Under the pieces are notes generated by a model. The model saw only the letters and a program-made list of their open reading frames with translations. It had not been told where the DNA came from and did not search any database. A program made the translations under genes and the position numbers. This document shows positions 1 through 64,000 of a DNA stretch of 64,000 bases, piece by piece (positions within the stretch are counted from its first letter, which is position 1; each line of letters begins with the position of its first letter). Source of the DNA: Omnitrophica bacterium GWA2_41_15 (lineage in GTDB: Bacteria > Omnitrophota > Gorgyraeia > Gygaellales > UBA12090); contig CAKKRH010000016.1 in assembly GCA_919902675.1 (NCBI GenBank), forward strand, positions 8,789 to 72,788. Reading direction: 5' to 3'.

Positions 1-1
1 C

Positions 2-1744
2 AAGAAGGCGTTTATCAGCCTGGCCCTGGATATCATTGAGGCCCTGTATATCCCCAAGATAGACTCCCGTTATATAAACAAGCATATCCGGATAGAAAAC
101 CTTAAATTTTTGGATGAGGCCTTAAAAAAAGGAAAAGGAGCGATTCTCCTGGCCTATCATTTAGGCAACTGGGAGTTGTCTAATATCACCTGCAGCCTGG
201 AGGGATATGACTATAAGGTTATTGTCAATGAGCAAAGGTATCCGCTTTTAAATGAACTTTTAAACCGCTACCGCCAATCTAAAGGCTGTAAAATCATTCC
301 CCGGGGAATGGCCCTAAGAGAAATCATCAAGGCCTTAAAAAGTAATCAGGTAGTGGCGATGGCAGGAGACCAGGGCGGCAAGGAAGGTTATTTAAGCGAG
401 ATGTTTGGCCTGCCTATTTCCACGCCTAGTGGTTTTCTCAGGTTCGCCTTAAATACTCACTCGGCAATAATCCCGGCTATTATTGTCAGAGAACGCAGGT
501 TTTATCACCGGATTATCCTGGAGGCCCCGCTTGAGATACAGGGAAAAGATTCCCGGGAGGCCTTAGAAAATTGCCTGCGTAAGTCAAACGCGATCTTAGA
601 GCGCTATATCCGCGAGTATCCCCAGGAATATTTCTGGTTTTATAAAATATGGAAATACTCACCTTTTAAAAATGTGATAGTTTTATCCGACGGCAAGGCC
701 GGGCATCTGAGGCAGATGGAGGCTTTAGAGAGAATAGTTGGTGGCTTAGGACTTACGGTTTATAGCAAGATTATAGAAATAAGGTTTAAAAACAGGTTGG
801 CAAAAATACTGGCTAATGTTTGCGCCGGGTTTGGTTTGGATATTTTTGAGCTCTGTGTCCGTGAAGAATCTTATCTGGCCTTAAGGAGAGCGAGCGCGGA
901 CCTGGTTATTTCCTGCGGCGCGTCTTTGGCCGGGCTTAATTTGGCGATAGCTAGGGATAATTTGGCTCGTTCTGTATGCGTTATGAATCCGGGAATCGCG
1001 GGAAGAAGGAGATTTGATTTAGTGATTATGCCTAAGCACGACGGCTCGCGGCAGCGGAAAAATATCGTGATTACTGATGGCGCACTTAATTTGATCGATC
1101 AGGATTATTTAGACCGGCAAACTCAAGGCCTCCTTGAAGCGATTATTCCGGATAAGGCTTTGAATAACTCTATGGCTCTGGCTATAGGAAGCCGCACCAT
1201 CGCCCGCGGGCTTATCGGCGTATTAATCGGCGGGGATACCAAAAAATATAAATTAACCCAAAGATTAATCGCGATGGTTTCCTCCCAGATAAAAAAAGCG
1301 GCCTCGGATTTAGGAATGGACATACTGCTTACCACTTCTCGCAGGACGCCTCGGAAAGCTGAGGAGACGATTAAAAAGGAATTTGGCGGCTTAAAAGAAT
1401 GCCCGCTCCTGGTGATTGCCAATGAAAGAAATATCCCGCAGGCAGTAGGAGGGATTCTGGGGTTATGCGAATGTGTGGTTGTCTCCGGCGAGAGTATTTC
1501 AATGGTCTCGGAGGCGGCGGCTTCCGGTAAGTATGTCCTGGTTTTCAGGCTTAAAGGCACTTATTTAGGCAAAGAGGGCCGTCATGAGAGATTTTTAAGG
1601 AATTTGGAGAGTGAGGGTTATGTTCGGATAATCCAACCTGAGAATATCGCGGATAAAATTAAAGAGCTTATCCGGGATAGGCCGCCGATAAAGAAATTGG
1701 ATGACCGGGCCAAGGTTAAAGAAGCGATGAAAAAACTGCTATGA
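2..1744 (+). CDS. Lipid A late acyltransferase (LpxL/HtrB family) fused to a C-terminal ELM1/DUF1022-like domain; 5' end cut by window edge
   Basis: The frame is open from nt 2, with no stop upstream of the ATG at 110, so the gene begins outside the window. The N-part carries the acyltransferase blocks GAILLAYHLGNWE and VVAMAGDQ. The C-part, from VIVLSDGKAGHLRQ, carries the ELM1-family blocks GGDTKKY and LLTTSRRTP. Confidence 0.7.
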   Translation, partial: KKAFISLALDIIEALYIPKIDSRYINKHIRIENLKFLDEALKKGKGAILLAYHLGNWELSNITCSLEGYDYKVIVNEQRYPLLNELLNRYRQSKGCKIIPRGMALREIIKALKSNQVVAMAGDQGGKEGYLSEMFGLPISTPSGFLRFALNTHSAIIPAIIVRERRFYHRIILEAPLEIQGKDSREALENCLRKSNAILERYIREYPQEYFWFYKIWKYSPFKNVIVLSDGKAGHLRQMEALERIVGGLGLTVYSKIIEIRFKNRLAKILANVCAGFGLDIFELCVREESYLALRRASADLVISCGASLAGLNLAIARDNLARSVCVMNPGIAGRRRFDLVIMPKHDGSRQRKNIVITDGALNLIDQDYLDRQTQGLLEAIIPDKALNNSMALAIGSRTIARGLIGVLIGGDTKKYKLTQRLIAMVSSQIKKAASDLGMDILLTTSRRTPRKAEETIKKEFGGLKECPLLVIANERNIPQAVGGILGLCECVVVSGESISMVSEAAASGKYVLVFRLKGTYLGKEGRHERFLRNLESEGYVRIIQPENIADKIKELIRDRPPIKKLDDRAKVKEAMKKLL

Positions 1745-1749
1745 TAAAC

Positions 1750-1805
1750 TATCAGCTATCAGCAATCAGCAATCAGCTGAAAGCCGAAAGCTGAAAGCCG
1801 AAAGC
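1750..1805 (+). repeat. Heptamer-phased intercistronic hairpin: 4x (T/A)ATCAGC then 4x YGAAAGC
   Basis: It reads tatcagc tatcagc aatcagc aatcagc | tgaaagc cgaaagc tgaaagc cgaaagc. It fills the whole gap between the stop (1742-1747) and ATG 1808. Confidence 0.85.
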
Positions 1806-1807
1806 TG

Positions 1808-3895
1808 ATGAACATTCTGCAAATAGTACCTGAACTTAATTACGGCGGGGTGGAGACCGGGACGGTGGATTTGGCTAAGTATTTAATCAATGCCCGGCAT
1901 AAGGCGGTAGTGGTTTCCGCCGGCGGAGAGTTGGTAGACAGGCTTAAGGCCTTAGGCGCTGTTCATTATTCGCTGGCGGTTAATAAAAAATCCCTATTTT
2001 CAATTGTCCGGGCTTGTTCAGAGCTGGTAAAGATCATCCGAAAAGAAGATATCCAGGTAGTCCATGCCCGTTCCCGGGTTCCAGCCTGGAGCGCTTATTT
2101 TGCCGCCAAATTAACTAATGTTCCTTTTGTTACCACTTGTCACGGTTATTATTCCCGGCATATTTTAAGCCGGGTGATGGGCTGGGGAAAATTGGTAATT
2201 GTGCCCAGCCAGATAATCGGAAGGCGCATGATTGACGATTTCGCGGTATCCGCAGAGAGGATAAGGTTGATACCGCGCGGTGTGGATGCCGAAAATTTTA
2301 CCTTTATTTTGCCTGAGGAAAAAAGCCGTACTGAGTTTGTGATCGCCATTATCGCCAGGATTACTCCGATAAAAGGGCATCTTTGTTTTATCAAAGCAAT
2401 CCAGCGGGTCTACCGTAGTATTCCTAATATTAAGGTCTGGATTATCGGCACAGCCCCCAAATCCAAGTCTCATTATAAAGAGGACCTGGAGATTCTAGTC
2501 AAGCGTTTGGGATTGGCGCATATTGTAGAATTTTTAGGCAAGAGAAACGACATTTCTCAGCTTTTTTCTAAAATCAATCTTTTGGTTATGGCCTCAACTA
2601 CCCACGAGGCCTTTGGTCGGGTGATTGTCGAGGCTCAAGTATCCGGGGTTCCGGTAGTGGCTACACGGGTAGGTGGAGTGGTGGATATTATTGAGCCCGG
2701 CGTGGATGGGCTCCTCTGTGTTCCTAAAGATTCTGAAGGTATGGCTGAGGCAATTATCAGGATTTTGAGGGATAATGAACTAAGCTCTCTATTAGCCAAA
2801 AACGGCCGGCTTAAGGCGCTTTCAAAATTTAACTTGGAGAAAATGGCTAAAGACACCCTGGAGGTTTATCAGGAGGCAGTTGGTTTTAAAAGAATTCTGA
2901 TAATAAAACTGAGCGCTTTGGGTGATCTTATACTCTCGATTCCGGCCTTAAAGGCGCTACGCAAGAAATATCCTCCTTCTCATCAGATAACCCTGCTCAC
3001 CGGCCAGGCGATAGCCGCGGTAGTAAGTAATTGTCCTTATTTGGATGAGGTAATGGTGTATGATTTTAAAGAGAACGATAAGGGCATCTTTAAGCTTTTT
3101 CGCCTGGGTAAGGAATTAAGAAGAAAGAATTTTGATATGGTTGTTGACCTGCAGAATAACCGCAAGAGCCATATCCTTTGCGCTCTTTCTTTGGCTTCGC
3201 TAAGATGCGGATATCAAAACAAGAAGTTTAGCTTTTTGCTTAATCGTAAGGTCATAGAAGATAAATTTATCCTGGGGCCGCTGGAACATCAGTTCCGGAT
3301 TTTAAATCTGCTGGATATTGAACTCAAGGACAGAAAGATTGAACTTTGGCCTTCAAAAGATGATGAGAGATATATCGATGATTTTTTAAATTCAGAATGG
3401 TTAAGCGGGAGTCAGATTTTGGTGGGGGTTCACCTTAGTTCTTCCCAGAAGTGGCTTACCAAGCGCTGGCCGCTGGAATATATCGCTCATCTGGCCGAAG
3501 AGCTGGCTTTAAGGGATATTCGCGTGGTTATAACCGGAGAAAGAATGCCCCGAGAAGAATTGAGAGTTTTTAACGAGTTGACCAAGAAGTCCAGGCCGAT
3601 TATGGCCTGCGGAAAAACCACCATAAACCAGCTTGCCTGCCTGATTAAACGCTGTAATGTATTTATTTCAGGTGATACCGCGCCGTTACATATTGCCTCC
3701 GGCGTAGGCACGCCGGTAATCGCGCTATTCGGCCCGACTGACCCCCGCCGGCATATCTCCTCGGAAAAAGACGCGTTGATTTTAAAAAAGGAGTTAGAGT
3801 GCCAGCCCTGCTATAAGCCAAAATGCGTATCCATAGAGTGTATGAAGAAGATAAGCGTGGATGAGGTTAAAGAGGCGGTGTTAAAACTGTTATAA
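1808..3895 (+). CDS. Two-domain glycosyltransferase: N-terminal GT4 (WaaG-like) fused to C-terminal GT9 (heptosyltransferase-like)
   Basis: 695-aa ORF. The N-half has the GT4 E-x7-E block EAFGRVIVEAQVSGVPVVATRVGG. The C-half has ILIIKLSALGDLILSIPALKALR and ISGDTAPLHIASGVGTPVIALFGPT, the same signature seen in the GT9 ORFs at 5899 and 6911. Confidence 0.8.
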   Translation: MNILQIVPELNYGGVETGTVDLAKYLINARHKAVVVSAGGELVDRLKALGAVHYSLAVNKKSLFSIVRACSELVKIIRKEDIQVVHARSRVPAWSAYFAAKLTNVPFVTTCHGYYSRHILSRVMGWGKLVIVPSQIIGRRMIDDFAVSAERIRLIPRGVDAENFTFILPEEKSRTEFVIAIIARITPIKGHLCFIKAIQRVYRSIPNIKVWIIGTAPKSKSHYKEDLEILVKRLGLAHIVEFLGKRNDISQLFSKINLLVMASTTHEAFGRVIVEAQVSGVPVVATRVGGVVDIIEPGVDGLLCVPKDSEGMAEAIIRILRDNELSSLLAKNGRLKALSKFNLEKMAKDTLEVYQEAVGFKRILIIKLSALGDLILSIPALKALRKKYPPSHQITLLTGQAIAAVVSNCPYLDEVMVYDFKENDKGIFKLFRLGKELRRKNFDMVVDLQNNRKSHILCALSLASLRCGYQNKKFSFLLNRKVIEDKFILGPLEHQFRILNLLDIELKDRKIELWPSKDDERYIDDFLNSEWLSGSQILVGVHLSSSQKWLTKRWPLEYIAHLAEELALRDIRVVITGERMPREELRVFNELTKKSRPIMACGKTTINQLACLIKRCNVFISGDTAPLHIASGVGTPVIALFGPTDPRRHISSEKDALILKKELECQPCYKPKCVSIECMKKISVDEVKEAVLKLL

Positions 3896-3900
3896 TAAGC

Positions 3901-3949
3901 TATCAGCTTTCAGCTGTCAGCAGTCAGCCGAAAGCCGAAAGCCGAAAGC
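3901..3949 (+). repeat. Heptamer-phased intercistronic hairpin: 4x NNTCAGC then 3x CGAAAGC
   Basis: tatcagc tttcagc tgtcagc agtcagc | cgaaagc x3. It is preceded by TAATAAGC and followed by cg + ATG 3952. Confidence 0.85.
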
Positions 3950-3951
3950 CG

Positions 3952-5046
3952 ATGAACATTTTAATTCTGGCTAATCATTTCAATCCCGGAGGAATATCCA
4001 GCTATATCTTGAATTTGGCTCAAGGATTAACTGTCAGAGGGCATAAGGTATATATCGGCTCCGCGGGCGGTGAGTGGGTGGAAAGGCTTACGAAAAATAA
4101 TATAGAACATATCAATCTGCCTTTAAAGACCAAATCCATAATCAGCCCGAAGCTTTTGTTTTCTTATTTTATCCTGAAGAAAGCCCTGAAGGATAAACGC
4201 GTCGACATAATCCACAGCCAGACCCGGGTTACCAGCGTATTGGCTTATTGGTTATCCGCGAAGACCGCCATACCTTTTGTTTCTACCGCCCACGGTTTTT
4301 TCAAGCCGCGCTGGGAGAGATTGAGGTTTCCTTGCTGGGGGGATTTGGTTATTGCCATCTCCCATGCGGTTAAAGAGCATTTAATCCGGGATTTTAAAGT
4401 TGCCCCGGATAAAATAAGATTGGTGCGTAACGGAATAAAGGTCGCCAGTCTCCAGTCGCCAGTCTCCAGAAGAAAAGAGATAAAAGAAGAATTCGGCTTG
4501 AAAGATGGGCCGGTGGTGGGGATTATCGCCCGGCTTTCTGAGGTCAAAGGGCATAAATACCTGATCCAGGCTATGAGTGAGGTTGCCGCGGAAATCCCAG
4601 AGGTTCAGCTTTTGAGTGTGGGTGACGGCGCGATAAAAAAAGAATTAGAGGATCTCGCGCTCTCTCTGGGTATTTTAGAGCGCGCGCGTTTTATTCCGGC
4701 GGTCGCCGACACCCGGGAGGCGCTTTCGGTAATGGATGTTTTTGTGATGCCCTCTTTGCAGGAAGGATTAGGTTTGTCCATAATGGAGGCGATGCTTTCC
4801 GGCCTGGCGGTAGCTGCTTCCTCGGTCGGAGGCATACCCTCTTTGATCAAAGACGGGCAAACCGGGATCCTGGTTAGGCCTAAAGACGCCTCCGCCTTAG
4901 CTAAGGCGATAATCAGCCTGTTAAAGGATAATAAAAAGGCATTCGAACTAGGCGAAAATGCCCGGGAATTGATTGTAAAAGAATTTTCTTTAGAGAGAAT
5001 GATTCATGAAACAGAAGAGGTTTACAGACTATGCCTAAGGCGATAA
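3952..5046 (+). CDS. Glycosyltransferase family 4
   Basis: 364 aa. It starts MNILILANHFNPGGISSY and has the E-x7-E block EGLGLSIMEAMLSGLAVAASSVGG. Confidence 0.8.
   Translation: MNILILANHFNPGGISSYILNLAQGLTVRGHKVYIGSAGGEWVERLTKNNIEHINLPLKTKSIISPKLLFSYFILKKALKDKRVDIIHSQTRVTSVLAYWLSAKTAIPFVSTAHGFFKPRWERLRFPCWGDLVIAISHAVKEHLIRDFKVAPDKIRLVRNGIKVASLQSPVSRRKEIKEEFGLKDGPVVGIIARLSEVKGHKYLIQAMSEVAAEIPEVQLLSVGDGAIKKELEDLALSLGILERARFIPAVADTREALSVMDVFVMPSLQEGLGLSIMEAMLSGLAVAASSVGGIPSLIKDGQTGILVRPKDASALAKAIISLLKDNKKAFELGENARELIVKEFSLERMIHETEEVYRLCLRR
4441..4468 (+). repeat. In-CDS tandem 14-mer x2 (= 4 heptamers gtcgcca gtctcca)
   Basis: gtcgccagtctcca gtcgccagtctcca inside the GT4 gene, encoding VASLQSPVS. 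Confidence 0.85.
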
Positions 5047-5834
5047 AATTCGGGTTACTATTTCTGCTTTTTTCTTTTTTCAGCTTTTTAATCTGGATAG
5101 GCACACTGCTTAAGCATTATACCGTGCCTATCTTGATGTATCACTATGTCAATAACGAAGAACCGTTAAAAAGCAGGCTGGGCGTGAGTCCGGAGAGCTT
5201 TGAAAGGCAGATGCGTTTCTTAAGAGAACGTAAATACAATATTGTTTCCCTGGAGGAGTTAACCGATCTGATAAAGAATAAGAAAAAGATACCTCCTATG
5301 ACCGTGGCCGTTACCTTTGACGACGGCTATCTGGATAATTATACTCACGCCTACCCGGTGCTAAAGAAATATAATATCCCGGCGGCTATTTTCGTGGTGA
5401 TTAACCGGATAGGTAAGCATTTAGTAAATGATGATTATATGTCCTGGAGCCAGATTAGAGAGATCTCTGAAAGCGGCCTGATTACTATCGGAAGCCATAG
5501 TATGAGTCATCCTAACTTAAGCGAGATTAGTTTGGAAGAACAGCTGAAAGAGGAAATCCTTGAGTCAAAAAAAATATTGGAAAAGGAATTGAATCAAGAG
5601 GTTAAATTCTTCAGTTATCCTTTTGGCGGCCGGAGCCCTGAGGCATGCCGGATTGTATCTTTATCCGGCTATAAGGCAGCCGTGGGAACCAATTTTCCTA
5701 AAGGCTCTCCTGGCGACGACATCTATGCCTTAAAAAGACTGCGTATTTCGGAAAACTGCCGGAACCTGTTTATTTTCTGGGTGGAAGTATCCGGCTTTTA
5801 TACACATATCAAAGAGCAGAGGGATGACTACTAA
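5031..5834 (+). CDS. Polysaccharide deacetylase (CE4 / NodB homology domain), N-terminal TM anchor
   Basis: NodB motifs VAVTFDDGY and IGSHSMSHPNL, plus a hydrophobic N-terminus. It overlaps the preceding gene by 16 nt. Confidence 0.8.
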   Translation: MPKAIKFGLLFLLFSFFSFLIWIGTLLKHYTVPILMYHYVNNEEPLKSRLGVSPESFERQMRFLRERKYNIVSLEELTDLIKNKKKIPPMTVAVTFDDGYLDNYTHAYPVLKKYNIPAAIFVVINRIGKHLVNDDYMSWSQIREISESGLITIGSHSMSHPNLSEISLEEQLKEEILESKKILEKELNQEVKFFSYPFGGRSPEACRIVSLSGYKAAVGTNFPKGSPGDDIYALKRLRISENCRNLFIFWVEVSGFYTHIKEQRDDY

Positions 5835-5840
5835 ATAAGC

Positions 5841-5896
5841 TTTCAGCTCTCAGCTTTTAGCAATCAGCCGAAAGCCGAAAGCCGAAAGCCGAAAGC
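5841..5896 (+). repeat. Heptamer-phased intercistronic hairpin: 4x NNT(C/T)AGC then 4x CGAAAGC
   Basis: tttcagc tctcagc ttttagc aatcagc | cgaaagc x4. It is preceded by TAAATAAGC and followed by aa + ATG 5899. Confidence 0.85.
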
Positions 5897-5898
5897 AA

Positions 5899-6957
5899 AT
5901 GAATATTCTTATCGTCGAAGTGAACTGGCTGGGGGATGTGTTGTTTTCTACTCCGGCTATTAAGGTGCTAAGGAAGCAATTTCCGGATAGCCGTATCAGT
6001 TGTCTGATTGTCCCCAGAGTGAAAGAGGTATTAGAGAATAATCCTTATATTGATGAGCTTATTATCAATGATGAAGAGGGCCTGCATAAGGGATTTTTTG
6101 GCCGGTTGAAATTAGTTAAGGCCTTAAAAAGTAAGAATTTTGATTTGGCGGTTTTTTTTCATCGTTCTTTCTCCCGGGCATTAATTGCTTATCTGGCCGG
6201 GATTCCCAGGAGGCTGGGCTATGCTACCTGGAAAAGAAGATTCCTCTTAACCGAAGCCATACCAATGCCTAAAAAAGACAGCCTGCACCGGGTGGACCAT
6301 TATCTAAACATAGTTAAACCATTGGGATGCGCTGTGGATGATAGGCAATATGAATTTTTCTTGAGCCAAGAAGACGAAAGGTTCGCCGAAGATTTCTGGA
6401 ATAAGGAAGGCTTAAAAAAGGACGACTGGACGGTTTGTTTAAATCCGGGAGGCAACTGGGGCCCTAAGCGCTGGCCAAAAGAGAATTTTGCCTCACTCGC
6501 CGACAGGCTTATCCGCGAGTATCAAGCCAAAATAATTTTTAGCGGCTCAAAAGATGATATTTTGCTGATAAAAGAGATAACCCGGATGATGGAGCAAAAA
6601 GAATTCAGCGTATCCGCCGGATATACCAATCTTAAAGCTGCCGGGGCTATTTTTAAAAAGGCGAATCTGACGATTTCCGGGGATTCTGGGCCTTTACATA
6701 TCGCCGCCAGTGTCGGGGCGACTGTCCTGGCCTTATTCGGCCCGACCTCGCCCGCAATCACCGGGCCGATCGGCTCAGGCAGAATCGCGCTTATGCATAA
6801 GCCGCTGGAGTGCCGGGTTCCTTGTTATGACGCGGCCTGTAATGATAACCGCTGTATGCGGGAAATTAAAGTTGAAGATGTATTGGCAGAGGTGAAGAAG
6901 CTAGAGGAGGATGCTCATAGAAATGAAGTTTACGCGGCGGAAAAAAAATTACTTTAG
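5899..6957 (+). CDS. Glycosyltransferase family 9 (LPS heptosyltransferase-like)
   Basis: ILIVEVNWLGDVLFSTPAIKVLRK at the N-terminus, and ISGDSGPLHIAASVGATVLALFGPT. Confidence 0.8.
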   Translation: MNILIVEVNWLGDVLFSTPAIKVLRKQFPDSRISCLIVPRVKEVLENNPYIDELIINDEEGLHKGFFGRLKLVKALKSKNFDLAVFFHRSFSRALIAYLAGIPRRLGYATWKRRFLLTEAIPMPKKDSLHRVDHYLNIVKPLGCAVDDRQYEFFLSQEDERFAEDFWNKEGLKKDDWTVCLNPGGNWGPKRWPKENFASLADRLIREYQAKIIFSGSKDDILLIKEITRMMEQKEFSVSAGYTNLKAAGAIFKKANLTISGDSGPLHIAASVGATVLALFGPTSPAITGPIGSGRIALMHKPLECRVPCYDAACNDNRCMREIKVEDVLAEVKKLEEDAHRNEVYAAEKKLL

Positions 6958-7984
6958 CCGGATTTTGGTGGTGCGCACGGATAGAATCGGGGATGTGGTC
7001 TTAACCACCCCGGTCTTAAAAGCCTTAAGGGAAAATTATCCCGCGAGCCATATTGCTATGATGGTTAATCCCCAGACCAAAGAACTGCTTGAGGGCAATC
7101 CTTATCTTAACGAGGTAATTGTGTATGATAAGGATAAAAAAGATAAAGGGATGCTGGGCTTCTGGAGATTTGTCTTGGAATTAAAAAGAAAAAGATTTGA
7201 TTTAGCTATAGTGCTGCATACTAAAAACCGCCTTAATCTGATTACCTATCTTGCCGATATCAAGCGCCGGGCCGGCTACAAAAATAATAAATTCGGCTTT
7301 TTGCTCACGGATAAACTGATGGATATCCGACCTCTGGGCCTAAAACACGAGGTTGATTATTGTCTGGATATTCTAAGAAAGCTTGGCCTGAAAATAAGCG
7401 ATAAGATTCCTTATTTGGCAGTTAAAAATGAAGATATGGATTCAGTGGGTAATATTCTTGAGGCTCTGGGCGTAAACCGCGATACCAGGATTGCCGCTAT
7501 TCATCCCGGCTCAAGCTGTATTTCCAAGCGTTGGCCAAGAGAGAGATTTGTGGTTTTGGCTAACCGGCTGGTCGAGGATTATGGCCTGAAGGTTATTCTG
7601 ATTGCTTCAGGTGAAGAGAATGAGGCTATTGCTGATGAGATAGCCAGGCAGATAAGATATCCGGTTCTGAATCTATCCGGAAAATTGTCTCTGGGCCAAG
7701 TATCCGCGCTTTTAAAACGTTGTGTTATTTTTATCTCTAATGACTCTGGCCCGGTGCATATTGCCAGCGCCGTGGGCACGCCGGTAGTCTCTATCTTTGG
7801 CCGTAACCAGGCTGGTTTAAGCCCGGCGCGCTGGGCCCCGGTAGGGAGAAAAGACGCGTATCTGCATAAAGAGGTGGGTTGCTCGATATGCCTGGCGCAT
7901 AATTGTAATATCGGTTTTGACTGTTTGAAGGCCATAACCGTGGATGATCTGTTAAAGGCAGTTGACGATATCCTCAAACCGTGA
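6911..7984 (+). CDS. Glycosyltransferase family 9 (LPS heptosyltransferase-like)
   Basis: ILVVRTDRIGDVVLTTPVLKALRE and ISNDSGPVHIASAVGTPVVSIFG. The start is ambiguous: ATG 6911 lies 1 nt after AGGAGG, and ATG 6923 (MKFTRRKK) is equally plausible. Confidence 0.8.
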   Translation: MLIEMKFTRRKKNYFSRILVVRTDRIGDVVLTTPVLKALRENYPASHIAMMVNPQTKELLEGNPYLNEVIVYDKDKKDKGMLGFWRFVLELKRKRFDLAIVLHTKNRLNLITYLADIKRRAGYKNNKFGFLLTDKLMDIRPLGLKHEVDYCLDILRKLGLKISDKIPYLAVKNEDMDSVGNILEALGVNRDTRIAAIHPGSSCISKRWPRERFVVLANRLVEDYGLKVILIASGEENEAIADEIARQIRYPVLNLSGKLSLGQVSALLKRCVIFISNDSGPVHIASAVGTPVVSIFGRNQAGLSPARWAPVGRKDAYLHKEVGCSICLAHNCNIGFDCLKAITVDDLLKAVDDILKP

Positions 7985-8128
7985 TAATATATTATGTTAA
8001 AATTAGCCCAAAATCAATCCTTCCGACACCATGGCCTAAAGACCGTGGTTTGTTCAGGATTGATACTAAAGAGCGGCGTAACCTTTTCCCTCCCTAAAGA
8101 GACTGTGCCAAATGAGCATTTTTTGAGG

Positions 8129-8189
8129 GATAGGCGGGACATTCTTGTCCCGCTCTCGACGAGGCGGGGTTAGAAAACCCCGCCTATCC
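8129..8189 (+). repeat. GC-rich double-hairpin repeat, copy 1
   Basis: gataggcgggacattcttgtcccgc…ggcggggttagaaaaccccgcctatcc. The stems are gcgggac/gtcccgc and ggcggggt/accccgcc. A near-identical copy lies at 35282. Confidence 0.85.
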
Positions 8190-8357
8190 GGCAAGAAAAA
8201 GCCATTATGACCCAGTCTCTAAAGGGCGGGGTTTCACTTCGGCTTCGCTTGAGTGTCCTTCGCAGAAGTGTCCTGAGCCTGTCGAAGGAGAACGCCGCCG
8301 AATGTATCAAAGGTGAGCTAATTGTTTTTGGTTGTTTATTTTTAAATTATACATAGA

Positions 8358-9290
8358 ATGAGCATAGATTTAAATAAGGTAAAAACCTATTCTATAAAAA
8401 AGAGGTTATCCCGGGTAGATAAGAAAGCTTTTGCCGGCCTTTCAGCTAAAGGCGGAAGCTTTGGGGAGTTTTATGAGTCTCTGCCTGACATTCTTAGGGT
8501 CCGCGACCTGAAGTCGGTGGTTAGCGCTATTATCAGGGCCAGGAAGAAGAAAAGGGCGGTAATTTTTATGATGGGAGCCCATGTGATTAAATGTGGCCTC
8601 AGCCCCCTAGTTGTAGATTTAATCCGCAAGAAAATAATTAGCTCTTTGGTCTTAAACGGCGCCGGGATAATTCATGATTTTGAGATTGCCTATCAGGCCC
8701 GGACCTCGGAAGATGTGGCCAGCGCCTTAAAGTTGGGTAATTTTGGGATGGCCCGGGAAACAGCCGAGTTTGTTAATAACGCGGTCAACCAAGGTGTCCG
8801 GGAAGGATTGGGCCTGGGAGAGGCAGTGGGCAGACAAATAGCCCGGGAAGGATTAAAGTTTAAGGATTACAGCATCTTATACGCTTGTTATAAAGCGAAT
8901 ATTCCGGTGAGCGTGCAGGTGGCCATCGGAACGGACATAATTCATCAGCACCCTTCTTTTGACGGGGCCGCGACCGGTGAAGGCTCGCAAAGAGATTTTT
9001 TAAAATTAGTTGAAGCACTTAGCGGCTTAAGAGACGGCGGAGTAGTCTTGAATTTCGGCTCAAATGTTATTTTACCGGAGGTTTTCTTAAAGGCCTTGAA
9101 CCTGGCCCGGAATTTAGGAAAAAAGATAGATAATTTTACCGCGGCCAATTTTGATATGGTGCATCATTACCGCCCCCAGGTGAATGTGGTATCTCGTCCC
9201 ACCCAGGACTCCGGGCGCGGCTATTACATTATCGGCCATCACGAGATTATGCTTCCTTTGCTTCATAGGGGAATAATTGAATACCTTTAA
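8358..9290 (+). CDS. Deoxyhypusine-synthase-like fold protein (function unknown)
   Basis: 310 aa. By eye it is collinear with deoxyhypusine synthase blocks: VIFMMGAHVIKCGLSPLVVDLIRKKIISSLVLNGAGIIHDFEIA resembles ...SSGIRE..YLV.H.MVDV.VTTAGG.EED, YACYKANIPVSVQVAIGTD resembles YWA.KN.IPVF.PALTDG, and the C-terminal ...MLPLL also matches. Not verified by search. Confidence 0.4.
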   Translation: MSIDLNKVKTYSIKKRLSRVDKKAFAGLSAKGGSFGEFYESLPDILRVRDLKSVVSAIIRARKKKRAVIFMMGAHVIKCGLSPLVVDLIRKKIISSLVLNGAGIIHDFEIAYQARTSEDVASALKLGNFGMARETAEFVNNAVNQGVREGLGLGEAVGRQIAREGLKFKDYSILYACYKANIPVSVQVAIGTDIIHQHPSFDGAATGEGSQRDFLKLVEALSGLRDGGVVLNFGSNVILPEVFLKALNLARNLGKKIDNFTAANFDMVHHYRPQVNVVSRPTQDSGRGYYIIGHHEIMLPLLHRGIIEYL

Positions 9291-9320
9291 GAATAAAATA
9301 GCGAAAAAGAGAGTTACGAC

Positions 9321-10307
9321 ATGAAAACAAAATGGAAGTCAATAATCCATAAATTTTCTAAAGCTAGGGTTTTGGTTATTGGGGATTTAATTTTGGATGA
9401 GTTTATTTGGGGCAAGGTAGACAGAATTTCGCCGGAGGCTCCTGTTCCGGTGGTATTGGTAAACTCCGAGTCGTTTATGCCCGGGGGTGCTTCTAATGTG
9501 GCCAATAATATCGCTTCTTTGGGGGGAAATTCCGGAATCTGCGGGGTAATCGGAGAAGATAAGTCCGGGCGCGTCTTGGTTGAGGAGCTAAAGAAAAAAG
9601 GCGTGGATGTTTCGGGAATAGTAATTGACGGACAGCGGCCGACTACGGTCAAGACCCGCGTTATTGCCCATCATCAGCAGATGGTCAGGGTGGACCGGGA
9701 GAAGATGGGATCTATTGATGACAATATCCTGGAGCAGATTTTGTCTTTTATCCGCCGCAAGATTAATGAAATTGACGCCCTGATTATTGAAGACTACGGT
9801 AAGGGAGTGATTACCCCGCGGCTATTGGCAGAGATAGTGCCGCTGGCCAAAAAACATAAAAAGATAATCACCGTTGATCCTAAGGTAAGCCATTTCCCTT
9901 ATTATCAAGGAGTAACCTGCATTACTCCTAATGAAAAAGAGGCCCAGGGCGGCTCAGGTATTGATATTAAGAATGACGAAGATATTGATAAGGCCGGAAA
10001 GAAACTGCTTAAGGATTTAAACTTGGAAGCGGCGCTGATTACCTTGGGGGAAAACGGGATGCGCTTATTTGAGAAAAGCGGATCGGTTACCCATATTCCC
10101 ACAGTGGCTCAGGAGGTTTTTGATGTCTCAGGTGCCGGAGACACGGTTATTGCCGCTTTTACTCTAGCCTTAGCCAGCGAAGCCACAAAGCGGGAAGCGG
10201 CCTATATTTCCAATTTTGCCGCCGGCATCGTAGTCAGTAAGGTAGGAACCGCCGTGGTAACCAAAGAGGAATTGTTAGAGAGGATAAATCTTAAAGATAA
10301 ATCCTAA
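9321..10307 (+). CDS. hldA: D-glycero-beta-D-manno-heptose-7-phosphate kinase (HldE domain I / RfaE-I, PfkB family)
   Basis: VLVIGDLILDEFIWGKVDRISPEAPVPVV and the PfkB C-terminal motif DVSGAGDTVIAAF. The length (328 aa) fits the kinase domain only. Confidence 0.8.
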   Translation: MKTKWKSIIHKFSKARVLVIGDLILDEFIWGKVDRISPEAPVPVVLVNSESFMPGGASNVANNIASLGGNSGICGVIGEDKSGRVLVEELKKKGVDVSGIVIDGQRPTTVKTRVIAHHQQMVRVDREKMGSIDDNILEQILSFIRRKINEIDALIIEDYGKGVITPRLLAEIVPLAKKHKKIITVDPKVSHFPYYQGVTCITPNEKEAQGGSGIDIKNDEDIDKAGKKLLKDLNLEAALITLGENGMRLFEKSGSVTHIPTVAQEVFDVSGAGDTVIAAFTLALASEATKREAAYISNFAAGIVVSKVGTAVVTKEELLERINLKDKS

Positions 10308-10425
10308 ACCAGAAATCCTAATCCCTAAACAAACCCAAAATCTAAAACATAAAAGTCAAAACTTTTGTTTGGCGCATTTGGATTTTCGTTTTTGAGTTTG
10401 TTTAGAGTTTAGTGTTTAGAGTTTT
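10303..10425 (+). repeat. CTAAACAAA-core long imperfect hairpin element (copy A, after hldA)
   Basis: The left arm is A/C-rich heptamers (taaacca gaaatcc taatccc taaacaa acccaaa…). The right arm is T/G-rich (…gagtttgtttagagtttagtgtttagag). Confidence 0.75.
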
Positions 10426-10452
10426 TCCATAGTAAGTTTGCATGGAGGACAG

Positions 10453-11175
10453 ATGGATGTAATAGGGGTAATTCCGGCACGGTATGGTTCAACCCGTTTT
10501 GAAGGCAAGGTATTAGCCGACATACACGGAAAACCGATGATTCAATGGGTATGGGAAGCGGCAAAAAAAGCCAAGATCTTGGATGAGGTGATTGTTGCTT
10601 GTGATGATAAAAGAATAGAGGAAGCGGTTAAATCCTTCGGGGGCAAGGCAGTTTTTACCTCTAAAGAACATATCTGCGGAACGGATAGAATCTGCGAGGT
10701 GGTAAATCCCTTAGAGGTTAAAGTGATAGTGAATATTCAGGCTGATGAGCCGTTACTGGATCCGGTGATGATTGAGAACGTGGCCCGCCCGCTATTGGAT
10801 AACCCCGCGTTAAATATGGCCACTCTGATGAAAAGAATAGATGGGCCTCAGGAAGCTTCTGACCCTAATGTAGTCAAGGTGCTTACGGATAAAAACGGAT
10901 TAGCCCTTTATTTTTCGCGTTTAGCTATTCCTTATCAACAGGATAAATCTGTCCGCGCGGTCTATTACAAGCACATCGGCCTATATGCCTATACTAAAGA
11001 CTTCCTTTTTATCTTTAAGAATCTTCCTGAATCTTATTTAGAGAAGATGGAAAAGTTGGAACAACTGCGGGTTCTGGAGGCCGGTTTCAAGATAAAAGTG
11101 ATTGAAACCAAAGTTTCGACTATCGGCGTGGATACCCCTGAGGATTTAGAAAAAGCCAAGAAGGTAATTTCTTAA
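10453..11175 (+). CDS. kdsB: 3-deoxy-manno-octulosonate cytidylyltransferase (CMP-Kdo synthetase)
   Basis: VIGVIPARYGSTRFEGKVLADIHGKPMIQWV and IVNIQADEPLL. ATG 10453 follows GGAGG. The ORF track starts it at TTG 10438. Confidence 0.9.
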   Translation: MDVIGVIPARYGSTRFEGKVLADIHGKPMIQWVWEAAKKAKILDEVIVACDDKRIEEAVKSFGGKAVFTSKEHICGTDRICEVVNPLEVKVIVNIQADEPLLDPVMIENVARPLLDNPALNMATLMKRIDGPQEASDPNVVKVLTDKNGLALYFSRLAIPYQQDKSVRAVYYKHIGLYAYTKDFLFIFKNLPESYLEKMEKLEQLRVLEAGFKIKVIETKVSTIGVDTPEDLEKAKKVIS

Positions 11176-11180
11176 AGAAG

Positions 11181-11999
11181 ATGACCAAAGAGATAAAGAT
11201 AAAAGATATAAAGATCGGCGCGGGGAATCCTCTTGTGTTGATTGCCGGGCCTTGCGTGATTGAGAATAAAAAGTTGACTCTTGATACCGCTTGGGCTTTA
11301 AAGGATTTATGTCTGGAAATTGAAATTCCTTTTATCTTTAAGTCCAGCTATGATAAGGCTAACCGCACCTCTTTGGATTCCTACCGCGGCCCGGGCTTAA
11401 AAAAAGGTTTAGAGATACTGAAAGAAGTTAAAGAAAAATTAGGGCTTCCAATCTTAAGCGATGTGCATTGCCGGCAGGATTTAAGAGAAGCGGCTAAGGT
11501 TTTGGATATAATTCAGATTCCGGCATTTTTATCCCGCCAGACCGACCTTTTGACTGAGGTGGCGCGCACGGGAAAGGTGGTTAATATCAAAAAGGGCCAA
11601 TTCCTGGCTCCCTGGGATATGGCTCCTAGCATTAAAAAGATAGAATCAAGCGGTAATAAGAACATCCTGATTACCGAAAGAGGGATTAGTTTTGGCTATA
11701 ATAATCTGGTTTCGGATTTAAGGGCTTTAGCCATAATCCGGGATTTTGGTTATCCGGTGATTTATGATGCTACTCATAGCGTTCAGCTTCCCGGGGGAGG
11801 CGGCAGTTGTTCGGGCGGTGAGCGCCGTTTTGTCCCGGGCCTGTCCCGGGCGGCAGTGGCCTTTGGTTGTGACGGTTTATTCCTGGAGGTGCACCCTGAC
11901 CCTGATAAGGCCCTTTGTGACGGTCCGAATATGGTTTCCTTAAAAGAACTTAAAGCCTTGCTCAAGCAGGTTAAAAATATCGAGAGGGTGTTGAAATGA
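11181..11999 (+). CDS. kdsA: 2-dehydro-3-deoxyphosphooctonate aldolase (Kdo8P synthase), Cys-type (metal-dependent class)
   Basis: PFIFKSSYDKANRTS, IQIPAFLSRQTDL and YDATHSVQLPGG. AGPCVIEN has Cys where non-metallo enzymes have Asn. Confidence 0.9.
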   Translation: MTKEIKIKDIKIGAGNPLVLIAGPCVIENKKLTLDTAWALKDLCLEIEIPFIFKSSYDKANRTSLDSYRGPGLKKGLEILKEVKEKLGLPILSDVHCRQDLREAAKVLDIIQIPAFLSRQTDLLTEVARTGKVVNIKKGQFLAPWDMAPSIKKIESSGNKNILITERGISFGYNNLVSDLRALAIIRDFGYPVIYDATHSVQLPGGGGSCSGGERRFVPGLSRAAVAFGCDGLFLEVHPDPDKALCDGPNMVSLKELKALLKQVKNIERVLK

Positions 12000-12955
12000 T
12001 TCTTAAGCGGGCTAAAGAGGTTTTTAAAATAGAAGCTGAAGCGATAGCCAGCCTCTCTTCCAAGTTAGATGATAATTTCGTCCAGGCGGTAGAGGCGATT
12101 TATAATTGCCGGGGCCGGGTGGTGGTGAGCGGAATGGGTAAAACCGGAATCATCGGCCAGAAGATATCCGCGACCCTCTCTTCCTTGGGGACTCCCAGCA
12201 TTTGGCTGCATTCCGCGGAGGCCACGCACGGAGACTTGGGAAAGGTAACCAAGGATGATGTGGTGATTGTCCTTTCTAATAGCGGTGAAACCGAAGAGAC
12301 TAAAAATTTACTGCCCATACTAAAGAAGATCGGAGCCAGGATTATTGCCATTACCGGAAATAAAAATTCTACCTTAGCCAAATATTCGGATATAGTCCTG
12401 GATGTCTCGGTTAAAAAAGAGGCCTGCACCTTAGGGCTGGCCCCTACCTCATCCACCACCGCCGCCCTGGCCATGGGAGATGCCCTGGCCGTATGTTTGG
12501 TGGAGAAAAAAGGTTTTAAGGAAAAGGATTTTGCCTTATATCATCCCGGGGGGTTATTAGGAAAGAGGCTGCTTCTGAAAGTTGAGGATATTATGCGTAA
12601 AGGAAAAGCCAACCCTATTGTCAAGGAGGAGACCCTGGTCAAGGATGTGCTTTACGCTATTACCGGTTCCCGGGCCGGAGCGGCCTCGGTTGTAGATAAG
12701 TCGGGAAGGCTAAGCGGTATTTTTACCGACGGAGACCTGAGAAGGCATTTAGAGCGCAGCGCGGATTTAGCTTCGCGAAAAGTAAAAGAGGTTATGACTA
12801 AGAATCCTGTTACTATCCACCCGCGGCAATTAGCGGCCGAGGCCTTAAGGATCCTGGAAGAAAAAAAGATTGATGAACTTCCGGTGGTGGATGCGGCGCT
12901 TAAGCCGGTGGGTATGTTGGATATCCAGGATATCTTGCGGGCGGGGCTTGTATAG
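11996..12955 (+). CDS. kdsD: Arabinose-5-phosphate isomerase (SIS domain + tandem CBS)
   Basis: SIS block VVVSGMGKTGIIGQKISATLSSLGTPS and LSNSGETEE, with a C-terminal CBS pair. There is a 4-nt ATGA overlap with kdsA. Confidence 0.85.
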   Translation: MILKRAKEVFKIEAEAIASLSSKLDDNFVQAVEAIYNCRGRVVVSGMGKTGIIGQKISATLSSLGTPSIWLHSAEATHGDLGKVTKDDVVIVLSNSGETEETKNLLPILKKIGARIIAITGNKNSTLAKYSDIVLDVSVKKEACTLGLAPTSSTTAALAMGDALAVCLVEKKGFKEKDFALYHPGGLLGKRLLLKVEDIMRKGKANPIVKEETLVKDVLYAITGSRAGAASVVDKSGRLSGIFTDGDLRRHLERSADLASRKVKEVMTKNPVTIHPRQLAAEALRILEEKKIDELPVVDAALKPVGMLDIQDILRAGLV

Positions 12956-12987
12956 TCCATAGTCGATAGTTGATGGTCCATAGATTA
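12953..12987 (+). repeat. Direct array of 5 heptamers spanning the kdsD stop and the kdsC start region
   Basis: tagtcca tagtcga tagttga tggtcca tagatta. The first TAG is the kdsD stop codon. Confidence 0.8.
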
Positions 12988-13515
12988 AGAATGCGGGCAA
13001 ATATAGCAAATAAAATAAAAAAGGTTAAACTTTTGATTCTGGATGTGGATGGGGTGCTTACTGACGGCAGGATAATTTATGATTCTCAGGGCAGGGATTC
13101 CAAGTTTTTTGATGTTCATGACGGCTTGGGGGTGTATCTTTTAAAAAGGGTGGGGATTAAAACCATCCTGATTACCGCCAAAGGTTCAAAAACAATTAAA
13201 CCCAGAGCCAAAGATATGCGGGTTGAGGAGTTTTACGAAGACATTTTTCCTAAAACAAAAGTTTTGACTAAAATTCTTAAAAAACACCGGATAAAAACTG
13301 GGAATATCTGTTTTATCGGTGATGATTTGGTGGATTTAAGCATAATGAAGGCGGTGGGTTTTCCGGTGGCCGTGGCCAACGCCAGTAAGGACATTAAGGC
13401 CGCCTCAAGTTATATTACCCAAAAAAAAGGCGGCCGGGGCGCGGTCCGGGAGACGGCTGAGTTGATTTTAAAGACTCAAGGAAAATGGCAGGAAGCAATT
13501 AGCATATATCAATAG
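12970..13515 (+). CDS. kdsC: Kdo8P phosphatase (HAD superfamily)
   Basis: HAD motif I LILDVDGVLTDGRIIY and FIGDDLVDL. The true start may be ATG 12991 (MRANIANK), because the first codons lie in a heptamer repeat array. Confidence 0.8.
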   Translation: MMVHRLRMRANIANKIKKVKLLILDVDGVLTDGRIIYDSQGRDSKFFDVHDGLGVYLLKRVGIKTILITAKGSKTIKPRAKDMRVEEFYEDIFPKTKVLTKILKKHRIKTGNICFIGDDLVDLSIMKAVGFPVAVANASKDIKAASSYITQKKGGRGAVRETAELILKTQGKWQEAISIYQ

Positions 13516-13530
13516 AGCCGGCAAGCCAAA

Positions 13531-13669
13531 GCCATAAGCCAGAGGGCGATGGTTTGCGTTCCATATAAGCAAAGCCATAAGCCAGAGGGCGATGGTTTGC
13601 ATTCCATATAAGCAAAGCCATAAGCCAGAGGGCGATGGTTTGCATTCCATATAAGCAAAGCCATAAGCC
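13531..13669 (+). repeat. Tandem repeat, 43-bp unit x3.2, each unit self-complementary
   Basis: Units start at 13531, 13574, 13617 and 13660 (partial). The unit is gccataagccagagggcgatggtttgc(g/a)ttccatataagcaaa. The internal dyad is gcaaagccat…atggtttgc. Confidence 0.9.
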
Positions 13670-13697
13670 TTGACAAGGCTTTGAGAGTTGTTATTAT
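13670..13697 (+). promoter_or_regulatory. Sigma-70-type promoter for the lptC/A-like gene
   Basis: TTGACA (13670-13675), a 16-nt spacer, then TATTAT (13692-13697). It directly abuts the last 43-bp repeat unit. Confidence 0.5.
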
Positions 13698-13722
13698 ATT
13701 ATTTCCGAAAAAACCAAAAACT

Positions 13723-14658
13723 ATGAATAAGACCGTTTTAGCGCTTGTTTTTTTATTTAGTTTGAGTTTTACTCTGGACGCGGCCCAGAAAGGCGCGCCT
13801 AAGAAAAACCAGACGCAATCCGAAAGCTCCGACCAAAGGATAGATGATTTCTCTCTTTCCGGAGGCAACCAGAGGGGAAAGAAGGCCTGGGAGGTTAAGG
13901 GAAAGTCCGCGGATATCTTTACCGATGTGGTCAAGCTTACCAGCGTAAACGCCAATGTTTACGGCGAGGAAGAGGATGTGAACTTGGTCGCGGATAACGG
14001 CGCCTACGATAAGGCCAGCGGCAAGATGCACCTGGAGGATAATGTGGTAATTACTACCACCGGCGGCGGGAAGATGACTACCGACTATTTGGATTGGGAT
14101 AAGGAGTCGCAAAGGGTGAGTACCGAGGCCATGGTGAATATTGAAAAGCAGAATATTAAGGCAACGGCCAAGGGTTTGGAGGGTGAGCCTAATTTAAAAA
14201 GGATTTCTTTAAAAGATAATGTTAAGGTTGAAATCAGGGAGCAGGCCGAGGCGCTCATCGCGCCGCTCCCGCCTCTCGCTCCTCAGGCGGCTTCGGCGGG
14301 TGAATCCAAAATTCCCGATCCTCTTTTTTCCGCCAAGGAACCGACGATTATTACCTGCTCCGGGCCCTTAGAAATAGATTATGAAAAAGAAATAGCGATT
14401 TTCCATAATAATGTTATGGTGGACCAAAAAGACCAAGGGATTATGTATGCCGACAGGATGGACGCCTATTTTGATTTTAAGAACAAAAAGATTTTACGGA
14501 TAATTTCTAAAGGCAACGTCAAAATTGTCAAGGATGAAAATACCTCTTACAGTGATGAGGCGCTGTATTCCGCCCAAGACGGTAAATTAACCTTAAGCGG
14601 AAATCCGCGCTTAGTTATTAATTCCAAGGATAAAATACTCAACGCGCCGTCAGAGTAG
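13723..14658 (+). CDS. LptC-like plus LptA/OstA-like two-domain LPS transport protein with N-terminal signal/anchor
   Basis: MNKTVLALVFLFSLSFTLDAA is a signal or anchor. Two OstA-type beta-jellyroll-like halves (…GKMHLEDNVVITTTGGGKMTTDYLDWD… and …AIFHNNVMVDQKDQGIMYADRMDAYFD…GNVKIV…LSGNPRLV) are joined by a Pro/Ala linker (APLPPLAPQAASA). Its position between kdsC and lptB matches the E. coli lptC-lptA slot. Confidence 0.55.
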   Translation: MNKTVLALVFLFSLSFTLDAAQKGAPKKNQTQSESSDQRIDDFSLSGGNQRGKKAWEVKGKSADIFTDVVKLTSVNANVYGEEEDVNLVADNGAYDKASGKMHLEDNVVITTTGGGKMTTDYLDWDKESQRVSTEAMVNIEKQNIKATAKGLEGEPNLKRISLKDNVKVEIREQAEALIAPLPPLAPQAASAGESKIPDPLFSAKEPTIITCSGPLEIDYEKEIAIFHNNVMVDQKDQGIMYADRMDAYFDFKNKKILRIISKGNVKIVKDENTSYSDEALYSAQDGKLTLSGNPRLVINSKDKILNAPSE

Positions 14659-14855
14659 TTTTTATAGGTTAAGGGCGCGTTGAAGGGGGCGCGGGGGAGA
14701 TCGTCCCCCACGCTTAGGGGGGCGCTGCTTAGCGAACGTAGTGAGCGCGATGAGGGGGGCTTGCCCCACATAGCGCCTGCCTGCTAAAGCAGGCAGGGAA
14801 GCGCGGAGTTAACTTTCGCTTTTCCCAAATAAGAATTAAGTTAACGGAGCACTTG

Positions 14856-15578
14856 ATGCATCTTTTGGAAACTAAAGGTTTAGAAAAATCTTACGGGGGC
14901 AGGAAGGTTGTCTGCGGGGTGGACATCCTGGTCAAAAGGGGCGAGGTGGTCGGGCTCCTGGGGCCCAACGGCGCGGGTAAGACCACTACCTTTTATATGG
15001 TAGTGGGCATAGTCAAGCCGGATAAGGGCAATGTGGTTTTTGACAATGAAGAGATAACCGCTCTTCCTATTCATGAACGCAGCCGTTTAGGCATAGGTTA
15101 CCTGGCCCAGGAAAGGTCGGTTTTCAGGAAGCTCACCGTAGCGGAGAATATTATGGCCATACTGGAAACCCTGCCTTTAAGCCCGGGCCAGCGCAAGAGG
15201 CGGCTGGAGGAATTATTAGCCGAACTAAACATAGCTCATTTGGCCAAGTCTAAGGCCTATACCTTATCCGGAGGGGAGACTCGGCGCCTGGAGATTACCC
15301 GGGCCCTGGTTACCCGGCCGTCGTTTATCCTTCTGGATGAACCTTTTTCCGGAATTGATCCTATAGTTGTTTCCGAGGCCCAGGCTATAATCCGGGAGCT
15401 TAAGGTTAAAGGTTTAGGGGTATTGGTTACTGACCATAATGTCCGGGAGACCCTGTCTATTACCGATCGGGCTTATTTAATCTCTGACGGAAAGATTTTG
15501 ATTTCCGGCACAGCCGATGACCTGATTAACAATCCCCAGGTCCGTTCTATTTATCTGGGTGAGAAATTTAGGATGTGA
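14856..15578 (+). CDS. lptB: LPS export ABC transporter ATP-binding protein
   Basis: Walker A GPNGAGKTTTF, signature LSGGETRRLEI, Walker B FILLDEPFSGIDP. ATG 14856 lies 7 nt after GGAG. Confidence 0.85.
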   Translation: MHLLETKGLEKSYGGRKVVCGVDILVKRGEVVGLLGPNGAGKTTTFYMVVGIVKPDKGNVVFDNEEITALPIHERSRLGIGYLAQERSVFRKLTVAENIMAILETLPLSPGQRKRRLEELLAELNIAHLAKSKAYTLSGGETRRLEITRALVTRPSFILLDEPFSGIDPIVVSEAQAIIRELKVKGLGVLVTDHNVRETLSITDRAYLISDGKILISGTADDLINNPQVRSIYLGEKFRM

Positions 15579-15582
15579 GTTG

Positions 15583-15674
15583 CCTCGGCGAAACGCCGAG
15601 GTGTTTACTGAAAAAGATTCCGCGGCACATTGCCGCGGAATCAATCTAAACTTTCATTAATGAAAGTTTAGATT
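15583..15674 (+). other. Three consecutive perfect hairpins/palindromes between lptB and tig
   Basis: cctcggcg-aaa-cgccgagg (15583-15601); gattccgcggca-cat-tgccgcggaatc (15616-15642); a perfect 32-nt palindrome aatctaaactttcattaatgaaagtttagatt (15643-15674). Confidence 0.8.
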
Positions 15675-15687
15675 GAAAGGAAAATAA

Positions 15688-16563
15688 ATGAAGGTTGAAG
15701 CCAAAAAATTAGACGCGAGTAAAGTGCAGTTGGATATTGAAGTTCCTCAGGAGACAGTAAAAAAGAAATTTGAAGAGGTGTATGAAAAAGTGGGCAAGGA
15801 AGCCAGGATTCCCGGTTTTCGCCCCGGGAAGGCCCCCAGGGATATATTAGAGAAGCATCACGGCCGGCTGATTCAGGATGAGGTAATCAAGGGTCTTATT
15901 CCTGAAGCCTACCGGGGTTCGATTGAGAGAGAAAAGATTGACGTGGTGGAGATGCCCGAGATAAGCCAGGTAAAATTAGAATCGCATATTTTGTCTTTTC
16001 GTGCGGTGGTTGAGGTAAAGCCACAGATAGAAATCAAGGATTATAAAAACATTAAGCTTAAATATAAAAAGATAGCTGTCGGGCCGCAAGAGATCGATAA
16101 GTCTTTAGACAGTTTTAAAGAAAGCCATAAAATATCCGCTCTTGACGATAAATTTGCCAAAGGTTTAGGTTATGCCGCGTTAGCTGATATGCGCGCCTCT
16201 ATCGAGCGCAGGCTTCTGACGCAAAAAGAGGATGAATTGAGGCGCCAGCTTCAAGAGGACCTGCTTAAGCAGATTTTAGATAAGGCGCGCTTTAGGGTTC
16301 CTCCGTCTTTGATTGCCCAGCGTTTGGAAGAATTAGTAAAGGATGCCAAGGTTCAGCTGGCCATCAGGCAGGTGCCCAGGGAGCAGATTGCCTCCCACGA
16401 TGAGAAGCTAAGAAAAGAACTCTCGCCTGAGGCCGAGTCTCAGGTTAAGACATTCTTAGTCTTAGAGGAAATCGCCAAAAGGGAAAATATAACCGATGCC
16501 GAACATTTAACTCAAAGAACAATTGAGTTTTTGTTAAGTGAAGCCAATTGGGTTGAAGAATAA
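15688..16563 (+). CDS. tig: Trigger factor lacking the central PPIase domain
   Basis: The N-terminal ribosome-binding signature GFRPGKAP is present. Residues ~150 onward (LDDKFAKGLG…RFRVPPSLI) match the start of the TF C-terminal domain directly. At 291 aa versus the usual ~430, no FKBP segment fits. Confidence 0.75.
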   Translation: MKVEAKKLDASKVQLDIEVPQETVKKKFEEVYEKVGKEARIPGFRPGKAPRDILEKHHGRLIQDEVIKGLIPEAYRGSIEREKIDVVEMPEISQVKLESHILSFRAVVEVKPQIEIKDYKNIKLKYKKIAVGPQEIDKSLDSFKESHKISALDDKFAKGLGYAALADMRASIERRLLTQKEDELRRQLQEDLLKQILDKARFRVPPSLIAQRLEELVKDAKVQLAIRQVPREQIASHDEKLRKELSPEAESQVKTFLVLEEIAKRENITDAEHLTQRTIEFLLSEANWVEE

Positions 16564-16570
16564 GTGAAGC

Positions 16571-16708
16571 TAAACCCTAAATCCGAAACCCTAAACTCTA
16601 AACAAACTAAAAATCATAAACTCGAAACTCAAAATAAATGTTTAAGATTTGGAGAATTTGGATTTGGGTAGGATTTGTTTAGGATTTAGAAGTTAGTGCT
16701 TAGGGTTT
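16571..16708 (+). repeat. CTAAACAAA-core long hairpin element (copy B, after tig)
   Basis: The outer 9 bp are perfect (aaaccctaa / ttagggttt). The core ctaaacaaa pairs with tttgtttag. The left arm has 3 G in ~70 nt and the right arm has 1 C. Confidence 0.8.
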
Positions 16709-16748
16709 ACCGTGCTATTAACAAAAACTTATAAGTAACGGAGGTAAA

Positions 16749-17357
16749 ATGAAGATACATGGACAGACATTGGTTCCGATGGTGGTAGAGCAGACCTCTA
16801 AAGGTTTTGAACGGGCTTATGATATATTCTCCCGCCTGCTTAAAGACAGGATTGTTTTTATTGGCACTCCGATTGACGACACCGTGGCTAATCTGGTTAT
16901 CGCTCAGATGCTTTTTCTGCAGATGGAGGATGTCAATAAAGAAATCAGTATTTATATTAATTCACCAGGAGGTTCGGTAACCGCGGGTATGGCAATTTAT
17001 GATACGATGCAGTTTGTAAAATGCGATGTGTCTACTTATTGCGTTGGCCAGGCTGCCAGCATGGCCGCGCTTTTACTTTGCGCCGGAAGCAAGGGTAAAC
17101 GTTTCTGCCTGCCTAATTCCCGGGTTATGATTCATCAGCCTTGGGGAGGGGTGCAGGGCCAGGCTTCGGATATTTCAATTCAGGCCAAGGAGATACTCCG
17201 CCTTCGGGACCGGATAAATGAGATTTTATCCCACCATACCGGCCAATCTTTAGAGAAAATCCAAAAAGACACCGACAGGGATTTTTTTATGTCCGGGGAT
17301 GAATCTAAAGCCTATGGATTGGTGGATGAAGTGGTGGCCGCGAAAATGAAGAAATAA
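16749..17357 (+). CDS. clpP: ATP-dependent Clp protease proteolytic subunit
   Basis: [17 protein letters not shown], catalytic-Ser block [11 protein letters not shown], and MIHQP. GGAGG lies upstream. Confidence 0.95.
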
Positions 17358-17358
17358 T

Positions 17359-17451
17359 TTTAGTTTATAGAGTTTATTGAGTTTATAGAGTCTATTGAGT
17401 TAAGCTCAAAATAACTCAACTCAACAAACTCAAGCAACTCAATTAACTATA
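17359..17451 (+). repeat. Low-complexity hairpin built from ~9-mers, arms in inverted polarity (T/G arm first)
   Basis: Left arm agtttatag agtttattg agtttatag agtctattg. Right arm ctcaacaaa ctcaagcaa ctcaattaa. Located after clpP. Confidence 0.6.
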
Positions 17452-17470
17452 AGATGAGAGAGGATTTATT

Positions 17471-18607
17471 ATGCGAAAAAACTATCTATTGACTCCCGGT
17501 CCAACGCCGCTTCCTCCGCAGGTGTGCGAGGCCTTGGCCAAACCGATAATCCATCACCGCACCCCGCAATTTCAGGCCATCCTTAAGGAAGCGGCGGAGG
17601 GATTAAAGTATGTCTTTCAGACTAAGTCTGAGGTATTTATTTTATCTTCTTCCGGCACCGGGGCAATGGAGGCGGCTGTGGCCAATCTGCTGACTTCCGG
17701 CGACAGCGCGATAATCATTGAGGGCGGTAAATTCGGAGAGAGATGGACGGAGCTGTGTCAGGCTTACGGAATAAAACCTGAGGTGATTAAAGTTGTCTGG
17801 GGTAGGGTTTTTAATATTGAGGAGTTAAAGGATAAATTAAAGGCCTCTCAGGCCAAGGTGGTATTTGCTACTCTTTGCGAGACCTCTACCGGAGTTGACT
17901 TTGATATAAAGGCAATCGCTCACGTGGTGAAAAATAGCGCCGCGGTCCTGGCGGTGGACGCTATCAGCGGTTTAGGAGTGGTGGATTTAAAGACTGATGA
18001 ATGGGGAGTGGATATAGTGGTAAGTGGTTCGCAAAAGGGCCTGATGCTTCCTCCCGGCCTGGGTTTTATCAGCGTAAGTGAGAAAGCCTGGAAGTTGATT
18101 AATCAATCCAGGACTCCGCGCTATTATTTTGACTTGCGTTTAGCTAAGAAAGCCTGGGAGCAAACCGATACCCCTTTTACTACTTCGGTATCCTTGGTGG
18201 TGGCTTTAAACGCCGCCTTAAAGATGATTAAGGATGACGGCTTAGAGAATGTCTTTAAACGCTGTAGTAAATTAGCTCAAGGAATAAGGAGCGCGGCTAA
18301 GGCCTTGGGATTGAAACTTTTCGCGGATGAGGGATGTTCTTCGCGCGCCATTACCGCGGTGAATGTCCCGGTGGGCGTAGACGGTGAAAAGTTAGTTAAG
18401 ACGATGCGCGATGTGCATGGGATAACTATCGCCGGAGGCCAGGCCGAGCTTAAGGGAAAGGCCTTTCGAATTGCTTCAATGGGCTATCTCAATGAATTTG
18501 ATATAATTTTAGCTCTCTCCTGCCTGGAAAAGGTCTTACATCAGATGGGCTATAAATTTGAACTGGGCTCGGGCCTGAAAGCCGCCCAAGAGGTGTTTTT
18601 AACTTAA
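17471..18607 (+). CDS. Class-V aminotransferase (serine-pyruvate/AGT family; probably the phosphoserine aminotransferase partner of serA)
   Basis: 378 aa, with the PLP-lysine block VVSGSQKGLMLPPGLGF. It lies 18 nt upstream of serA. Confidence 0.7.
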   Translation: MRKNYLLTPGPTPLPPQVCEALAKPIIHHRTPQFQAILKEAAEGLKYVFQTKSEVFILSSSGTGAMEAAVANLLTSGDSAIIIEGGKFGERWTELCQAYGIKPEVIKVVWGRVFNIEELKDKLKASQAKVVFATLCETSTGVDFDIKAIAHVVKNSAAVLAVDAISGLGVVDLKTDEWGVDIVVSGSQKGLMLPPGLGFISVSEKAWKLINQSRTPRYYFDLRLAKKAWEQTDTPFTTSVSLVVALNAALKMIKDDGLENVFKRCSKLAQGIRSAAKALGLKLFADEGCSSRAITAVNVPVGVDGEKLVKTMRDVHGITIAGGQAELKGKAFRIASMGYLNEFDIILALSCLEKVLHQMGYKFELGSGLKAAQEVFLT

Positions 18608-18625
18608 ACCTGAGCGAGGAATCAG

Positions 18626-20212
18626 ATGATTAAAATATTAATTAGCGACAATTTGTCTGAAGAAGGACTAAAGATACTTAAAGAGGTAAAGGGCTTTGAG
18701 GTTGAGGTTAAGACTGAACTTAAACCGGATGAGCTTAAGGCGATAATTAAGGATTATGAGGCTTTGATAGTGCGCTCAGCCACCAAAGTTACCAGAGATA
18801 TTATTCAGTCCGGGACTAAGCTCAAGGTTATCGGCCGGGCTGGAGTAGGTTTGGATAATGTGGATCTTGAAGCCGCCACCAATAGAGGCATTATCGTGAT
18901 GAATACCCCGGGAGGGAATACCATTTCTACCGCTGAACATACTATGAGCATGCTTTTGGCTCTTTCCAGGAATATTCCCACTGCCGACCATTCCTTAAAG
19001 TCAGGAGAGTGGAAGCGCTCTAAGTTTATGGGGGTTGAGCTTTACGGAAAGACTTTAGGCATTTTGGGTTTAGGGAGGATTGGCAAAGAGGTTTCTAAGC
19101 GGGCGCTTTCTTTCGGGATGAAGGTGATTGCCTATGACCCATTCTTATCCATAGAGGTAGCCAATCAATTAGGGATAGAGGTGGTGGATTTAGGGCAGTT
19201 ATTCAAGGACTCGGATTTTATCAGCGTGCACAGCCCGCTTACTGAGGAGACCCGGCATATCATCTCGGATAAGGAAATAGCCTTGATGAAGACAGGCGTG
19301 CGTTTGATTAACTGCGCCCGAGGCGGGATAATCGATGAGGCGGCTCTTCTGAGAGGCTTAGAATCCGCTAAGATAGCCGGGGCGGCTTTGGATGTTTTTG
19401 AAAAGGAGCCTCCGGATTTTTCTTCGGCCCTTCTTAAGCATAAAAATGTGGTGATTACACCGCATTTAGGCGCCTCTACCGAAGAGGCCCAGGTTAATGT
19501 AGCGGTTGAGGTAGCTTTGTCGGTGCGGGATGCCCTCTTAAACAAGGGTATCCGTAACGCCGCTAACTTTCCCTGCCTGGCGGCAGAGGTCTGCCAGCTC
19601 TTACAGCCTTATATAACCTTGAGCGAAAAGCTGGGTATGCTGGCCGGACAACTCTTTGAAGGCAGGATATCCGAACTCAAAATAAGCTATACCGGAGAGA
19701 TAATTAAAAACGACCTTAGCCCTCTGACCATGGCTATTATTAAGGGAATCTTGACCCCGGTCTTGCAGGAGACGGTTAATTATATAAATGCCAAAAACTT
19801 GGCTAAAGAGCGGGGGATAAAGGTTTTAGAATCCAAGACCGAGAGGGAAGAGGATTTTACCAATCTTATTCTTTTAGAGGTAACTATTGAAGGAAGACGC
19901 TATAGCGTGGCCGGCACTCTCTTTACCAATAATGAGCCGCGCATCGTCAATGTGAACGGTTTGTATGTGGAAACTATACCCCAGGGTTATATGTTGTTTC
20001 TGGAGAATTGGGATAAGCCGGGAGTAATCGGAAGCCTGGGGATGCTCTTAGGTGGTAATGGAATTAATATTGCCGGAATGACTTTCGGAAGGGATAAACC
20101 GGGCGGAAAGGCGGTTTCGGCCTTAAACATTGACAGCCCGGTCTCAGCCAAGATTTTGGATGAGATAAGAAAGCTGGAGAATATCCTTTCGGTGAAGCTG
20201 GTGAAGCTGTAG
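18626..20212 (+). CDS. serA: D-3-phosphoglycerate dehydrogenase (long form with ASB + ACT domains)
   Basis: NAD-binding GILGLGRIGKEV, INCARGGIIDE and ITPHLGAST. The C-terminal ~200 aa extension ends with an ACT-like segment. Confidence 0.9.
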   Translation: MIKILISDNLSEEGLKILKEVKGFEVEVKTELKPDELKAIIKDYEALIVRSATKVTRDIIQSGTKLKVIGRAGVGLDNVDLEAATNRGIIVMNTPGGNTISTAEHTMSMLLALSRNIPTADHSLKSGEWKRSKFMGVELYGKTLGILGLGRIGKEVSKRALSFGMKVIAYDPFLSIEVANQLGIEVVDLGQLFKDSDFISVHSPLTEETRHIISDKEIALMKTGVRLINCARGGIIDEAALLRGLESAKIAGAALDVFEKEPPDFSSALLKHKNVVITPHLGASTEEAQVNVAVEVALSVRDALLNKGIRNAANFPCLAAEVCQLLQPYITLSEKLGMLAGQLFEGRISELKISYTGEIIKNDLSPLTMAIIKGILTPVLQETVNYINAKNLAKERGIKVLESKTEREEDFTNLILLEVTIEGRRYSVAGTLFTNNEPRIVNVNGLYVETIPQGYMLFLENWDKPGVIGSLGMLLGGNGINIAGMTFGRDKPGGKAVSALNIDSPVSAKILDEIRKLENILSVKLVKL

Positions 20213-20213
20213 T

Positions 20214-20245
20214 GCGCTGTTACATAAAATTTTTAATAACAGCGC
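20214..20245 (+). terminator. Hairpin directly after the serA stop (no clear U-tract)
   Basis: gcgctgtta / taacagcgc is a 9-bp perfect stem with a 14-nt A/T loop. Confidence 0.35.
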
Positions 20246-20249
20246 GAGA

Positions 20250-20329
20250 GAGCAATTGAGCAATCGACAATAGAACAATAGACAAGAAAAAAGCTCAATT
20301 GCGGTCTATTTTCTATTGTTCAATTGTTC
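20250..20329 (+). repeat. Low-complexity hairpin built from ~8-mers
   Basis: gagcaatt gagcaatc gacaatag aacaatag … gtctatt ttctatt gttcaatt gttc. Nested pairs: aatagac/gtctatt, aatagaa/ttctatt, gagcaattg/caattgttc. Confidence 0.6.
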
Positions 20330-20413
20330 AAAAACTTCTGTAACAATGTAGTAGGGGTCTGTGGCATAAATTGTTGACTCCGCTTGAATGACGCATTATC
20401 TATTTTCTAGTCA

Positions 20414-21574
20414 ATGAAGAAATTATTAAAAGTTTGTTGGTTTGCCGGTCTTTTGATTTTTGGTTTTATTGCCGCTTCTTACGCCGCGCCCGAGATTTCA
20501 TTGCCCGCGGGACGGGAATATGATTTAGGAGCTTTAGAAGAGGGTGAGCTTTATCAGCGTAGTTTTGTCATAGCCAATTCCGGAGATAAACCATTAGAGG
20601 TGAAGGTGGTTCGGGTGGGCTGCGGCTGTACCACCATCCTTCATCCCAAAAAAAAACTGGAGATTTCTCCGGGTGAGTCCATTGAGGCCAGGTTTAGTTT
20701 TAATACCGAGGGCATGGAGGGGATTGAAACCAAGTATATTTATATTGAGTCTAATGATCCTGAAACGCCTTTATTAAAACTTAAATTGATTGCTCAGGTC
20801 CAAAGAAAACAATCCGCGGCAATCAGACGTTTTCTCTCCTGGGGGCTTCTTGCGGTCGTGGGGGCAGGTTTGATTGACGGGATCAACCCTTGCGCCTTTA
20901 CTGTGCTGGTATTCTTTATCTCTTTCCTGAATTTCGTAGGTTACCGCAAAAGAGAGCTTTTAGTCCTGGGGATGGTCTTTATCTTGGCGGTATTCCTTAC
21001 ATATATCCTGCTGGGTTTGGGGCTGTTTAAGTTTATCCAGTCCCTGGAAGCGTTTGCCTGGTTCTCTAAGATTATTTATTTAGGCACCGCTTCTTTGGCT
21101 ATAATTTTAGGGATAGGTAGTCTTTATGACTGGTATATCTATCGCAAGACCGGTAATCCCGAGGACGTAAAATTAAGGCTTCCGGATTTTATCAAGCAAA
21201 AGATTCATAAAACCATTCAGAATTCCTCGCGTAACAAGAATAAGTCGTTGATAGAGCTGGCCATAGCGGTATTCTTAAGCGGTTTTATCGTTTCTCTTCT
21301 GGAGTCGGTTTGTACCGGGCAGACCTATATACCGACCATTGCCTACGTATTTAGGGAGCCGGGTTTAAGGATACACGCTACAGGATATTTGGTTTTATAT
21401 AACCTTATGTTTATTTTACCTTTGGTAGTTATTTTGATCGCGGGATTAGCCGGTGTCGGCTCAGAGGCCTTTTCCAGGTTGATGCGAAAACATTTAGGGA
21501 CAGTGAAATTATTGACCGCGGCTTTATTCTTTTTTCTGGGAATACTTTTATTTATGGCAAAAAGAGGGCTTTAA
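20414..21574 (+). CDS. DUF1573 domain fused to a CcdA/DsbD-like thiol-disulfide membrane domain
   Basis: A signal peptide is followed by FVIANSGDKPLEVKVVRVGCGCTT (DUF1573 pattern). About six TM helices follow, with GLIDGINPCAFTVLVFF and LESVCTGQTY (paired membrane Cys). Confidence 0.5.
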   Translation: MKKLLKVCWFAGLLIFGFIAASYAAPEISLPAGREYDLGALEEGELYQRSFVIANSGDKPLEVKVVRVGCGCTTILHPKKKLEISPGESIEARFSFNTEGMEGIETKYIYIESNDPETPLLKLKLIAQVQRKQSAAIRRFLSWGLLAVVGAGLIDGINPCAFTVLVFFISFLNFVGYRKRELLVLGMVFILAVFLTYILLGLGLFKFIQSLEAFAWFSKIIYLGTASLAIILGIGSLYDWYIYRKTGNPEDVKLRLPDFIKQKIHKTIQNSSRNKNKSLIELAIAVFLSGFIVSLLESVCTGQTYIPTIAYVFREPGLRIHATGYLVLYNLMFILPLVVILIAGLAGVGSEAFSRLMRKHLGTVKLLTAALFFFLGILLFMAKRGL

Positions 21575-21576
21575 AA

Positions 21577-23388
21577 ATGAGCTTGCGGCTAAAGGTTGAA
21601 TCTAAATTTCAAATTTTAGGAATTTTATCTCTGTCCTCTGTCCTCTGTTCTCTGTTTTCTGGTTATTGTTTCGCTGAAAAGATAACCATTCTTTACACCG
21701 GAGGAACCCATGCCGCGCTCTATCATTGTGATTGTCCTCACCAGCCGGACGGCGGAGTGGCCAGGAGAATGACTAAGGTCAAAGAGCTGCGCAAGGAAAA
21801 TCCTGATACTATTCTGGTGGATGCCGGAGGGTTTTTTGCCGCAGGAGAGCTGGATGAGCACAGTCAAGATGCTCAACTGGATAAAGCGCGCACCGAAATT
21901 AACCTGAAGGCCCTTGAGCTTATGGGCTATGATGCCGTGGCTGTCGGTGATGATGAATTTAACTTTGGCCGGGATTATTTATCCGCTCAAGCCAAAAAAT
22001 CAAGGATTGCCTTTTTATCCTGCAATCTGAAGATGGATGGCCTTAAGCCTTATCTGATTAAGAAAGTGTCCGGCCTTAACGTCGCTCTTATCGGCTTAAC
22101 TAATCCTCAAGTTAATGCCAAGTCGGCTGGATTGGAGGCAGGAGACCCCTATCAGGCTTTAGCCAGAACTATTTCAGAGGTCAAGAGAAATAAGGCCGAT
22201 GTGGTGGTAGTTTTAAGTTATCTGGGGGAAGAAGAAGATACTAAGCTGATTACCCAGATTGACGGCGTTGATGCTATTATTTGCGCCAAGCCTCAGGATA
22301 CTCAAGAGCCTTTCAGTAAAATCGGCAAAGGCCTCCTGGTCCGGGCCTCCCGGCAGGGCAGGCGTTTAGGAAAATTGGATATTGAATTAGAGAATAAGAA
22401 GATAAAAGAGACCAGGGTGGAGGATATCCGCTTATCTAAAGAAATAGCCGATTGGCCCCAGCTAAAAAAGCAAGTGCCGGCCTGTTTTGAGGATTCCGCC
22501 TGCCGCAAGGAAGGCTTAGTCGGTAAATGCCTTAATCCCGGAAAGATAAGTTCTTCTTGCGCTTATGAGAAACCCAAACAGATTTCTCTTTTGGTTATTC
22601 AGCCTAAGGATATAAAAGTCCTTCACCAGGAAAAATTTTTAAGCTTCTTAAGAAAGCTTTTTCCGGGGCTACAGGTTAATTTTATTGATTCTGATTCCGC
22701 ACCCGGTAAATCCTGGATAGTAAAAACTCAGGCAAAACTTTTACCAGTGTATCTGATTGCCAAGGACGTGGATACGCAAGGCGAATTCAAGGATATCAAG
22801 GATTTTGCCGAATTAAAAGATGATTATTATTGTTTAAGCCCGCGGCTTTCCGGCGGTTTGATATTCATTGGCCGGCCCAGGATAGCTAATACATTAGATG
22901 TCTTTATGGGAACTAAGGGTAATAAAGGCTCAGAGGTTTTATCCTTGTTAAGAGACCTCCGGGCCGGGCATAAAGAATTGGGTATTAAACTGCATTATTT
23001 GGCAATTGAGACTCAAAATGGTTTCGCCGCGCCCGCAGGCATAGCGGAATTAGAAGAGGATATGAGGCAGGTTTGTATCGCTAAATATCAGCCGGATAAG
23101 CTCTGGGATTACGCTCTCTGCCGTTTTAAAAACCAGGATAGTTCCTGGTGGGAGATTTGCGCCGAGCAGTTTGGGATTAATCCGGCAGCGATCAAGAAAT
23201 GCGCTCTTTCTCAAGAAGGGCTGGATTTATTAAGAGAAAACACCGCCTTGAACAAAGAGTTGGAAATGTCCATCGGGCCGGTGTTTTTGGTGAATAATAA
23301 TGAGGTATACGCGGCTAAAAATTTCAGCCGGGTTGAGGAGTTGGAAAAACTTTTAGGCTTAGCACCCGCGAAAAAAGATAAGGATTAA
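21577..23388 (+). CDS. Secreted protein: degenerate metallophosphoesterase/5'-nucleotidase-like N-half, Cys-rich thioredoxin/DsbA-like C-half
   Basis: ILVDAGGFF and MGYDAVAVGDDEFNFG resemble calcineurin-type blocks but lack the GNHE His. The C-terminus (…CALSQEGLDLLRENTALNKELEMSIGPVFLVNN) resembles a DsbA-family tail. Weak call. Confidence 0.35.
   Translation: MSLRLKVESKFQILGILSLSSVLCSLFSGYCFAEKITILYTGGTHAALYHCDCPHQPDGGVARRMTKVKELRKENPDTILVDAGGFFAAGELDEHSQDAQLDKARTEINLKALELMGYDAVAVGDDEFNFGRDYLSAQAKKSRIAFLSCNLKMDGLKPYLIKKVSGLNVALIGLTNPQVNAKSAGLEAGDPYQALARTISEVKRNKADVVVVLSYLGEEEDTKLITQIDGVDAIICAKPQDTQEPFSKIGKGLLVRASRQGRRLGKLDIELENKKIKETRVEDIRLSKEIADWPQLKKQVPACFEDSACRKEGLVGKCLNPGKISSSCAYEKPKQISLLVIQPKDIKVLHQEKFLSFLRKLFPGLQVNFIDSDSAPGKSWIVKTQAKLLPVYLIAKDVDTQGEFKDIKDFAELKDDYYCLSPRLSGGLIFIGRPRIANTLDVFMGTKGNKGSEVLSLLRDLRAGHKELGIKLHYLAIETQNGFAAPAGIAELEEDMRQVCIAKYQPDKLWDYALCRFKNQDSSWWEICAEQFGINPAAIKKCALSQEGLDLLRENTALNKELEMSIGPVFLVNNNEVYAAKNFSRVEELEKLLGLAPAKKDKD
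21629..21656 (+). repeat. In-CDS array of 4 heptamers (ctctgtc x2, ctctgtt x2)
   Basis: It lies in the signal-peptide coding part of the 21577 ORF (…LSLSSVLCSLFS…). Confidence 0.85.
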
Positions 23389-23410
23389 TAATCAGATTAT
23401 TCTTTGCTTT

Positions 23411-23437
23411 GCTGATCAGGATATCCTCCTGATCAGC
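23411..23437 (+). terminator. Hairpin after the 21577 ORF (no U-tract)
   Basis: gctgatcagga-tatcc-tcctgatcagc is an 11-bp perfect stem. Confidence 0.4.
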
Positions 23438-23480
23438 GGCTCAGGCGGGATTGGAAGAACATTATTTAAGAGGTGAGAAA

Positions 23481-24719
23481 ATGAAACAACCAAAAATTTA
23501 TATTCTGGATGTAACCAATCGCGACGGGGTGCAGACCTCGCGGATATGTCTTTCCAAGTTAGAAAAGACAATGATTAATGTGTATTTGAATCAGATGGGA
23601 GCGGCTCAATCCGAGTTCGGCTTTCCCGTTACCCGTCATGAAACTAATTACCTGAATGCCAATCTGGAGCTGGCTGAAGAAGGGTTTCTGTCTCCGATAA
23701 TCTTGAGCGGCTGGATGCGGGCGACTAAGGAGGATGTAAAGGAGAGCTTTAAGCTTGTTCCCAGGTTAAAGTATGTCAATCTCTCCATATCAACATCCGA
23801 CCAGATGATCGTGCATAAGTTTAAAGGAAAATTAGACCACGCTTCCGTAATCAAGGAGATGGCTGAGAGCGTGAAGCTGGCCAGGAAGCATGGCGCTGAA
23901 ATTATCGGGGTAAACGCCGAGGATGCCTCAAGGACCCGGATGGATTATTTAATTGAGTTTGCCCTGGCGGCTAAAGATGCCGGGGCCGACCGTATTCGCT
24001 ATTGCGATACATTAGGCTGTGACAGCCCGTTTACTATGTATGATAGAATAAGGCTTTTAGCCGACGCGGTAAAATTACCCATTGAAATTCATTGCCATAA
24101 TGATTTGGGAATGGTGGTGGCCAATTCCGTCTCCGGGGCCAAGGCCGCCCTTGATGCCGGGGTGGATGCCTATATTAATACCTGTGTCAACGGTATGGGC
24201 GAGCGGGCCGGAAACGCTGACTTAGTGAGCGTCCTACTGGCCTTAAAATACGCCGGCGGCTTTGAGGAGAAGTATGTTTTGGATGAAAGGATAAATCTAA
24301 AGGAGGCCTGGAAGATATGCAAATACGCTTCTTACGCCTTTGGCGTGCCTATCCCCATAAATCAGCCCGGGATAGGCTCAAATGCCTTTGCCCATGAATC
24401 CGGTATCCATGCCGATGGAGCCCTTAAAGACAGGAAAAACTATGAGCTTTATGATTTTGAAGAGCTGGGCCGGGGCGAGCCTGAGATTATTGAGACGGGA
24501 CGCAAGATTACCGCCGGGGAATATTCCGGGATCAAGGGCTTCCGCAACGTCTACGAGAAGCTGGAGGTGGAGTTCAAGGATGATGCCCAAGCCACTGAAA
24601 TCTTAGAGTTGGTGCGTTATGCCAATGTGCACAACCAGAAGCCGCTGGTGGATGATGAGTTAAAGTTTATCGCCAAACATCCTAAAATAGCCAGGAAGAT
24701 TTTTACGATGACGCCGTAA
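23481..24719 (+). CDS. Homocitrate / 2-isopropylmalate / citramalate synthase family enzyme (HMGL-like)
   Basis: ILDVTNRDGVQT and EIHCHNDLGMVVANS. ATG 23481 follows AGAGGTGAG. The ORF track starts it at TTG 23451. Confidence 0.75.
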   Translation: MKQPKIYILDVTNRDGVQTSRICLSKLEKTMINVYLNQMGAAQSEFGFPVTRHETNYLNANLELAEEGFLSPIILSGWMRATKEDVKESFKLVPRLKYVNLSISTSDQMIVHKFKGKLDHASVIKEMAESVKLARKHGAEIIGVNAEDASRTRMDYLIEFALAAKDAGADRIRYCDTLGCDSPFTMYDRIRLLADAVKLPIEIHCHNDLGMVVANSVSGAKAALDAGVDAYINTCVNGMGERAGNADLVSVLLALKYAGGFEEKYVLDERINLKEAWKICKYASYAFGVPIPINQPGIGSNAFAHESGIHADGALKDRKNYELYDFEELGRGEPEIIETGRKITAGEYSGIKGFRNVYEKLEVEFKDDAQATEILELVRYANVHNQKPLVDDELKFIAKHPKIARKIFTMTP

Positions 24720-24729
24720 TGTAAAAACC

Positions 24730-26211
<1,482 letters not shown>

Positions 26212-26233
26212 AAAAATAGGAGGGATTTAGAAA

Positions 26234-28330
26234 ATGAATTTATTCTGGTTGGCGCCTTTAGGCTCATGTTTGGCTTTGAGTTTTGTGATATATCTGATTT
26301 TCGGGGTGATTCTGCCTAAAGACCCCGGCACCGACAAAATGCGGGAAATTGCCCGCTATGTATCTGAAGGGGCCTATGCTTATTTAAAAAGGCAGTATTC
26401 AATAGTAGGGATATTTTTCGCGGCAGTCTTCTGCCTGCTCTTGTGGATGGCCCATCAGGGTTATCTGGTTATTTTTGTGCCTTTTGCTTTTTTAAGCGGC
26501 GGTTTCTTTTCCGGCTTATCCGGATTTATCGGAATGACTATCGCCACCAAGGCTTCTAACCGCACCACCTCCGCCGCCCGGACCAGCCTGAATTCGGCCT
26601 TAAGGGTGGCTTTTTCCGCCGGAAGCGTGATGGGTTTTACCGTGGTGGGTTTAGGTTTATTGGATTTGGTCATCTGGTACGGTATTTTAGATTGGTATTA
26701 TTCTACTCATCCTATCGCTGTAGGAATGGATAAAATTTCGGCCATTACTTCAACTATGCTTTGTTTTGGAATGGGGGCATCCAGCCAGGCCCTTTTTGCC
26801 CGGGTAGGGGGAGGAATATTCACCAAGGCCGCGGATGTGGGGGCTGATCTTGTGGGCAAGGTTGAGGCCGGCATTCCGGAGGACGACCCAAGAAATCCGG
26901 CGGTAATTGCCGATAATGTCGGGGATAATGTGGGCGATGTGGCCGGGATGGGGGCGGACCTTTATGAGTCTTATGTGGGTTCAATTGTGGCTACCAGCGC
27001 TCTGGGGGTGGCCGCCGGTTTGGGACTGGCCGGGGTAATCGTGCCGATGGCCATGGCCGGATTAGGAGTAGTGGCTTCAATAATCGGGACATTCTTTGTT
27101 AACACTAAGGAGGACGCCTCCCAAGGGACATTGTTAGCTGCCTTAAGAAGAGGGGTGTTTGTCAGCGCCGGGATTATTCTGGTTACTTCGTTTTTTCTGG
27201 TGAAGTGGACCCTGGGCAGCCATAATTTAGGGTTTTACTGGTCAATCATCTTTGGGCTCCTGTCTGGGATAATCATCGGTATAGTTACTGAATATTATAC
27301 CTCATCCGGCTTTAAACCGACTAAACAGATTGCCGAGTCGGCCTTAACCGGCCCGGCTACGGTAATTATCAGCGGTATTGCCGTGGGTATGCTTTCTACC
27401 CTGGTGCCGGTAATGGTAGTGGGGGCGGCCATATTGGCTTCTTTTTATGTGTCCGGTGGAGCGGTAAATTTTAATTCCGGATTATACGGAATAGCCATAT
27501 CCGCCGTGGGTATGCTCTCTACTCTGGGGATTACCCTGGCTACTGATGCCTACGGCCCGATAGCCGATAACGCCGGAGGGAATGCCCAGATGTCCAATCA
27601 GCCGCCGGAGGTCAGGGCCAGGACCGATGCCCTGGATGCCTTGGGTAATACTACTGCCGCAACCGGTAAAGGCTTTGCCATCGGTTCAGCCGCCCTTACC
27701 GCGCTGGCCTTGATTGCCGCCTATAAAGACCAAGTTTTGCTTTTAGGCAAAGACTTAAAGCTGGATTTGATGGATCCTAGAGTTTTAGTCGGGCTTTTTA
27801 TCGGTGGGATGCTTCCTTATTTATTTTGCTCTTTGACTATGCAGGCAGTGGGCCGGGCTGCGGGCAAGATTGTGCTTGAGGTTAGGAGGCAGTTTAAGGA
27901 AATTAAGGGTTTATTTGAAGGCACGGCCAAGGCCGATTACGCCCGTTGCGTGGGCATAGCTACCTCCGCCGCCCAGAAAGAGATGATCCTACCTTCTTTG
28001 CTTGCGGTATTGGCTCCTATTATCGTGGGCGTGCTTATCGGGCTTGAGGCTGAGGTCGGGCTTTTAGCCGGGGCCCTGGTTTCGGGATTTGTCCTGGCGG
28101 TGATGATGGCTAACTCCGGGGGAGCCTGGGATAACGCCAAGAAATATATTGAGGAGGGTAATCTCGGGGGCAAAGGTTCTCTGCCGCATAAGGCGGCAGT
28201 GGTCGGAGATACCGTGGGTGATCCCTTCAAAGACACCGCCGGACCTTCCTTAAATATCCTGATTAAGCTGATGTCAATGGTTTCCATAGTCTTTGCCGGT
28301 TTTATGATCAAGAACACCTTGATGAAATAA
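26234..28330 (+). CDS. hppA: Membrane-bound proton/sodium-translocating pyrophosphatase
   Basis: 698 aa and polytopic, with [17 protein letters not shown] and [17 protein letters not shown]. Confidence 0.95.
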
Positions 28331-28348
28331 CGGGGATTAATTACTCTA

Positions 28349-29515
28349 ATGAAAGATAGTATCGCTAAAAAAGTCCGGGATATGCGGCCTTCGGGGATAA
28401 GGGCGTTTTTTGACCTGGTGCTGGGGATGAAGGATGTTATATCTTTGGGGGTGGGCGAGCCGGATTTTGCCACTCCCTGGAGCATCCGGGAATCAGCGAT
28501 ATTCTCTCTGGAACAGGGTTGGACCAGCTATACCTCAAATAAGGGCCTGATGAAACTGAGGATGAGTATTTCCCGTTTTCTTAAGCACCATCACGGACTC
28601 GCTTATAATCCTGAGGATGAAATTTTAGTAACTGTGGGGGTGAGCGAGGCCCTGGATCTGGCGGCGCGCGCGATTTTAAATCCCGCAGATAAGGTCTTGA
28701 TTCCTGAACCTTGTTATGTTTCCTATGGCCCGGTAAGCGCTTTAGCCGGGGGAGAGCCGGTGTATATCTCAACCGCCAAGTCTAATTTTAAACTCCGGCC
28801 GGCGGATATCGAGAAAAACTGTGATGCTAAAACCAAAGCTATAATTTTTAATTATCCCTCTAATCCTACGGGAGTTTCTTATACCAAGAAGGAATTAGAG
28901 GAAATCAAAAAGGCAGTTTTAAAACATAATCTGATTATGATCAGCGATGAGGTGTATGATGAGCTGACCTATGATTTTAAACATGTTCCTTTCGCCTCGC
29001 TATCCGGAGCAAAAAACAATACCCTTTATCTGAACGGTTTTTCTAAAAGCTACGCCATGACCGGCTGGCGGGTGGGATATGCCTGCGGCCCCAAAGAGAT
29101 AATCGCGGCAATGACCAAGATTCATCAGTATACCATTATGTGCGTGTCCACAATCAGCCAGATGGCATCCTGTGAGGCTTTGCAAGGAGCCGGTAAAGCG
29201 GTTAGTGAAATGAGGCGGGAATACCAGAGGAGGAGAGAGCTTGTGGTAGATGGCCTAAACCGGATGGGGCTAAAGTGCCTTAAGCCCCAGGGGGCCTTTT
29301 ACGCCTTTGCCTGCGTAGAAAGCACAGGCTTAAGCTCAATGGATTTTTGCTCCCGGCTTCTCAAGGAACAGAAGGTGGCGGTGGTTCCGGGAAATGCCTT
29401 TGGAGATTCGGGAGAAGGCTATATCCGGATTTCCTACGCCTCAAGCCTGGAGAACCTGCGCGAGGCTTTAAGCAGGATAGAGGTGTTTTTAAAGAAGTTA
29501 GAGGTTGGGAGTTAG
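28349..29515 (+). CDS. Class I/II PLP-dependent aminotransferase (aspartate aminotransferase-like)
   Basis: NYPSNPTG and the PLP-lysine block [16 protein letters not shown]. The last codons and the stop lie inside a heptamer array. Confidence 0.85.
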
Positions 29516-29538
29516 AAGTTAGGGGCGGGAGGTTGATG
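29497..29538 (+). repeat. Direct array of 6 GTTNNNN heptamers spanning the aminotransferase C-terminus and stop
   Basis: gttagag gttggga gttagaa gttaggg gcgggag gttgatg. The stop TAG (29513-29515) lies in unit 3. Confidence 0.8.
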
Positions 29539-29550
29539 GAAAGGGCATAG

Positions 29551-29997
29551 ATGATGTTAGAAGAGAAGATATTGGAAGATTTTAAGAAGGCGATGAAAGA
29601 CAAGGACGCGCCAAGGGTTTCCACCTTAAGTTTCTTGAGGTCAGAATTGAAGAATATCGCTATTGAGAAGAGGGCGGAAAAACTTGAGGATGTTGATGTC
29701 CTGACGGCCATAAAAAAACAGATAAAACAGCGCCAGGATTCTATCGAGCAGTTTAGGGCCGGCTCCAGGGCGGATCTTGTGGAGAAAGAAAGCAAAGAAC
29801 TGGAGATTCTAAGATCCTATTTGCCTGAGCAGCTGTCTGAAGGTAAGATAAAAGAGATAATTGACCAGGTGGTAACCTCGATTGGCGCCAAGACCGCCCA
29901 GGATATGGGAAAGGTGATGAAAGAATTACTGCCTAAGCTTTCAGGAAGAGCGGATAATAAATTAGTCAGTGAACTGGTAAAGCAAAGATTACATTAA
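29551..29997 (+). CDS. GatB/YqeY domain protein
   Basis: 148 aa with the typical YqeY layout (…DFKKAMKDKD…LSFLRSELKN…IKKQIKQRQDSIEQF…). Confidence 0.75.
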   Translation: MMLEEKILEDFKKAMKDKDAPRVSTLSFLRSELKNIAIEKRAEKLEDVDVLTAIKKQIKQRQDSIEQFRAGSRADLVEKESKELEILRSYLPEQLSEGKIKEIIDQVVTSIGAKTAQDMGKVMKELLPKLSGRADNKLVSELVKQRLH

Positions 29998-30003
29998 ATA
30001 AGC

Positions 30004-30059
30004 CTTCAGCTGTCAGCCTTCAGCTTTCAGCTGAGAGCTGATAACTGAAAGCCGACAGC
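30004..30059 (+). repeat. Heptamer-phased intercistronic hairpin (diverged copy)
   Basis: cttcagc tgtcagc cttcagc tttcagc | tgagagc tgataac tgaaagc cgacagc. It is preceded by TAAATAAGC and followed by tgataa + ATG 30066. Confidence 0.8.
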
Positions 30060-30065
30060 TGATAA

Positions 30066-30365
30066 ATGTCTACTATACGTAAATTGGTTGAGGAGTCGCA
30101 TAAAATCGCCCGGGAAAAAGGCTGGTGGCAGAACGAAAGGAATGATGCCGAGTTGATCGCTCTTATGCATTCGGAGCTTTCCGAGGCCCTGGAGGCGATG
30201 CGCAATCACGCCAGGACCGAAGAAGTTGCCGAGGAACTGGCAGACTGCTGTATCCGGATATTTGATTATTGCGGGGCCCGCGGCATAGACCTGCAGGGCG
30301 CGATTAAAAAGAAGATAGCCAAAAACCGCGCCCGGCCCTATCGCCACGGGAATAAGAAGTTTTAA
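30066..30365 (+). CDS. Small MazG-like nucleotide pyrophosphohydrolase
   Basis: 99 aa, with LMHSELSEALEA and EELADCCIRIFDY (E-x2-E…E-x2-D metal motif). Confidence 0.6.
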   Translation: MSTIRKLVEESHKIAREKGWWQNERNDAELIALMHSELSEALEAMRNHARTEEVAEELADCCIRIFDYCGARGIDLQGAIKKKIAKNRARPYRHGNKKF

Positions 30366-30448
30366 CCAGCATGGAACATCACGTGTAACTACGCAATATA
30401 ATTTGTGCGTGGTTCCGCGTCTAGTTCCGCGCAATTTCTGCGATTTAA

Positions 30449-30742
30449 ATGTTTATTCACTCCATATTATTCGAGATCGCGCCTGAAGAACAGGCAAAAT
30501 ACAAGCAAGACTGCAAGATGTGGGCCGCTTATGCCGCAAAGGCCAAAGGTTTTATCCGTTATATGACCGTGAAGCGGCTTGACCATAAGAATCAATTCGC
30601 CTCGGTTTATGAATGGAGGGCGAAAAGCCTTCACCAGGCCTTTATGAAAAAATACCATGATTGGCTGGTGGGTAAATCCCTGGCCAGGGTTAAGGTTTTG
30701 GGGTACTATAATCTTAAGACAATAGATGAAATTATTAGATAA
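30449..30742 (+). CDS. Antibiotic-biosynthesis-monooxygenase-like (Dabb fold) small protein
   Basis: 97 aa. Size and pattern (IHSILFEI…FIRYMTVKRLD…FASVYEWRAKSLHQAF) fit the ABM domain. Weak call. Confidence 0.4.
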   Translation: MFIHSILFEIAPEEQAKYKQDCKMWAAYAAKAKGFIRYMTVKRLDHKNQFASVYEWRAKSLHQAFMKKYHDWLVGKSLARVKVLGYYNLKTIDEIIR

Positions 30743-30750
30743 ATACAAAA

Positions 30751-30868
30751 TAAACCCTAAACCCTAAATCCGAAACCATAAACAAACTCAAATGTTTAAA
30801 AACCCAAAACAAAAAAACATAAAATTCTTGTATTGTGGGTTTATGACTTTGGATTTGTTTAGAATTTT
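30751..30868 (+). repeat. CTAAACAAA-core long hairpin element (copy D, after ABM-like ORF)
   Basis: taaaccc taaaccc taaatcc gaaacca taaacaa actcaaatgt … ggatttgtttagaatttt. Confidence 0.75.
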
Positions 30869-30942
30869 CCCACCTATAGTCAATCAGAAGGCGGGATCTC
30901 GCTCTGGCGAGAAGAGTTTAGCGTTTATTTTGAGTAACCGCG

Positions 30943-31734
30943 ATGTCTGACGCGAAATGTCCGGGGCAGAATCCCCAATATTGGAAGCCGGAAGATGCCT
31001 TTGAGGTTAGCTGTCCTAATTGTAAGGAAATAGTTGAGTTCTTTAAGGATGAACCCAAGAGGCGATGCCACAACTGTAAGCAGGAGGTAATTAATCCCAA
31101 GGTTGATTTTGGCTGCGCCCTTTGGTGCCCTAAAGCGGTTGACTGTATCGGAGAGGCGCGTTATCAACAATTATTGGCCGCGGCCAAGACTCAACCCAAA
31201 CAGGATAAATACCGGACCAAAAAAGACCTTTTACTTTTTGAGATGGAAAAGTATTTCGCGGCTGATGAGCGCCGGATAAACCACGCCAGGAAGGTCCTGG
31301 AATTCGCTGAGCAGCTGCTTGAAAAAGAGCAGGCCGATCCCCTGGTGGTTATTTCCGCGGCCATACTCCATGATATAGGCATACATAAGGCCGAGGAAAA
31401 ATATAAAAGTTCAGCCGGGAATTATCAGGAGATAGAGGGGCCTCCCATTGCCAAGGCTATTATGGAGAAGCTCCAGTTTAAAAAAGAGATAATTGGCGAG
31501 GTCTGTGAGATTGTTGCTCATCATCATTCTCCGGGTAAGGTTGATACCCTTAACTTTAAGGTGCTTTATGACGCGGACTGGTTAGTTAACCTCAGGGACG
31601 AGTGTGCCGCCGGCAATAAAAATAAACTGGCTGAAATAATAGATAGGGTATTTCTTACCCGCAGCGGGAAAGAAATAGCCAGGCGGCTTTATGTAGGGGC
31701 GGGTTTAGAGTCTACCCCTACCGATGATGACTAA
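30943..31734 (+). CDS. Zinc-ribbon + HD-domain phosphohydrolase
   Basis: The N-terminus has CPNC…CHNC plus further Cys. The HD domain has HARKVL…AAILHDIG…VAHHHSPG…YDADWL. Confidence 0.65.
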   Translation: MSDAKCPGQNPQYWKPEDAFEVSCPNCKEIVEFFKDEPKRRCHNCKQEVINPKVDFGCALWCPKAVDCIGEARYQQLLAAAKTQPKQDKYRTKKDLLLFEMEKYFAADERRINHARKVLEFAEQLLEKEQADPLVVISAAILHDIGIHKAEEKYKSSAGNYQEIEGPPIAKAIMEKLQFKKEIIGEVCEIVAHHHSPGKVDTLNFKVLYDADWLVNLRDECAAGNKNKLAEIIDRVFLTRSGKEIARRLYVGAGLESTPTDDD

Positions 31735-33688
31735 AGAAGAGGCTTTGCGCGACTTTCTGGCCAGCCTTAAAACCTCGCTGAACAATGCCGCGGTTTATTT
31801 TAAAGACCATCCTGTTTTTTTGAAATCCGCCGAAGACCTAAAAGCAAAAGCGGATTCACTCCTTGTCTTTCTTAACCCCATAAAAATCGGCATCAGCCCG
31901 AATTCGCTCTTCATAGACGGTAAGAATTGGGAAAAGTCCGGCCTGTCTAAAGAATTAGCCTCATTTCTTCATTTCCGTAAAGTCGAAACAATAGAGATAA
32001 AAAGCGGTGTCAGCTTCAAGGAGCTGATTTTTTTTATTTCCAAGGTTTCTTTGGCTCCGAAAGAGATTCTTAAAGAAGGCGGAATAGAGGCTATTCTCAA
32101 GAAAGAAAATTTGTCATATATTCTGGCGAAGGGATTGGATTATTCCCGTCTCTTAGGGGCCCAGGGAAAGGAACATAAGGATGTCTGGATTCATATGTTT
32201 CAGGAGGCCGCCGAGAAGGGAACTCCTGAGGATATATCCGGCTTGGCGGATAACTTCGGTAAGATTATAGAGAAATTTAAGGTCAATGATCTTTTAGAAA
32301 ACGAGGATTTACGCGAAAACATCCATAATTTTCTCAACTATTTAAAGGATGAAGCAAGAGATAAATTCAACGCCTGCTTAAGGGAGATGGCTAATTTGAT
32401 TTTGAGGGATAAGACCATATTTAAAACAGATCAGTTGGGGACACTGCGGGTATTTTTTAAAGACTTAAGCGGTGATGAATTTAGCGGTATTTTATGGGAG
32501 GCGGCGGTTTCGAATAAAGATTTTGACGCCCTTAGTTTTGAGTTACTATCCTCATTTTTGGATAAAAATCAGCATGAGCGCGCCGCTTCGTCATTGGCCG
32601 ATAAAATCAAAACCAAAAATCCACCGGAGGTTAATCCCCAGGCGGTAAAAAGGCTTAAGGAGCTTTTCTTTGCCGCCAAGGATCAAACGCGAGCTTACGA
32701 CCCCTACCGTAAAAACCTGGAATTCTTATTTAAAAATACTTTTTTTGAAGAGGCCGGTTCTCGCGGCCTCGACTTGGAATCCACGCGCGCGAGTTATCAG
32801 TTTCTTATCCTTAATTCGCTTATAGGGGAAAAGAATAAAACAAAATTAAGCCTGCTTAAAGATTTGGTTAAAGAGGAGCTTGATTCCGTGATAAAAAACA
32901 AAGACACGGAGTTCTTAAGGCATTTTCTGGAAATCTGCGAGAGGAGGAGGAAGGAATCAAGTTTCTCCGGCATATTTGATCCGATAAAGAATGACGCTCT
33001 TTCATCTATTGAAAATATTATTTTTCAAGGCGCGCCTCGCGGGGAATTTGAGGGTTTTTTAAATCTGCTGAACAGGAGTTTTTTGGGCGAGCGGTATTAT
33101 CTGGATAAAATATTTAATGAAAACAGAATAGGTTCCGGAATTTTTAAAATGTATTTTAAATTCTTCCCGGAGGCGCTGAATGTTTTCTATGACAATTTAA
33201 AGAAAAAGCCACCCGACACCGAATTCTTAAAAAATCTAATTGAAGCTGTCCAGGAAATTCGCTCAGGCCTAAGTTTAGAGATATTAAAAAATATTTTTTC
33301 CTTCTCGCATAGTTTGATAAAACTGGAGATACTTAAGGCTATGCGAAAGCTGCCGGAGCGGGATGAAAATTTCTTATTCTCCATTCTTAAGGAAGAAAAT
33401 GTTTTTTTAAGGAAAGAAGCGCTTGGAGTTTTAGTATGCAAGGAAGGCCCGGGAAGCGAAGCCGGCCAAAATAACGCGGTGGCTAGAGCCTTAAAATTGC
33501 TTTTGGACGTGCCGGATTCCTGGGGAAGAAAGAATAAGGTTTTAGAAGAGAATATTGATATTGTGGTTGAAGATGGCCTGGCCACACAGGCGAGCGATTT
33601 TCTGCTTACTTTAAGCGGGAGGGGATTCTTCTGGAGTAAGAAGGTCAGGGAAAAGGCTAAGGCCGCTTTGGAGAGTTTACTGGAATGA
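31724..33688 (+). CDS. Hypothetical 654-aa helical protein; N-terminal domain shared with the HD-GYP ORF and with the GGDEF-STAND ORF; HEAT-like C-terminus
   Basis: The long ORF overlaps the upstream gene by 11 nt. N-terminal ~110 aa: LRDFLASLKTSLNNAAVYFKDHP…VETIEIKSGVSFKELIFFISKV. The C-terminus has LEILKAMRKLPERDENFLFSILKEENVFLRKEALGVLV. Confidence 0.6.
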   Translation: MMTKEEALRDFLASLKTSLNNAAVYFKDHPVFLKSAEDLKAKADSLLVFLNPIKIGISPNSLFIDGKNWEKSGLSKELASFLHFRKVETIEIKSGVSFKELIFFISKVSLAPKEILKEGGIEAILKKENLSYILAKGLDYSRLLGAQGKEHKDVWIHMFQEAAEKGTPEDISGLADNFGKIIEKFKVNDLLENEDLRENIHNFLNYLKDEARDKFNACLREMANLILRDKTIFKTDQLGTLRVFFKDLSGDEFSGILWEAAVSNKDFDALSFELLSSFLDKNQHERAASSLADKIKTKNPPEVNPQAVKRLKELFFAAKDQTRAYDPYRKNLEFLFKNTFFEEAGSRGLDLESTRASYQFLILNSLIGEKNKTKLSLLKDLVKEELDSVIKNKDTEFLRHFLEICERRRKESSFSGIFDPIKNDALSSIENIIFQGAPRGEFEGFLNLLNRSFLGERYYLDKIFNENRIGSGIFKMYFKFFPEALNVFYDNLKKKPPDTEFLKNLIEAVQEIRSGLSLEILKNIFSFSHSLIKLEILKAMRKLPERDENFLFSILKEENVFLRKEALGVLVCKEGPGSEAGQNNAVARALKLLLDVPDSWGRKNKVLEENIDIVVEDGLATQASDFLLTLSGRGFFWSKKVREKAKAALESLLE

Positions 33689-33743
33689 CACGGCGCGTCA
33701 TCCGCCTGATTGAGCCGGGTAGGATTTCAAGGAAGGGTTAGAT

Positions 33744-35084
33744 ATGGCAGAAGCCATTGAAGATTCATTAAGAAACTTGATTTCATCTTTGCAGTCAGCC
33801 AAGATATATCCTTTAGAACATCCTAAGTTTAAGGAGTCTCTGGAGAACGCGCATAACAGTCTGCGGAATCTTTTGGAGGAGAGAAACGAGCTGGTAATCG
33901 GAATTATCGGCGAGGAGCTTGCTTTTGAGAAAGAAATATTCTTTGATTTAAGCAAGTCGGTTAAGCCTTTTATCCAGTATTTAAAGGAAAGAGGGATTGA
34001 GAGGATTGCCTTTACCCGCGGCATTACTAAAGAAGAATTGTCGGGTTTCATCATATTTTTAATAACCCCCAAGGAAAATTTCGGCCCCGGAGTCCAGGAG
34101 TATTTGTTGAATAAAGGAATAAAGAATATAGCCATCGGTAAAATAAAGGCCGGGGATAACTCTTTAAGAAAAGAAGTCCTGGATTCGGTAAATTATTTAA
34201 GGCAGTATGAAGATTCTTTAAGCAGGATTTCCGTCTCCTTGGATGCTATTGTAAAAAATGAGGCATTTGATTATCCGCAGTTAAAATATACGCTGGGCAA
34301 TATGATGGAGAATTTATTCAAGAGTTATCAGGAATTCCTGAAACTTGCCGCCTTGAAAAGGCACGATATAAGCACATTTGTCCATCTTTTGAATACGGCT
34401 GTATTGTCTATGTATTTTTCTTTCCGTCTCGGCTTTAATAAAGACGATGTGTTGAATATCGGCATGGCCGCGTTATTCCATGATATCGGAAAGATTTACG
34501 TATCCGGGCAGGTAATCAAAAGCCCGGATAAGCTTAGCGATGAAGAATTTGAGATGATGAAAAGCCACACTGAGCTGGGTTCGGATATACTTTTAAGGCA
34601 TACCCGGCAATTAGGAGTCCTTCCGGCAATAGTCGCCTTTGAGCATCATCTCAGGTATGACCTTAAGGGTTACCCTAAGCTTTATTTCGCCGGCCGGCCT
34701 CATATTGCTTCCTTGATTGTTTCACTATGCGATGTTTACGATGCCCTTAACGCCAGGAGAAGCTATAAGAAGAGCTACCCCCCGGAGTTTATTTATAGTC
34801 TGATGCTTAAAGAAAAAGGCAAGATGTTTGAGCCTGAACTCCTGGATAAGCTTTTTATGATAATGGGTGTGTGGCCGGTAGGCGCGATTGTTTCTTTGAC
34901 CGATAAATCCGTGGCCATAGTCCGGCAAGAAAATGAAGATGATATATTTTACCCTAAAGTAGAGGTAGTTTTTCCTTTTGATAAAAGCGGGCCCATTGAC
35001 TTAAGAATGAAGAAAGAAGAGTTAAAAATAGAATACGCCCTTGACGCCCAAGGCGAAGGAAAAAAGTATTATCATTTGGTTTGA
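33744..35084 (+). CDS. HD-GYP domain c-di-GMP phosphodiesterase-type protein
   Basis: AALFHDIGK, KSHTELG and AFEHHLRYDLKGYPK (HD…HH…GYP). The N-terminal domain is homologous to that of the 31724 ORF. Confidence 0.85.
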   Translation: MAEAIEDSLRNLISSLQSAKIYPLEHPKFKESLENAHNSLRNLLEERNELVIGIIGEELAFEKEIFFDLSKSVKPFIQYLKERGIERIAFTRGITKEELSGFIIFLITPKENFGPGVQEYLLNKGIKNIAIGKIKAGDNSLRKEVLDSVNYLRQYEDSLSRISVSLDAIVKNEAFDYPQLKYTLGNMMENLFKSYQEFLKLAALKRHDISTFVHLLNTAVLSMYFSFRLGFNKDDVLNIGMAALFHDIGKIYVSGQVIKSPDKLSDEEFEMMKSHTELGSDILLRHTRQLGVLPAIVAFEHHLRYDLKGYPKLYFAGRPHIASLIVSLCDVYDALNARRSYKKSYPPEFIYSLMLKEKGKMFEPELLDKLFMIMGVWPVGAIVSLTDKSVAIVRQENEDDIFYPKVEVVFPFDKSGPIDLRMKKEELKIEYALDAQGEGKKYYHLV

Positions 35085-35108
35085 CTCATAACATTGTCCC
35101 CGGTCAAT

Positions 35109-35250
35109 CAGATTGTGTCATAATAGCCTTTTGTGTCATTGCGAGGTCGCCGAAGGCGACCGTGGCAATCTTACTTGCGACGATGTCTGAATTAAAGATT
35201 GCTTCGCTACGCTCGCAATGACACGCATTTTACTATTATGACACAGTCTG
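35109..35250. repeat. Nested inverted-repeat element (MITE-like or structured RNA)
   Basis: Outer arms cagattgtgtcataatag / ctattatgacacagtctg. Inner arms gtgtcattgcgag / ctcgcaatgacac. Apical pairs gtcgccgaaggcgac and ggcaatctt/aagattgc. Confidence 0.7.
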
Positions 35251-35281
35251 AATGTGGGTAGCGGAAATTTCCACTTCGGAC

Positions 35282-35336
35282 TAGGCGGGACATTCTTGTC
35301 CCGCCGTCGGGGCGGGGTTAGAAAACCCCGCCTATC
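35282..35336 (+). repeat. GC-rich double-hairpin repeat, copy 2
   Basis: taggcgggacattcttgtcccgccgtcggggcggggttagaaaaccccgcctatcc. Orientation matches copy 1, and only the inter-hairpin linker differs. Confidence 0.85.
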
Positions 35337-35380
35337 CTGAGTTCTGTAATAACTTTTTATTGACACATTTATAATTTCTC

Positions 35381-35408
35381 TTGACAAAAATTATTTATGT
35401 GGTATATT
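35381..35408 (+). promoter_or_regulatory. Sigma-70-type promoter with extended -10
   Basis: TTGACA, a 16-nt spacer, then TGgTATATT. It shares the 10-mer atgtggtata with the promoter at 57812. Confidence 0.55.
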
Positions 35409-35414
35409 TAAATT

Positions 35415-35483
35415 AAGAAATTTACAAGGTAGTAATACGCAAAGAGGCGTTTAGATGAGAAGTGCGATCTAAGCGCTTTTTTT
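35415..35483 (+). ncRNA. Candidate ~70-nt promoter-to-terminator transcript (sRNA or first module of the sigma-factor leader)
   Basis: It is bounded by the 35381 promoter and the 35447-35483 terminator. It contains SD-like AAAGAGG plus a 5-codon micro-ORF, ATG AGA AGT GCG ATC TAA (35455-35472), embedded in the terminator stem. Confidence 0.25.
35447..35483 (+). terminator. Rho-independent terminator-like hairpin + U7
   Basis: gcgtttagat / atctaagcgc (one G.U pair) is followed by ttttttt. Confidence 0.6.
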
Positions 35484-35557
35484 ATTGCAACCGCGCAAAT
35501 CGTAGAAAATCTAACAAGTCTTTTCTCGCGCGCCTTTAGCGGTTAGGGGATAAAGAA

Positions 35558-35608
35558 GTCCCAAATATAGCTAAGAAAGTAAAAGCTGTGTTTGGGATTT
35601 TTATTTTT
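35558..35608 (+). terminator. Terminator/attenuator-like hairpin + T-rich run immediately upstream of the sigma-factor ATG
   Basis: gtcccaaatatagct / agctgtgtttgggat is ~15 bp including G.U pairs. It is followed by ttttatttttaaaat and ATG 35614. Confidence 0.5.
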
Positions 35609-35613
35609 AAAAT

Positions 35614-36141
35614 ATGGATGCACAGGAATTTACAAAATTAGCCAACGAACTCAAGCCTCTCTTAAAGAGAATTTCCGCCAAGAGGAGATTCCTGGGCTTT
35701 ATAGATGACGACGACCTCTGTCAGGAGGCTTTGATAAATTTATGGAAACGTTCCAAGAATGGCGAATTTCAGGGTAAGACCGTGAGTTATATCATCCGCA
35801 GTTGTTATTTCCACATTCAAAACTATATCCGCACCCACAAGGTTAGGGCGGATATGCTTAGCCTGGAGGAGCCTGTGGCGTATAGTTCCGAGGATCCCTT
35901 CTGTCTTAAGGATATTGTGGTTGATGAAAGCGGATTTTTCTTTGATAAGCTTAACAGCCGTTTGATTGTTGATGAGATGATGAATAACGGGCTTAAAAAG
36001 AAGGAAAAAGATGTTTTGCGTTTTTTATATCAGGGGTTAAGCCTGAGAGAAACAGCCAGGCGCCTGGGCATGTCGCATGTGGGGGTCTTGAAAATCAAGA
36101 AAAAGATTAGCTTGAAATACGCCCAAAAGTATTACGGATAA
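35614..36141 (+). CDS. Small sigma-70 family (ECF-like) RNA polymerase sigma factor
   Basis: 175 aa. Region-2-like DDDLCQEALINLWKR, and region-4 HTH LSLRETARRLGMSHVGVLKIKKKI. Confidence 0.7.
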   Translation: MDAQEFTKLANELKPLLKRISAKRRFLGFIDDDDLCQEALINLWKRSKNGEFQGKTVSYIIRSCYFHIQNYIRTHKVRADMLSLEEPVAYSSEDPFCLKDIVVDESGFFFDKLNSRLIVDEMMNNGLKKKEKDVLRFLYQGLSLRETARRLGMSHVGVLKIKKKISLKYAQKYYG

Positions 36142-36253
36142 AATCAAATATCAAAGTTCAAAAATTTGAGACTGTTACAAAACCCTAAAAGACTCTCATC
36201 TTGAGACATTTCTGTATAAGATCCTTCGTCGGGACTTACGTCCCTCCTCAGGA

Positions 36254-36296
36254 TGAGAGCGTTGAAAAACAGGGTTTTCCAACGCTCTCAATTTTT
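36254..36296 (+). terminator. Rho-independent terminator downstream of the sigma-factor gene
   Basis: tgagagcgttg / caacgctctca is an 11-bp perfect stem, extended by aaaa/tttt, followed by attttt. Confidence 0.65.
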
Positions 36297-36443
36297 AAAA
36301 TATGGCGCGCTTATCCAAAGAAGGATAAATAGCCGTTATCAAGAAAAGCATTTTCTTGCTTATATCTAATTAAACTTTAGCCAAAGCAGGCCTTTACAGA
36401 AGGACGGACTTTTAAGTTACTAAGAAGTAATTTTTAAGCAAGG

Positions 36444-36472
36444 GGCGTCTTTTTAGAGAAAAGATGCCTTTT
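36444..36472 (+). terminator. Terminator-like hairpin + T-run in the amt upstream region
   Basis: ggcgtctttt / aaaagatgcc (one G.U pair) is followed by ttttatatt. Confidence 0.45.
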
Positions 36473-36526
36473 ATATTCGGGATTGAAGTTGTGATGGTTA
36501 TTGCTTGTAGTTTACCCCGTTTCGCA

Positions 36527-36584
36527 TGACCCCGCCGCTGGCGGGGCTCAGCGGGGTTAATTCGCCCCGCTCATCAGGCGGGGC
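36527..36584 (+). promoter_or_regulatory. Three overlapping, mutually exclusive GC hairpins in the amt 5' leader
   Basis: tgaccccgcc-gct-ggcggggctca; agcgggg-ttaattcg-ccccgct; gccccgc-tcatcag-gcggggc. Hairpins 2 and 3 share 36564-36571. The amt SD starts at 36591. Confidence 0.4.
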
Positions 36585-36603
36585 TCATTAAGGAGGATTA
36601 AAG

Positions 36604-37830
36604 ATGAACTCAGGAGATACAGCGTTTATTTTAATTTCATCAGCTTTAGTCATGTTGATGACGCCGGGACTGGCCTTTTTCTACGGAGGCATGGTCAGAC
36701 GTAAGAATATGTTAAGTATTTTGATGCAGTGTTTTATTGTTCTCTGCGCCTTAAGCCTGCAGTGGGTGCTTTTCGGCTATAGCCTTTCTTTTGCCCCGGG
36801 AAGCGGCTTTTGGGGTGGTTTGGGGTGGGCCGGGTTAAATGGCGTGGGCTTAGAGCCTTACGCGGATTATTCCGCCACCATACCACATCAGGCCTTTATG
36901 ATTTTCCAGGCGATGTTTGCCATAATCACACCGGCTTTGATTATCGGGGCTTTTGCCGAGAGGATGAAGTTTTCCGCTTTTTTGATCTTTACCCTTCTCT
37001 GGGCGACATTTGTGTATGATCCGGTCTGCCATTGGGTTTGGGGAATCGGCGGATGGCTTAGGAGCTTAGGGGCATTGGATTTTGCCGGAGGAACCGTGGT
37101 TCATATCAACGCCGGAATCGCCGCCCTGGTCAGCGCCCTGGTAATCGGAAGGAGAAAGAATTTAGATCATCATGCCCCGGCTCCGCATAACCTGCCCTTT
37201 ATCGTGTTAGGGACAGGCCTGCTTTGGTTCGGCTGGTTTGGTTTTAACGCCGGAAGCGCTTTGGCGGCTAACGGATTGGCAGTCAATGCCTTTGTGGTTA
37301 CCAATACCGCCGCGGCCGCGGCCGGATTGAGCTGGGCCTTGATAGAGTGGTTTCATAACGGAAAGCCCACGATGTTCGGGACCGCCAGCGGCGCGGTGGC
37401 CGGATTAGTCGCGATTACCCCGGCGGCAGGCTATGTCAGCGTGATACCGGCGATTATCATCGGAATCCTGGTAAGCGTGATTTGTTTTATCGCGGTAAGC
37501 GTAATCAAGCCAAAATTAGGATACGATGATTCTTTGGATGCCTTTGGAGTTCATTGCGTAGGCGGTATCTGGGGGGCCTTGGCCACCGGACTGTTTGCTT
37601 CAAAAAGCGTGAATCCGGCCGGTGCCGATGGATTGTTTTTTGGCAATCCCCAGTTATTTATGATTCAGCTAAAGGCGGTGGCGGTGGTGGCGGCCTACTC
37701 GTTTATAGTAACATTTGTTATTTATAAATTGGTAGATATGACTATTGGGGTAAGGGTAAGCGATAAAGAGGAATCTATGGGGCTTGACCTGACTCAGCAT
37801 CAGGAGAGGGCGTATACGGTGCTTGAGTAA
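36604..37830 (+). CDS. amt: Ammonium transporter
   Basis: DFAGGTVVHINAG, WFGWFGFNAGS and AFGVHCVGGIWG. A strong SD (AAGGAGG) lies upstream. Confidence 0.95.
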   Translation: MNSGDTAFILISSALVMLMTPGLAFFYGGMVRRKNMLSILMQCFIVLCALSLQWVLFGYSLSFAPGSGFWGGLGWAGLNGVGLEPYADYSATIPHQAFMIFQAMFAIITPALIIGAFAERMKFSAFLIFTLLWATFVYDPVCHWVWGIGGWLRSLGALDFAGGTVVHINAGIAALVSALVIGRRKNLDHHAPAPHNLPFIVLGTGLLWFGWFGFNAGSALAANGLAVNAFVVTNTAAAAAGLSWALIEWFHNGKPTMFGTASGAVAGLVAITPAAGYVSVIPAIIIGILVSVICFIAVSVIKPKLGYDDSLDAFGVHCVGGIWGALATGLFASKSVNPAGADGLFFGNPQLFMIQLKAVAVVAAYSFIVTFVIYKLVDMTIGVRVSDKEESMGLDLTQHQERAYTVLE

Positions 37831-37839
37831 AATAATGAT

Positions 37840-37971
37840 AAACTCTAAACCCAAAACCCTAAATTCTAAACAAACCCAAATGTTAAAACCCAAAATCAAA
37901 AACGGCTGTTTAGTGTTTTGGGTTTCTGGTTTTGGATTTGTTTAGGATTTAGGATTTAGGATTTAGGATTT
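37840..37971 (+). repeat. CTAAACAAA-core long hairpin element (copy E, between amt and glnB), right arm ends in 4 perfect AGGATTT
   Basis: …taaattc taaacaa acccaaatgt … ggatttgttt aggattt x4 (37944-37971). It abuts the glnB SD. Confidence 0.8.
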
Positions 37972-37989
37972 CTTTTAGAGGAGGAAAAT

Positions 37990-38331
37990 ATGAAATTAAT
38001 TATCGCGATAATTCAGCCTTATAAATTAGAGGATGTTAAGGAAGAGCTTTATAAGGCGGGGGTGAATTTGATTACGGTAAGTGAGGTTTTGGGCCACGGC
38101 CGTCAAAAAGGAATTACTGAGGTTTATCGCGGCTCAAAAGAGAGCGGTAATCTCTTGAGGAAGGTGCGTCTGGAGATTGCGGTGAATGAGGAGTTTGTTG
38201 AGCCGACTATTAAGGCTATTACCAGCTCAGCCAAGACCGGCGAGATAGGCGACGGAAAGATTTTTGTCTTGGACCTGAAAGAATGTATCCGTATCCGCAC
38301 CTCGGAAAAAGGCCCGGCGGCTATCGGCTAA
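37990..38331 (+). CDS. glnB: Nitrogen regulatory protein P-II
   Basis: [19 protein letters not shown]-loop [15 protein letters not shown] with the conserved Tyr, and GDGKIFV. Confidence 0.9.
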
Positions 38332-38334
38332 AAA

Positions 38335-38368
38335 TTATTATCACAATAGAAAAATTGTGATATAATAA
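38335..38368 (+). other. Imperfect A/T-rich hairpin after glnB (TCACA…TGTGA)
   Basis: ttattatcacaat / attgtgatataataa. Confidence 0.4.
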
Positions 38369-38378
38369 TCAAAAAATT

Positions 38379-38426
38379 AAGGGTCGATAGTCAATGGTTA
38401 AGATTGACTATTGACTATCGACCCTT
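38379..38426 (+). repeat. Perfect 17-bp-stem hairpin made of heptamers (gtcgata gtcaatg … ttgacta ttgacta tcgaccc)
   Basis: aagggtcgatagtcaat / attgactatcgaccctt are exact reverse complements. Located between glnB and glnN. Confidence 0.8.
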
Positions 38427-38456
38427 TATTATTTACTATTCTAATAGGAGGAGGAA

Positions 38457-40649
38457 ATGAGCATCAGGGAAGAAGTTTTATTCAGAATCAAGAGTATTGA
38501 TTTGGAGAGGAAGTCTCAACCTAAGAGTGTTTCCAGTTATTTTGGCGAGAACACCTTTAATATCTCCACAATGAAAGAGCATATTTCTGAAAGCACTTTT
38601 GACGCTTTCAAGCGCTGGATGTCCGAAGGCCTGACCATTACTATTGATCAGGCTAATGAGATTGCCGAGTGCATGAAGAGATGGGCTATTTCTAAGGGGG
38701 CTACTTATTATACCCACTGGTTCCAGCCGATGACTGGCTTAACCGCGGAGAAACACGATAGTTTTATTTCCATAACCGCACCTGGAAAGGTCATGGAGAA
38801 GTTTTCCGGAAGCAAGCTTATCCAGGGTGAGCCCGACGCCAGTTCTTTTCCCTCCGGAGGCATACGCGCTACTTTTGAGGCCCGCGGTTATACCGCCTGG
38901 GATCCTTCCAGCCCGGCCTTTATAATTGAAAGTACGTTAGGTAAGACTCTGTGCATTCCGAGCATTTTTATTTCTTATCACGGCGAGGCTCTGGATAAGA
39001 AGCTTCCCCTTTTGCGCTCTGATGAGGCTGTGAGCAAGGCGGCTATAGGCCTTTTGCGGCTTTTCGGGCACAAAGATGTCAAGAAAGTGCTTTCTACCTG
39101 CGGCCCGGAACAGGAGTATTTCTTGATAGATAAAAATTATTATAACTTAAGGCAGGACCTCTTATTGACCGGGCGCACCTTGGTGGGCGCGAGCTCACCT
39201 AAAGGGCAACAGCTTGAGGACCAGTATTTCGGGACAATCAAGGAGCGAGTGGTTAATTTTATGTTTGAGGTCGCGGAGGAGGCTTATAAGCTGGGGATTC
39301 CGGTGATGACCCGGCATAATGAGGTGGCTCCGCACCAGTATGAGTTCGCGCCGGTGTTTGAAGAATCCAATATTGCCGCCGACCATAATCAACTGCTGAT
39401 GGAATTGATGAAGAAAGTCGCCCTGCGGCATAATTTGGTCTGCCTTTTACACGAGAAGCCGTTTGCCGGGATAAACGGAAGCGGCAAACATCTGAATTGG
39501 TCTTTGGCGGATGATAAGGGTAATAATCTGCTTAATCCCGGGGAAACCCCTGAGGATAATTTGCAGTTTTTGGCAGTATTGGCCGCGGTGCTCAGGGCGG
39601 TTTATAATCACTCGGATCTCCTGCGCTCAAGCGTGGCTATTGCCGGGAATGAACACCGCTTGGGAGCCAATGAAGCGCCTCCGGCGATTATGAGCGTCTT
39701 CCTGGGAGATCAGTTAACTTCTATCCTGAATATGATTGAGAAGGGCGCGAAGAACAAGGTTTCCAAGCGCGACATTATTGATTTAGGTGTTACCAAACTT
39801 CCTAAATTCAATAAGGATTCCACTGACCGTAACCGTACCTCGCCTTTTGCCTTTACCGGGAATAAGTTTGAGTTCCGGGCGGTAGGCTCTTCCCAGAACA
39901 TCTCTACGCCGATAGCGGTGATTAATACTATTATTGCCGAGAGCTTGGATTATGTGGCGGATAAGATTAAAAAGGCCTCCGCGGGCAAGGATTTCAACAC
40001 GGCAGTCTTAAAGGTTATCGCCGAGTTGGTTAAGGAGAGCAAGGACATCCGTTTTGAGGGAAATAATTATTCCGAGGATTGGGTTAAAGAGGCCAAAAGG
40101 AGAGGTCTGCCTAATGTGGCCTCTACCGTGGATGCCTTAAAGGCCCTGGAAAAAAAGGAAAACATCGCCTTATTTGAGAAGTATAAGGTTTTCACTAAGG
40201 AAGAGCTTCTGGCCCGTCACAAAATCTGGGTTGATTTATATAACCTTACCCTGGAGATTGAGGCCAATACCCTCAATGAGATGGTTAATTCTTGCGTCGT
40301 TCCTTCAGGATGTGAATATGAGCGGCTTTTGGCGGATAATCTTTCCAGGTTGGTCAGCCTCAAGAAAGAGGTTAAGTTGAAACTGGAAGAGGCAGTCTTA
40401 GATGACCAGAAAGAGCATTTAAGCGAAGTGGCCCAAAAGATTTATTATGTGCGGCGCAACTCCAAAGAGCTGGTTAAGCTCTTAGAAAAAGCCGCTCAAC
40501 TCCACCATGAGGAAAAAGCAGAGCTTTATTTTAAAGAGCTAAAGCCTCTTATGGAGCATATCAGGAGGCATGTGGATGCCCTGGAGCGGGTTGTCTCCGA
40601 TGAGCATTGGGATCTACCCAAGTATCGCGAGATGCTTTTTATAAAATAA
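38457..40649 (+). CDS. glnN: Glutamine synthetase type III
   Basis: The 730-aa length and layout are typical of GSIII. Catalytic region: HNEVAPHQYEFAP…INGSGKHLNWSL. Confidence 0.85.
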   Translation: MSIREEVLFRIKSIDLERKSQPKSVSSYFGENTFNISTMKEHISESTFDAFKRWMSEGLTITIDQANEIAECMKRWAISKGATYYTHWFQPMTGLTAEKHDSFISITAPGKVMEKFSGSKLIQGEPDASSFPSGGIRATFEARGYTAWDPSSPAFIIESTLGKTLCIPSIFISYHGEALDKKLPLLRSDEAVSKAAIGLLRLFGHKDVKKVLSTCGPEQEYFLIDKNYYNLRQDLLLTGRTLVGASSPKGQQLEDQYFGTIKERVVNFMFEVAEEAYKLGIPVMTRHNEVAPHQYEFAPVFEESNIAADHNQLLMELMKKVALRHNLVCLLHEKPFAGINGSGKHLNWSLADDKGNNLLNPGETPEDNLQFLAVLAAVLRAVYNHSDLLRSSVAIAGNEHRLGANEAPPAIMSVFLGDQLTSILNMIEKGAKNKVSKRDIIDLGVTKLPKFNKDSTDRNRTSPFAFTGNKFEFRAVGSSQNISTPIAVINTIIAESLDYVADKIKKASAGKDFNTAVLKVIAELVKESKDIRFEGNNYSEDWVKEAKRRGLPNVASTVDALKALEKKENIALFEKYKVFTKEELLARHKIWVDLYNLTLEIEANTLNEMVNSCVVPSGCEYERLLADNLSRLVSLKKEVKLKLEEAVLDDQKEHLSEVAQKIYYVRRNSKELVKLLEKAAQLHHEEKAELYFKELKPLMEHIRRHVDALERVVSDEHWDLPKYREMLFIK

Positions 40650-40672
40650 TTCAGACGAATATGTTTTCTCGT

Positions 40673-40747
40673 TGACCCCGCGCCTTTTATTATTCAGTTT
40701 TTAGAAATCAAAACTTGAATATGTAAAAGGCGCGGGGTCATTTTTTT
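40673..40747 (+). terminator. Strong rho-independent terminator after glnN
   Basis: tgaccccgcgcctttt / aaaaggcgcggggtca is a 16-bp perfect stem. The long loop can itself pair. It is followed by T7. Confidence 0.75.
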
Positions 40748-40748
40748 C

Positions 40749-40777
40749 TTGCCTAAAGCCTAAGTATGAGATATTAT
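40749..40777 (+). promoter_or_regulatory. Putative gltB promoter
   Basis: TTGCCT, a 17-nt spacer, then TATTAT, just after the glnN terminator. Confidence 0.4.
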
Positions 40778-40809
40778 AGAAAGTCAAAAGTTAAGAGTCA
40801 AAAACTAAA

Positions 40810-43800
40810 ATGAAGAGACGACAAGATTTGGAAAAATACGGTTTGTATGATTCCCGTTTTGAGCATGATTCCTGCGGGGTGGGGTTTGTCTGCGATGTTA
40901 AGGGGAGAAAATCCAATTCCATCGTTCGCCAGGGACTAAAGGTGCTTAAGCGGCTTTCTCATCGCGGGGCAACCGGGGCGGATCCCAAGACCGGGGACGG
41001 GGCTGGAATTTTGATCCAAACCCCGCATCAATTCTTCCTCAAGATTGCCCATCAGGCCAGGATCCGGCTTCCTGACTATGGGGAATACGGCTCTGGGCTG
41101 GTTTTTCTGCCGGCTAATCCTAAGGAACGCAAGTTTTGTAAGGATGCCTTAGCTAAGATCATTAAGGATGAGGGGCAGTTTTTGCTTGGCTTTAGGGCCG
41201 TGCCGGTGGATAATTCGGATATCGGGGTGAGCGCTCAAAAGACCCAGCCGGTGATTGAGCAGGTGTTCATAAGAAGGGTCGCCAAGCCGCCAAGTCGCCA
41301 AGTCGCCAAGCAAGACGATTTAGATTTTGAGCGCAGGCTTTATGTTATCCGCAAACAGGCCGAAAATATCATCCGCGCCTCTAAATTAAAACAAAAATCC
41401 TCTTTTTATATCCCCAATCTTTCCAGCCGCACCTTTTCCTATAAAGGGCTGTTGATGCCAGAGCAGGTGGATAGTTTCTTCCCGGACCTGCTGGATGAGG
41501 ATGTTCAGAGCGCGATCTGTCTGGTTCATTCCCGCTATTCCACCAATACCTTTCCCACCTGGGACCTGGCCCAGCCTTTTCGCTTCCTGGCCCATAACGG
41601 CGAGATAAACACCTTGCGGGGGAATATCAGCTGGATGTCTGCCCGGGAAGGCCTCTTAAAAAGCGGGCTCTTCGGCAAAGACATAAATAAGCTCAAGCCG
41701 GTGATTGTCCCGGGGGGCAGTGACTCCGCGGCTATTGATAACGCCTTTGAGCTTTTGGTATTGGCCGGCAGGCCCATTGAGCAGGCGATGATGATGCTTA
41801 TTCCGGGTGCCTGGGAACAGCATAAATTAATGGATGAAAAGCTCAAGGATTTTTATAAATACCACGCCTGTTTTATGGAGCCCTGGGACGGCCCGGCGGC
41901 TATTGCCTTTAGCGACGGGATAAGTATCGGGGCAGTCCTGGACAGAAACGGCCTGCGCCCGGCGCGCTATATTGTAACTAAAGATGATCTGGCGGTGATG
42001 GCCTCGGAGGTGGGGGTGCTGGATGAGATTAAGCCTTCAGACATCGCGCTCTCCGGCAGGCTTGAGCCGGGGAAGATGTTTTTTATTGATACCCTTCGGC
42101 AGAGGATCATCCAGGATGATGAGATTAAGGAAAAGGCCGCCAGCCGAAAGCCTTACGGTGACTGGCTTAAAGATAACCTTCTGGAGTTTGATAAGCTCCC
42201 CGCCGCAAGGCTGAAAGCTGAAAGCAGAAAGCTGAAAGCTGGTGAAGATGTTTTGCTTCTCCTAAATGCCTTTGGCTACACCCGTGAAGACTTGAAGCTC
42301 ATCCTAAAACCTATGGCTGAAGAGGGCAAAGAGCCTATCGGCTCAATGGGCAATGATGTGCCTCACGCGGTGCTCTCCAGGTATCCCCAGATGCTTTATA
42401 CATATTTCAAACAGCTCTTTGCCCAGGTAACCAACCCGGCCATTGACCCTATAAGGGAAGAATTGGTGATGAGCCTGTTTAGCTTTGTGGGCGCTCAGAA
42501 AAATATCCTGGAGGAAACCCCCGGACACGCGCGTAAGCTTTTAGTCAAAGAACCCATCCTTAGTAACGAGGATTTGGCCGGGATCCGAGGCCTCAACCCC
42601 GCCCTTTCTTACTATGAAGATACGCCTGGAAGAGGAAAGGGCGGGGTCAAGGAAAAAGGCTTTAAGAGTAAAGGCGTTTCCATACTTTTTAATGTTGAGG
42701 ACGAAAAGGATTTTCTTAAAACCTTGAATAAGGTCTGTCAGGAGGCAGTCGCGGCTATCCGGCAGGGATACAGTTTTATTATCCTAAGCGATCAGGGGGT
42801 AAATAAAAAGCGCGCGGCCTTGCCGGCCCTTTTGGCTGTGGGGGCAGTGCATCATTACTTAGTCAAAAAGGCCCTGCGCACCCAGATTGGGATCATTCTG
42901 GAAACTGCTGAACCACGGGAGGTGCATCATTTTGCCTTGTTGTTTGGCTATGGAGCGGATTGCGTTAATCCTTACCTGGCCTATCAGTCTCTGGCCTATT
43001 TAATCTCCGAGGGGCAGTTGAATTTGGATTATGCCAAGGCCTTGAATAATTACCGCCACGCCCTGGATACCGGGATACTCAAGATACTTTCCAAGATGGG
43101 TATTTCTACACTTCAGAGTTATCGCGGGGCCCAGATATTCGAGGCCTTGGGGGTGGGGCTTGAGGTTATTGATAAATGCTTTTGCGGGACTGTTTCGCGC
43201 GTTGGGGGCGCGGGTTTTAGCGAGATTTGCGCTGAGTCTTTGCTAAGGCATAAACAGGCCTTTGGCGAAGGGTCTCTCAATGCCCCTTACCTGTTAAGCG
43301 GAGGCGTTTACCAGTGGAAACGCGACGGTGAATACCACCTTTGGAATCCGGATACTATTGCCAGTCTCCAGGATGCCACCCGTCTTGGCGATTACAAGAA
43401 ATACAGGGAATTCGCCAATCTTATTAATGACCAGTCTAAAAATCCGGCGACCTTGAGAAGCCTGCTCAAATTCAAGTCTGTCAGGCCTATTCCGATTGAG
43501 AAGGTGGAGACGGCAGAAAATATCTTTAAGCGCCTGGCTACCGGGGCAATGAGCTTTGGTTCAATTTCAAGAGGGGCGCATGAGAACCTGGCCATCGCCA
43601 TGAACCGCTTAGGCGGCCGTTCCAATACCGGAGAAGGCGGGGAGGATCCTGCCCGGTTTAAGCCGCTTGCTAACGGAGATTCCAAAAGAAGCGCTATTAA
43701 GCAGGTAGCCTCCGGCCGTTTCGGGGTAACTACCAATTATTTGGTCAATGCCGATGAAATCCAGATTAAGATTGCTCAGGGGGCTAAGCCCGGTGAAGGG

Positions 43801-45429
43801 GGACAACTCCCCGGCCACAAGGTCAGCGTAACTATCGCCAAGACCCGCTATACCACACCAGGGGTGACCCTGATTTCTCCTCCTCCGCACCACGATATTT
43901 ATTCCATTGAGGACCTGGCCCAACTCATTTTTGATTTAAAAAACGTTAATCCCCGGGCGCGTATTAGCGTAAAATTAGTTTCAGAGATCGGCGTAGGCAC
44001 TATTGCCGCCGGGGTAGCCAAGGGCCACGCGGATATGATCCTGATTTCCGGCGCAGACGGAGGCACTGGAGCCTCGCCAATGAGCTCTATTAAGCACGCC
44101 GGACTGCCCTGGGAGCTGGGGATTTCCGAAACCCATCAGACCCTGGTCTTGAATGACTTAAGGAGCCGGGTGCGCCTGCAGACCGATGGCCAGATGCGCA
44201 CCGGCCGCGATGTGGCCATTGCCGCGATATTGGGGGCGGAGGAATACGGATTTTGCACCGCGGCCCTGATTATCTCCGGGTGCGTGATGCTCAGACATTG
44301 CCATTTAAATACCTGTTCTGTGGGGGTGGCTACCCAGGATGAGATCCTGGAAAAAAGATTTCGCGGCCGGCCGGAATACTTAGTGAATTATTTTCGTTTT
44401 GTGGTTAGCGAACTGCGGGAGATTATGGCTTCCCTGGGAGTAAGCCGGATGGAGGATCTGATCGGCCACACCGAGCTCCTGGAGCTTAATTCCGCGATCC
44501 TGCCCTGGAAGGCCAGGAATATAGATTATTCGCGCATCTTGTATCAGCCGAAAGTACCCAAGACCGTAGGCACGTATTATCAGATGAAGCAAGATCATGG
44601 TATAGATAAGGTCCTGGACCGTAAGTTAATTGATCTGGCTAAGCCAGCATTGAAAGAGGCCAATCCGGTAAAGATAGAGCTTCCAATAGAGAATGTCCAT
44701 CGCACTGCCGGGGCAATGCTAAGCGGAGAGGTTTGTAAGCGCTATGGCGAAGAGGCTTTGCCTGACGGCACGATCCACTGTAAATTTAAAGGCACAGCCG
44801 GTCAGAGTTTCGGAGCTTTCCTGGCTAAAGGGATTGTCTTTGAGCTTGAGGGCATGGCTAACGATTATGTGGGTAAAGGCGCATCCGGAGGCCGGATCAT
44901 CATTTATCCGGATAAATCCGCGGGGTATAAGCCGGAGGAAAACATCATTATCGGTAACACTACCTTCTATGGGGCTATTACCGGTGAGGCCTATATCCGG
45001 GGCCTGGCCGGAGAAAGGTTTTGCATTCGTAACTCCGGCTTGTTCGGGGTGGTGGAAGGTGTGGGCGACCACGGATGCGAGTATATGACCGGCGGACGGG
45101 TGGTGATCCTGGGTAGGACCGGGAGGAATTTTGCCGCCGGGATGTCCGGCGGGATCGCCTATGTCTATGACGCCGTGGGTGATTTTAAGAATAAATGCAA
45201 TATGGAGATGGTGGCTTTGGAGGCGGTTTCGCTTGAGGATGAGTTGACGATTACAGACTTATTACATAACCATCATAAATATACCAATAGCCTTTTAGCC
45301 AAGAAGGTGCTGGATAATTTTAAGGAAGAGCTAAAAAATTTTATTAAGGTGATGCCTCTTGAGTACAAGCGGATCCTGGAGCAAGAGAGGCTGGAGAAGA
45401 AGATGAAATTAACCGAAGTATCAGATTGA
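40810..45429 (+). CDS. gltB: Glutamate synthase large subunit
   Basis: Ntn amidotransferase start …HDSCGVGFV, FMN region GAKPGEGGQLPG, and Fe-S Cys cluster CVMLRHCHLNTC. 1539 aa. Confidence 0.95.
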   Translation: MKRRQDLEKYGLYDSRFEHDSCGVGFVCDVKGRKSNSIVRQGLKVLKRLSHRGATGADPKTGDGAGILIQTPHQFFLKIAHQARIRLPDYGEYGSGLVFLPANPKERKFCKDALAKIIKDEGQFLLGFRAVPVDNSDIGVSAQKTQPVIEQVFIRRVAKPPSRQVAKQDDLDFERRLYVIRKQAENIIRASKLKQKSSFYIPNLSSRTFSYKGLLMPEQVDSFFPDLLDEDVQSAICLVHSRYSTNTFPTWDLAQPFRFLAHNGEINTLRGNISWMSAREGLLKSGLFGKDINKLKPVIVPGGSDSAAIDNAFELLVLAGRPIEQAMMMLIPGAWEQHKLMDEKLKDFYKYHACFMEPWDGPAAIAFSDGISIGAVLDRNGLRPARYIVTKDDLAVMASEVGVLDEIKPSDIALSGRLEPGKMFFIDTLRQRIIQDDEIKEKAASRKPYGDWLKDNLLEFDKLPAARLKAESRKLKAGEDVLLLLNAFGYTREDLKLILKPMAEEGKEPIGSMGNDVPHAVLSRYPQMLYTYFKQLFAQVTNPAIDPIREELVMSLFSFVGAQKNILEETPGHARKLLVKEPILSNEDLAGIRGLNPALSYYEDTPGRGKGGVKEKGFKSKGVSILFNVEDEKDFLKTLNKVCQEAVAAIRQGYSFIILSDQGVNKKRAALPALLAVGAVHHYLVKKALRTQIGIILETAEPREVHHFALLFGYGADCVNPYLAYQSLAYLISEGQLNLDYAKALNNYRHALDTGILKILSKMGISTLQSYRGAQIFEALGVGLEVIDKCFCGTVSRVGGAGFSEICAESLLRHKQAFGEGSLNAPYLLSGGVYQWKRDGEYHLWNPDTIASLQDATRLGDYKKYREFANLINDQSKNPATLRSLLKFKSVRPIPIEKVETAENIFKRLATGAMSFGSISRGAHENLAIAMNRLGGRSNTGEGGEDPARFKPLANGDSKRSAIKQVASGRFGVTTNYLVNADEIQIKIAQGAKPGEGGQLPGHKVSVTIAKTRYTTPGVTLISPPPHHDIYSIEDLAQLIFDLKNVNPRARISVKLVSEIGVGTIAAGVAKGHADMILISGADGGTGASPMSSIKHAGLPWELGISETHQTLVLNDLRSRVRLQTDGQMRTGRDVAIAAILGAEEYGFCTAALIISGCVMLRHCHLNTCSVGVATQDEILEKRFRGRPEYLVNYFRFVVSELREIMASLGVSRMEDLIGHTELLELNSAILPWKARNIDYSRILYQPKVPKTVGTYYQMKQDHGIDKVLDRKLIDLAKPALKEANPVKIELPIENVHRTAGAMLSGEVCKRYGEEALPDGTIHCKFKGTAGQSFGAFLAKGIVFELEGMANDYVGKGASGGRIIIYPDKSAGYKPEENIIIGNTTFYGAITGEAYIRGLAGERFCIRNSGLFGVVEGVGDHGCEYMTGGRVVILGRTGRNFAAGMSGGIAYVYDAVGDFKNKCNMEMVALEAVSLEDELTITDLLHNHHKYTNSLLAKKVLDNFKEELKNFIKVMPLEYKRILEQERLEKKMKLTEVSD
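41279..41310 (+). repeat. In-CDS array of 4 octamers (tcgccaag / ccgccaag) in gltB
   Basis: tcgccaag ccgccaag tcgccaag tcgccaag, encoding …VAKPPSRQVAKQ…. Confidence 0.85.
42212..42239 (+). repeat. Right-arm-only GAAAGC heptamer array inside the gltB reading frame
   Basis: tgaaagc tgaaagc agaaagc tgaaagc, with the ATAAGC tag 16 nt upstream (42191-42196). It translates as …DKLPAARLKAESRKLKAGE…. Confidence 0.8.
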
Positions 45430-45433
45430 AAAG

Positions 45434-45570
45434 AAACACTAAACACTAAATTCTAAATCCTAAACAAATCCAAAACACAAAACCATAAACCTAAAACATA
45501 TTTTTGTTTTGAGTTTCTAACTTTGGGTTTTGAGCTTGTTTAGAGTTTAAGATTTAGAGTTTAGGGTTTT
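45434..45570 (+). repeat. CTAAACAAA-core long hairpin element (copy F, between gltB and gltD)
   Basis: …taaacac taaattc taaatcc taaacaa atccaaa … gagcttgtttagagtttaagatttagagtttagggtttt. It ends 8 nt before the gltD ATG. Confidence 0.8.
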
Positions 45571-45577
45571 ATATGAT

Positions 45578-47041
45578 ATGGCAGTAGACATTAAAGGTTT
45601 CTTAAAGGTAAAGAGAAAATATCCTGAATACCGGCCGGTCTGCGAGCGGGTCAAGGATTATCAGCCGGTTTTTGTCTTGAGGGCGAATCCCCAGAGCCAG
45701 GAACAGGCAGTGCGCTGTATGGATTGCGGCACCCCTTTTTGCCACTCGGGATGTCCGATTGGTAATTATATCCCGGAGTGGAATGAGATGATTGCCGCGG
45801 GAAAGTGGCAGAAGGCCTTTGAACTTCTTAATGCCACCAATAATATGCCGGAGGTTACCGGCCGTCTTTGTCCGGCGCCCTGTGAATACGCCTGCGTCTT
45901 GGGGATTAACGATGACCCGGTAACCATCCGGGAAAATGAATTAGCCATAATTGAGAATGGATTCAAAGAAGGTTTTATTAAGGCCCGGCCGCCTAAGAAA
46001 CGCACTGGTAAGAAAGTGGCGGTAATCGGTTCCGGGCCTGCCGGCCTGTCTTGCGCCGCCCAGTTGAACCAGGCCGGGCATAAAGTAACGGTCTTTGAGA
46101 AATACGACAAGCCAGGAGGGATACTGCGTTACGGTATACCGGACTTTAAGCTAGAGAAGTCTGTGCTTGAGCGTAGGATAGGGATTTGGAAAAAAGAAGG
46201 GATAGTTTTTAAGTGTGGGATAGATGTGGGCGAGGATTATTCGGCTAGAAAATTATTAAAAGATTTTGACGTCGTCTGCCTGGCCGGAGGTTCAAGGGTG
46301 TCCAGGGATTTAAAGATTGAAGGCCGGGAATTGTCCGGGATACACTTTGCCATGGATTACCTGATCCAGTCTAACCGCAGTCTGAGCGAAGAATTGAAAA
46401 ATTCCAATGCGGGTTTGGAGGAAGGTCAGCTTAACGCCAAAGGCAAAAGAGTGCTGGTTATCGGCGGAGGGGATACTGGTGCTGACTGCGTGGGCACTGC
46501 CAATAGACAGGGGGCTTGCTGCGTGGTCCAGATAGAGGTGATGCCTAAACCGTCGGAATGTCGCACTCAGGATATGCCCTGGCCAAAGTATCCGATGATC
46601 TTCAAGACCTCTTCCAGCCATGAAGAAGGCGGAGAGCGTCAGTGGGCAGTGCTGACCAAAAGATTTATTGGTGAGTCTGGAATGGTTAAAAAGGTCTCCT
46701 GCGTGAGAGCTGATTTTTCCCAAAAAGACGATAAAGGCTGTCCCTTGATGAGAGAGATTTCCGGGAGTGAATTTGAGATTGAGGCGGATTTAATCCTTTT
46801 GGCAGTAGGCTTCCTGCATCCGGAGCATAAGAGCCTGCTCAAAGATTTGAAAATAGAGCTTGATCTCCGCGGCAATGTCAAGACTAATGATAATTATATG
46901 ACTTCCCGAAAGGGTGTATTCTCGGCCGGAGATATGCGCCGGGGGCAATCATTGATAGTCTGGGCTATATCCGAAGGCCGCCGCTGTGCCCAGGCCATTG
47001 ATATATATCTCTGCGGTAAAAGCAGTCTTCCTTCCATTTAG
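45578..47041 (+). CDS. gltD: Glutamate synthase small subunit (NAD(P)H)
   Basis: RCMDCGTPFCH, LCPAPCEYAC and VAVIGSGPAGLSCA. Confidence 0.9.
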   Translation: MAVDIKGFLKVKRKYPEYRPVCERVKDYQPVFVLRANPQSQEQAVRCMDCGTPFCHSGCPIGNYIPEWNEMIAAGKWQKAFELLNATNNMPEVTGRLCPAPCEYACVLGINDDPVTIRENELAIIENGFKEGFIKARPPKKRTGKKVAVIGSGPAGLSCAAQLNQAGHKVTVFEKYDKPGGILRYGIPDFKLEKSVLERRIGIWKKEGIVFKCGIDVGEDYSARKLLKDFDVVCLAGGSRVSRDLKIEGRELSGIHFAMDYLIQSNRSLSEELKNSNAGLEEGQLNAKGKRVLVIGGGDTGADCVGTANRQGACCVVQIEVMPKPSECRTQDMPWPKYPMIFKTSSSHEEGGERQWAVLTKRFIGESGMVKKVSCVRADFSQKDDKGCPLMREISGSEFEIEADLILLAVGFLHPEHKSLLKDLKIELDLRGNVKTNDNYMTSRKGVFSAGDMRRGQSLIVWAISEGRRCAQAIDIYLCGKSSLPSI

Positions 47042-47111
47042 GCGGTCCTCCCGTCGAGTAAGAAAATGCCGAATTTCGTATCGTACTAATACATTATTAC
47101 AAAAGTCCTTT

Positions 47112-47319
47112 AAACCCGGAATTTGCAATAGTAATGGCATTCGCCGCCAAATAAGGGCACATCTTCGTCAGAAAAAAGCGCTTACATACTAAAAGTATGC
47201 GCGCACTTTTTTCTGCCAAATCTACTGGCCAGAAGGCCGTGGTTGGGCTTCCTATTAGCCCAAGCCACACCCTTCTTTGGCGTCTCGGTGCCGCATTCCT
47301 ATTGCAAAATCCGGGTTAA
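47112..47319. repeat. ~210-bp multi-branched inverted-repeat element (MITE-like or structured RNA)
   Basis: Outer arms aaacccggaatttgcaatag… / …ctattgcaaaatccgggtt. Second tier cgccaaataaggg / cccttctttggcg. Inner hairpins cagaaaaaag…cttttttctg and gtggttgggct…agcccaagccac. Confidence 0.65.
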
Positions 47320-47437
47320 AATAACCAAGCTCCAATATACAACAACCAAACAATCTTTAAGAATGGGTTTTTAGTTTGTGATTAGTTATCGATTATTGGA
47401 ATTTATTTGGTTTTTGTTTCTTGGTTGTTGGTTATTT
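47318..47437 (+). repeat. Low-complexity long hairpin (CCAA/TTGG variant)
   Basis: aaataacc…caacaaccaa on the left pairs with ttggttgttggttattt on the right. The architecture matches the CTAAAC elements. Confidence 0.6.
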
Positions 47438-47489
47438 AATAACTTATGTAACAGCCTGCTAATTTTAAAAAAACCTGGGCTAACTTTCC

Positions 47490-47517
47490 TTGACTTGGGG
47501 TGGTTTTAATATATAAT
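47490..47517 (+). promoter_or_regulatory. Putative promoter of the pilus operon; predicts a leaderless or near-leaderless pilB mRNA
   Basis: TTGACT, a 16-nt spacer, then TATAAT (47512-47517). ATG 47526 is 8 nt after the -10, and there is no SD. Confidence 0.45.
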
Positions 47518-47525
47518 TATTATAT

Positions 47526-49208
47526 ATGGCTATCTTGAGACAGCAAATCATTAAGCTTTTAATCGAGCGTGGTGTATTTGACTTAATCGAAGTCGAGGAG
47601 GCCATTAGCCTTCAGAAAAGAGAAGGCCAAAAATTCAGCTCTTTATTGATTAAGCATGCCCCGGAAAAGAAAGACATCGCCATAGAGTTTATAAATCGGA
47701 TTATCAATCCTCCCGCTATTACCGTCTCTCAACTTGTCCAGCTAAAGATACCTCCTGATGTATTAAGGACAATAACTTTCGAAACAGCCAGCCGGTATCA
47801 TATCCTCCCAATCATAAAACAAGGCAATAGTCTTAATGTGGTTTTAGATGATCCTTTTACCATTCTTGATTTAGAGGATGTAAAGGAACTGCAGAATTAC
47901 GCCATAAACCCGATAATCTCACCTAAGGTGGAGTTTATGGGGCAGGTTGAGCTTCGTTATTCCCGGACATTGGATTCTTCTTTTGATTCTAAATTCCAGG
48001 ATATGGATGATATCCTAAGCGGCGTAGCTGAGACGTTAACGGTTTTACGCAAAGACTCCAAAGGTCCTGAAACGACACATATGAACCTGGAGGACGCCCC
48101 GGTTATCAAGGCGACCAATCTTATCCTGGAAAAGGCCGTTGAGGCCCGGGCCAGCGACATACTTATTGAACCGCTTAAAGACAATACCCGGGTGCGTTTT
48201 CGTCTGGATGGGATATTGCAGCAGTTTGAGGACTTGCCCAAGGAATTTCATCAGGCAATCATTTCGCGGATAAAAGTGATTTCCGGCCTGGATATAGCTG
48301 AGCGCAGGCTCCCTCAGGATGGACAGTTTAAGATTAAATTAAGGGGCCGGGAGGTGGAGTTCCGGGTTTCAACCCTTCCAGTGGTAGGAGGCGAGAAGGC
48401 CGTACTCAGGGTATTGGATAAGTCTTTAGGCATGCTCAATATCGATAAATGCGGGATAAGGGATGAATATCTTGAGCCGCTCAAAAAATCGGCCGCCTCT
48501 CCTTATGGGATGATCCTGATGTGCGGACCAACCTGTTCCGGGAAGACCTCGACATTATATTCCCTGTTAAATTATATCCATACCCCGGAGAAGAATACCG
48601 TTACGGTTGAAGACCCGGTGGAATATCAGATAAAAGGATTAAATCAAGTGTCGGTTAATTCCAAGACCGGGCTCACCTTTACCAAATGCCTGCGTTCGAT
48701 ACTCAGGCAGGATCCCGACATAATTATGATTGGAGAGATAAGGGATTTTGAAACCATGGACATCGCCATTAAGGCTGCCTTGACCGGGCATCTGGTCTTA
48801 AGCACCCTGCATACCACCACTGCCCCGGGTTCGGTGGTGCGCATGGTTGATATGGGGGTTCAGCCGTTTCTGATCAACGCCTCGGTAATAGCTGTCATCG
48901 CCCAGCGCCTGGCGCGCAAGATATGCGTTAACTGCAGACAGCCGGTTTCCGGCCAGCCGTATTTTATCGGGACAGGCTGCAGGGACTGTTTTCACACCGG
49001 CTATAGCGGAAGAACGGTTATTACCGAGATCTTGTATATGAACCCGGAAATCAGGGACGCGATAGCCTCCGAAGAGCTCGATGAGGATAAGATAAAAAAT
49101 ATTGCCCGGGAATACGGGATGAAGACCTTAAGAGAAGAGGGAGAATTCCTGGCCCGCCATGGAATAACCACCATGGAAGAGGTTTACAGGCTTACTCCTT
49201 CGGATTAG
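47526..49208 (+). CDS. PilB/GspE-family secretion ATPase, paralogue 1
   Basis: GspE-N-like N-terminus, Walker A GPTCSGKTST (Cys at the usual Gly), Asp box VEDPVEYQ, Walker B IIMIGEIRD, His box LTGHLVLSTLHT, and tetra-Cys CVNC…CRDC. Confidence 0.85.
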   Translation: MAILRQQIIKLLIERGVFDLIEVEEAISLQKREGQKFSSLLIKHAPEKKDIAIEFINRIINPPAITVSQLVQLKIPPDVLRTITFETASRYHILPIIKQGNSLNVVLDDPFTILDLEDVKELQNYAINPIISPKVEFMGQVELRYSRTLDSSFDSKFQDMDDILSGVAETLTVLRKDSKGPETTHMNLEDAPVIKATNLILEKAVEARASDILIEPLKDNTRVRFRLDGILQQFEDLPKEFHQAIISRIKVISGLDIAERRLPQDGQFKIKLRGREVEFRVSTLPVVGGEKAVLRVLDKSLGMLNIDKCGIRDEYLEPLKKSAASPYGMILMCGPTCSGKTSTLYSLLNYIHTPEKNTVTVEDPVEYQIKGLNQVSVNSKTGLTFTKCLRSILRQDPDIIMIGEIRDFETMDIAIKAALTGHLVLSTLHTTTAPGSVVRMVDMGVQPFLINASVIAVIAQRLARKICVNCRQPVSGQPYFIGTGCRDCFHTGYSGRTVITEILYMNPEIRDAIASEELDEDKIKNIAREYGMKTLREEGEFLARHGITTMEEVYRLTPSD

Positions 49209-49219
49209 CGAAATAGATA

Positions 49220-50917
49220 ATGTCTAATACCAAGATTAATCTAAGCAAGATCTTGATTGATTCGGGGAAAATGTCCCTGGAAGAGCTGGGCAAGGCCTTA
49301 TTGATCCAAAAGAATAGCGGCTTTGATCTTAAGAAAATCTTAATTAGCGAGGGCTTCCTTTCCGAGGATGAGCTTTTAGGTTTGATTTCTTACTATATGT
49401 ATGTGCCTTGTCTGGACCTTTTAAAGTTCAGGGTGGACCTTGAAGTGATTAAACTGCTTCCAGAAAATTTGGCGCGTAAATATCAGATTCTGCCTTTACA
49501 CAGGATAGGAGATATTGTTGTGGTGGCAACGGCAGAGCCTCTGGATGTGATTACTTTAGATAATCTGCGCTTGGCCTTTGTTTATGAAATCAGGCAGGTT
49601 TTGTGTAAGGAAGGCCAGATAACGCCTTGTATAGATAAATATTATTCCAGCGACCAGGCCCTTAATGAAATCTTGGAGACCGGAGGACTGGATATAGAGA
49701 AATTATCCCTGACTGGCGATTATCAATCGCAGGACATGCTTCAGGAAAGCCAGAAACAGCCGATTATTGAAGCGGTTAACCTTATAATCGGCGAGGCGAT
49801 AAAGAAAAGGGCCAGCGATATACATATCGAGGCCCTGGAGGAATCCATCCTGGTACGCTACCGCATTGATGGTATATTGCATGAGGCTTATGACCTGCCA
49901 AAAAAAAGCCAGATGGGTATTGTCGCCCGTCTTAAAATCCTTTCCGGGATGGATATAACCAAGTCTTATGTTCCCCAGGACGGCAGGTTTGATATGCTCT
50001 TTTCTGGCAACCGGGAGATAGATTTCCGTGTTTCGAGCCTGCCAACTATTTTCGGCGAGAAGTTTGTCTTGAGGATATTGGATAAGGTTAATTCCATCGT
50101 TAAATTGGAAAGCCTGGGTTTTTCGCCCAGGCAATTGGGATTATTGAGGGATGCGGCCTCCAAGGACCACGGGATGATCCTGATTACCGGCCCTACAGGA
50201 AGCGGAAAGACCACTACTCTGTATTCCCTGCTGGCTGAGATAACCACAATCCACAAGCATATCATCACTGTCGAGGATCCGGTGGAATATCAGATTGACG
50301 GGATTAGCCAGACCCAGGTTAAGCCTGAGATAGAGTTGACCTTTGCCGCGGTGCTCAGGGCTTTGCTTAGGCAGACTCCCGACGTGATTATGATCGGGGA
50401 GATACGCGACGGAGAAACCGCGGATATGGCCATCAAGTCTTCCCTGGTGGGCCAGCTTATTTTAAGCACTCTGCATACCAATGACGCGGTAGGGGCCTTT
50501 GCCAGGCTTAAAGACATGGGCATAGAGCGTTACCTGATAGCCTCTTCCTTGCTTTTGGTCTGTGCCCAGAGGCTTTGCCGCAAGATATGCCTTAACTGCA
50601 AAGAACAGCTTGAGTTTTTGCCCAAATCGATAATCAAGGAATTCGGACCGCGGATCGAAGGCAGGAAATTTTATTACGGTAAGGGATGCGGCGATTGTAA
50701 CAATACTGGATACAAGGGGAGGGTTGCCTTGCTTGAGGCCTTAAAGGTTGATGATGCCATAAAGAATATGATTATTAGGAAAACTTCTTTGGATAAAGTC
50801 AAGGAGTTCGCGCTTGAGGAGAAAAGGCTTATTACCTTAAGGGATGACGGCTTGGATAAGGCCTCAGGTGGAGTAACCACATTAGACGAGATATTGAGGG
50901 TAACGGCCAAGGAATAA
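49220..50917 (+). CDS. PilB/GspE-family secretion ATPase, paralogue 2
   Basis: Walker A GPTGSGKTTT, VEDPVEYQ, VIMIGEIRD, His box variant LVGQLILSTLHT, and tetra-Cys CLNC…CGDC. It starts 11 nt after paralogue 1. Confidence 0.85.
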   Translation: MSNTKINLSKILIDSGKMSLEELGKALLIQKNSGFDLKKILISEGFLSEDELLGLISYYMYVPCLDLLKFRVDLEVIKLLPENLARKYQILPLHRIGDIVVVATAEPLDVITLDNLRLAFVYEIRQVLCKEGQITPCIDKYYSSDQALNEILETGGLDIEKLSLTGDYQSQDMLQESQKQPIIEAVNLIIGEAIKKRASDIHIEALEESILVRYRIDGILHEAYDLPKKSQMGIVARLKILSGMDITKSYVPQDGRFDMLFSGNREIDFRVSSLPTIFGEKFVLRILDKVNSIVKLESLGFSPRQLGLLRDAASKDHGMILITGPTGSGKTTTLYSLLAEITTIHKHIITVEDPVEYQIDGISQTQVKPEIELTFAAVLRALLRQTPDVIMIGEIRDGETADMAIKSSLVGQLILSTLHTNDAVGAFARLKDMGIERYLIASSLLLVCAQRLCRKICLNCKEQLEFLPKSIIKEFGPRIEGRKFYYGKGCGDCNNTGYKGRVALLEALKVDDAIKNMIIRKTSLDKVKEFALEEKRLITLRDDGLDKASGGVTTLDEILRVTAKE

Positions 50918-50919
50918 AG

Positions 50920-53900
50920 ATGCAAGACGCGAATTTAATATACATTGACGAGTTGACCGATCTCTACAACAGGCGCTATTTATTCACCTACTTGCCCAAA
51001 GAATTGGAGATGGCCGAATCCCAGAAATACAATGTCTGGGTACTTATGCTGGATTTAGACGGATTCAAGGCCATAAACGACACCTACGGGCATCTCTGCG
51101 CGGATGAACTGCTTAAGGATATAGCTAAGATATTAAAGGATAATACAAAGTTTGAGGATAAAAAAATACGTTATGCCGGAGACGAGTTTACCATAGTCAT
51201 ATCCAATATCGACACCAAAGGCATCCCCGAGATAGCCAAAAGGCTGGTGGATAAGGTCAGTGCCTACAGATATAATGATCCCCGCTCCCAGAAGGAGATT
51301 GCCCTTACGGTCAGCCTGGGCATTGCCGGGTATCCTCAAGACGCCATAGAAGCCAGGAAATTAGTGGAGTTGGCGGATAAGGCTTTATATGTCTCAAAGC
51401 AGAAAGGCAAGAATTGTTTTTCCTCGGCTTCGGAAATAACCTCGGAGATGGTTTGGAAAAAGGATATTCTGGAAAGATTTCCTTGTCCTGTATTGGTGGG
51501 CAGGGAAAATGAATTTACCTCTCTGAAAAACTTTTTTAAGCTGACTTCCCAAACAAAAAAGGCGGATATCGTGTTTATCTCAGGGGAATTAGGCTCTGGC
51601 AAGAGCCGCATATTAGGTGAGTTCGGAAGATTCATATCCGCGGACAACAGCTTTATCTGCGCGCAAGCCAAATGCGCGGAGAAATATATGCTTGAGCCTT
51701 ATCGTATCCTGACCAATGTGTTGTATGGCTATTTTTCCAAGTTGGATAAGCTTCCTGAGGAACTTTTTGAAGGTTTTTCCAGGGATGAATTGTCGGTTTT
51801 ATTCAGCCTGCTTCCGGGCCTTGCCGATATGGCCGGGCTCGTCCAGGATAAGGACAAATCTCCCCATGATCCGCTTAAGCTCAGGGATTCATTAATTAAG
51901 CTGTTATCCAACCTATCATTAAAGAAATCCCCTTTAGCTATACTGCTGGATGATTTTCAGTATGTTGATGAGCAGACTATGGAATTATTATTATGTCTGG
52001 CGAAGAACAAAGGCCAGGCCGCGGTCTTGATTGTTTGTGCCTTTTCTTTAGCCGATGTATCGCAAGATATCGTTTTTAAGCCTGAGGCCTTTAGCGGTTG
52101 CGGTGAAGCCGTGATCTTGTCAAGTTTATCCGAAGAGGGGGTAAAAAATATGATATTGGCGATCTTTGCCGATATTTCGCTAACCGTTGATTTTTATGAT
52201 TTGATTTATAGGACAACTAAAGGCAACCCGCTCTTTGTGGAAGAGCTCTTGAAGCATATAGTGGAGAAGGAATATATATTCTATCAAAGAGGCCAGTGGA
52301 TGCAAAGAGACATTAAAGAGGCCGACCTTCCTAAGTCCATAGGGGATACTATTAAGGCCAGGCTGGAGATCTTAAGTCCGGAAATGAAGGATATGATCGC
52401 CAAGGCCGCGGCCATCGGCGGCAACTTTCAGATTGACCTCTTGCAGGGGATTGATAGCGAGGATAAGGGCTATGTTATGGATTTGGTGGGTTCAGCCAAG
52501 AAGATAGGCCTGATTTATGAAGCTGGCCCGGGAGGAGGCGATGAGTTCCGTTTTGCCACCGATGAAGTCCGGAAAATACTTTTTAAGGTTATCGGAGACA
52601 GCAATACCAAGCGCATATATTCCCGCTTAGGCCAGGCCGAAGAAAGGCTTAATTCGGACAATCTATCCAGGATAGCCGGCGAGCTTTATTATAATTTCAA
52701 GAAGGCCGAAGACTGGTCTAAGGCCGAGCATTACGCGAAGCTGGTTAAAGAAGGAAAAGGCGTATTTTATGACCAGGCCGTCAAGTACGCCCAGGATGTC
52801 CTGGAGGAAGCCAATATCAGTAAAATGCTTGCTCCTTTAAGCAAAGAGGCATTTTCACGAATGCCGGAGCTTATCCGTTCCATATATATAGCCGGAGTAA
52901 ACAGTACCCTGTATCCGGAAAACAGCCAGATCCGCGTTAAGTCCAACGAAGACGCCTATAATCTGCTGGTTAAGGCTTTATCGGAAACGGACCTATTGAA
53001 TATCGCCCGTATTGATAAGACTATAATCGTCAATAATAAAAAATTAGGCAAGGATATAAAGAACATATTCGTGGATTCTTTCAACTCGGCTTTAAGGAAT
53101 TTAAGCGTAGAAAGCGTATCTTTTCAAAAAGGGGTTAGTTTAGAGGAGCTTACAAAGTTCGTAAATCTGGTGAATTCCGCGGAAGAAAAAGAAGAGGGTT
53201 TCTTAAAGTGCCTGGAAAACTCAGGGGTGGTTAATATACGGGTAAATGAGGTAATCTACGACGTAGCTAAGAAGAAATCTAAGGAAAAGGAAGGGCTGGA
53301 AGATATCATGCTTATTGACTATCTTATGGGCAGGCTTCCGGGTAAGGGCAAGGCCGCGGACATGTCCGCGGCGGTAACGACTCACGCCGAAAAAATAGCT
53401 CAGGAGCTGGAGCGTTTAGGTGAACAGGCCGCCAATGCCGCCCCCGGCGTAGATAAGCAGGCGCTTAAGGCTGAAATTGTAGCCAAAAGCATTCAAAAAG
53501 TAGGGGGTAAGCTTTCCGCTAATGATGTAAATACGGACAAATATAAAGAGGGGTTGTCCAAAGCTATATTAGCTATGGAGCCAGCCTTGCGTTCGGATGT
53601 CTTGGCTAATCAGGCTGAAGACAAAGATGCCGATTCGGGTATAATTCAGGAGTTGGGGAGGGAATTGCCCGATGAGGTGATTATTGATGTCTTGAGTCGG
53701 CAGTATCTTAAAAAAGATATCGGCCTGGATAAAATGAAAAGGCTGGCGGAGCGTTTCTTGTTTAACCCGCAGAAGAAGAGCCGGATGGCTCCTGTTTTAA
53801 AGGAAAAGCTTACCGGTTTGGGGGCGTCCAAGGAGGAATGTGACTGGATTCTGGGCATTCAGGAGAGAGAGATTTCTTTGGACGCGAAGATGAAGAAGAT

Positions 53901-54900
53901 CATAGCCTTGCCGGCTAAGGAATTGGTCAGGGTGCTTCCGACATTAGAAATTGATTATGTGGTTAAAGAGTTCATGGTTCAGAAAGACGAGGCTCAGATT
54001 GAGGCGGTGATGGAGAGCCTGATCAGGGCCTTGGAACAAAAGCATCCCGACAACCACCTGCTCTCCGGATATCTGAAGAATATGCTGGATATATTCATCA
54101 AGAGCTCTCCCGACAAATTACTGCCTAAGTTCATATACCGCTTCTGTAAGATTTATCCTCAGCATAGGGAAATCCTGCCGGTGTTTCTGGCGGTTTTTGA
54201 CTCTTATTTAGACCGGCTTATCCGCACTTTCCTTTCAGCCGAAAGATTTGATTTAATGAGGGATTTGCTTGAAGTTTACGCGAGCGATCAGAAGGCTATT
54301 GAAGGCGTTTCGGGGATCATAAATTCCATATCTGACAAATTAATTGAAGAATTCGTCAGGCGCATGGACACCAAACTGGATCTGGGTGTGCTCACGGAAA
54401 TAGTCATCCTACTTAAAGATAAGGTGCTGGGTAAGCTGATAGATTCGGGATTATTCGAAGGAGGTGTGCCGGAAGGCAAGTATTTTGAGGCCTATCTGAG
54501 GAGGCGGGTAATCGCCAGAATTCTTGACTGTATGCCCAGCGAACTTGTGTTGAACATTTTTAAGAACAGGTTTATGTCCGTCAAGAGTTACCTGACGAAC
54601 AATTTGATTGAGATTATAGCCGCGATGGAAAGCGAAGATATCGCCGAGGCCCTTGAGCCTGTGCTTTCCGGTCCAGACCCCGCGGTGCGCCGCAAGGTAA
54701 TTTTCGTTTTAGGGAAAATGAAGTCTGGCAGAAGCGCCAGGTTGCTGTTAAAGATTTCCGGCGATAAAGATAAAGAGGCCGCGGGCCTGGCCTTACGGAC
54801 CCTTAAAGGCCGGGCTGATGAGGCGGCCAAACTGGTTATCAAGGCGGCCTTAGGAAGCAACAGCCTCATCCAGGCTTTGCGCGACGGATTATCGTCATGA
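50920..54900 (+). CDS. 1326-aa GGDEF (AGDEF variant) diguanylate-cyclase domain + AAA_16/STAND-like NTPase + long helical region + C-terminal HEAT repeats
   Basis: DELTDLYNRRYL…LDLDGFKAINDTYGH…IRYAGDEFTIVI, then VGRENEFTSL…IVFISGELGSGKSRILGEF (Walker A) and LAILLDDFQYVDEQT (Walker B), then a HEAT-like tail DPAVRRKVIFVLGKMKSGRSARLLL. It starts 2 nt after the pilB paralogue 2 stop. Confidence 0.7.
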   Translation: MQDANLIYIDELTDLYNRRYLFTYLPKELEMAESQKYNVWVLMLDLDGFKAINDTYGHLCADELLKDIAKILKDNTKFEDKKIRYAGDEFTIVISNIDTKGIPEIAKRLVDKVSAYRYNDPRSQKEIALTVSLGIAGYPQDAIEARKLVELADKALYVSKQKGKNCFSSASEITSEMVWKKDILERFPCPVLVGRENEFTSLKNFFKLTSQTKKADIVFISGELGSGKSRILGEFGRFISADNSFICAQAKCAEKYMLEPYRILTNVLYGYFSKLDKLPEELFEGFSRDELSVLFSLLPGLADMAGLVQDKDKSPHDPLKLRDSLIKLLSNLSLKKSPLAILLDDFQYVDEQTMELLLCLAKNKGQAAVLIVCAFSLADVSQDIVFKPEAFSGCGEAVILSSLSEEGVKNMILAIFADISLTVDFYDLIYRTTKGNPLFVEELLKHIVEKEYIFYQRGQWMQRDIKEADLPKSIGDTIKARLEILSPEMKDMIAKAAAIGGNFQIDLLQGIDSEDKGYVMDLVGSAKKIGLIYEAGPGGGDEFRFATDEVRKILFKVIGDSNTKRIYSRLGQAEERLNSDNLSRIAGELYYNFKKAEDWSKAEHYAKLVKEGKGVFYDQAVKYAQDVLEEANISKMLAPLSKEAFSRMPELIRSIYIAGVNSTLYPENSQIRVKSNEDAYNLLVKALSETDLLNIARIDKTIIVNNKKLGKDIKNIFVDSFNSALRNLSVESVSFQKGVSLEELTKFVNLVNSAEEKEEGFLKCLENSGVVNIRVNEVIYDVAKKKSKEKEGLEDIMLIDYLMGRLPGKGKAADMSAAVTTHAEKIAQELERLGEQAANAAPGVDKQALKAEIVAKSIQKVGGKLSANDVNTDKYKEGLSKAILAMEPALRSDVLANQAEDKDADSGIIQELGRELPDEVIIDVLSRQYLKKDIGLDKMKRLAERFLFNPQKKSRMAPVLKEKLTGLGASKEECDWILGIQEREISLDAKMKKIIALPAKELVRVLPTLEIDYVVKEFMVQKDEAQIEAVMESLIRALEQKHPDNHLLSGYLKNMLDIFIKSSPDKLLPKFIYRFCKIYPQHREILPVFLAVFDSYLDRLIRTFLSAERFDLMRDLLEVYASDQKAIEGVSGIINSISDKLIEEFVRRMDTKLDLGVLTEIVILLKDKVLGKLIDSGLFEGGVPEGKYFEAYLRRRVIARILDCMPSELVLNIFKNRFMSVKSYLTNNLIEIIAAMESEDIAEALEPVLSGPDPAVRRKVIFVLGKMKSGRSARLLLKISGDKDKEAAGLALRTLKGRADEAAKLVIKAALGSNSLIQALRDGLSS

Positions 54901-54942
54901 AGAAAACATTTTTAAGGATAGGGTATACTATATATAGATAAG

Positions 54943-55404
54943 ATGGAAAAAGATTTTGTTTTTCAGCGAAAGATCCGCAAGGTAAACCTGATCGGCCAGG
55001 TCCTCTTAAAGAAAAACCTGATTAGCCAGGAGCAGTTGGAGGCGGGCCTGAATATTCAGAAAAGCGAGGGCGGATTATTGGGTAATATCTTGGTGGGTAA
55101 GGGTTTTTTGTCGGAGGAATCCTTTGCCATGGCCTTGTCCAGCCAGCTGGACTTAGCCTATATACCGATAGAAAAATACAACGTGTCCCGGGAGGCTATT
55201 AAGATGGTCCCCAGGAATTTGGCAGAGAAAAATTGTATTTTGCCAATAGAGAAGACCGGCAGCGTCTTGACCCTGTCTTGCGCTGACCCGCTTAACGTCA
55301 GGGCGATTGCCGAGGTGGAAGCAGTGGCTAATTGCCTGGCAGTCCCTCTTATCGGGACGCGTTCGGAAATAGAAAAGGCGATACATTCGCACTATTCAAG
55401 CTGA
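54943..55404 (+). CDS. Stand-alone GspE N-terminal (T2SSE_N / MshEN-like) domain protein
   Basis: 153 aa. Tandem 24-residue motifs LIGQVLLKKNLISQEQLEAGLNIQ and LLGNILVGKGFLSEESFAMALSSQ are separated by 5 aa (KSEGG). They are followed by …VPRNLAEKNCILPIEKTGSVLTLSCADPLN…, typical of the T2SSE_N fold. Confidence 0.65.
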   Translation: MEKDFVFQRKIRKVNLIGQVLLKKNLISQEQLEAGLNIQKSEGGLLGNILVGKGFLSEESFAMALSSQLDLAYIPIEKYNVSREAIKMVPRNLAEKNCILPIEKTGSVLTLSCADPLNVRAIAEVEAVANCLAVPLIGTRSEIEKAIHSHYSS

Positions 55405-55486
55405 AACTTTGATAGTCTTATTTTATTTCTGTGAACTGTCAATCGCCAACTGCCTGCCCTGAGCTTGTCGAAGGGTTAACTAAATT

Positions 55487-56704
55487 ATGTCTAAATACGC
55501 TTACTTAGCCAAGGATAAAGAAGCCCATAGCTTTAGTGGGACAATTGAGTCCAGAGATCCCTCTGCGGCGGTATTAGAGCTAAAGAAGAGGGGCCTGATC
55601 GTAATTTCGGTAGTTGAAGAAAAAGTGGTCAAGGCAAAGGCCGGGGATAAATTTAAAGGCAAAAAGATAAAGACTGCTGAGATTGTAGTCTTTTGCCGGC
55701 AATTAGCCACCCTGGTTTCATCGGGGGTGTCTTTATTGACCTGTTTGAATATCATCTACGATCAGATCGAAAGCGTTTATTTAAAGCAAATAGTTGTGGA
55801 TTTAAAAAAGGATATCGAGGCCGGAAGTAGTCTGTTTAACGCCTTTTCCAAATATCGCGGTGTATTTCCCGGGATCTTCATAAATATGGTCAAGGCCGGG
55901 GAGGCCAGCGGGAGCTTGGGTGAGATTCTGGATCGGGTGGCAGTATACTTAGAGAAGAGCGAGAAGACCGCGCGCAAGATAAAAGCGGCCATGACCTATC
56001 CGGCCATAGTCATATTTATGTCCGTGGCTATCCTGATCTTTCTTATCCTTAAAGTAGTGCCTACTTTTAAGAGCATGTTTGAAAGCCTGAAAGGGGAATT
56101 ACCTTTACCTACCAAGCTTTTAATCGCGATCAGCGACAATGGCCTGCGTTTCTTTCCTTTTATCCTGGTAGGTGCTGTGCTTGCATGGATTATTTTTATC
56201 AAATACATCAACAGCGATAAAGGTAGATTGAATTTTGACCGTTTCAAGCTTAAGGCCCCGATGTTCGGAGCGCTTTTTGAGAAAGTGGTAATGAGTAGGT
56301 TTGCCTCAACCCTGGCCATCCTCTTAAGAAGCGGGGTGAATATCCTTGAGGCCTTTGACATTGTGGGTGAGGTTTTGGGAAATAAGGTGATTCAAGGCGC
56401 GGTCCAGCAGACCAAGATTTCTTTGAGCTCAGGCACCAATATCGCCAAGCCGATGGAGGAGACCGGCCGGTTTCCTCCATTTGTCTATAAGATGATCGCC
56501 ATCGGCGAGCAGACGGGTGAGCTGGAAAAAATGCTGGCCAAGGTTTCCGAATATTACGAATCCCAGGTGGATGAGGCCATAGCCGGGCTTTCTTCTATGA
56601 TTGAGCCTCTGATTATTTCTTTTCTGGGCACGACCGTGGGCTTTATCGTGGTTTCGATGTTTCTGCCGATATTCAAGATGACCCAGATGGTCCAAGGAGG
56701 TTGA
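55487..56704 (+). CDS. pilC: Type IV pilus / T2SS platform protein (PilC/GspF family)
   Basis: 405 aa with a duplicated GspF-type domain (FCRQLATLVSSGVSLLTCL and FASTLAILLRSGVNILEAF), three TM segments and C-terminal PLIISFLG…VSMFLPIF. Confidence 0.9.
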   Translation: MSKYAYLAKDKEAHSFSGTIESRDPSAAVLELKKRGLIVISVVEEKVVKAKAGDKFKGKKIKTAEIVVFCRQLATLVSSGVSLLTCLNIIYDQIESVYLKQIVVDLKKDIEAGSSLFNAFSKYRGVFPGIFINMVKAGEASGSLGEILDRVAVYLEKSEKTARKIKAAMTYPAIVIFMSVAILIFLILKVVPTFKSMFESLKGELPLPTKLLIAISDNGLRFFPFILVGAVLAWIIFIKYINSDKGRLNFDRFKLKAPMFGALFEKVVMSRFASTLAILLRSGVNILEAFDIVGEVLGNKVIQGAVQQTKISLSSGTNIAKPMEETGRFPPFVYKMIAIGEQTGELEKMLAKVSEYYESQVDEAIAGLSSMIEPLIISFLGTTVGFIVVSMFLPIFKMTQMVQGG

Positions 56705-56705
56705 T

Positions 56706-57152
56706 ATGAAGAGTAAAGGATTTAGCCTTTTGGAGGTGATGTTTTCGGCTCTGGTAATGGTGGCCTTATTGGTTGGGGTTTTAAGCCTTTATATCAGTTG
56801 TCTTAATCTTCAGGAGACGGCGAAGAATTCCTCCCGGGCCTCTTTTCAGCTCAGCTCCATGATCGAAGAGATAAAAGGGACTAATTTTAATAATATAAAC
56901 GCGACATATAATAATCAAAGGCTTGACTTGGAGGGTTTAGACGGTGAGATGTTGGTAGAGGTTACCCCTAACGGCACAGACCTTCTGGAGGTGCGGGTTA
57001 TTGCCGGCTGGACCCAAAAAGGGGGAAGCGCTATTGGCGAATACGGGCCAAATCCGGATAATTCTAATCAGGTTGAGCTTTATGACGTGGATAACGATAC
57101 TGTTATAGAATCCCCTTATGAGCTAACCGCAGCCATAGCTAATATGAACTAA
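56706..57152 (+). CDS. Prepilin-type (N-methylation motif) pilin/pseudopilin
   Basis: MKSKG|FSLLEVMFSALVMVALLVGVL: a short basic leader, G-F cleavage site, and Glu at +5. Confidence 0.7.
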   Translation: MKSKGFSLLEVMFSALVMVALLVGVLSLYISCLNLQETAKNSSRASFQLSSMIEEIKGTNFNNINATYNNQRLDLEGLDGEMLVEVTPNGTDLLEVRVIAGWTQKGGSAIGEYGPNPDNSNQVELYDVDNDTVIESPYELTAAIANMN

Positions 57153-57154
57153 AG

Positions 57155-57766
57155 ATGATTATGAATATGCCGCAAATTACAAATCACGGCCTTACTCCGC
57201 TAGAAACCAATGATCCACCCGTAAGAAGCAAGAGGTTTCTATTGGGGTTTACCTTGGTTGAGGTGATGATAGTGGTAGTCATATTCAGTATTATATTTGG
57301 CGTTAGCTTTGATGTCCTGCTTAGCGGAAGAAGGAGTTTTGATGCTTCATCAATACGCTATGACATTCAAACAAATGCCGCGCTTGGCCTGAACAATATG
57401 GCCCGCGAGCTTAAGAATAGCGCCTCCTTGTATGTGGATGTGGATGTAGGCGGTGATTCTGTCAGGTTCCTGGTGCCGGTGGGTTATAGTCAAAGCGGCG
57501 ATATCATTTGGGGGGCCGACGGAGAGACTAACCACCGGATCCGCTATGAGGTTAATGGTCAGAATCAATTGGTGAGAGACAGGTTCGATGCCTCTGATTC
57601 TATTGTCAACGGGACCACCCGGATCCTGGCCAATTATGTGGATGATGTGGATTTTGACAGCCAGCCTAACGGCCTTATTATGAATATTACCACCTCCGAG
57701 CAAAATAAGGTTACCAAAGAATGGCTGGATGAGAATCTGTCTTCGACGATAACCTTTCGCAATTAA
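57155..57766 (+). CDS. Prepilin-type pseudopilin with unusually long leader
   Basis: …VRSKRFLLG|FTLVEVMIVVVIFSIIFG. The only in-frame ATGs are at 57155, 57161 and 57167, giving a 37-41-aa leader. Confidence 0.6.
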   Translation: MIMNMPQITNHGLTPLETNDPPVRSKRFLLGFTLVEVMIVVVIFSIIFGVSFDVLLSGRRSFDASSIRYDIQTNAALGLNNMARELKNSASLYVDVDVGGDSVRFLVPVGYSQSGDIIWGADGETNHRIRYEVNGQNQLVRDRFDASDSIVNGTTRILANYVDDVDFDSQPNGLIMNITTSEQNKVTKEWLDENLSSTITFRN

Positions 57767-57811
57767 GCCAAAAATTGGCAAATTGGAATTTTACACTATT
57801 GTCAGGCCACC

Positions 57812-57839
57812 TTGAAAATACCGCAAGATGTGGTATACT
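57812..57839 (+). promoter_or_regulatory. Sigma-70-type promoter with extended -10 upstream of the 1200-aa gene
   Basis: TTGAAA, a 16-nt spacer, then TGgTATACT. Confidence 0.5.
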
Positions 57840-57881
57840 TTAAGCAAAGATATAATAAGTAATTTTTAAACAATTACCCCG

Positions 57882-60800
57882 ATGAAAAAGAATCTTAGGC
57901 TAGGCAATCAGGGCTTTATCCTAATGACCACCCTTATGGTGGGCACGGTCCTGACCGTGCTCTCCGGGGCCTATTTTGCCTCTTCCTTAAGCCAGAGTAA
58001 TATCGCCAGAAGGCAGTTTGAGGCCAACCAAGAGTTTTACAGCGCCGAATCCGGGATTGCCTATGGTTATGTGGAGGCGCTAAGCGGGGGCACCTTGACG
58101 CATAAAATAATAAACTCGATAACCGGAGAGCTTGAGGGCGAACTTAAAGGCGATAGGCAGTTTTCCGCGGATGTCGTTGACATTGACGGCTCAGGAAATA
58201 TGGTTATCAAGAACAAGGCAGGCAGGGTTATTGCCAAGGGAAAAATATACGAAAAAGGCTCGGATACTATTATCCTGGTTCAGGCGGTTAACGCGGACGG
58301 AGAAGAAACAGGACCGATACACCGTTATGTGATAAGCCATAAATCACTGTATAAGTATTTTGAGTTTTATGACACCGGCACCTGTAATGCCGCCGGAAAT
58401 TGGAAGTGTTATGAATGGAGCCTTGGCTGGTCAGGGACGCATAAAGGTAAGCTGGTTGCGAATGCCAGCACGAGCCCCGAAACCTATTTTGCCGTAGGCA
58501 AGGTCCATGTCAACGGTAATATTTTATTAAATGTTGAGGATTTTGAAAGCCTTCCGGAGTTGAGCTGTTCCGGACAATTCCTTTATGGCAACAAAACTCA
58601 ATTTAGCGAACCGGCGTTATGGGATAACATAACTTGGAATAATACCAATAAAAGCCGCACTTATAACTACAATCAATCAAATTGCGCCAACTGTATGCTT
58701 GATGGCCTGGCACCTCTGAATCGCTATGAATATTCTCCTTATAACTTTGTCTATCCTTTAGAGTATGATAATTTGACTGTTACGGCCTCTCCGATTTCGG
58801 AAAGAAGCGGCACGGCCAGAGATTGGGCACACGAACCCGGAGTGCATATCTATGGTTATCAGGTAACCGATGACTGGCCCGATATAACCACTTACGGTAA
58901 CACGCATTTTTGGATGGATATTGATAAAAGCGGGGTTCTAACTTCAAGCGAAAGGCAATATATCCCTAAGATACTGCCTAGTTGCTCCGGCTGCGGTTAT
59001 GATTGGGATAAATATAGCGGTAATCTTAATGATAATTACGCGAGCTGGTTAAGGTTTGGTAGCGGGTCAACCACTTGCTCTGATTCCCAAGCGGTAAGAT
59101 TTGAGGTTACCAACAGTAGTTATCAATATGAAGCCTTAAGGTGGTTGGCGGATAAGGAAAGCGCCGCTAATCCCAATATCAGCAGCAGTAGCCCCAGCGA
59201 ATACAGCAGTGCCACAACCGCTAACTGGCTGACTACCGCGGCCACAACCGCAAGCAGTGTATCTGCGAACAGTCGGTGGGATTCTTATGAATACGACCGG
59301 GTAACCCTTTTGAGTATACTGAATGAAGGCAATGCCGCATCCGGCCTCAATCCCAATCAAGGCTCAGGGCTGAAGGACCAAAGCGAATACGGCCTTTATG
59401 TAATAGTTAAATATTATCTGGCGAATGGGAGCTTTCCTTCTGGAACAGACGCGGTTATACAAAATTGGGTTACGGATTCAGGTCGATTACCGGCTTTTGA
59501 CGGCGTGTCCGGCCTTTCTTTAAATGATTTTTTTGCCTGGTGGAAACAGCGCAGGCATCATCACGGATTTGACCTTTCTGACTGCTCCTCTGCCTCTTAT
59601 GACGGGAATTGGTGTTTTTCTAATGATAAAACAGCTCAGACCACCGATGGCTATGGCCGCGCTGTCCCGGCAGTCCCGGCCTGGGAGAGGATTTTCTGGG
59701 AGGCCTGGCTTAATTATTGGCCTCCTGTCCGGGGTAAAAACCATAATCAGGTTTATAGCCCTGCGGACAACCGCCACGCCATAAATCCAGAATGGTGGGA
59801 GGACCTGGTTTATGGAAATGACCGCCCGGTTTCTGGAACTACGGATACAGTATTATCCTTGACTCATCTTAATACCTATAACGAGCCTCAAGCGGGTGTA
59901 TTTTCCGCTTGGCTTAAGGATAGGGGTCTGCTTGATGAGTCTAATAATTATGCCGGCAGTATTATTAAGTTTGACGCTCCTATAAGCGGTTATCATGGCC
60001 ATGCTGATTGCCCAGGACACGGAGGAGAAATACTTGAGCCGTTGAGCATAAAGGAGGCCTATAAGCCTCTTGCCCAGAAGGCAGGGGGGCTTTTTATAGA
60101 GCAAACTGCCGCGGATGAATTTACCGTTTATTATAACGGTGCTAATGTAGCTGATGGAGCGAGTTTAAGCGCTTGCCTGTCCGCGCTAAACGCCGCCGGA
60201 GGAGGAGCCGCCTGGATATCGGCCCAGGAGTTTTATAACCCCTATACTATCACTAAAGGAGTTTATGATCCTGCGCTAAGAAATCAGGATGAGACCAATA
60301 GCTCCAAGACCGCGGTGTATATTAACCCTTGCGATGTATATAGTACACTTGCCTATCCTTATATAGTAGATAACAGCGCCAGCTCTTGCTCTAGCTCCAC
60401 TGCTATACCTCCGACAGTAAAGGCCATACAGATAGATATCTCGCTTATGCCTTTTATAGGCGATAGCGATGATGATCATGTTATTTATATAGATGCTCCA
60501 GGCTATGATGTTCGTTTAAAAAACGGGGCTAAATTGCCGAATAACTTTACTTTGGCTAGCCCTTATGATGTCTATGTCCAGGCCCAAAAAAAGAGCGAAA
60601 GCGAGATGTCTTCTTTGTCCGGAGTTAATATAAATTTCGACGGGGATGCCACGGTTAATGAGGCAGATGTTTACCGGGGGGTGTTTAATTATGAGATAGG
60701 AGATAAAACCAGAACGGATCAAGGCTTAGATGCTAATTTTAAACCGGCGGCAGTGATTACTAATTCCCGGGTTTATTTTCTTTCTTCGGAGTTTCTGGAT

Positions 60801-61484
60801 AGAAACACCGTTTTTCCTTTCAGCTATCAATATCCGGCCAATCCTTATAGCGTGAAGAATGATTATTTTCTGGAGACTTATTGTGATCCCGTATGGCCTA
60901 CTTCTTGCGGCGGCGTTTCCGGTTTTCCCGCGGAGCCAGACCCAGTCACTTGGAGCTGGGTCAGGACTAATCTTACTGATCAGCAGCAGGGATGCTTATT
61001 GGCTGCCGGAGAGTCCAGATATCAAAGCGTGCACGCGGCGGATATGGTAAATACGGTCGGGTTCGGACAGCTTTTTAATCTGGCTGTGGCCAGCCCTTTT
61101 GAGCCCTGGGGATACCGCCTGGAGCGCTGGGGAGGCAGTTCTTCTCCGCTATTTCTGGAGGGGGCGTTTCTTAAGATCGGTTTTTGGCGTAATGAGGACC
61201 TTAGTTATAAGTACACCCGTTACCATACCCGGCCTGATACCGTGGTGAACTGGTATGAGAGAGCCAGGGAGTCAATTACCAGCGGCCACGAATATATGGC
61301 GGATGACTTAAAAGTAGCAAATAATTCCGTCAGCAGCAGCGTGACTTATGAATATGAAGAGAGGTTCTGGATGCCTGGAGGCCAGCCTTCAGGGGATTTC
61401 CTGGCCAGCGGCTATGAGCAGAGATGGGATCAGTTAAGCGGAACGGATGAAAATTTTGATTACGATACTCTACCTGAGCTTTAG
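57882..61484 (+). CDS. 1200-aa PilX_N-like pilus-associated protein (putative tip/adhesin), otherwise uncharacterised
   Basis: The N-terminus GFILMTTLMVGTVLTVLSGAYFASS…RRQFEANQEFYSAESGIAYGY matches my recollection of the PilX N-terminal domain pattern. The rest is W/Y/N/S-rich with no motif I recognise. It has its own promoter-like element upstream. Confidence 0.45.
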   Translation: MKKNLRLGNQGFILMTTLMVGTVLTVLSGAYFASSLSQSNIARRQFEANQEFYSAESGIAYGYVEALSGGTLTHKIINSITGELEGELKGDRQFSADVVDIDGSGNMVIKNKAGRVIAKGKIYEKGSDTIILVQAVNADGEETGPIHRYVISHKSLYKYFEFYDTGTCNAAGNWKCYEWSLGWSGTHKGKLVANASTSPETYFAVGKVHVNGNILLNVEDFESLPELSCSGQFLYGNKTQFSEPALWDNITWNNTNKSRTYNYNQSNCANCMLDGLAPLNRYEYSPYNFVYPLEYDNLTVTASPISERSGTARDWAHEPGVHIYGYQVTDDWPDITTYGNTHFWMDIDKSGVLTSSERQYIPKILPSCSGCGYDWDKYSGNLNDNYASWLRFGSGSTTCSDSQAVRFEVTNSSYQYEALRWLADKESAANPNISSSSPSEYSSATTANWLTTAATTASSVSANSRWDSYEYDRVTLLSILNEGNAASGLNPNQGSGLKDQSEYGLYVIVKYYLANGSFPSGTDAVIQNWVTDSGRLPAFDGVSGLSLNDFFAWWKQRRHHHGFDLSDCSSASYDGNWCFSNDKTAQTTDGYGRAVPAVPAWERIFWEAWLNYWPPVRGKNHNQVYSPADNRHAINPEWWEDLVYGNDRPVSGTTDTVLSLTHLNTYNEPQAGVFSAWLKDRGLLDESNNYAGSIIKFDAPISGYHGHADCPGHGGEILEPLSIKEAYKPLAQKAGGLFIEQTAADEFTVYYNGANVADGASLSACLSALNAAGGGAAWISAQEFYNPYTITKGVYDPALRNQDETNSSKTAVYINPCDVYSTLAYPYIVDNSASSCSSSTAIPPTVKAIQIDISLMPFIGDSDDDHVIYIDAPGYDVRLKNGAKLPNNFTLASPYDVYVQAQKKSESEMSSLSGVNINFDGDATVNEADVYRGVFNYEIGDKTRTDQGLDANFKPAAVITNSRVYFLSSEFLDRNTVFPFSYQYPANPYSVKNDYFLETYCDPVWPTSCGGVSGFPAEPDPVTWSWVRTNLTDQQQGCLLAAGESRYQSVHAADMVNTVGFGQLFNLAVASPFEPWGYRLERWGGSSSPLFLEGAFLKIGFWRNEDLSYKYTRYHTRPDTVVNWYERARESITSGHEYMADDLKVANNSVSSSVTYEYEERFWMPGGQPSGDFLASGYEQRWDQLSGTDENFDYDTLPEL

Positions 61485-62515
61485 AGCTCTTCTAAAGCCA
61501 GGCCCGCGGCCACCGAGAAAAGAGCCGGGCCGGCCTGGGATGCCTGAGAGGAAAGCTTGGGATTGAGATTGAAGTTCTGGAAGGGATTGATGAAAATTGG
61601 CTCTAAATTTAAGTACCCGCCTAAAAATTCCTTAAGTTCGGAAAACTGCGAAAACCCCCCTGCCAGGTACACCTGGTCGATCCTTTGCTCGGTGAGATTT
61701 TCGTAAAAGTCAAAGGAGGCGAAGATCTCATTCAGGAGATTGGTCAGAGAGAGCTTTACCATCTGTTTGACTTCGGCTGAGACACTATGCATATCGCGTT
61801 TGAGTTCTTCGGCCTTAGCCTGGTCTATATTCAGCTTGGTTTTAAGCAGAAAGCCGATGGTTTCGCCCCCGAAGCGGACATCCCTCACAAAGTAGGGAGT
61901 TTTATTTTTGGTAATTATAATGTTGGTGGTTTTGTTGCCGATATTGAGTATCGCGATATTGGCGTTGTTTTCGTTGCTTGGCCCGGAGTAGTTGAAATAC
62001 AGGGTATTCTTTATGGCCAAAGCGTCCATGGTTACCACCTGGGCCTTAAGCCCGGCTTCTTGAATAAGCTTTGACTTTGCTTCAATCAGCTCCTTCTTGG
62101 CAGCCACCAAAAATACCTGCATCCGGTTTTTTGACCTGGGGTCATCCCCGATTATCTTATAATCGGTATATACCTCATCGGCCTTAAAAGGGATGTGGTC
62201 TTCAATCTGGAATTCCATCGCTTTCTTGAGCTCATCCGGGGCCATCTTGGGCAGGGAAAGATACCTGGCTACCACATTTTCCCCGGCGATAGAGATATTC
62301 ACCTCTTTTGCCGAGATGTTGGCTTCCTTAAGCAGGTCTTTTATTGCCTTTGGTATGCCGGTTGGGTCAAGATCCTGGATATTTTTTATCCCCATATTGA
62401 TCATCTTGGAAGTCTTGTCGGCGATTTCTATTTCCACCACTTTCAGGTTATCGCTTCCGATATCCAGGCCGACTCTCCGAGGAGATTTTTTCTTGAATAA
62501 ATCAAAGGTTTTCAT
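61481..62515 (-). CDS. pilM: Type IV pilus assembly protein PilM (actin-like ATPase fold)
   Basis: VGLDIGSDNLKVVEI at the N-terminus, and …VYLAGGFSQFSELKEFL near the C-terminus. 344 aa. Confidence 0.8.
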   Translation of the reverse strand: MKTFDLFKKKSPRRVGLDIGSDNLKVVEIEIADKTSKMINMGIKNIQDLDPTGIPKAIKDLLKEANISAKEVNISIAGENVVARYLSLPKMAPDELKKAMEFQIEDHIPFKADEVYTDYKIIGDDPRSKNRMQVFLVAAKKELIEAKSKLIQEAGLKAQVVTMDALAIKNTLYFNYSGPSNENNANIAILNIGNKTTNIIITKNKTPYFVRDVRFGGETIGFLLKTKLNIDQAKAEELKRDMHSVSAEVKQMVKLSLTNLLNEIFASFDFYENLTEQRIDQVYLAGGFSQFSELKEFLGGYLNLEPIFINPFQNFNLNPKLSSQASQAGPALFSVAAGLALEEL

Positions 62516-62558
62516 TTTAGTTCAGGCAGGATAATTATCGTTGTTTTTGTCCTGGAGA

Positions 62559-63950
62559 TTATTTTTTTTTGCCTTTTTCCAGGGCCATGGCCATTGCCTG
62601 GTCTTTGGGGGTTGGTTTTTCTTTTCTTTTCATAGGAGTAAAAAGTTTAGAACGGGCATCTCTCAGCCTTTCTCTCTCCTCTTCGGAAATAGTGGCTCCT
62701 TCAATGATCCGGGGAGTGATAAAGACAATTAATTCGGTATCGGTTTCTTCTCTTAAGGTGCGGCTGAAGATTTTACCCAATAATGGTATATCTCCCAGAA
62801 GCGGAATTTTATCTATGGTAACGGTTTGGTCTTTTTTTCTTAAACCCCCGATAACCACGGTTTCATTATCTTTGAGCATCAGGTTGGTTTCGGCCTTGCG
62901 GGAGTCGATCGCCGGTTCGTTGGTGCTTCCTACGTAAGAGGCGACATAGCTTTGTTCGGTTTTGACGCTTAAAGAGATAAACTTCTCTTCGGTTTTGGTG
63001 ATATGCGGGGTAACGTAAAGTTTTATGCCTGTTTCTTTAAACTGGGTAGAGGAAACAGTTGAGCTTCCTTCAGTGCTTTGGGCGGTATAGGTGTAAGGAA
63101 CCTGTTCGGTGATTTCAATTTGAGCGGCTAGGTTATCCAGGGTGAGGATGCGGGGGGTAGCCAGGATCTTTACATCGCTGTCTTCAGCAAAGAGGGCCAG
63201 ATGGGAGGTGAGACTATAGGAGGGGAAGACGGTCTTGCCGTAATAAAGGTCTAGCACCGAAGATGAGGGGATGAGGGTTTGATTTCCATGCAGGTAGGAC
63301 TTGTCTTTATGGATTATGGTCCAGTCAATCCCCAGCTTATCCGTATCCTTAAGCTTTACGCTCATAATCAAGGCCTCAATCAGGACCTGGGGGGTGCGGA
63401 TATCCAACTTCTTGGCCAGATTCTCAATTTTTTCGATTACATCCGGGATATCGTTTATAATCAGTGAGTTTGTGGGAACATCCGCCTCCATGCTGCCGCG
63501 GCTGGAAAGCATCTTGCTTAAGGATTTTTGCAATTCGTCGGCTTTGGCAAAATTAAGGGTATAGATTTTGGTTATGGTTGAAATAACCTCTTCTTCTTTT
63601 TTAATCGTATCCGGAGTAGTTATGCGGATAATATTATCCTGGGTTTTGTAGGTCAGGTCGTTGGTCTTTAAGATGGTATCCAGGGCGGTTTCCCAGGTTA
63701 CGTCTTTGAGGGTTATATTAATATTGGCGCTGACATTTTTGTCCACCACGATGTTCAGCCCGCTGGCCTGGGAGATAATCTTTAGCGCGTCTTTAATATC
63801 CGCGTCTTTCAGGTTCAGGTTGAGCAGATTAGCTTCCCCGGCGAGGGTGTTTTGCTGGGAATAGAGGGGTATTATATTGAGCTGGGTTAAGATAAGGGAG
63901 ATGGCCGGGAAAATTACAATCTTTTTTAATAAAGATTTTTTCATTTTCAT
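62559..63950 (-). CDS. pilQ: Secretin (PilQ/GspD family)
   Basis: A signal peptide, N-domain LKDADIKDALKIISQASGLNIVVD, and secretin C-domain VVIGGL…IPLLGDIPLLGKIFS…ELIVFITPRII. Confidence 0.85.
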   Translation of the reverse strand: MKMKKSLLKKIVIFPAISLILTQLNIIPLYSQQNTLAGEANLLNLNLKDADIKDALKIISQASGLNIVVDKNVSANINITLKDVTWETALDTILKTNDLTYKTQDNIIRITTPDTIKKEEEVISTITKIYTLNFAKADELQKSLSKMLSSRGSMEADVPTNSLIINDIPDVIEKIENLAKKLDIRTPQVLIEALIMSVKLKDTDKLGIDWTIIHKDKSYLHGNQTLIPSSSVLDLYYGKTVFPSYSLTSHLALFAEDSDVKILATPRILTLDNLAAQIEITEQVPYTYTAQSTEGSSTVSSTQFKETGIKLYVTPHITKTEEKFISLSVKTEQSYVASYVGSTNEPAIDSRKAETNLMLKDNETVVIGGLRKKDQTVTIDKIPLLGDIPLLGKIFSRTLREETDTELIVFITPRIIEGATISEEERERLRDARSKLFTPMKRKEKPTPKDQAMAMALEKGKKK

Positions 63951-64000
63951 TTTGGTTTTCCTTGAGCCTCCAGGCTCAATTCATACATTTTATCACGCAG
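63947..64000 (-). CDS. 3' end of an upstream minus-strand gene (unknown; pilus-operon member?)
   Basis: The reverse frame is open from the window edge and reads …LRDKMYELSLEAQGKPK*. Its TGA overlaps the pilQ ATG (ATGA). Confidence 0.3.
   Translation of the reverse strand: MRDKMYELSLEAQGKPK

Follow-up and report, generated by a model that had tools for sequence, protein, structure and literature searches.

Heptanucleotide-repeat palindromes of variable unit number fill stop-to-start gaps in an Omnitrophota genome

In a 64,000-nt stretch of the genome of Omnitrophica bacterium GWA2_41_15 (Candidatus Omnitrophota; GCA_919902675.1, contig CAKKRH010000016.1, 8,789-72,788, forward strand), hereafter the window, four gaps between the stop codon of one gene and the start codon of the next are occupied by four heptamers NNTCAGC followed by three to five heptamers YGANAGC. 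What is this element, and does it regulate the LPS genes among which three of the copies lie? We find in all four gaps copies of one hypervariable palindrome built of heptanucleotide repeats, with an (NNTCAGC)n left arm and a (YGANAGC)n right arm. The palindrome is a member of a broader class of heptamer hairpins that occupy gaps between genes in this Omnitrophota lineage and in many other uncultured bacteria, and is no conserved regulator of the LPS operon.

Four gaps filled by heptamer arrays

A sequence-only reading of the window had reported four gaps filled by this construction, three of them in an LPS-core operon, and both observations held. Copies 1-3 reside in a co-directional LPS-core gene run (110..7984, + strand) comprising a lipid A acyltransferase/ELM1-like gene, a GT4-GT9 fusion gene, a GT4 gene, a polysaccharide deacetylase gene and two GT9 genes. 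Copy 1 (1745..1807, +), between the lipid A acyltransferase/ELM1-like gene and the GT4-GT9 fusion gene, follows a TGA stop (1742-1744) with the tag TAAAC, a left arm of two TATCAGC and two AATCAGC units (1750-1777), a right arm of four alternating TGAAAGC and CGAAAGC units (1778-1805), and TG before the ATG at 1808. Copy 2 (3896..3951, +), between the GT4-GT9 and GT4 genes, follows a TAA stop (3893-3895) and consists of the tag TAAGC, four left units (3901-3928), three CGAAAGC units (3929-3949) and CG before the ATG at 3952. Copy 3 (5835..5898, +) connects the polysaccharide deacetylase gene to a GT9 heptosyltransferase gene; its TAA stop (5832-5834) is followed by ATAAGC, four left units (5841-5868), four CGAAAGC units (5869-5896) and AA before the ATG at 5899. 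Copy 4 (29998..30065, +) lies between yqeY-like and mazG-like genes (29551..30365, +). Behind a TAA stop (29995-29997) and the tag ATAAGC, it has four left units (30004-30031) and a diverged right arm reading TGAGAGC, TGATAAC, TGAAAGC and CGACAGC (30032-30059), with TGATAA before the ATG at 30066.

The view that this is not random simple sequence was borne out by motif counts and folding. TCAGCNNTCAGC occurs 12 times in the window against 0.05 matches expected, GAAAGCYGAAAGC 10 times against 0.02, and on the + strand all four gaps form more stable folds than dinucleotide-shuffled controls (z -4.2 to -7.1). The element matched no Rfam family, and no U-tract terminator was found at the elements, nor any terminator-like site at those in the LPS-core run.

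The window contains several families of heptamer hairpins, of which the CAGC family is one. Six CTAAACC...GGTTTAG hairpins (10308..10437 on the + strand, 16564-16748, 24720-24911, 30743-30870, 37831-37989 and 45430-45577) all lie directly 3' of a stop codon and have the common core TAAACAAA / TTGTTTAG. Heptamer or near-heptamer inverted arrays of other unit families are found at 38390..38445 (+), 12952-12983, 17358-17470, 20240-20345 and 47380-47470. Period 7 dominates the tandem repeats of the window (29 of 71 rows, with period 14 in addition); 28 of the 37 period-7/14 rows fall inside gaps of at least 30 nt, which make up 7.4% of the sequence, and 13 of the 30 such gaps carry heptamer arrays of several families. 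A fifth copy of the CAGC family, one-armed and in frame, lies within gltB (GCTGAAA, 4.6 units, 42210..42241, +), where it encodes ..LKAESRKLKAG.. within the linker that joins the GATase_2 and Glu_syn_central domains. Its third unit reads GCAGAAA, which removes an otherwise in-frame TGA.

Folding, arm mismatches and start-codon context

The predicted folding energies on the + and - strands are -24.7 and -36.6 kcal/mol for copy 1, -20.4 and -34.6 for copy 2, -23.3 and -36.8 for copy 3, and -32.4 and -43.6 for copy 4, so that the antisense strand is favoured by 11-14 kcal/mol in every copy. The - strand is also the better folded one in 11 of the 15 gap regions tested in the window. Pairing of UCAGC with GCUGA or GCCGA had been proposed for the mRNA; the hairpin is there, but UCAGC and GCCGA do not pair cleanly, having a central A.C mismatch. 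Such mismatches make the + strand stems (-20 to -32 kcal/mol) much weaker than those of the - strand (-35 to -44 kcal/mol). Transitions between arms appear on the sense strand as A.C in 45 cases and as G.U in 25, next to 72 transversions, and for the CAGC family alone the ratio is 12 to 1. The arm differences thus tend to weaken the mRNA hairpin instead of preserving its pairing. The left and right arms often differ in unit number, and neither the arm substitutions nor the unit counts give any sign of selection on mRNA pairing.

The genes 3' of copies 1-4 had been singled out as being devoid of a Shine-Dalgarno sequence. Its absence is confirmed in all four (duplex energies -0.9 to -0.4 kcal/mol), but it is not peculiar to them, as 13 of the 40 other scored genes also lack one when a duplex energy above -2.5 is counted as absence. 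The element adjoins both the stop and the start and leaves no space for a Shine-Dalgarno sequence, so that reasonable consequences would be coupling, occlusion or RNase processing.

Turnover in relatives and occurrence across phyla

Orthologous junctions in relatives of 86-96% DNA identity revealed that, over short evolutionary time, the element comes and goes, is replaced by others and changes length in steps of 7 nt. Gap 1 has 4+4 units in the window, 3+3 in L041 and 4+5 in L026, and holds a different heptamer array (ATAGCAT/ATGGCAT) in L028. Gap 2 shows four states across four relatives: the CAGC element in the window; in L041 a heptamer hairpin of ATAGTCN units; in L026 an AACCAAA/TTTGGTT hairpin of 161 nt; and in L028 no gap at all, the genes overlapping as ATGA. 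Copy 3 is missing from L026, whose junction holds a 1.3-kb insert with small ORFs, and copy 4 is missing from L083 (91% protein identity), where the junction reads TAATATG. In the 80% relative L084, a CAGC element of 5+5 units exactly fills the next gap instead of the copy 4 gap. The CTAAACC hairpin at 10308..10437 is likewise missing from L026, which has a 24-nt gap there. Unit number varies between samples at 7 of the 12 loci sampled more than once. Junctions lacking the element could stem from precise deletion and not represent the ancestral state, and the presence of three different heptamer families at a single junction among close relatives may reflect a need for a hairpin there, in which case the turnover would be functional.

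Outside this lineage, 79 exact matches to the junction sequence collapse to 60 unique loci in at least nine phyla with GC contents of 36 to 69%. About 20 of the 60 bridge a stop and a start, for example from S8 to L6, at the starts of L4 and L15, at xth and at an ABC ATPase gene; ribosomal-protein operons are thus among the bridged junctions, with ORF calls at the high-GC loci being heuristic. Eight loci lie in frame inside ORFs, essential genes among them, including ValRS (a 15-residue insert) and SHMT (16 residues), both verified against solved structures. The sense strand is the weaker one in 30 of 41 oriented unique loci, an asymmetry biased by the search pattern, which also favours recovery of some arm variants over others. 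No protein family, transposase-like or other, recurs among 147 neighbouring ORFs, no gene mobilising the element was found in these or in the window, and target-site duplications are ambiguous.

Related repeats, alternative readings and a proposed mechanism

Several known systems resemble the element in part. Integron attC sites, imperfect palindromes 57-141 bp long, separate the stop of an ORF from the start of the following one; folding is stronger on the strand complementary to the mRNA, and the sites can impede downstream translation. The CAGC elements are similar in their stop-to-start placement and better-folding antisense strand, but they have neither R/L boxes (GTTRRRY) nor an integron integrase, and their flanking genes form a syntenic housekeeping operon, unlike cassettes. 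Cyanobacterial STRR heptamer hairpins between hupS and hupL of Nostoc/Anabaena, for which transcript stabilisation or translational coupling was proposed, are likewise intergenic tandem 7-base units with hairpin potential between co-transcribed genes (PMC2670836). They belong to another phylum and have other unit sequences, whereas the CAGC element has two abutting heptamer arrays as arms, fills the gap from stop to start, spans at least nine phyla and also occurs in frame within ORFs. The TAACTGA direct repeats of marine Beggiatoaceae, cyanobacteria and Bacteroidetes end one to a few nucleotides before starts without a ribosome-binding site, occur within operons including ribosomal-protein ones, with few in ORFs, and are patchily distributed (MacGregor, 2015; PMC4679880). 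The two families have a CTGA core in common (CTGATAA versus CTGAAAG/CTGATAG), but TAACTGA arrays are direct repeats with no predicted structure, whereas CAGC elements always pair an array with an inverted arm and, as shown above, turn over between close relatives.

In the 5'-UTR of Haemophilus influenzae hmw1A, a surface-structure gene, transcribed (ATCTTTC)n repeats form one arm of a long imperfect hairpin, whose stem RNase III cuts on one strand, raising expression (PMC12721329). That experimentally studied hairpin also has a heptamer repeat of variable unit number in an arm, but it lies downstream of a promoter with a G-rich, non-repeat partner arm; the CAGC element, known here from sequence alone, is intercistronic and repetitive in both arms. 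Heptamers are the commonest unit of long simple-sequence repeats in many prokaryotes, mostly noncoding, with polymerase slippage proposed as the cause (Mrazek et al., 2007, as summarised in PMC4679880); that summary mentions no paired inverted arrays, stop-to-start placement or cross-phylum unit family. REP/REPIN, Correia, ERIC and Rickettsia palindromic elements (RPEs) are dispersed, co-transcribed multi-copy hairpins, some cut by RNase III or RNase E, and RPEs insert in frame into housekeeping genes (PMC10969869). Like these, the CAGC element is dispersed, hairpin-forming and polymorphic for presence. Unlike them, it lacks a unique core, shows neither clear terminal inverted repeats nor a clear target-site duplication and no linked RAYT or transposase, and its body is a pure 7-nt repeat that changes size by whole units.

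Would the hairpin nevertheless have evolved as a cis-regulatory RNA, setting expression ratios of the LPS-core glycosyltransferases by start occlusion, coupling or RNase processing? The exact abutment on stop and start, the missing Shine-Dalgarno sequences, the significant folding and the location of four of the seven two-armed copies of the lineage (window, L026 and L084) in the LPS operon, including a xerC-kdtA copy in L026, are consistent with it, as are the other-family hairpins at the same junctions, a possibly functional turnover. We consider it quite unlikely, however, because the element is not kept at 86-96% DNA identity, with no hairpin at all in gap 2 of L028 and gap 4 of L083, because the mRNA strand accumulates mainly A.C mismatches rather than G.U pairs, because no Rfam family matches, and because copies lie in unrelated operons and within ORFs of other phyla. 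Of the dedicated intercistronic RNA element suggested by the sequence-only reading, the hairpin abutting stop and start stands, and this placement recurs in other phyla; a role as a dedicated and conserved LPS regulator is not supported. Labile junctions, pairing-weakening changes, unequal arms, and copies in ribosomal-protein operons, ValRS, SHMT and GltB make the clustering in the LPS operon look local, not functional. A contingency locus, in which 7-nt slippage would alter the arm balance and hence start sequestration or an RNase III cut site so that surface-glycan genes are switched or graded, is unlikely as well. It draws on the polymorphic gap 1 (4+4, 3+3 and 4+5 units among near-identical strains), the 7 of 12 variable loci, the position upstream of LPS glycosyltransferase genes and the experimental precedent of hmw (PMC12721329), but phase variation would be unexpected in ribosomal-protein operons or beside housekeeping genes, and many other heptamer families of the window adjoin non-surface genes.

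The strict 7-nt phase of one 5-mer core in at least nine phyla, the CTGA in common with TAACTGA and Geobacter MTYCTGA repeats, the often unequal arms, for which full pairing is not required, and right-arm arrays stopping 2-7 nt before starts devoid of a Shine-Dalgarno sequence, as TAACTGA repeats do, would also suit a periodic array on RNA or DNA, bound by a conserved factor reading the TCAGC/GCTGA core every 7 nt. A bound protein has been proposed for TAACTGA repeats on RNA, and omega-type ribbon-helix-helix repressors read direct and inverted heptads on DNA. We find such an array improbable, as several unrelated heptamer families at equivalent positions in one genome would need many factors, no protein family recurs among the 147 ORFs, and in-frame copies are tolerated within enzymes, contrary to an operator role. 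Similarly low is the probability that the relevant structure forms on the opposite strand or in single-stranded DNA, either as an antisense RNA hairpin or as a DNA hairpin that serves recombination or transposition or is filtered by replication, by analogy with attC bottom strands, REP/RAYT elements or the instability of palindromes on the lagging-strand template. The stronger - strand in 4/4 copies and 11/15 gap regions and the cross-phylum asymmetry, albeit pattern-biased, argue for it. Palindromes are preferentially deleted when a stable hairpin forms on the lagging-strand template, and, given the strong positive GC skew of the window and its co-oriented genes, the weaker hairpin lies on the strand that should be exposed as that template. 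Against it, promoter-like sites do not exceed shuffles on either strand, attC core sites are absent, and the window has no integrase, RAYT or transposase.

The explanation that we prefer, with about an even chance of being right, is a slippage-prone, dispersed heptanucleotide palindrome located between coupled genes, whose fold-back would keep stop and start adjacent. The element appears to land between translationally coupled genes: the genes abut or overlap in relatives without it (TAATATG, ATGA), suggesting that they were already coupled beforehand, and such landing would explain both the exact stop-to-start fill and the missing Shine-Dalgarno sequences. Transcribed within the operon mRNA, the element would fold on itself, placing stop and start at the foot of one imperfect stem, where a terminating ribosome would melt the basal helices and free the start codon; we propose that termination-coupled re-initiation could thereby survive an insertion of 56-68 nt. 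A self-complementary insert would then be tolerated at a coupled junction where an unstructured one would not, and the A.C mismatches would prevent the mRNA stem from becoming too stable to open. The TCAGC/GCTGA core across phyla and the kinship with TAACTGA hint at a sequence-specific factor, which the palindrome account does not require, and the better antisense folding could point to a role for that strand or for the DNA. Downstream translation may be modulated by changes in unit number, by cleavage of one strand by an RNase III-type enzyme, and by weak GAAAG:CUUUC base pairs to the 3' tail of the 16S rRNA, and unit number may tune glycosyltransferase expression.

Architecture and predicted folding of the CAGC elements

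The CAGC elements consist of a left arm of NNTCAGC heptamers and a right arm of YGANAGC heptamers, and four copies (copies 1-4) fill stop-to-start gaps in the window. The layout proposed for these gaps by the sequence-only reading, namely a stop codon, a tag, four NNTCAGC units, three to five right-hand units, 2-6 nt and ATG, was confirmed, and scoring bore out that the genes downstream of copies 1-4 have no Shine-Dalgarno sequence. A short tag is present as claimed, but it reads TAAAC or TAAGC besides ATAAGC, and the right-hand units follow YGANAGC, not strictly YGAAAGC. Every arm is a period-7 array of 2.7-4.9 copies according to Tandem Repeats Finder, which places the elements among heptanucleotide repeats of at least three head-to-tail units. 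TCAGCNNTCAGC matched the window 12 times against 0.05 expected and GAAAGCYGAAAGC 10 times against 0.02 expected. Repeat units that slippage has multiplied cannot be counted as separate events.

Copies 1-3 are flanked, in the LPS-core operon, by genes for a lipid A acyltransferase/ELM1-like protein, a GT4-GT9 fusion, a GT4 protein, a polysaccharide deacetylase and two GT9 heptosyltransferases; the neighbours of copy 4 are YqeY-like and MazG-like genes. Almost all genes of the window are on the + strand, with a GC skew of about +0.13 throughout. Their functions are exclusively housekeeping ones, and the proteins closest to theirs come from Candidatus Omnitrophota MAGs; one window protein looked up by identity of its sequence had no entry. 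No transposase, RAYT, integrase or reverse transcriptase was found within the 64-kb window.

Several simple explanations for the elements were rejected. An intrinsic terminator was rejected because no terminator-like site or U-tract was found at any CAGC copy; the right arm leads straight into ATG. Promoter-like sites showed no enrichment, which speaks against a promoter borne by the element, and a translated mini-ORF was dismissed as the elements contain no ATG, GTG or TTG in the frame of the downstream gene. Read-through fusion was rejected on copy 1, the sole copy examined for it, where stop codons intervene. Rfam 15 gave no match in the window at the gathering threshold; below threshold, only generic hairpins such as miRNA precursors and a partial sok appeared (18-29 bits, against thresholds of 59-83).

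Each of the four gaps is predicted to fold better on the + strand, the sense strand of the window genes, than dinucleotide-shuffled controls (-20.4 to -32.4 kcal/mol, z from -4.2 to -7.1). The proposed stem of UCAGC with GCUGA or GCCGA is thus predicted, but it is weaker on the mRNA than had been assumed, as GCCGA leaves a central A.C mismatch opposite UCAGC because most right-arm units are GCCGAAA. These A.C positions become G.U pairs on the - strand, whose predicted fold (-34.6 to -43.6 kcal/mol) surpasses that of the + strand by 11-14 kcal/mol in all four copies. When the left arm was aligned to the reverse complement of the right arm in 14 window hairpins, the transitions between the arms comprised 45 A.C and 25 G.U oppositions on the sense strand, beside 72 transversions; in the CAGC family alone, A.C outnumbered G.U by 12 to 1.

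This A.C excess is the opposite of the pattern that an mRNA stem under purifying selection should show. It fits selection for an mRNA stem that can be opened. Selection against stable hairpins formed by the lagging-strand template, whose sequence in the window is identical to that of the mRNA, would account for it equally well. Local GC skew does not tell the two apart: six discordant loci followed gene direction and two followed the skew, in a cross-phylum strand comparison that is biased by the search pattern.

Turnover of heptamer arrays at gene junctions

The sequence-only reading had taken the construction for a dedicated intercistronic element, and conservation of such an element is not borne out by the relatives, where CAGC elements are resized, replaced or absent at the orthologous junctions. 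We compared the LPS region with four contigs of relatives whose DNA identities to the window are 95.8% (L041), about 90% (L026 and L027) and 85.8% (L028). At gap 1, which holds copy 1, the window has arms of 4+4 units, compared with 3+3 for L041 and 4+5 for L026, so that the unit number varies between strains, while L028 carries a different, one-armed array of ATAGCAT/ATGGCAT. Gap 2 is filled by a CAGC element in the window versus an ATAGTCN heptamer hairpin in L041; it holds a 161-nt AACCAAA/TTTGGTT hairpin in L026 and has zero length in L028, whose upstream ORF extends 13 codons further, so that it overlaps the start codon as ATGA. Copy 3 is missing from L026, which has an extra CAGC copy between xerC and kdtA; the same place in L028 is taken by an ATGGCAA/GCCATAA hairpin. 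Copy 4 is absent in a relative with 91% protein identity (L083), where the stop-start reads TAATATG, and in an 80% relative (L084) a CAGC element of 5+5 units fills the next gap exactly. In every case, the conserved flanks stop at the stop and start codons and the replacement is confined to the gap.

The copy-3 junction of L026, a relative of about 90% DNA identity, contains a 1.3-kb insert (14150-15490). GGGGAGGCGGGGAGGGG-like motifs are repeated in this insert, and its small ORFs are those of a Polbeta-type nucleotidyltransferase and a DUF559 fragment. The contigs of the closest relatives (L083, P0121/P0122) are about 2 kb each; the contig ends of L083 carry no element and so give no sign of a link between short contigs and the repeat hairpins.

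Heptamer periodicity in the window extends beyond the CAGC family. Period 7 accounts for 29 of the 71 tandem-repeat rows, and the period-7/14 rows are mostly noncoding: 28 of 37 fall in gaps of at least 30 nt, which make up 7.4% of the window, and 13 of the 30 such gaps carry them. Six long hairpins (10308-10437, 16564-16748, 24720-24911, 30743-30870, 37831-37989 and 45430-45577) have a (CTAAACC)n-like left arm and a (GGTTTAG)n-like right arm, and an invariant core, TAAACAAA...TTGTTTAG, is common to all of them. A stop codon immediately precedes each hairpin, and several hairpins are followed by the Shine-Dalgarno sequence of the next gene. One of the six is absent from L026. Their heptamer unit is identical to that of the plant telomere repeat, CCCTAAA/TTTAGGG. 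The other inverted heptamer arrays of the window are built from units differing from those of both families.

Heptamer arrays also occur in coding regions. A one-armed GCTGAAA array (x4.6, 42210-42241) lies in frame in the gltB linker between GATase_2 and Glu_syn_central and encodes the peptide LKAESRKLKAG; GCAGAAA replaces one of the GCTGAAA units, and the array therefore has no in-frame TGA. Further coding arrays are CGACTAT x4.6 in kdtA of L041 (182-213), GTCGCCA/GTCTCCA x4 in the GT4 gene (window 4441-4469) and TCTCTGT x4.9 (window 21628-21661) in the ORF at 21577-23388.

Longer repeats were seen as well. A 43-bp unit, CAAAGCCATAAGCCAGAGGGCGATGGTTTGCATTCCATATAAG, is repeated 3.3 times with 99% identity at window 13527-13669, in the gap that separates a HAD hydrolase (KdsC-like) gene from the lptC/lptA-like gene. 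A further dispersed repeat family is suggested by the G+C-rich hairpin pair GGCGGGACATTCTTGTCCCGC...GGCGGGGTTAGAAAACCCCGCC, which occurs twice in long intergenic regions of the window (8133-8184 and 35284-35332); a similar pair lies in a long gap of L084 (2993-3186). Palindromes with GTCATTGCGAG...CTCGCAATGAC ends are found in differing intergenic places, at window 35135-35222, L028 6890-6958 and L083 1232-1314.

Occurrence across bacterial phyla

The exact junction of the two arms, TCAGCNNTCAGCYGAAAGCYGAAAGC, was found at 25 loci in species-representative genomes, where we estimate about 0.02 matches by chance in the collection, and at 54 loci in metagenomes. The matches reduce to 60 unique loci of 36-69% G+C, from Acidobacteriota, Omnitrophota, Armatimonadota, Chloroflexota, Patescibacteria, Bacteroidota, Gemmatimonadota, Verrucomicrobiota and Desulfobacterota. 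Bridges from stop through element to start between co-directional ORFs were recognized at 20 unique loci by a heuristic ORF analysis, ORF calls at high-G+C loci being heuristic, and at several more by eye. In 11 of the 20, the stop codon lies at most 12 nt upstream and the start codon at most 8 nt downstream. Examples confirmed by Pfam include the rpsH/rplF junction, a copy 3 nt before rplD, and copies before rplO, an exonuclease III-family gene and an ABC ATPase gene.

At eight loci the element is in frame within a long ORF, always encoding peptides like ..SAESRKPKAES.., and GCCGAAA or similar units are used wherever GCTGAAA would place TGA in frame. Alignment to solved PDB structures placed a 15-residue insert between GWP and FYPTS of ValRS, and a 16-residue loop insert in SHMT, exactly at the element. 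Of 12 loci that were represented in more than one sample, 7 vary in unit number between samples, and unequal arms (e.g., 2+7 or 4+20) are frequent.

Two-armed arrays of unrelated heptamers, such as AGTGAGA/CTCACTT, AATGCGG/ACTCCGC and AGGGCTG/GCCCTCA, are present in seven CAGC-bearing genomes of other phyla (L003, L016, L037, L048, L065, L066 and L068); paired heptamer arrays are therefore general in these lineages. Two contigs, L004 and L022 (CAZGQS01, titled uncultured Rhizobium sp.), have 41% G+C, far from Rhizobium, and are probably mis-binned.

Viral contigs scanned for both arm orders gave no matches, nor did plasmids searched by BLAST. A linked mobilising or binding gene was rejected, as no family recurs among the 147 ORFs neighbouring the elements: these carry 197 Pfam families, none common to more than three ORFs, and no transposase family is among the 25 commonest.

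Relation to known repeats and possible function

In prokaryotes, no long simple-sequence repeat is commoner than the heptamer (Mrazek et al., 2007, summarised in PMC4679880). In cyanobacteria, hairpins of STRR heptamers lie between hupS and hupL, and transcript stabilisation or translational coupling has been proposed for them (PMC2670836). Strictly defined STRRs have a cyanobacterial host and units such as CCCCAGT, TTGGTCA and CAACAGT, whereas the elements described here are built from NNTCAGC and YGAAAGC in Candidatus Omnitrophota. Arrays of TAACTGA direct repeats stop 1 nt short of start codons without a ribosome-binding site, and they occur within ribosomal-protein operons in Beggiatoaceae, cyanobacteria and Bacteroidetes (PMC4679880). 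Likewise, the CAGC arrays end 2-6 nt before starts without a ribosome-binding site in the window, and at most 8 nt before the start at 11 unique loci outside it. However, the unit is not the same, CTGAAAG or CTGATAG matching the rotation CTGATAA at 5-6 of 7 positions, and unlike the TAACTGA repeats, which are direct only and have no predicted structure, the CAGC elements always possess an inverted arm and have folding z-scores of -4 to -7. Upstream of hmw1A in Haemophilus influenzae, a long imperfect hairpin arises from the transcribed (ATCTTTC)n repeat, and its cleavage on one strand by RNase III sets expression and repeat dynamics (PMC12721329). In the predicted folds of the CAGC elements, too, a heptamer repeat is one arm of a long, imperfect hairpin that precedes a gene, and the unit number is polymorphic.

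Mobile palindromes offer a second set of comparisons. Rickettsia palindromic elements insert in frame in housekeeping genes, and Correia and ERIC elements are RNase-processed (PMC10969869). The CAGC family resembles MITEs and Rickettsia palindromic elements in being dispersed, polymorphic for presence and absence, and inserted in frame in ORFs; those elements have terminal inverted repeats around a unique core, whereas the CAGC copies have no such core. The direct repeats flanking the copies (TGAT, ATAA and AAAT) are too short and AT-rich to judge as target-site duplications. REP/REPIN sequences are imperfect palindromes of 20-40 nt with a conserved 5' tetranucleotide, while the CAGC body is a pure 7-nt repeat of variable length preceded only by a loose AAGC tag; a RAYT (Y1 transposase) was found neither in the 64-kb window nor among the 147 neighbouring ORFs. 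Integron attC sites are defined by R''/L''...L'/R' boxes with GTTRRRY, none of which was seen on reading the four copies, and the window encodes no integrase; attC sites flank mobile cassettes, whereas the LPS operon carrying the CAGC copies is syntenic in relatives. The contiguous direct and inverted heptads of Omega-type ribbon-helix-helix operators show only a resemblance to the four direct and three to five inverted CAGC units; these operators occupy promoter regions and have a cognate repressor gene, whereas CAGC elements are intercistronic or intragenic with no recurrent neighbour. The CAGC elements mix features of the known heptamer repeats and of the Rickettsia, Correia and ERIC elements, yet strictly defined they belong to no one of these groups; the best classification is as a previously undescribed variety of heptanucleotide-repeat hairpins. 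No description of the unit family was found in the searchable literature, where the repeat strings retrieved unrelated primers only.

We propose that the exact gap fill and the missing Shine-Dalgarno sequences arise because the element lands between abutting or overlapping genes that are already translationally coupled; the element-free junctions indeed appear to be abutting or overlapping (TAATATG and ATGA). By a rough estimate from gap lengths, short junctions represent a few percent of intergenic bases, yet they hold all four window copies and about one-fifth of the non-ORF copies elsewhere. This excess points either to targeting or to a strong filter on the insertions that survive. A self-complementary insert is presumably tolerated because, by folding back, it would leave the stop and start codons together at the base of a single stem. 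A terminating ribosome would then cover the first one or two left-arm units and thereby release the start codon along with the right-arm units that pair with them. The median difference between the arms is 1 unit where a start codon abuts versus 2 units where it does not (small numbers). For the CAGC elements we infer co-transcription and coupling, and likewise processing by RNase and a tuning effect of unit number. As a conjecture, GAAAG of the element could pair with CUUUC of the 16S 3' tail at about -4.3 kcal/mol, a value for a B. subtilis-type tail that may not be the host's.

A bolder reading, which we consider unlikely, takes the TCAGC/GCTGA palindrome for a cross-phylum, transposase-free, self-propagating element that serves as a slippage-tunable module for Shine-Dalgarno-independent re-initiation. 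Such an element would install itself preferentially between stop and start codons, and now and then, in frame, within the surface loops of essential enzymes; a ribosome terminating at the stem foot would re-initiate across the same stem, as in hairpin shunting, and output would be tunable in 7-nt steps through slippage.

The CAGC family joins three scattered and incompletely explained observations, namely the cyanobacterial STRR hairpins, the start-proximal TAACTGA repeats and the hmw repeat hairpin. It raises the question of an identical 50-nt construction in ValRS, SHMT and ribosomal-protein operons of unrelated phyla, and its natural element-bearing and element-free junctions are test material for initiation without a Shine-Dalgarno sequence beside a hairpin. 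If our interpretation is true, the junctions between genes of Omnitrophota, Acidobacteriota, Patescibacteria and further uncultured phyla are continually remodelled by seven-base-repeat palindromes, which would have consequences for operon expression, strain-level variation and metagenome assembly.

Follow-up and report, generated by a model that had tools for sequence, protein, structure and literature searches.

The window, by which we mean the whole 64-kb stretch of DNA analyzed here, contains six copies of a hairpin element, all six in gaps downstream of + strand genes. A profile HMM trained on copies from elsewhere found exactly six matches in the 64 kb (E-values 1e-13 to 1e-26), confirming every copy reported in the first-pass annotation, with coordinates that differ by a few bases:

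10299..10425, + strand: copy A (HMM match to 10424; nhmmer E=1.5e-21 on +, 8.9e-21 on -), flanked by genes for a pfkB-family kinase and a kdsB-like cytidylyltransferase; it includes the stop codon of the pfkB-like gene upstream (TAA, 10305-10307) and has lost the relic start codon (see below)
16572..16709, + strand: copy B (HMM match 16573-16708; nhmmer E=2.1e-21), between tig (trigger factor) and clpP
24731..24878, + strand: copy C (HMM match 24732-24877; nhmmer E=1.6e-23), between a homocitrate-synthase-like gene and purA; core CTAAACAA at 24757-24764, relic ATG at 24771-24773, 6 nt further on
30752..30868, + strand: copy D (HMM match 30753-30867; nhmmer E=8.7e-14 on +, 2.1e-15 on -), the shortest and most degraded copy, its outer right arm truncated, preceded by two small accessory ORFs (MazG-like, ABM-like) and followed by an HD-domain gene (Pfam); left core ATAAACAA at 30778-30785, relic ATG at 30792-30794
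37840..37971, + strand: copy E (HMM match 37841-37970; nhmmer E=1.6e-25 on +, 4.6e-26 on -), the best-paired of the six, between amt (ammonium transporter) and glnK (P-II); core at 37866-37873, relic ATG at 37880-37882, 6 nt after the core
45434..45570, + strand: copy F (HMM match 45435-45568; nhmmer E=3.3e-23), between gltB (glutamate synthase large subunit) and a gltD-like small subunit gene; relic ATG lost

Much of the original description of these copies stands. The 7-nt period of the arms was found by Tandem Repeats Finder as well as in the alignment, there are 0-4 G in the left halves and 1-5 C in the right halves, the outermost pairing in copies B and C is perfect over 10-11 bp, and copies E and F do end close to the next start codon (18 and 7 nt before the ATG, respectively); glnK, downstream of copy E, has its own ribosome-binding site, GAGGAGG. 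The core motif said to be conserved in every copy is present in most, the exceptions being copy D on the left (ATAAACAAA) and copy F on the right (CTTGTTTAG); CTAAACAAA occurs 10 times over both window strands, against 0.94 expected. The statement that only glnN has a classical terminator needs softening: a 20-bp stem followed by a T-rich stretch also occupies part of the glnK-glnN spacer (38379-38436), and GC-rich hairpins are present in further window spacers. At least eight additional spacers in the window hold hairpins made of other 7-9-nt units, and heptamer arrays are abundant in the genome, coding regions included.

The G-poor and C-poor arms had been taken as a signal of function in the + strand RNA. 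An A/C-rich arm followed by a T/G-rich one reads identically after reverse complementation, however, so that a G-poor arm is uninformative as to strand. Nor are potential G.U pairs confined to the + strand: wobble-compatible mismatches in the six window copies number 16 on + and 30 on -, and over 137 copies the totals for the two strands are 330 and 324. Folding is far more stable than for shuffled sequence in every one of the six copies (z-scores -2.1 to -9.7), and in each it is the - strand RNA that has the lower free energy (for copy E, an MFE of -56.6 kcal/mol, as against -48.4 on +). There is no covariation in 124 aligned copies: shuffles give slightly more paired alignment cells (82.3 ± 0.3%, vs. 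81.0% observed) and a higher covariation score (0.114 vs. 0.098), and RNAalifold retained the 8 invariant core pairs alone. What survives of the earlier reading is thus a true hairpin family in transcribed spacers, but not the + strand argument. Its fallback for results of this kind, plain DNA-level simple repeats, is nevertheless wrong too: the ends are fixed, the copies share a core that is not periodic, and some relatives carry a gene.

The family has a consensus of ~134 nt with sharp ends (5'-AAAYYCTAAAT…ATTTAGRRTTT-3'): on either side, conservation falls from ~0.9 to ~0.35 at exactly 26 nt out from the core. This consensus recurs in more than 100 genomes (MAGs) from more than 20 bacterial phyla, and the element is also found in a true archaeal ribosomal-protein operon (at the rpl2|rps19 junction) and in one phage group. 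The pattern used for scanning (23 positions, of which 20 are fixed bases and 3 two-fold degenerate) hit at least 117 genomic stretches, against an estimated ~2 by chance, and bases outside it are conserved as well. Copies are dense (169 in 0.9 Mb of sampled loci; six in the window) and barely more alike within one genome (mean similarity 0.80) than between phyla (0.74), and so lack the signature of a burst. Such a pattern suits constraint towards a consensus and so could mean function. Adenines are their best-conserved bases, and the arms keep their own sequence, a limited heptamer set sharing C-N-A-A, rather than mutual pairing. No Rfam family matched at the gathering threshold, and a permissive E-value search with copy E returned sub-threshold matches to plant microRNA-precursor hairpins alone.

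No PF05635 gene lies within the 64-kb window, but relatives of the hairpins carry one. In this complete form, two inverted arms of CNAA-NNN heptamers surround a single gene of ~120 aa within a tight overall size (median 471 bp); the encoded protein is a four-helix bundle of PF05635 (“23S rRNA intervening-sequence protein,” or S23p), homologous to the accessory protein Avd of diversity-generating retroelements (DGRs). At one locus (L065), the family's arms enclose a PF05635 ORF (53 bits; cutoff 33.8). The decisive link between hairpins and gene comes from 78 loci selected by similarity to the ~120-aa protein alone: the hairpin model matches directly beside the ORF in 70 of them, and in 54 the two flanks form a strong inverted repeat. 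The ATG lies exactly 6 nt past the left core CTAAACAA in 44 of 50 gene-carrying cases, and the first codons of the gene, ATGACCGAAATTCAAAATTCAAAAC, match the inner left arm of short copies. The short form retains both arms, the core CTAAACAA…TTGTTTAG and these first few codons, hence the motif CAAATG(T/A) noted in the first-pass annotation; by the same rule (core, 6 nt, ATG) the relic start codon is kept in window copies C, D and E. Gene-less copies outnumber gene-carrying ones ~40:1 in the sampled loci. Other heptamer arms also flank PF05635 genes (TAACCAG type at L137 and L058, GAATATC type at L069), and protein similarity tracks the arm variant weakly (CTAA vs. CGAA; 0.652 vs. 0.633). All 20 sampled gene-carrying loci were free of rRNA; insertions in CPR rRNA also contain PF05635 ORFs.

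Copies occupy spacers inside operons, including tig|clpP, amt|glnK, gltB|gltD and the archaeal rpl2|rps19; in a CPR macAB-type operon (L037) each of the four spacers has one, whose last heptamer includes AGGA and whose 3' end lies 5-12 nt before an ATG. Such operons are normally co-transcribed, which makes the proposed terminator or insulator role unlikely, while an RNA-level effect, on mRNA processing or stability for example, is plausible. The median gap from the element is 10 nt to the flanking stop codon and 11 nt to the flanking start codon, and in one quarter of cases the flanking stop codon is inside the element, whose TAA or TAG every 7 nt puts stop codons in all three frames of either strand. 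Gene-less copies lie either way relative to neighboring genes (34:39 by one marker, 20:13 by another, the latter vs. 54:3 for co-orientation of gene-carrying copies with the upstream gene; Fisher p = 8e-5). The neighbors are housekeeping genes; no recurring transposase gene was found near the copies, nor any target-site duplication or conserved target motif. A syntenic relative whose Tig is 96% identical lacks the element at sites A, B and C, and the family is absent from these sites in three more distant relatives too: the pfkB|kdsB spacer orthologous to that of copy A is 28 bp and empty in L129 and 19-28 bp or an overlap elsewhere, and that of copy C has no member of the window family in L129, L131 or L133. 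The tig|clpP spacer holds some other periodic hairpin in each of five related Omnitrophota, a recurrence in shared spacers that could reflect selection for a hairpin there.

Taken together, the six hairpins are probably copies of a small selfish element resembling an intervening sequence (IVS), gene-less and presumably non-autonomous. Such elements insert into, or persist solely in, transcribed intergenic spacers. Insertion at or just past a gene end would add a few residues to the upstream protein, and the downstream gene would keep, or receive, a ribosome-binding site. The transcript in either orientation should form a long imperfect hairpin, a repeated alternation of 4 paired and ~3 variable bases, which, by analogy with rRNA intervening sequences, RNase III would most likely cut, splitting or trimming the operon transcript. 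As to mobility, the likeliest guess would have PF05635 protein, supplied in trans, bind to the heptamer arrays. We know of no catalytic activity for PF05635 proteins (Avd, S23p), and the protein could be cargo, not a mobility factor. Host benefit need not be assumed. The gene-less form would derive from the gene-carrying one; alternatively, the loop of an older hairpin could have captured the gene.

An unlikely alternative is that the copies are host-selected cis-acting RNA elements of operon transcripts, with mobile ancestry secondary. They might then terminate or attenuate transcription in part, block 3' exonucleases and thereby stabilize the upstream message, or couple translation by hiding the downstream ribosome-binding site until the upstream ribosome arrives. 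This would suit the folding z-scores of the six copies, their abutting stop and start codons within ~10 nt, the macAB-type operon with a copy in every spacer and AGGA near the ATG, the occurrence of some hairpin in the tig|clpP spacer of five related Omnitrophota, and the closeness of copies to one consensus across phyla. It does not suit the lack of compensatory covariation, with pairing slightly under the shuffled expectation, the random orientation, the three empty sites out of three compared in the relative with 96% Tig identity, or the very short or overlapping pfkB|kdsB junctions elsewhere; the element has no GC-rich stem with a T-run, the genes after copies B and E have their own GGAGG sites outside it, and it is the same in bacteria, an archaeon and phages, whose expression machineries are presumably different.

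Still more doubtful is a DNA-level array of putative protein-binding heptamers (for the PF05635 protein or a nucleoid protein), possibly with cruciform extrusion, whose significance would lie in recombination, replication or chromosome structure, not RNA. Conservation of C-N-A-A heptamers rather than of mutual pairing, and the occurrence of both orientations, are what such an array would predict; several transposases recognize their ends via short subterminal repeat arrays (Ac/Ds, Tn7-type), and a relative of the encoded protein has five chains in its PDB entry, 2rld. The 7-bp period, though, is out of step with the DNA helical repeat, arm variant and protein similarity correlate weakly, and gene-carrying copies follow host transcription 54:3, an indication that RNA or expression matters. 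This alternative overlaps the mobility step proposed above rather than excluding it. Local polymerase slippage with strand switching, producing heptamer arrays without common descent, is a most improbable origin, even in a genome this rich in heptamer arrays, within coding regions too, and with several unrelated heptamer hairpins of the same layout; among long simple repeats, heptanucleotide ones are the most frequent in many prokaryotes, according to a statement in one genome study (PMC4679880, citing Mrazek 2007). For this hairpin family slippage is refuted on several counts. The heptamer number is fixed and the ends are sharp; the core is non-periodic, with a shift of phase, and a remnant start codon is present; more than 100 genomes, from over 20 phyla, share a single ~134-nt consensus; and 70 of the 78 loci have these arms on either side of a conserved gene. 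Slippage may still contribute to the origin and variation of the arms.

As probable IVS-like selfish elements, the hairpins can be set beside several known systems. The 23S rRNA intervening sequences with an S23p ORF (Coxiella burnetii, Leptospira) are similar in size (428-444 nt in Coxiella vs. ~470 bp), in having a terminal inverted-repeat stem, cut by RNase III in Coxiella, with a single PF05635/S23p ORF in the loop that starts near the 5' stem, and in a sporadic distribution suggestive of horizontal spread (PMC4990558). Unlike them, the present elements lie between protein-coding genes, not in 23S rRNA helix 25 or 45, have heptamer-array arms in place of a plain 28-bp stem, are represented in the window by gene-less derivatives alone, and would be cleaved by RNase III on grounds of analogy. 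Short ORF-less rRNA intervening sequences (Salmonella, Campylobacter and others) are hairpins of ~100-150 nt that RNase III removes without harm to the host, comparable by description in size, lack of an ORF and location in a transcribed molecule; they sit in rRNA helices, however, and to our knowledge are neither heptamer-built nor dispersed at ~1 per 10 kb genome-wide. ERIC/IRU, Correia (Neisseria) and REP/REPIN elements are many-copy imperfect palindromes of ~100-150 bp. They lie either way round in intergenic DNA that is transcribed, frequently within operons, and their co-transcribed hairpins can serve as substrates of RNase III (Correia) or influence the stability of mRNA (REP, ERIC). 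The window family shares their size, palindromy, copy number, setting and dual orientation, and ERIC, too, is conserved across genera without a transposase known to us. As far as we know, though, each is restricted to one bacterial family or genus, as against more than 20 phyla and an archaeon here, and none has heptamer-array arms or a full-length form carrying PF05635; Correia elements make TA duplications, none of which are seen here, and REPINs are accompanied by a RAYT transposase, whereas no such gene recurs near the present copies.

Cyanobacterial STRR and the TAACTGA repeats of Beggiatoaceae, cyanobacteria and Bacteroidetes are likewise intergenic, built of a 7-nt unit, often a few nt from start codons, and patchy across phyla in a way that suggests horizontal transfer; these are direct tandem arrays of variable copy number, with 169 repeat sets direct and one indirect in the Maribeggiatoa genome (PMC4679880), unlike the fixed-length inverted pair described here, with its unique core, defined ends and gene-carrying form. 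The encoded protein shares its Pfam family, PF05635, with Avd of the DGRs (PMC10053308). The elements nonetheless have one ORF each, with no reverse transcriptase or template/variable repeat pair adjoining the gene. Adenine-specific mutagenesis by DGRs would give a pattern opposite to that of the copies, in which adenines are best conserved. One and the same element is lodged between the ordinary genes of uncultured microbes, in over 20 phyla of bacteria and in one archaeon or more.

The window contig, from a Hainich groundwater metagenome, encodes a trigger factor with the same sequence as that annotated in a Candidatus Omnitrophota MAG and carries six copies (A-F) of a hairpin family, here called TAAAC, with a consensus of ~134 nt and inverted heptamer arms around a conserved core. 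The first-pass annotation had described six such hairpins, and their layout holds up when the stretches are read; a profile HMM trained solely on copies outside the window finds exactly these six sites in the 64 kb and no others. The copies are separated by housekeeping operons at a spacing of 6-8 kb, and an ATG 6 nt past the left core, treated below as a relic start codon, is kept in three of them:

10299-10425: copy A, between pfkB-like and kdsB-like genes; ATG lost
16572-16709: copy B, between tig and clpP; ATG lost
24731-24878: copy C, between a homocitrate-synthase-like (HCS) gene and purA; ATG at 24771-24773
30752-30868: copy D, between ABM-like and HD genes; ATG at 30792-30794
37840-37971: copy E, between amt and glnK; ATG at 37880-37882
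45434-45570: copy F, between gltB and gltD; ATG lost

All six match the family profile (E = 1e-13 to 1e-26) over model positions of about 2-133, or 2-113 in copy D, and the family ends (AAAYYC… and …RRTTT) are present, both arms fitting the profile at near-full length. The left half is A/C-rich, with (T/G)AAANNN heptamers, and the right half is T/G-rich and approximately the reverse complement of the left. A motif had been claimed for every copy: the core, with CTAAACAA as its left part and TTGTTTAG as its right, is indeed present in six of six, with the qualification that the left core of copy D reads ATAAACAA. Reading of the six stretches also gives CTAAACAAA on the left, with TTGTTTAG on the right; CTAAACAAA occurs 10 times over both strands, against 0.94 expected from shuffles.

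These copies belong to a real, dispersed, cross-domain family with defined ends. When prokaryotic genomes, one for each species, were scanned for CTAAACAAAYYMAAA followed by TTGTTTAG with 45-75 nt between them, at least 117 stretches were recovered, with ~2 estimated by chance (uniform base composition). The hosts, as MAGs, include Omnitrophota, Planctomycetota, many CPR/Patescibacteria lineages, Dehalococcoidia and other Chloroflexi, Nitrospirae, Desulfobacterota, Gammaproteobacteria, Bacteroidota, Acidobacteria, Aminicenantia, Elusimicrobia, WOR-3, Cloacimonadota, Verrucomicrobia, Latescibacterota, Saganbacteria, Ignavibacteriales and a Methanophagales archaeon. In this archaeon the element separates rpl2 from rps19, and the proteins of that ribosomal-protein operon have archaeal sizes, so we do not think that this copy is a binning error. 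Conservation extends outside the searched pattern and ends abruptly 26 nt beyond the core on both sides (5'-AAAYYCTAAAT… and …ATTTAGRRTTT-3'). Within-genome similarity is in slight excess of that between phyla (0.80 vs 0.74), and copy similarities bear no trace of a recent expansion from a single master copy. The family also occurs on 10 viral contigs, eight of which (L119 and L122-L128, from IMG/VR) form one tailed-phage group with a shared structural module (portal, SU10/HK97-like capsid, adaptor) and 3-4 TAAAC copies between the genes of that module. A Dehalococcoidales MAG contig (L063) has the same phage genes, which points to the host. Phages as the vector were considered and set aside: the family enters them but is not specific to them.

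The elements reside inside operons. Among 137 copies, 79 lie between co-directional, 23 between convergent and 13 between divergent genes, at a median distance of 10 nt from the flanking stop codon and 11 nt from the flanking start codon, and one quarter of the flanking stop codons are inside the element. A Moranbacteria contig (L037) has one copy in each of the four spacers of a macA-macB-ftsX-ftsX operon, the upstream TAA overlapping the 5' end of the element and the next ATG following 5-12 nt past its 3' end. With TAA in the left arm and TAG in the right arm recurring every 7 nt, every reading frame meets a stop codon within 21 nt, whichever side or strand is read, which would explain why insertions at gene ends are tolerated. 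The intra-operon placements argue against the terminator or insulator role that had been among the candidate functions, and an intrinsic terminator, with its short GC-rich stem running straight into T's at the end of a transcription unit, was rejected on the same ground and on structure: the stems are ~60 bp, AT-rich to judge by a spacer GC of 0.26-0.32, and need no T-run.

Function at the RNA level had been proposed from composition, one arm lacking G and the other C, such that G.U pairs would form only in the + strand RNA. Reverse complementation turns an A/C-rich 5' arm followed by a T/G-rich 3' arm into the same arrangement, so composition carries no strand information. Wobble-compatible mismatches in the six copies number 16 on the + strand and 30 on the - strand (330 and 324 over 137 copies), and both strands fold far better than shuffles, the - strand being the more stable in all six; on these mismatch counts and folding energies strand-specific wobble pairing was rejected. 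The compensatory changes that the first pass proposed to look for are absent by three routes. RNAalifold on 124 copies retained eight invariant core pairs and no others; in the 34-pair outer stem 81.0% of cells pair, against 82.3 ± 0.3% when partners are shuffled among sequences, with a covariation score below every shuffle; and in an independent anchored test the arms match slightly less than chance at the most variable positions. Each arm thus holds to a consensus of its own, drawn from a small repertoire of C-N-A-A-N-N-N heptamers, rather than tracking its partner. Neither the window nor 12 + 20 further loci gave an Rfam family at its gathering threshold, and a search with copy E at a permissive E-value gave only sub-threshold matches to plant microRNA precursors, i.e. 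generic long hairpins. A structured cis-regulatory RNA of the Rfam type was rejected on the finding of no conserved structure backed by compensatory changes.

The same arms flank a protein-coding gene, whose start survives as a relic in copies C, D and E. In a Parcubacteria contig (L065), two half-matches to the profile, in opposite orientation, lie around a small ORF: a TAAAC left arm, an ORF of 111-120 aa belonging to PF05635 (Pfam "23S rRNA intervening-sequence protein", S23p), and a TAAAC right arm. The protein family is clear from Pfam and PDB, with 2rld as a relative of solved structure. For a non-circular test, loci were chosen by similarity to the L065 protein alone, which has at least 8000 homologues at E ≤ 1e-5, many of them 65-72% identical and named from different phyla; 30 homologues were aligned and 80 metagenome loci fetched, 78 with both flanks. 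The hairpin model matches directly beside the PF05635 ORF in 70 of the 78, and 54 of the protein-selected loci have a strong inverted repeat between upstream and downstream flanks. The complete element is mostly 453-552 bp (median 471 bp), and 20 sampled gene-carrying loci contained no rRNA. The ATG stands exactly 6 nt past the left core in 44 of 50 cases, and the gene's opening codons, ATGACCGAAATTCAAAATTCAAAAC (MTEIQNSK…), agree with the inner part of the left arm in the short hairpins. The motif YCTAAACAAAYYCAAA(TGT) singled out in the first pass therefore consists of the inner end of the inverted repeat plus a relic start codon; an ATG at that position is found in 23 of 144 pattern matches among short copies elsewhere. 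The window holds no PF05635 homologue by tblastn, its six copies being the gene-less form.

Other PF05635 genes lie between other heptamer arms (TAACCAG in L058 and in L137, an Omnitrophota contig; GAATATC in L069), so heptamer-array arms look like a general trait of elements with this gene. Co-evolution of the protein with the arm variant was considered and dropped, protein identity differing by a mere 2 points. The ORF is co-directional with its upstream neighbor in 54 of 57 cases (p = 4e-13), whereas gene-less copies are 20 co-oriented to 13 opposed when judged by the relic ATG (Fisher p = 8e-5 for the difference between the forms) and 34 to 39 by the asymmetric core pattern. This contrast suggests that the PF05635 gene relies on read-through transcription from the host operon, and that the short copies either propagate independently or persist whichever way they face.

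At orthologous sites in close relatives the copies are absent. Syntenic Omnitrophota contigs with trigger factors 96%, 66%, 64% and 50% identical have no TAAAC copy, and the pfkB-kdsB spacer, which copy A brings to 130 bp in the window, shrinks in relatives to 28 bp, 19 bp or an overlap of the two genes; the window copies are not ancient fixtures. In L137 this spacer, empty in L129 (one of the Omnitrophota relatives), holds (GTAACCA)x3, a PF05635 ORF and (CTGGTTA-like)x6. Five Omnitrophota with trigger factors 66-97% identical all have a periodic hairpin between tig and clpP, and no two of these hairpins are of one type:

Window 16564-16748: TAAAC type
L129 10877-10941: TCAGC/GAAAGC
L137 10877-11028: AATAACC/GGTTATT
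L139 1317-1418: AATGACA/TGTCATT
L131 4000-4120: CGTTTAC/GGTAAAC

Turnover, or repeated colonization, of this spacer is remarkably fast. Two loci considered as closer relatives sharing copy B (P0002 and P0006) proved to be of the L137 type, with a different hairpin. The window trigger factor itself (15688-16563) has 291 aa, with N- and C-terminal domains and no PPIase domain in Pfam, a short form common to all Omnitrophota homologues listed. Neither a direct repeat nor a conserved target was found in the flanks of 137 copies, and the empty and filled spacers of relatives are too diverged to fix the exact insertion point.

Many other window spacers contain hairpins with arms of 7-9-nt units and unrelated sequences, so TAAAC is one of several periodic hairpin families in this genome. 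These and other repeats are:

1749-1808, 3898-3952, 5834-5896 and 30001-30062: second hairpin family, (N)NTCAGC x4 left and GAAAGCY x4 right, ~56-64 nt
17362-17442: 9-mer pair AGTTTATAG/AACTCAACA
20249-20331: GAGCAAT/TAGACAA, also in the L129 HCS-purA spacer
38379-38426: TCGATAG/TTGACTA, with a terminator-like T-rich tail
~47330-47440: AACCAAN/GGTTGTT ("CCAA"), also in L137 tig-clpP and L138 HCS-purA
42210-42241 (gltB), 4441-4469, 21628-21661, 12952-12983 and 29493-29522: heptamer tandem arrays inside or at ends of coding regions
8133-8190 and 35284-35338: GC-rich double hairpin GGCGGGACATTCTTGTCCCGC … GGCGGGGTTAGAAAACCCCGCC in two long spacers, a small dispersed repeat
13527-13669: 43-bp unit x3.3, 99% matches, in the spacer after a kdsC-like gene

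The TCAGC/GAAAGC hairpins sit directly after + strand stop codons, with one in the L129 tig-clpP spacer, and the family is absent from 127 loci of other organisms. The gltB array, (GCTGAAA)x4.6, translates as ARLKAESRKLKAGE, and its unit is the right arm of these hairpins; together with the other coding-region arrays this hints that the genome as a whole tends to generate or tolerate arrays of heptamers. Between yqeY and the HD-domain gene (29998-30942), MazG-like (99 aa) and ABM/DUF4937-like (97 aa) ORFs are flanked by a TCAGC/GAAAGC hairpin and copy D, a layout resembling a small hairpin-bounded gene cassette. One Omnitrophota lineage (L137 6741-7515; also L136 and L222-L224) has a small gene pair inserted between kpsF and kdsC in a conserved LPS-precursor operon, 78 aa plus a DUF6036 nucleotidyltransferase-like protein, which resembles a toxin-antitoxin pair and is absent from the window and L129. 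Small GC-rich palindromes, e.g. CCTGCCTACCGGCAGGCAGG, are nested in TAAAC arms at a heptamer boundary (L065 3104-3127; L007 ~700-730; also L041, L077 and L107), with similar sequences in two CPR genomes; the TAAAC element thus seems to be itself a target for insertion of an even smaller one.

Several known classes of repeat share some of these features. The fallback left by the first pass, plain DNA-level simple repeats, does not fit: heptanucleotide repeats (STRR/LSSR) have the 7-nt period, but here the heptamers differ, their number is fixed and the ends are sharp, and local growth by slippage is excluded by the constant length, the defined ends and a core that breaks both period and phase. 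A classical MITE would account for terminal inverted repeats and many dispersed copies, both of which are found; it was rejected on the lack of a target-site duplication in 137 copies and on a parent with no recognizable transposase, its single ORF being PF05635, which is not a known transposase. No transposase or recombinase cluster occurs in 906 ORFs of 127 loci, which instead give housekeeping families and one phage structural module, and REP/REPIN elements were rejected since no Y1 (IS200/IS605-like) RAYT family recurs in 0.9 Mb of element-bearing loci. Integron attC sites have R''/R' core sites (RYYYAAC … GTTRRRY) in promoterless cassette arrays and are recombined by an IntI integrase. 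The gene-hairpin-gene-hairpin layout of L037 had raised this idea, which was dropped because the L037 genes are a macAB-type efflux operon; the cores CTAAACA and GTTTAGR also misfit the consensus, and no integrase is present.

The closest likeness is to the rRNA intervening sequences (IVSs) of Coxiella and Leptospira, ~430-760 nt with a terminal inverted-repeat stem, cut by RNase III, and an S23p ORF starting near the 5' stem (PMC4990558). The complete element has the same anatomy, and the folds of the window copies, with their ORF-bearing relatives, show the terminal inverted-repeat stem and room in its loop for an S23p ORF. It differs in lying between protein-coding genes, in its heptamer arms, in its abundant gene-less derivatives and in its host range: no insertion in helix 25 or 45 of 23S rRNA was seen, there being no rRNA in the window or near the copies, whose neighbors are protein-coding. 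PF05635 ORFs also occur in CPR rRNA insertions, and the family includes the DGR accessory protein Avd. The short copies are probably deletion derivatives of the gene-carrying element, although descent may have run in reverse, an older hairpin having captured the gene. The short copies would be tolerated parasites and not host regulators; by analogy with rRNA IVSs their transcripts would be cut by RNase III, and the heptamer arrays would be recognized by the PF05635 protein.

A broader reading, which we offer as possible but rather unlikely, is that PF05635 elements and gene-less hairpins together form an unrecognized, cross-domain class of mobile elements of transcribed spacers. Gene-less hairpins far outnumber PF05635 genes between heptamer inverted repeats. 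The niche of the class would be both the spacers between cistrons and the helices of rRNA (where its members are called IVSs), and an Avd-like four-helix-bundle protein would bind the heptamer arrays and promote spread; RNase III might free an RNA intermediate, which a reverse transcriptase acting in trans would then copy. On this reading a single phenomenon would underlie bacterial IVSs, the genes annotated as "four helix bundle protein" across genomes, and some of the heptamer hairpins of uncultured bacteria that lack an explanation.

No published description of the family was found by sequence strings or by topic, and as literature coverage was incomplete the claim of novelty is provisional. 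For annotation, the family accounts for a share of the AT-rich, telomere-like spacers in Omnitrophota, CPR, Dehalococcoidia, Planctomycetota and others, which otherwise invite annotation as terminators or regulatory RNAs. That ~134 nt should keep ~75% identity from bacterial phyla to a ribosomal-protein operon of an archaeon makes the sequence a striking sign of horizontal exchange in the uncultured microbes of the subsurface. For engineering, the element offers a natural model of an intercistronic insert that is well tolerated, since it can lie either way round in essential operons and leave them unbroken. rRNA IVSs and S23p/PF05635 ORFs have been known for ~30 years, with their origin, mobility and protein function unexplained (PMC4990558). 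An IVS-like element abundant outside rRNA, with clear ends, two forms, insertion polymorphism in close relatives and hundreds of natural variants, makes the question of IVS origin and mobility open to comparative and biochemical work.

Follow-up and report, generated by a model that had tools for sequence, protein, structure and literature searches.

The window analyzed here (that is, the whole 64-kb stretch of the source genome) contains an intact gltB gene, coding for the large subunit of glutamate synthase, with a type III glutamine synthetase gene (38457-40649) and gltD (45578-47041) as its neighbors (Table 1). The encoded protein shows the GATase_2, Glu_syn_central, Glu_synthase and GXGXG domains in this order (Pfam E-values of 8.5e-175, 2.9e-113, 9.3e-147 and 2.6e-81, respectively) and matches the solved structures PDB 7mfm, 1llw and 1ea0 at E-values of 1e-46 to 1e-64. 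The spacer between the first two domains contains the stretch gATAAGCtccccgccgcaaggc TGAAAGC TGAAAGC AGAAAGC TGAAAGC tgg (42191-42243), within which TRF detected head-to-tail copies of a 7-nt unit (GCTGAAA; 4.6 copies, 92% matches, score 57). The ORF is open across this array, with the translation ...FDKLPAARLKAESRKLKAGEDVLLLLNAFGYTREDL..., and the array itself is read in frame as codons 468-477 (LKAESRKLKA). Hence, the sequence, the TRF call and the open ORF all agree with the earlier note, which had described a GAAAGC heptamer array in frame inside gltB. Because the unit is 7 nt long, the three frames are read in turn and the resulting peptide has a 7-residue period. The single T to A difference at 42226 abolishes the sole in-frame TGA of the array (the remaining TGA triplets are out of frame); that is, one compensating substitution keeps the gltB frame open.

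Table 1. Coordinates of the gltB features and of the intergenic repeat elements in the window
Feature	Position	Strand	Basis
gltB, glutamate synthase large subunit, intact, 1539 codons	40810..45429	+	ORF, Pfam, homology to solved GltB
Second in-frame non-triplet array (GTCGCCAA)x4, period 8, VAKPPSRQVAK, loop near residue 160	41280..41310	+	TRF; AF2 pLDDT<50 at 161-168
Interdomain spacer, residues 453-485 (33 residues)	42166..42264	+	Between Pfam GATase_2 (22-452) and Glu_syn_central (486-782)
ATAAGC, in codons GAT AAG CTC of the conserved D-K-L motif	42192..42197	+	Orthologue comparison
CTCCCCGCC-GCAAGGC (LPAAR)	42196..42212	+	Local score 10, top 0.8% of window tiles (local-alignment scan)
Heptamer array (GCTGAAA/TGAAAGC) x4.6, L468-A477 of GltB	42210..42241	+	TRF, sequence, codon split
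Sole variant base of the gltB array, A for T; AGA = R473	42226	+	Direct reading, frame from ORF start 40810 (1416 = 3 x 472)
Intergenic family copy, left arm (CTATCAG)4.3, right arm (AGCCGAA/AGCTGAA)4.4	1749..1808	+	Hairpin fold, z -5.35
Intergenic family copy, right arm (AGCCGAA)3.9	3896..3952	+	TRF; fold z -3.87
Intergenic family copy, right arm (AGCCGAA)4.4	5834..5896	+	TRF; fold z -4.18
Intergenic family copy, left and right arms degenerate	29999..30062	+	TRF; fold z -5.72

Sequences matching GAAAGCNGAAAGC with at most one mismatch occur 16 times in the window vs. 0.68 ± 0.78 times in shuffled sequence, and none of 100 shuffles reached 16. The short length of the gltB array (32 nt) might suggest a chance resemblance or an assembly artifact, but nothing further speaks for such a reading, and the excess over the shuffles, the TRF score, the frame that is open through the array and the occurrence of like arrays in independent assemblies of relatives make its probability negligible. 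The remaining copies of GAAAGCNGAAAGC make up the right arms of four intergenic elements (1775-1808, 3926-3952, 5866-5896 and 30029-30062), and the gltB array and these four right arms have a common unit, strand and length of ~4.5 copies. The first of the elements sits between a stop codon and the following ATG. As judged from these 64 kb of the source genome, the heptamer family is thus dispersed over five separate loci, far above chance, three of which are in one operon. Most period-7 arrays detected by TRF in the window are intergenic or merely touch gene ends; the in-ORF ones are at 4441, 5067 (2.1 copies), 11191, 21628 and 42210, and others of them besides that of gltB likewise occupy permissive positions, namely the interdomain linker of a GT4 protein and an N-terminus resembling a signal peptide. 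Period 7 dominates in the lineage as well, with 115 arrays in 1.96 Mb vs. 27, 16 and 13 arrays of period 8, 6 and 9, respectively, and the copy number of the period-7 arrays has its mode at 4. The ~4.5-copy length common to the gltB array and the intergenic arms could point to a length-constrained function or to a generator other than slippage. A lone 10-mer of the repeat family, GCCGAAAGCC, was also noted 67 nt upstream of the gltB array, within conserved coding sequence.

The earlier note had raised the alternative that an RNA-level signal is embedded in the gltB mRNA. The intergenic elements fold with z-scores of -3.9 to -5.7; the values for the gltB array are -1.3 for 101 nt (21 of 200 shuffles were as good) and -2.2 for 150 nt, a CAGC-type left arm was not found at the array, and there was no Rfam match at the gathering threshold in the whole window. 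Given that there is neither a significant fold nor an Rfam match, we rejected a hairpin or RNA signal in gltB as a candidate. More specifically, (GAAAGCU)4 in the mRNA (or ssDNA) would be a site for a factor that recognizes the intergenic arrays, or cause an interdomain translational pause, and GltB synthesis would be coupled to the genes bearing the intergenic elements. The intergenic right arms directly adjoin start codons, and the unit, strand and length that the gltB array shares with them are consistent with this scenario, as is the modal copy number of 4 in the lineage, which is unexpected from plain slippage, and heptamer tracts of other bacteria have been proposed as sites for CSP, S1 or CsrA-type proteins (PMC4679880). 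However, the partner arm is absent, relatives carry quite different units at the linker or none (that is, permissiveness recurs, not sequence), and the arrays are limited to the two least constrained GltB loops, which together make such a signal decidedly improbable.

The gltB copy had also been described as the tag (ATAAGC) and the right arm of the intergenic element without its CAGC arm. The right-arm unit and the absence of the left arm hold, but ATAAGC does not belong to the element: it consists of native codons of the D-K-L motif, it is found at the identical offset in eight orthologue loci, none of which has a GAAAGC array (one of them, L096, has an unrelated CAAATCG array), and it occurs in 33 copies on the + strand of the window. 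DK[LIVF] is present in 42 of 145 orthologue linkers. ATAAGCC also begins the 42-nt unit of a repeat of relatives, hairpin A, in the L002 group, and, on the sequence, a microhomology role for ATAAGC(C) is conceivable. The adjoining segment at 42196-42212 might be a degenerate remnant of a 20-nt palindrome, CCTGCCTGCCGGCA(A)GGCAGG, which is intact at the corresponding place in two relatives (L003 and L096); the resemblance is suggestive only.

The spacer in which the array is translated is variable in both sequence and length among orthologues, as the earlier note had supposed. The linkers of Azospirillum and Synechocystis GltB are unrelated in sequence to that of the window, and alignment with solved GltB places a 6-residue gap of B. 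subtilis GltA exactly at the position of the array. In AF2 models of GltB, pLDDT falls below 50 at residues 469-477 and 161-168, both of which are repeat-coded, and a short helix is predicted at residues 470-473; the low confidence in the linker may in part reflect alignment variability rather than true disorder. The window's linker is 42 aa long vs. a modal length of 37 aa (65 of 145 orthologue loci), a net gain of 5 aa. Most orthologues have linkers of 36-38 aa without a repeat, array-bearing linkers are all 40-63 aa long, and the length in the window equals that of Azospirillum GltB. A clean insertion relative to the solved GltB structures therefore appears unlikely, since an excess (of 6 residues) is seen only against B. 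subtilis. That is, the orthologue alignment proposed in the earlier note points to a linker that is variable and longer where arrays are present, rather than to a discrete inserted block. Unrelated orthologues have no homologous peptide at this position, and the refuting case named in the earlier note was thus not observed.

The comparison set consisted of 145 related gltB loci (593 kb of coding DNA). There are 17 period-7 runs in these loci: the linker, which makes up 2.9% of the sequence, contains 11 of them, and the remaining 6 are near residues 156-167. Periods 4-6 and 8-10 together account for only 4 runs. After removal of duplicate genomes, all 13 distinct period-7 arrays are in the linker or the residue-160 loop, and their units differ. 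The residue-160 loop, the other repeat hot spot among relatives, is also where the window's own gltB has its second in-frame array (period 8), and it carries (TCAGCNN)4 arrays in L120 and L150. The linker itself turns over among relatives: L002 has (AAAAGCC)2 where L003 has AAAAGCC(GACAGCC)4, in register and with a length difference of 21 nt (3 units), and L002, L082 and L083, with flanks at least 99.5% identical, have 1, 2 and 3 copies of a 42-nt unit, respectively. The window array aligns with degenerate NAAAGCC units of the sister lineage (L002). None of the array-bearing gltB ORFs that lie completely within their contigs is disrupted. The best matches to the window among genome and metagenome contigs had 85% and 82% identity, without a contig of the same species, and no arrays of the same unit were seen in the 10-kb flanks of L003, L004 and L007.

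Since 7 nt is not divisible by three, a one-unit change would frameshift gltB, and the array could thus be viewed as a contingency locus that switches glutamate synthase reversibly on and off, similar to the phase-variable SSR loci of, e.g., Haemophilus and Neisseria (PMC11868660, PMC2651432). A slippage-prone, non-triplet (heptamer) SSR within the reading frame and the copy-number change at the linker in sister species are what one would expect under this hypothesis. However, the length differences among relatives are all in-frame (21 or 42 nt) and leave the ORFs intact, the tract, at 4.6 units, is short and also interrupted, and gltB has a housekeeping role in nitrogen assimilation, whereas the usual contingency genes control bacterial-host interaction determinants (PMC11868660). 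Hence, we regard phase variation of gltB as very improbable.

The peptides encoded by the linker arrays of close relatives are wholly different (LKAESRK, SRQPTAD, RRMTHDA and GRRKTEG), and the nearest protein (P0003) has TSHEPRATSHD, which implies an (ACGAGCC)n array as deduced from the peptide alone. With few exceptions, the array-coded peptides of relatives are hydrophilic, and their coding strand is rich in purines (at least 0.72 purine in 9 of 14 arrays). A protein-database search with (LKAESRK/PKAESRK)n returned only 21 short hypothetical ORFs (40-89 aa), apparently spurious, and no other real protein; the two of these ORFs that were examined overlie (GAAAGCC)n arrays outside annotated genes. 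It is possible, but quite unlikely in our view, that the peptide itself was selected, i.e., that a charged, 7-residue periodic (LKAESRK)n was chosen as a linker of greater length, flexibility or helicity that adjusts contacts between domains or between the alpha and beta subunits, with repeat DNA as raw material. The hydrophilic bias, the longer-than-modal length of array-bearing linkers and the predicted short helix would fit such selection; a simple tolerance filter predicts the hydrophilic bias equally well, though, and neither the complete dissimilarity of the peptides among close relatives nor the sufficiency of 36-38 aa without a repeat in most orthologues is what selection for this peptide would lead one to expect.

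Two small palindromes likewise lie in frame within these two loops in relatives. Hairpin A is present in intergenic DNA and at three coding sites, namely the gltB linker, the residue-160 loop and an unrelated ORF of 281 aa, where it is translated as one peptide, PEGxGLASxSQS; a database search with this peptide yielded a single 47-aa match, at a peptide length at which known carriers were missed. Palindrome B is found in both gltB loops (in frame) and in intergenic DNA. One may hypothesize a lineage-specific, active process, such as a heptamer-armed, non-autonomous mobile element or a repeat-adding/repair activity with a ~4-unit product, that targets gene and domain junctions. We consider such a process unlikely; if it does operate, the linker and the residue-160 loop would be recurrent landing sites, selfish repeats would be writing new peptide into an essential enzyme, comparable to Rickettsia palindromic elements (RPEs) but outside Rickettsia, and the arrays, as part of the mRNA, might still bind RNA or protein.

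Instead, we favor the hypothesis, which we hold to be likely, that the 32-nt (TGAAAGC)4.6 array is a copy of the genome's dispersed heptanucleotide-repeat family that is translated in an unconstrained spacer of GltB and tolerated there as filler. Under this hypothesis, the linker of an ancestor would have acquired repeat DNA, either from the intergenic repeat families (through illegitimate recombination or conversion) or through slippage on a local seed; replication slippage would then have led to concerted evolution of the unit, and selection would have let through only frame-keeping, stop-free variants coding for hydrophilic residues. The array would have no function of its own at the linker beyond that of tolerated filler. 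Given that the linker exceeds the modal length by just 5 aa and matches Azospirillum GltB in length, and that the degenerate NAAAGCC array of the sister lineage aligns with it, the array is probably old and was re-homogenized in place. The evidence fits insertion of an intergenic element and in-situ growth alike. The first suggestion of the earlier note, namely that coding DNA can take up such repeat DNA, or be reached by the process generating it, and tolerate it within a loop, is thus supported by the variable, low-confidence spacer and by the arrays and palindromes of relatives, although a clean insertion is not.

Dispersed heptameric SSR families, to which the cyanobacterial STRR heptamers belong, offer the closest parallels in several respects. 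As in those families, tandem copies of one 7-nt unit occur at many loci of a genome, most of which lie close to start or stop codons in the gaps that separate co-oriented ORFs, with about four units preferred, period 7 in excess of other periods, inverted pairs able to form stem-loops (occasional there), and rare in-ORF copies at the protein periphery. Triplet-compatible SSRs, in turn, expand low-complexity or repeat sequence in variable protein loops; the gltB array resembles them as presumed slippage-derived filler in unconstrained, probably surface segments but differs in that a 7-nt unit must either be free of stops or acquire a compensating substitution, such as that at 42226. Described heptamer families include GGGAATC of Xanthomonas and GGGGAYT of Nostoc, with Calothrix heptanucleotides also cited (PMC4692102), and TAACTGA of Beggiatoaceae and cyanobacteria (PMC4679880). 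The present case differs from these in the phylum (Omnitrophota, based on the names of the nearest matches), in the units (GAAAGCN/TCAGCNN and TAAACCC/GTTTAGR), in the regular pairing of the intergenic copies as hairpins, in the mid-protein position of the coding copy in an essential enzyme, and in the recurrence of arrays at two loops in relatives, which is undescribed in PMC4692102 and PMC4679880. We found nothing in the literature on heptamer repeats of Omnitrophota. RPEs are repeats inserted in frame in protein-coding genes, and their insertions are predicted to be compatible with the three-dimensional conformation and function of the protein (PMC10969869). Similar to RPEs, repeat DNA of a non-coding type is translated in frame in unrelated metabolic genes, and hairpin A of relatives behaves likewise in giving one peptide in different proteins; the window array also resembles RPE/MITE insertions in lying in frame at a permissive site of an otherwise conserved ORF. 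However, RPEs are ~150 bp, MITE-like and each encode a conserved peptide, whereas the window array is a 32-nt, one-armed tandem array without inverted repeat, left arm or significant fold, whose peptide was found in no other real protein in the database search.

In conclusion, the gltB array reveals neither a new regulatory element nor a new mechanism and is most likely a copy of a dispersed heptanucleotide repeat that is translated, and tolerated, because its linker is permissive. This is a clean natural case of non-triplet repeat DNA turned into protein sequence, and it reveals segments of GltB that are freely variable, which is useful for engineering. Across the clade, intergenic repeat families collect in the same two loops of GltB, an essential enzyme of nitrogen assimilation, and the gltB case represents a concrete system for how dispersed repeats spread and how permissive protein sites get found.

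The period-7 array at 42210-42241 (4.6 copies, consensus GCTGAAA, 92% matches, TRF score 57) is probably a copy of this genome's heptanucleotide-repeat family that is translated and tolerated in a permissive linker between two domains of GltB. The sequence quoted in the earlier note was found at 42191-42243, and its statement that the array lies in frame inside gltB holds: the + strand ORF 40810..45429 is open throughout and encodes an uninterrupted 1539-residue glutamate synthase large subunit, with the array coding for L468-A477 (LKAESRKLKA). These residues belong to a stretch of 33 residues that separates the GATase_2 and Glu_syn_central Pfam models (Table). In alignments of the window protein to solved GltB chains (E-values 1e-46 to 1e-64), the array's first units coincide exactly with a 6-residue gap in B. 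subtilis GltA, and Azospirillum and Synechocystis have a linker of similar length and unrelated sequence. In an AlphaFold2 model of residues 1-700 (52 homologues; mean pLDDT 79.8, pTM 0.82), the segments with pLDDT <50 include 469-477 and 161-168, the latter encoded by a second in-frame, non-triplet array, (GTCGCCAA)x4, so that, among the internal loops of the N-terminal half, the two repeat-coded peptides are those modelled with least confidence. Separately, conserved coding sequence of gltB (ASRKPY) contains the 10-mer GCCGAAAGCC once (42143-42152, 67 nt upstream of the array; ~0.06 such matches expected by chance); its only other copies, six in number, are within the intergenic arrays.

The ATAAGC hexamer had earlier been taken for a tag belonging to the repeat element. 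We treat it instead as presumably native to gltB, because it is read there (42192-42197) as GAT-AAG-CTC, the conserved D-K-L of a ..LDKLP.. motif (DK[LIVF] occurs in 42 of 145 linkers); stands at equal offset in eight orthologue loci that all lack a GAAAGC array (the array of L096, one of the eight, has the unrelated unit CAAATCG); has 33 copies on the window + strand; and in the intergenic elements includes the upstream gene's TAA. The alternative that an RNA-level signal is embedded in the gltB mRNA at the array finds no support in the folding results: a 101-nt segment containing the array is no more stable than shuffled sequence (z -1.3, 21/200), and the z of -2.2 for the 150-nt segment arises mainly through pairings outside the array; in addition, no Rfam family matches in the entire window, and relatives carry other units at the linker, or none. 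Protein binding to the array as a single strand would be a separate possibility.

For comparison, 160 related loci (L numbers) were fetched from species-representative genomes and metagenomes; the nearest proteins carry the source names Candidatus Omnitrophota/Omnitrophica, and none of the 160 is a same-species locus (best amino-acid identities 85% and 82%). The linker, counted from the conserved Y..W to FGY, measures 42 aa in the window vs. 37 aa in 65 of the 145 genes and lacks sequence conservation, in agreement with its earlier description as variable. At this position several of the closest relatives also have a heptamer array, built of different units (Table), and in the nearest protein, P0003 (85% identity), a 7-residue periodic peptide, TSHEPRATSHD, would imply, judged from the peptide alone, an (ACGAGCC)n array. 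Across 593 kb of gltB coding sequence (145 genes) there are 17 period-7 runs, 11 in the linker, i.e., in 2.9% of the sequence, and six near residues 156-167; with duplicate genomes removed, 13/13 runs lie in the linker or the residue-160 loop. Periods 4, 5, 6, 8, 9 and 10 jointly give four runs. The residue-160 loop is 18 aa long in the window, 11 aa in most orthologues and elsewhere up to 42 aa, and in L120 and L150 it contains (TCAGCNN)4 arrays, whose unit is that of the left-arm family of the window's intergenic elements.

The linker arrays differ even between close relatives. L002, L082 and L083, whose linker flanks are 99.5-100% identical, have a 42-nt unit (PEGDGLASNSQSHK) in 1, 2 and 3 copies; L003, 93-98% identical to them, has AAAAGCC(GACAGCC)4 where L002 has (AAAAGCC)2, the register being shared and the difference being 21 nt, that is, three heptamers. 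The window array aligns with degenerate NAAAGCC units of the L002/L003 group, and the simplest reading would be that the common ancestor already had an NAAAGCY-type array, which each line then re-homogenised in its own way; separate, independent gains are a possible alternative. Of the earlier proposal that the element, or the process generating it, can insert into coding DNA and be tolerated in a loop, the tolerance is supported, and the array may have arisen by insertion or by in-situ growth. Identity of the window to the same group is 92% upstream of the linker (41550-42195) and 82% downstream (42250-42880), and a recombination breakpoint may coincide with the linker.

The resemblance of the array to intergenic elements is not due to chance: with one mismatch allowed, GAAAGCNGAAAGC has 16 matches in the window vs. 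0.68 expected (0/100 shuffles reach 16), and the hairpins of those elements are far more stable than shuffles. The remaining copies of this type are the right arms of four two-armed intergenic elements (Table), all placed after a stop codon and before the next ATG; as RNA, these form hairpins with z of -3.9 to -5.7, and 0/200 shuffles are as stable. Over 1.96 Mb (fetched loci plus window), TRF arrays with at least three copies number 115 for period 7, 27 for 8, 16 for 6, 13 for 9 and 12 for 5, with a secondary mode at four copies among period-7 arrays; 18 of the 29 period-7 rows of the window have 4.x copies. The gltB-gltD spacer of the window, L150 and L086 contains a 150-200-nt inverted heptamer-array element (Table), which is absent from L003 (13727-13735), L007 (10658-10665) and L006, where gltB ends directly at the start of gltD; these intergenic elements are therefore gained or lost quickly, within <10% nucleotide divergence. 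In-ORF heptamer arrays elsewhere in the window likewise lie in permissive segments, such as what looks like an interdomain segment of a glycosyltransferase and a signal-peptide-like hydrophobic N-terminus (Table). The GTCGCCA/GTCTCCA unit of the glycosyltransferase array nearly equals the period-8 unit of gltB.

Several further features of the window were observed. A second, more abundant intergenic family consists of inverted (TAAACCC/TAAACAC)n and (GTTTAGR)n arrays, 30-100 nt apart, and is also found in L002/L083 and L150; its TAAACCC unit is the plant-type telomere repeat CCCTAAA in permuted form. In the spacer between ORFs 12970-13515 and 13681-14658, a 43-nt sequence is repeated in tandem 3.3 times almost perfectly (13527-13669; 99% matches). 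Upstream of the starts at 40810, 45578, 1808, 3952 and 5899 no Shine-Dalgarno-like GGAGG is visible, and in three of them a heptamer right arm reaches within 1-3 nt of the ATG.

Two small repeats of the relatives link coding loops with intergenic DNA. The gltB linker of L002, L003, L082 and L083 contains hairpin A (GGTTTGGCTTCCnnnAGCCAAAGCC; peptide PEGxGLASxSQS) in frame, as do the residue-160 loop of L076, L120 and L122 and, with identical peptide, an unrelated 281-aa ORF of L017; in L029, two tandem copies 42 nt apart occupy the spacer after gltD. Its 42-nt unit is polymorphic (1/2/3 copies in near-identical genomes), and element A thus behaves RPE-like within Omnitrophota. Palindrome B (CCTGCCTGCCGGCAGGCAGG), perfect over 20 nt, recurs in frame, though in differing reading frames, in the two GltB loops of relatives: L003 and L096 have it in the linker, and six loci have it within or close to the residue-160 loop. 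It is intergenic in L086, after the gltB stop, and intergenic DNA of the window has a B-like copy (14774-14797). The match of window 42196-42212 (LPAAR) to palindrome B, at 14/16 with one gap and within the top 0.8% of window tiles, is only suggestive.

Table. Positions of repeats and GltB domains (window coordinates unless a locus is named)
Feature	Locus	Positions	Details
GATase_2	GltB	residues 22-452	Pfam
Glu_syn_central	GltB	residues 486-782	Pfam
Glu_synthase	GltB	residues 845-1211	Pfam
GXGXG	GltB	residues 1292-1477	Pfam
Second gltB array	window	41280-41310	period 8; codes VAKPPSRQVAK near residue 160
Intergenic elements	window	1749-1808; 3896-3952; 5834-5896; 29999-30062	(TCAGCNN)~4 left arm + (GAAAGCN)~4 right arm
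TAAACCC/GTTTAGR family	window	10298-10424; 16570-16687; 24725-24877; 30751-30824; 37839-37971; 45434-45569	
gltB-gltD spacer element	window	45430-45577	
gltB-gltD spacer element	L150	9733-9930	
In-ORF array	window	4441-4469	(GTCGCCA/GTCTCCA)x4.1, in frame; glycosyltransferase ORF 3952-5046; codes KVASLQSPVSRR
In-ORF array	window	21628-21661	(TCTCTGT)x4.9; ORF 21577-23388; N-terminus ILSLSSVLCSLFSG
Linker array	L003		(AGCCGAC)4.4; codes SRQPTADSRQPTAD
Linker array	L004 (= L084 = L085)		(GGACGAA), ~5 copies
Linker array	L086		(CGAAGGA)
Linker array	L007 (= L088)		(GACGCAY)5.4; codes RRMTHDARRMTHD
Linker array	L001		(GACGGAA/GGCAGAA)6.4
Linker array	L096		(CAAATCG)3
Linker array	L155		(ACCTAAA)2.4
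Element A	L002	10490-10570	
Element A	L082	4491-4679	
Element A	L083	4683-4913	
Element A	L120	5524-5613	
Element A	L017	4252-4276	
Element A	L029	17666-17732	
Element B	L003	10512-10532	
Element B	L004	9551-9571	
Element B	L096	2573-2593	
(GAAAGCC)n	L162	5030-5145	15 units; spacer between annotated genes
(GAAAGCC)n	L163	5047-5127	12 units; spacer between annotated genes

A perfect (TGAAAGC)n array places one TGA per 21 nt in a given frame. Those of the window array at 42212, 42219 and 42233 fall outside the reading frame, and the third unit, where AGC-TGA would be in frame, is the sole variant unit, AGAAAGC, with the A at 42226 giving codon AGA (R473). L007 is alike, with GCA-CGA at the site where GCA-TGA would be in frame. 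The frame of the linker array is kept open by three-unit quantisation together with one stop-removing substitution. Coding arrays are mostly purine-rich on the sense strand, and their peptides are rich in K/R/E/D/T/S.

Beyond the clade, a protein database search with the (GAAAGCY)n-encoded peptide returned only 21 short hypothetical ORFs (40-89 aa) and no other real protein with the unit in frame. The two ORFs inspected were called by public annotation where long (GAAAGCC)n arrays lie between the annotated genes of unrelated bacteria (L162 and L163, the latter with a gene neighbourhood that looks enterobacterial), and the unit is therefore a recurrent bacterial SSR. A prokaryotic excess of heptanucleotide SSRs and dispersed single-unit families have already been described, with four units preferred, placement between aligned ORFs and occasional inverted pairs in Xanthomonas (GGGAATC) and Nostoc (GGGGAYT) (PMC4692102); in the Beggiatoaceae/cyanobacterial TAACTGA family, some copies lie within ORFs, at the periphery of the protein (PMC4679880). 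The window array has the defining features of such a dispersed heptamer SSR family, whereas it differs from RPEs, the in-frame repeat elements in metabolic genes of Rickettsia (PMC10969869), and from MITEs in having neither an inverted repeat nor a peptide common to other proteins. Literature searches returned no account of such repeats in Omnitrophota. The array shares in a tendency seen throughout the clade, in which repeat DNA settles in two loops of GltB, the linker and the residue-160 loop.
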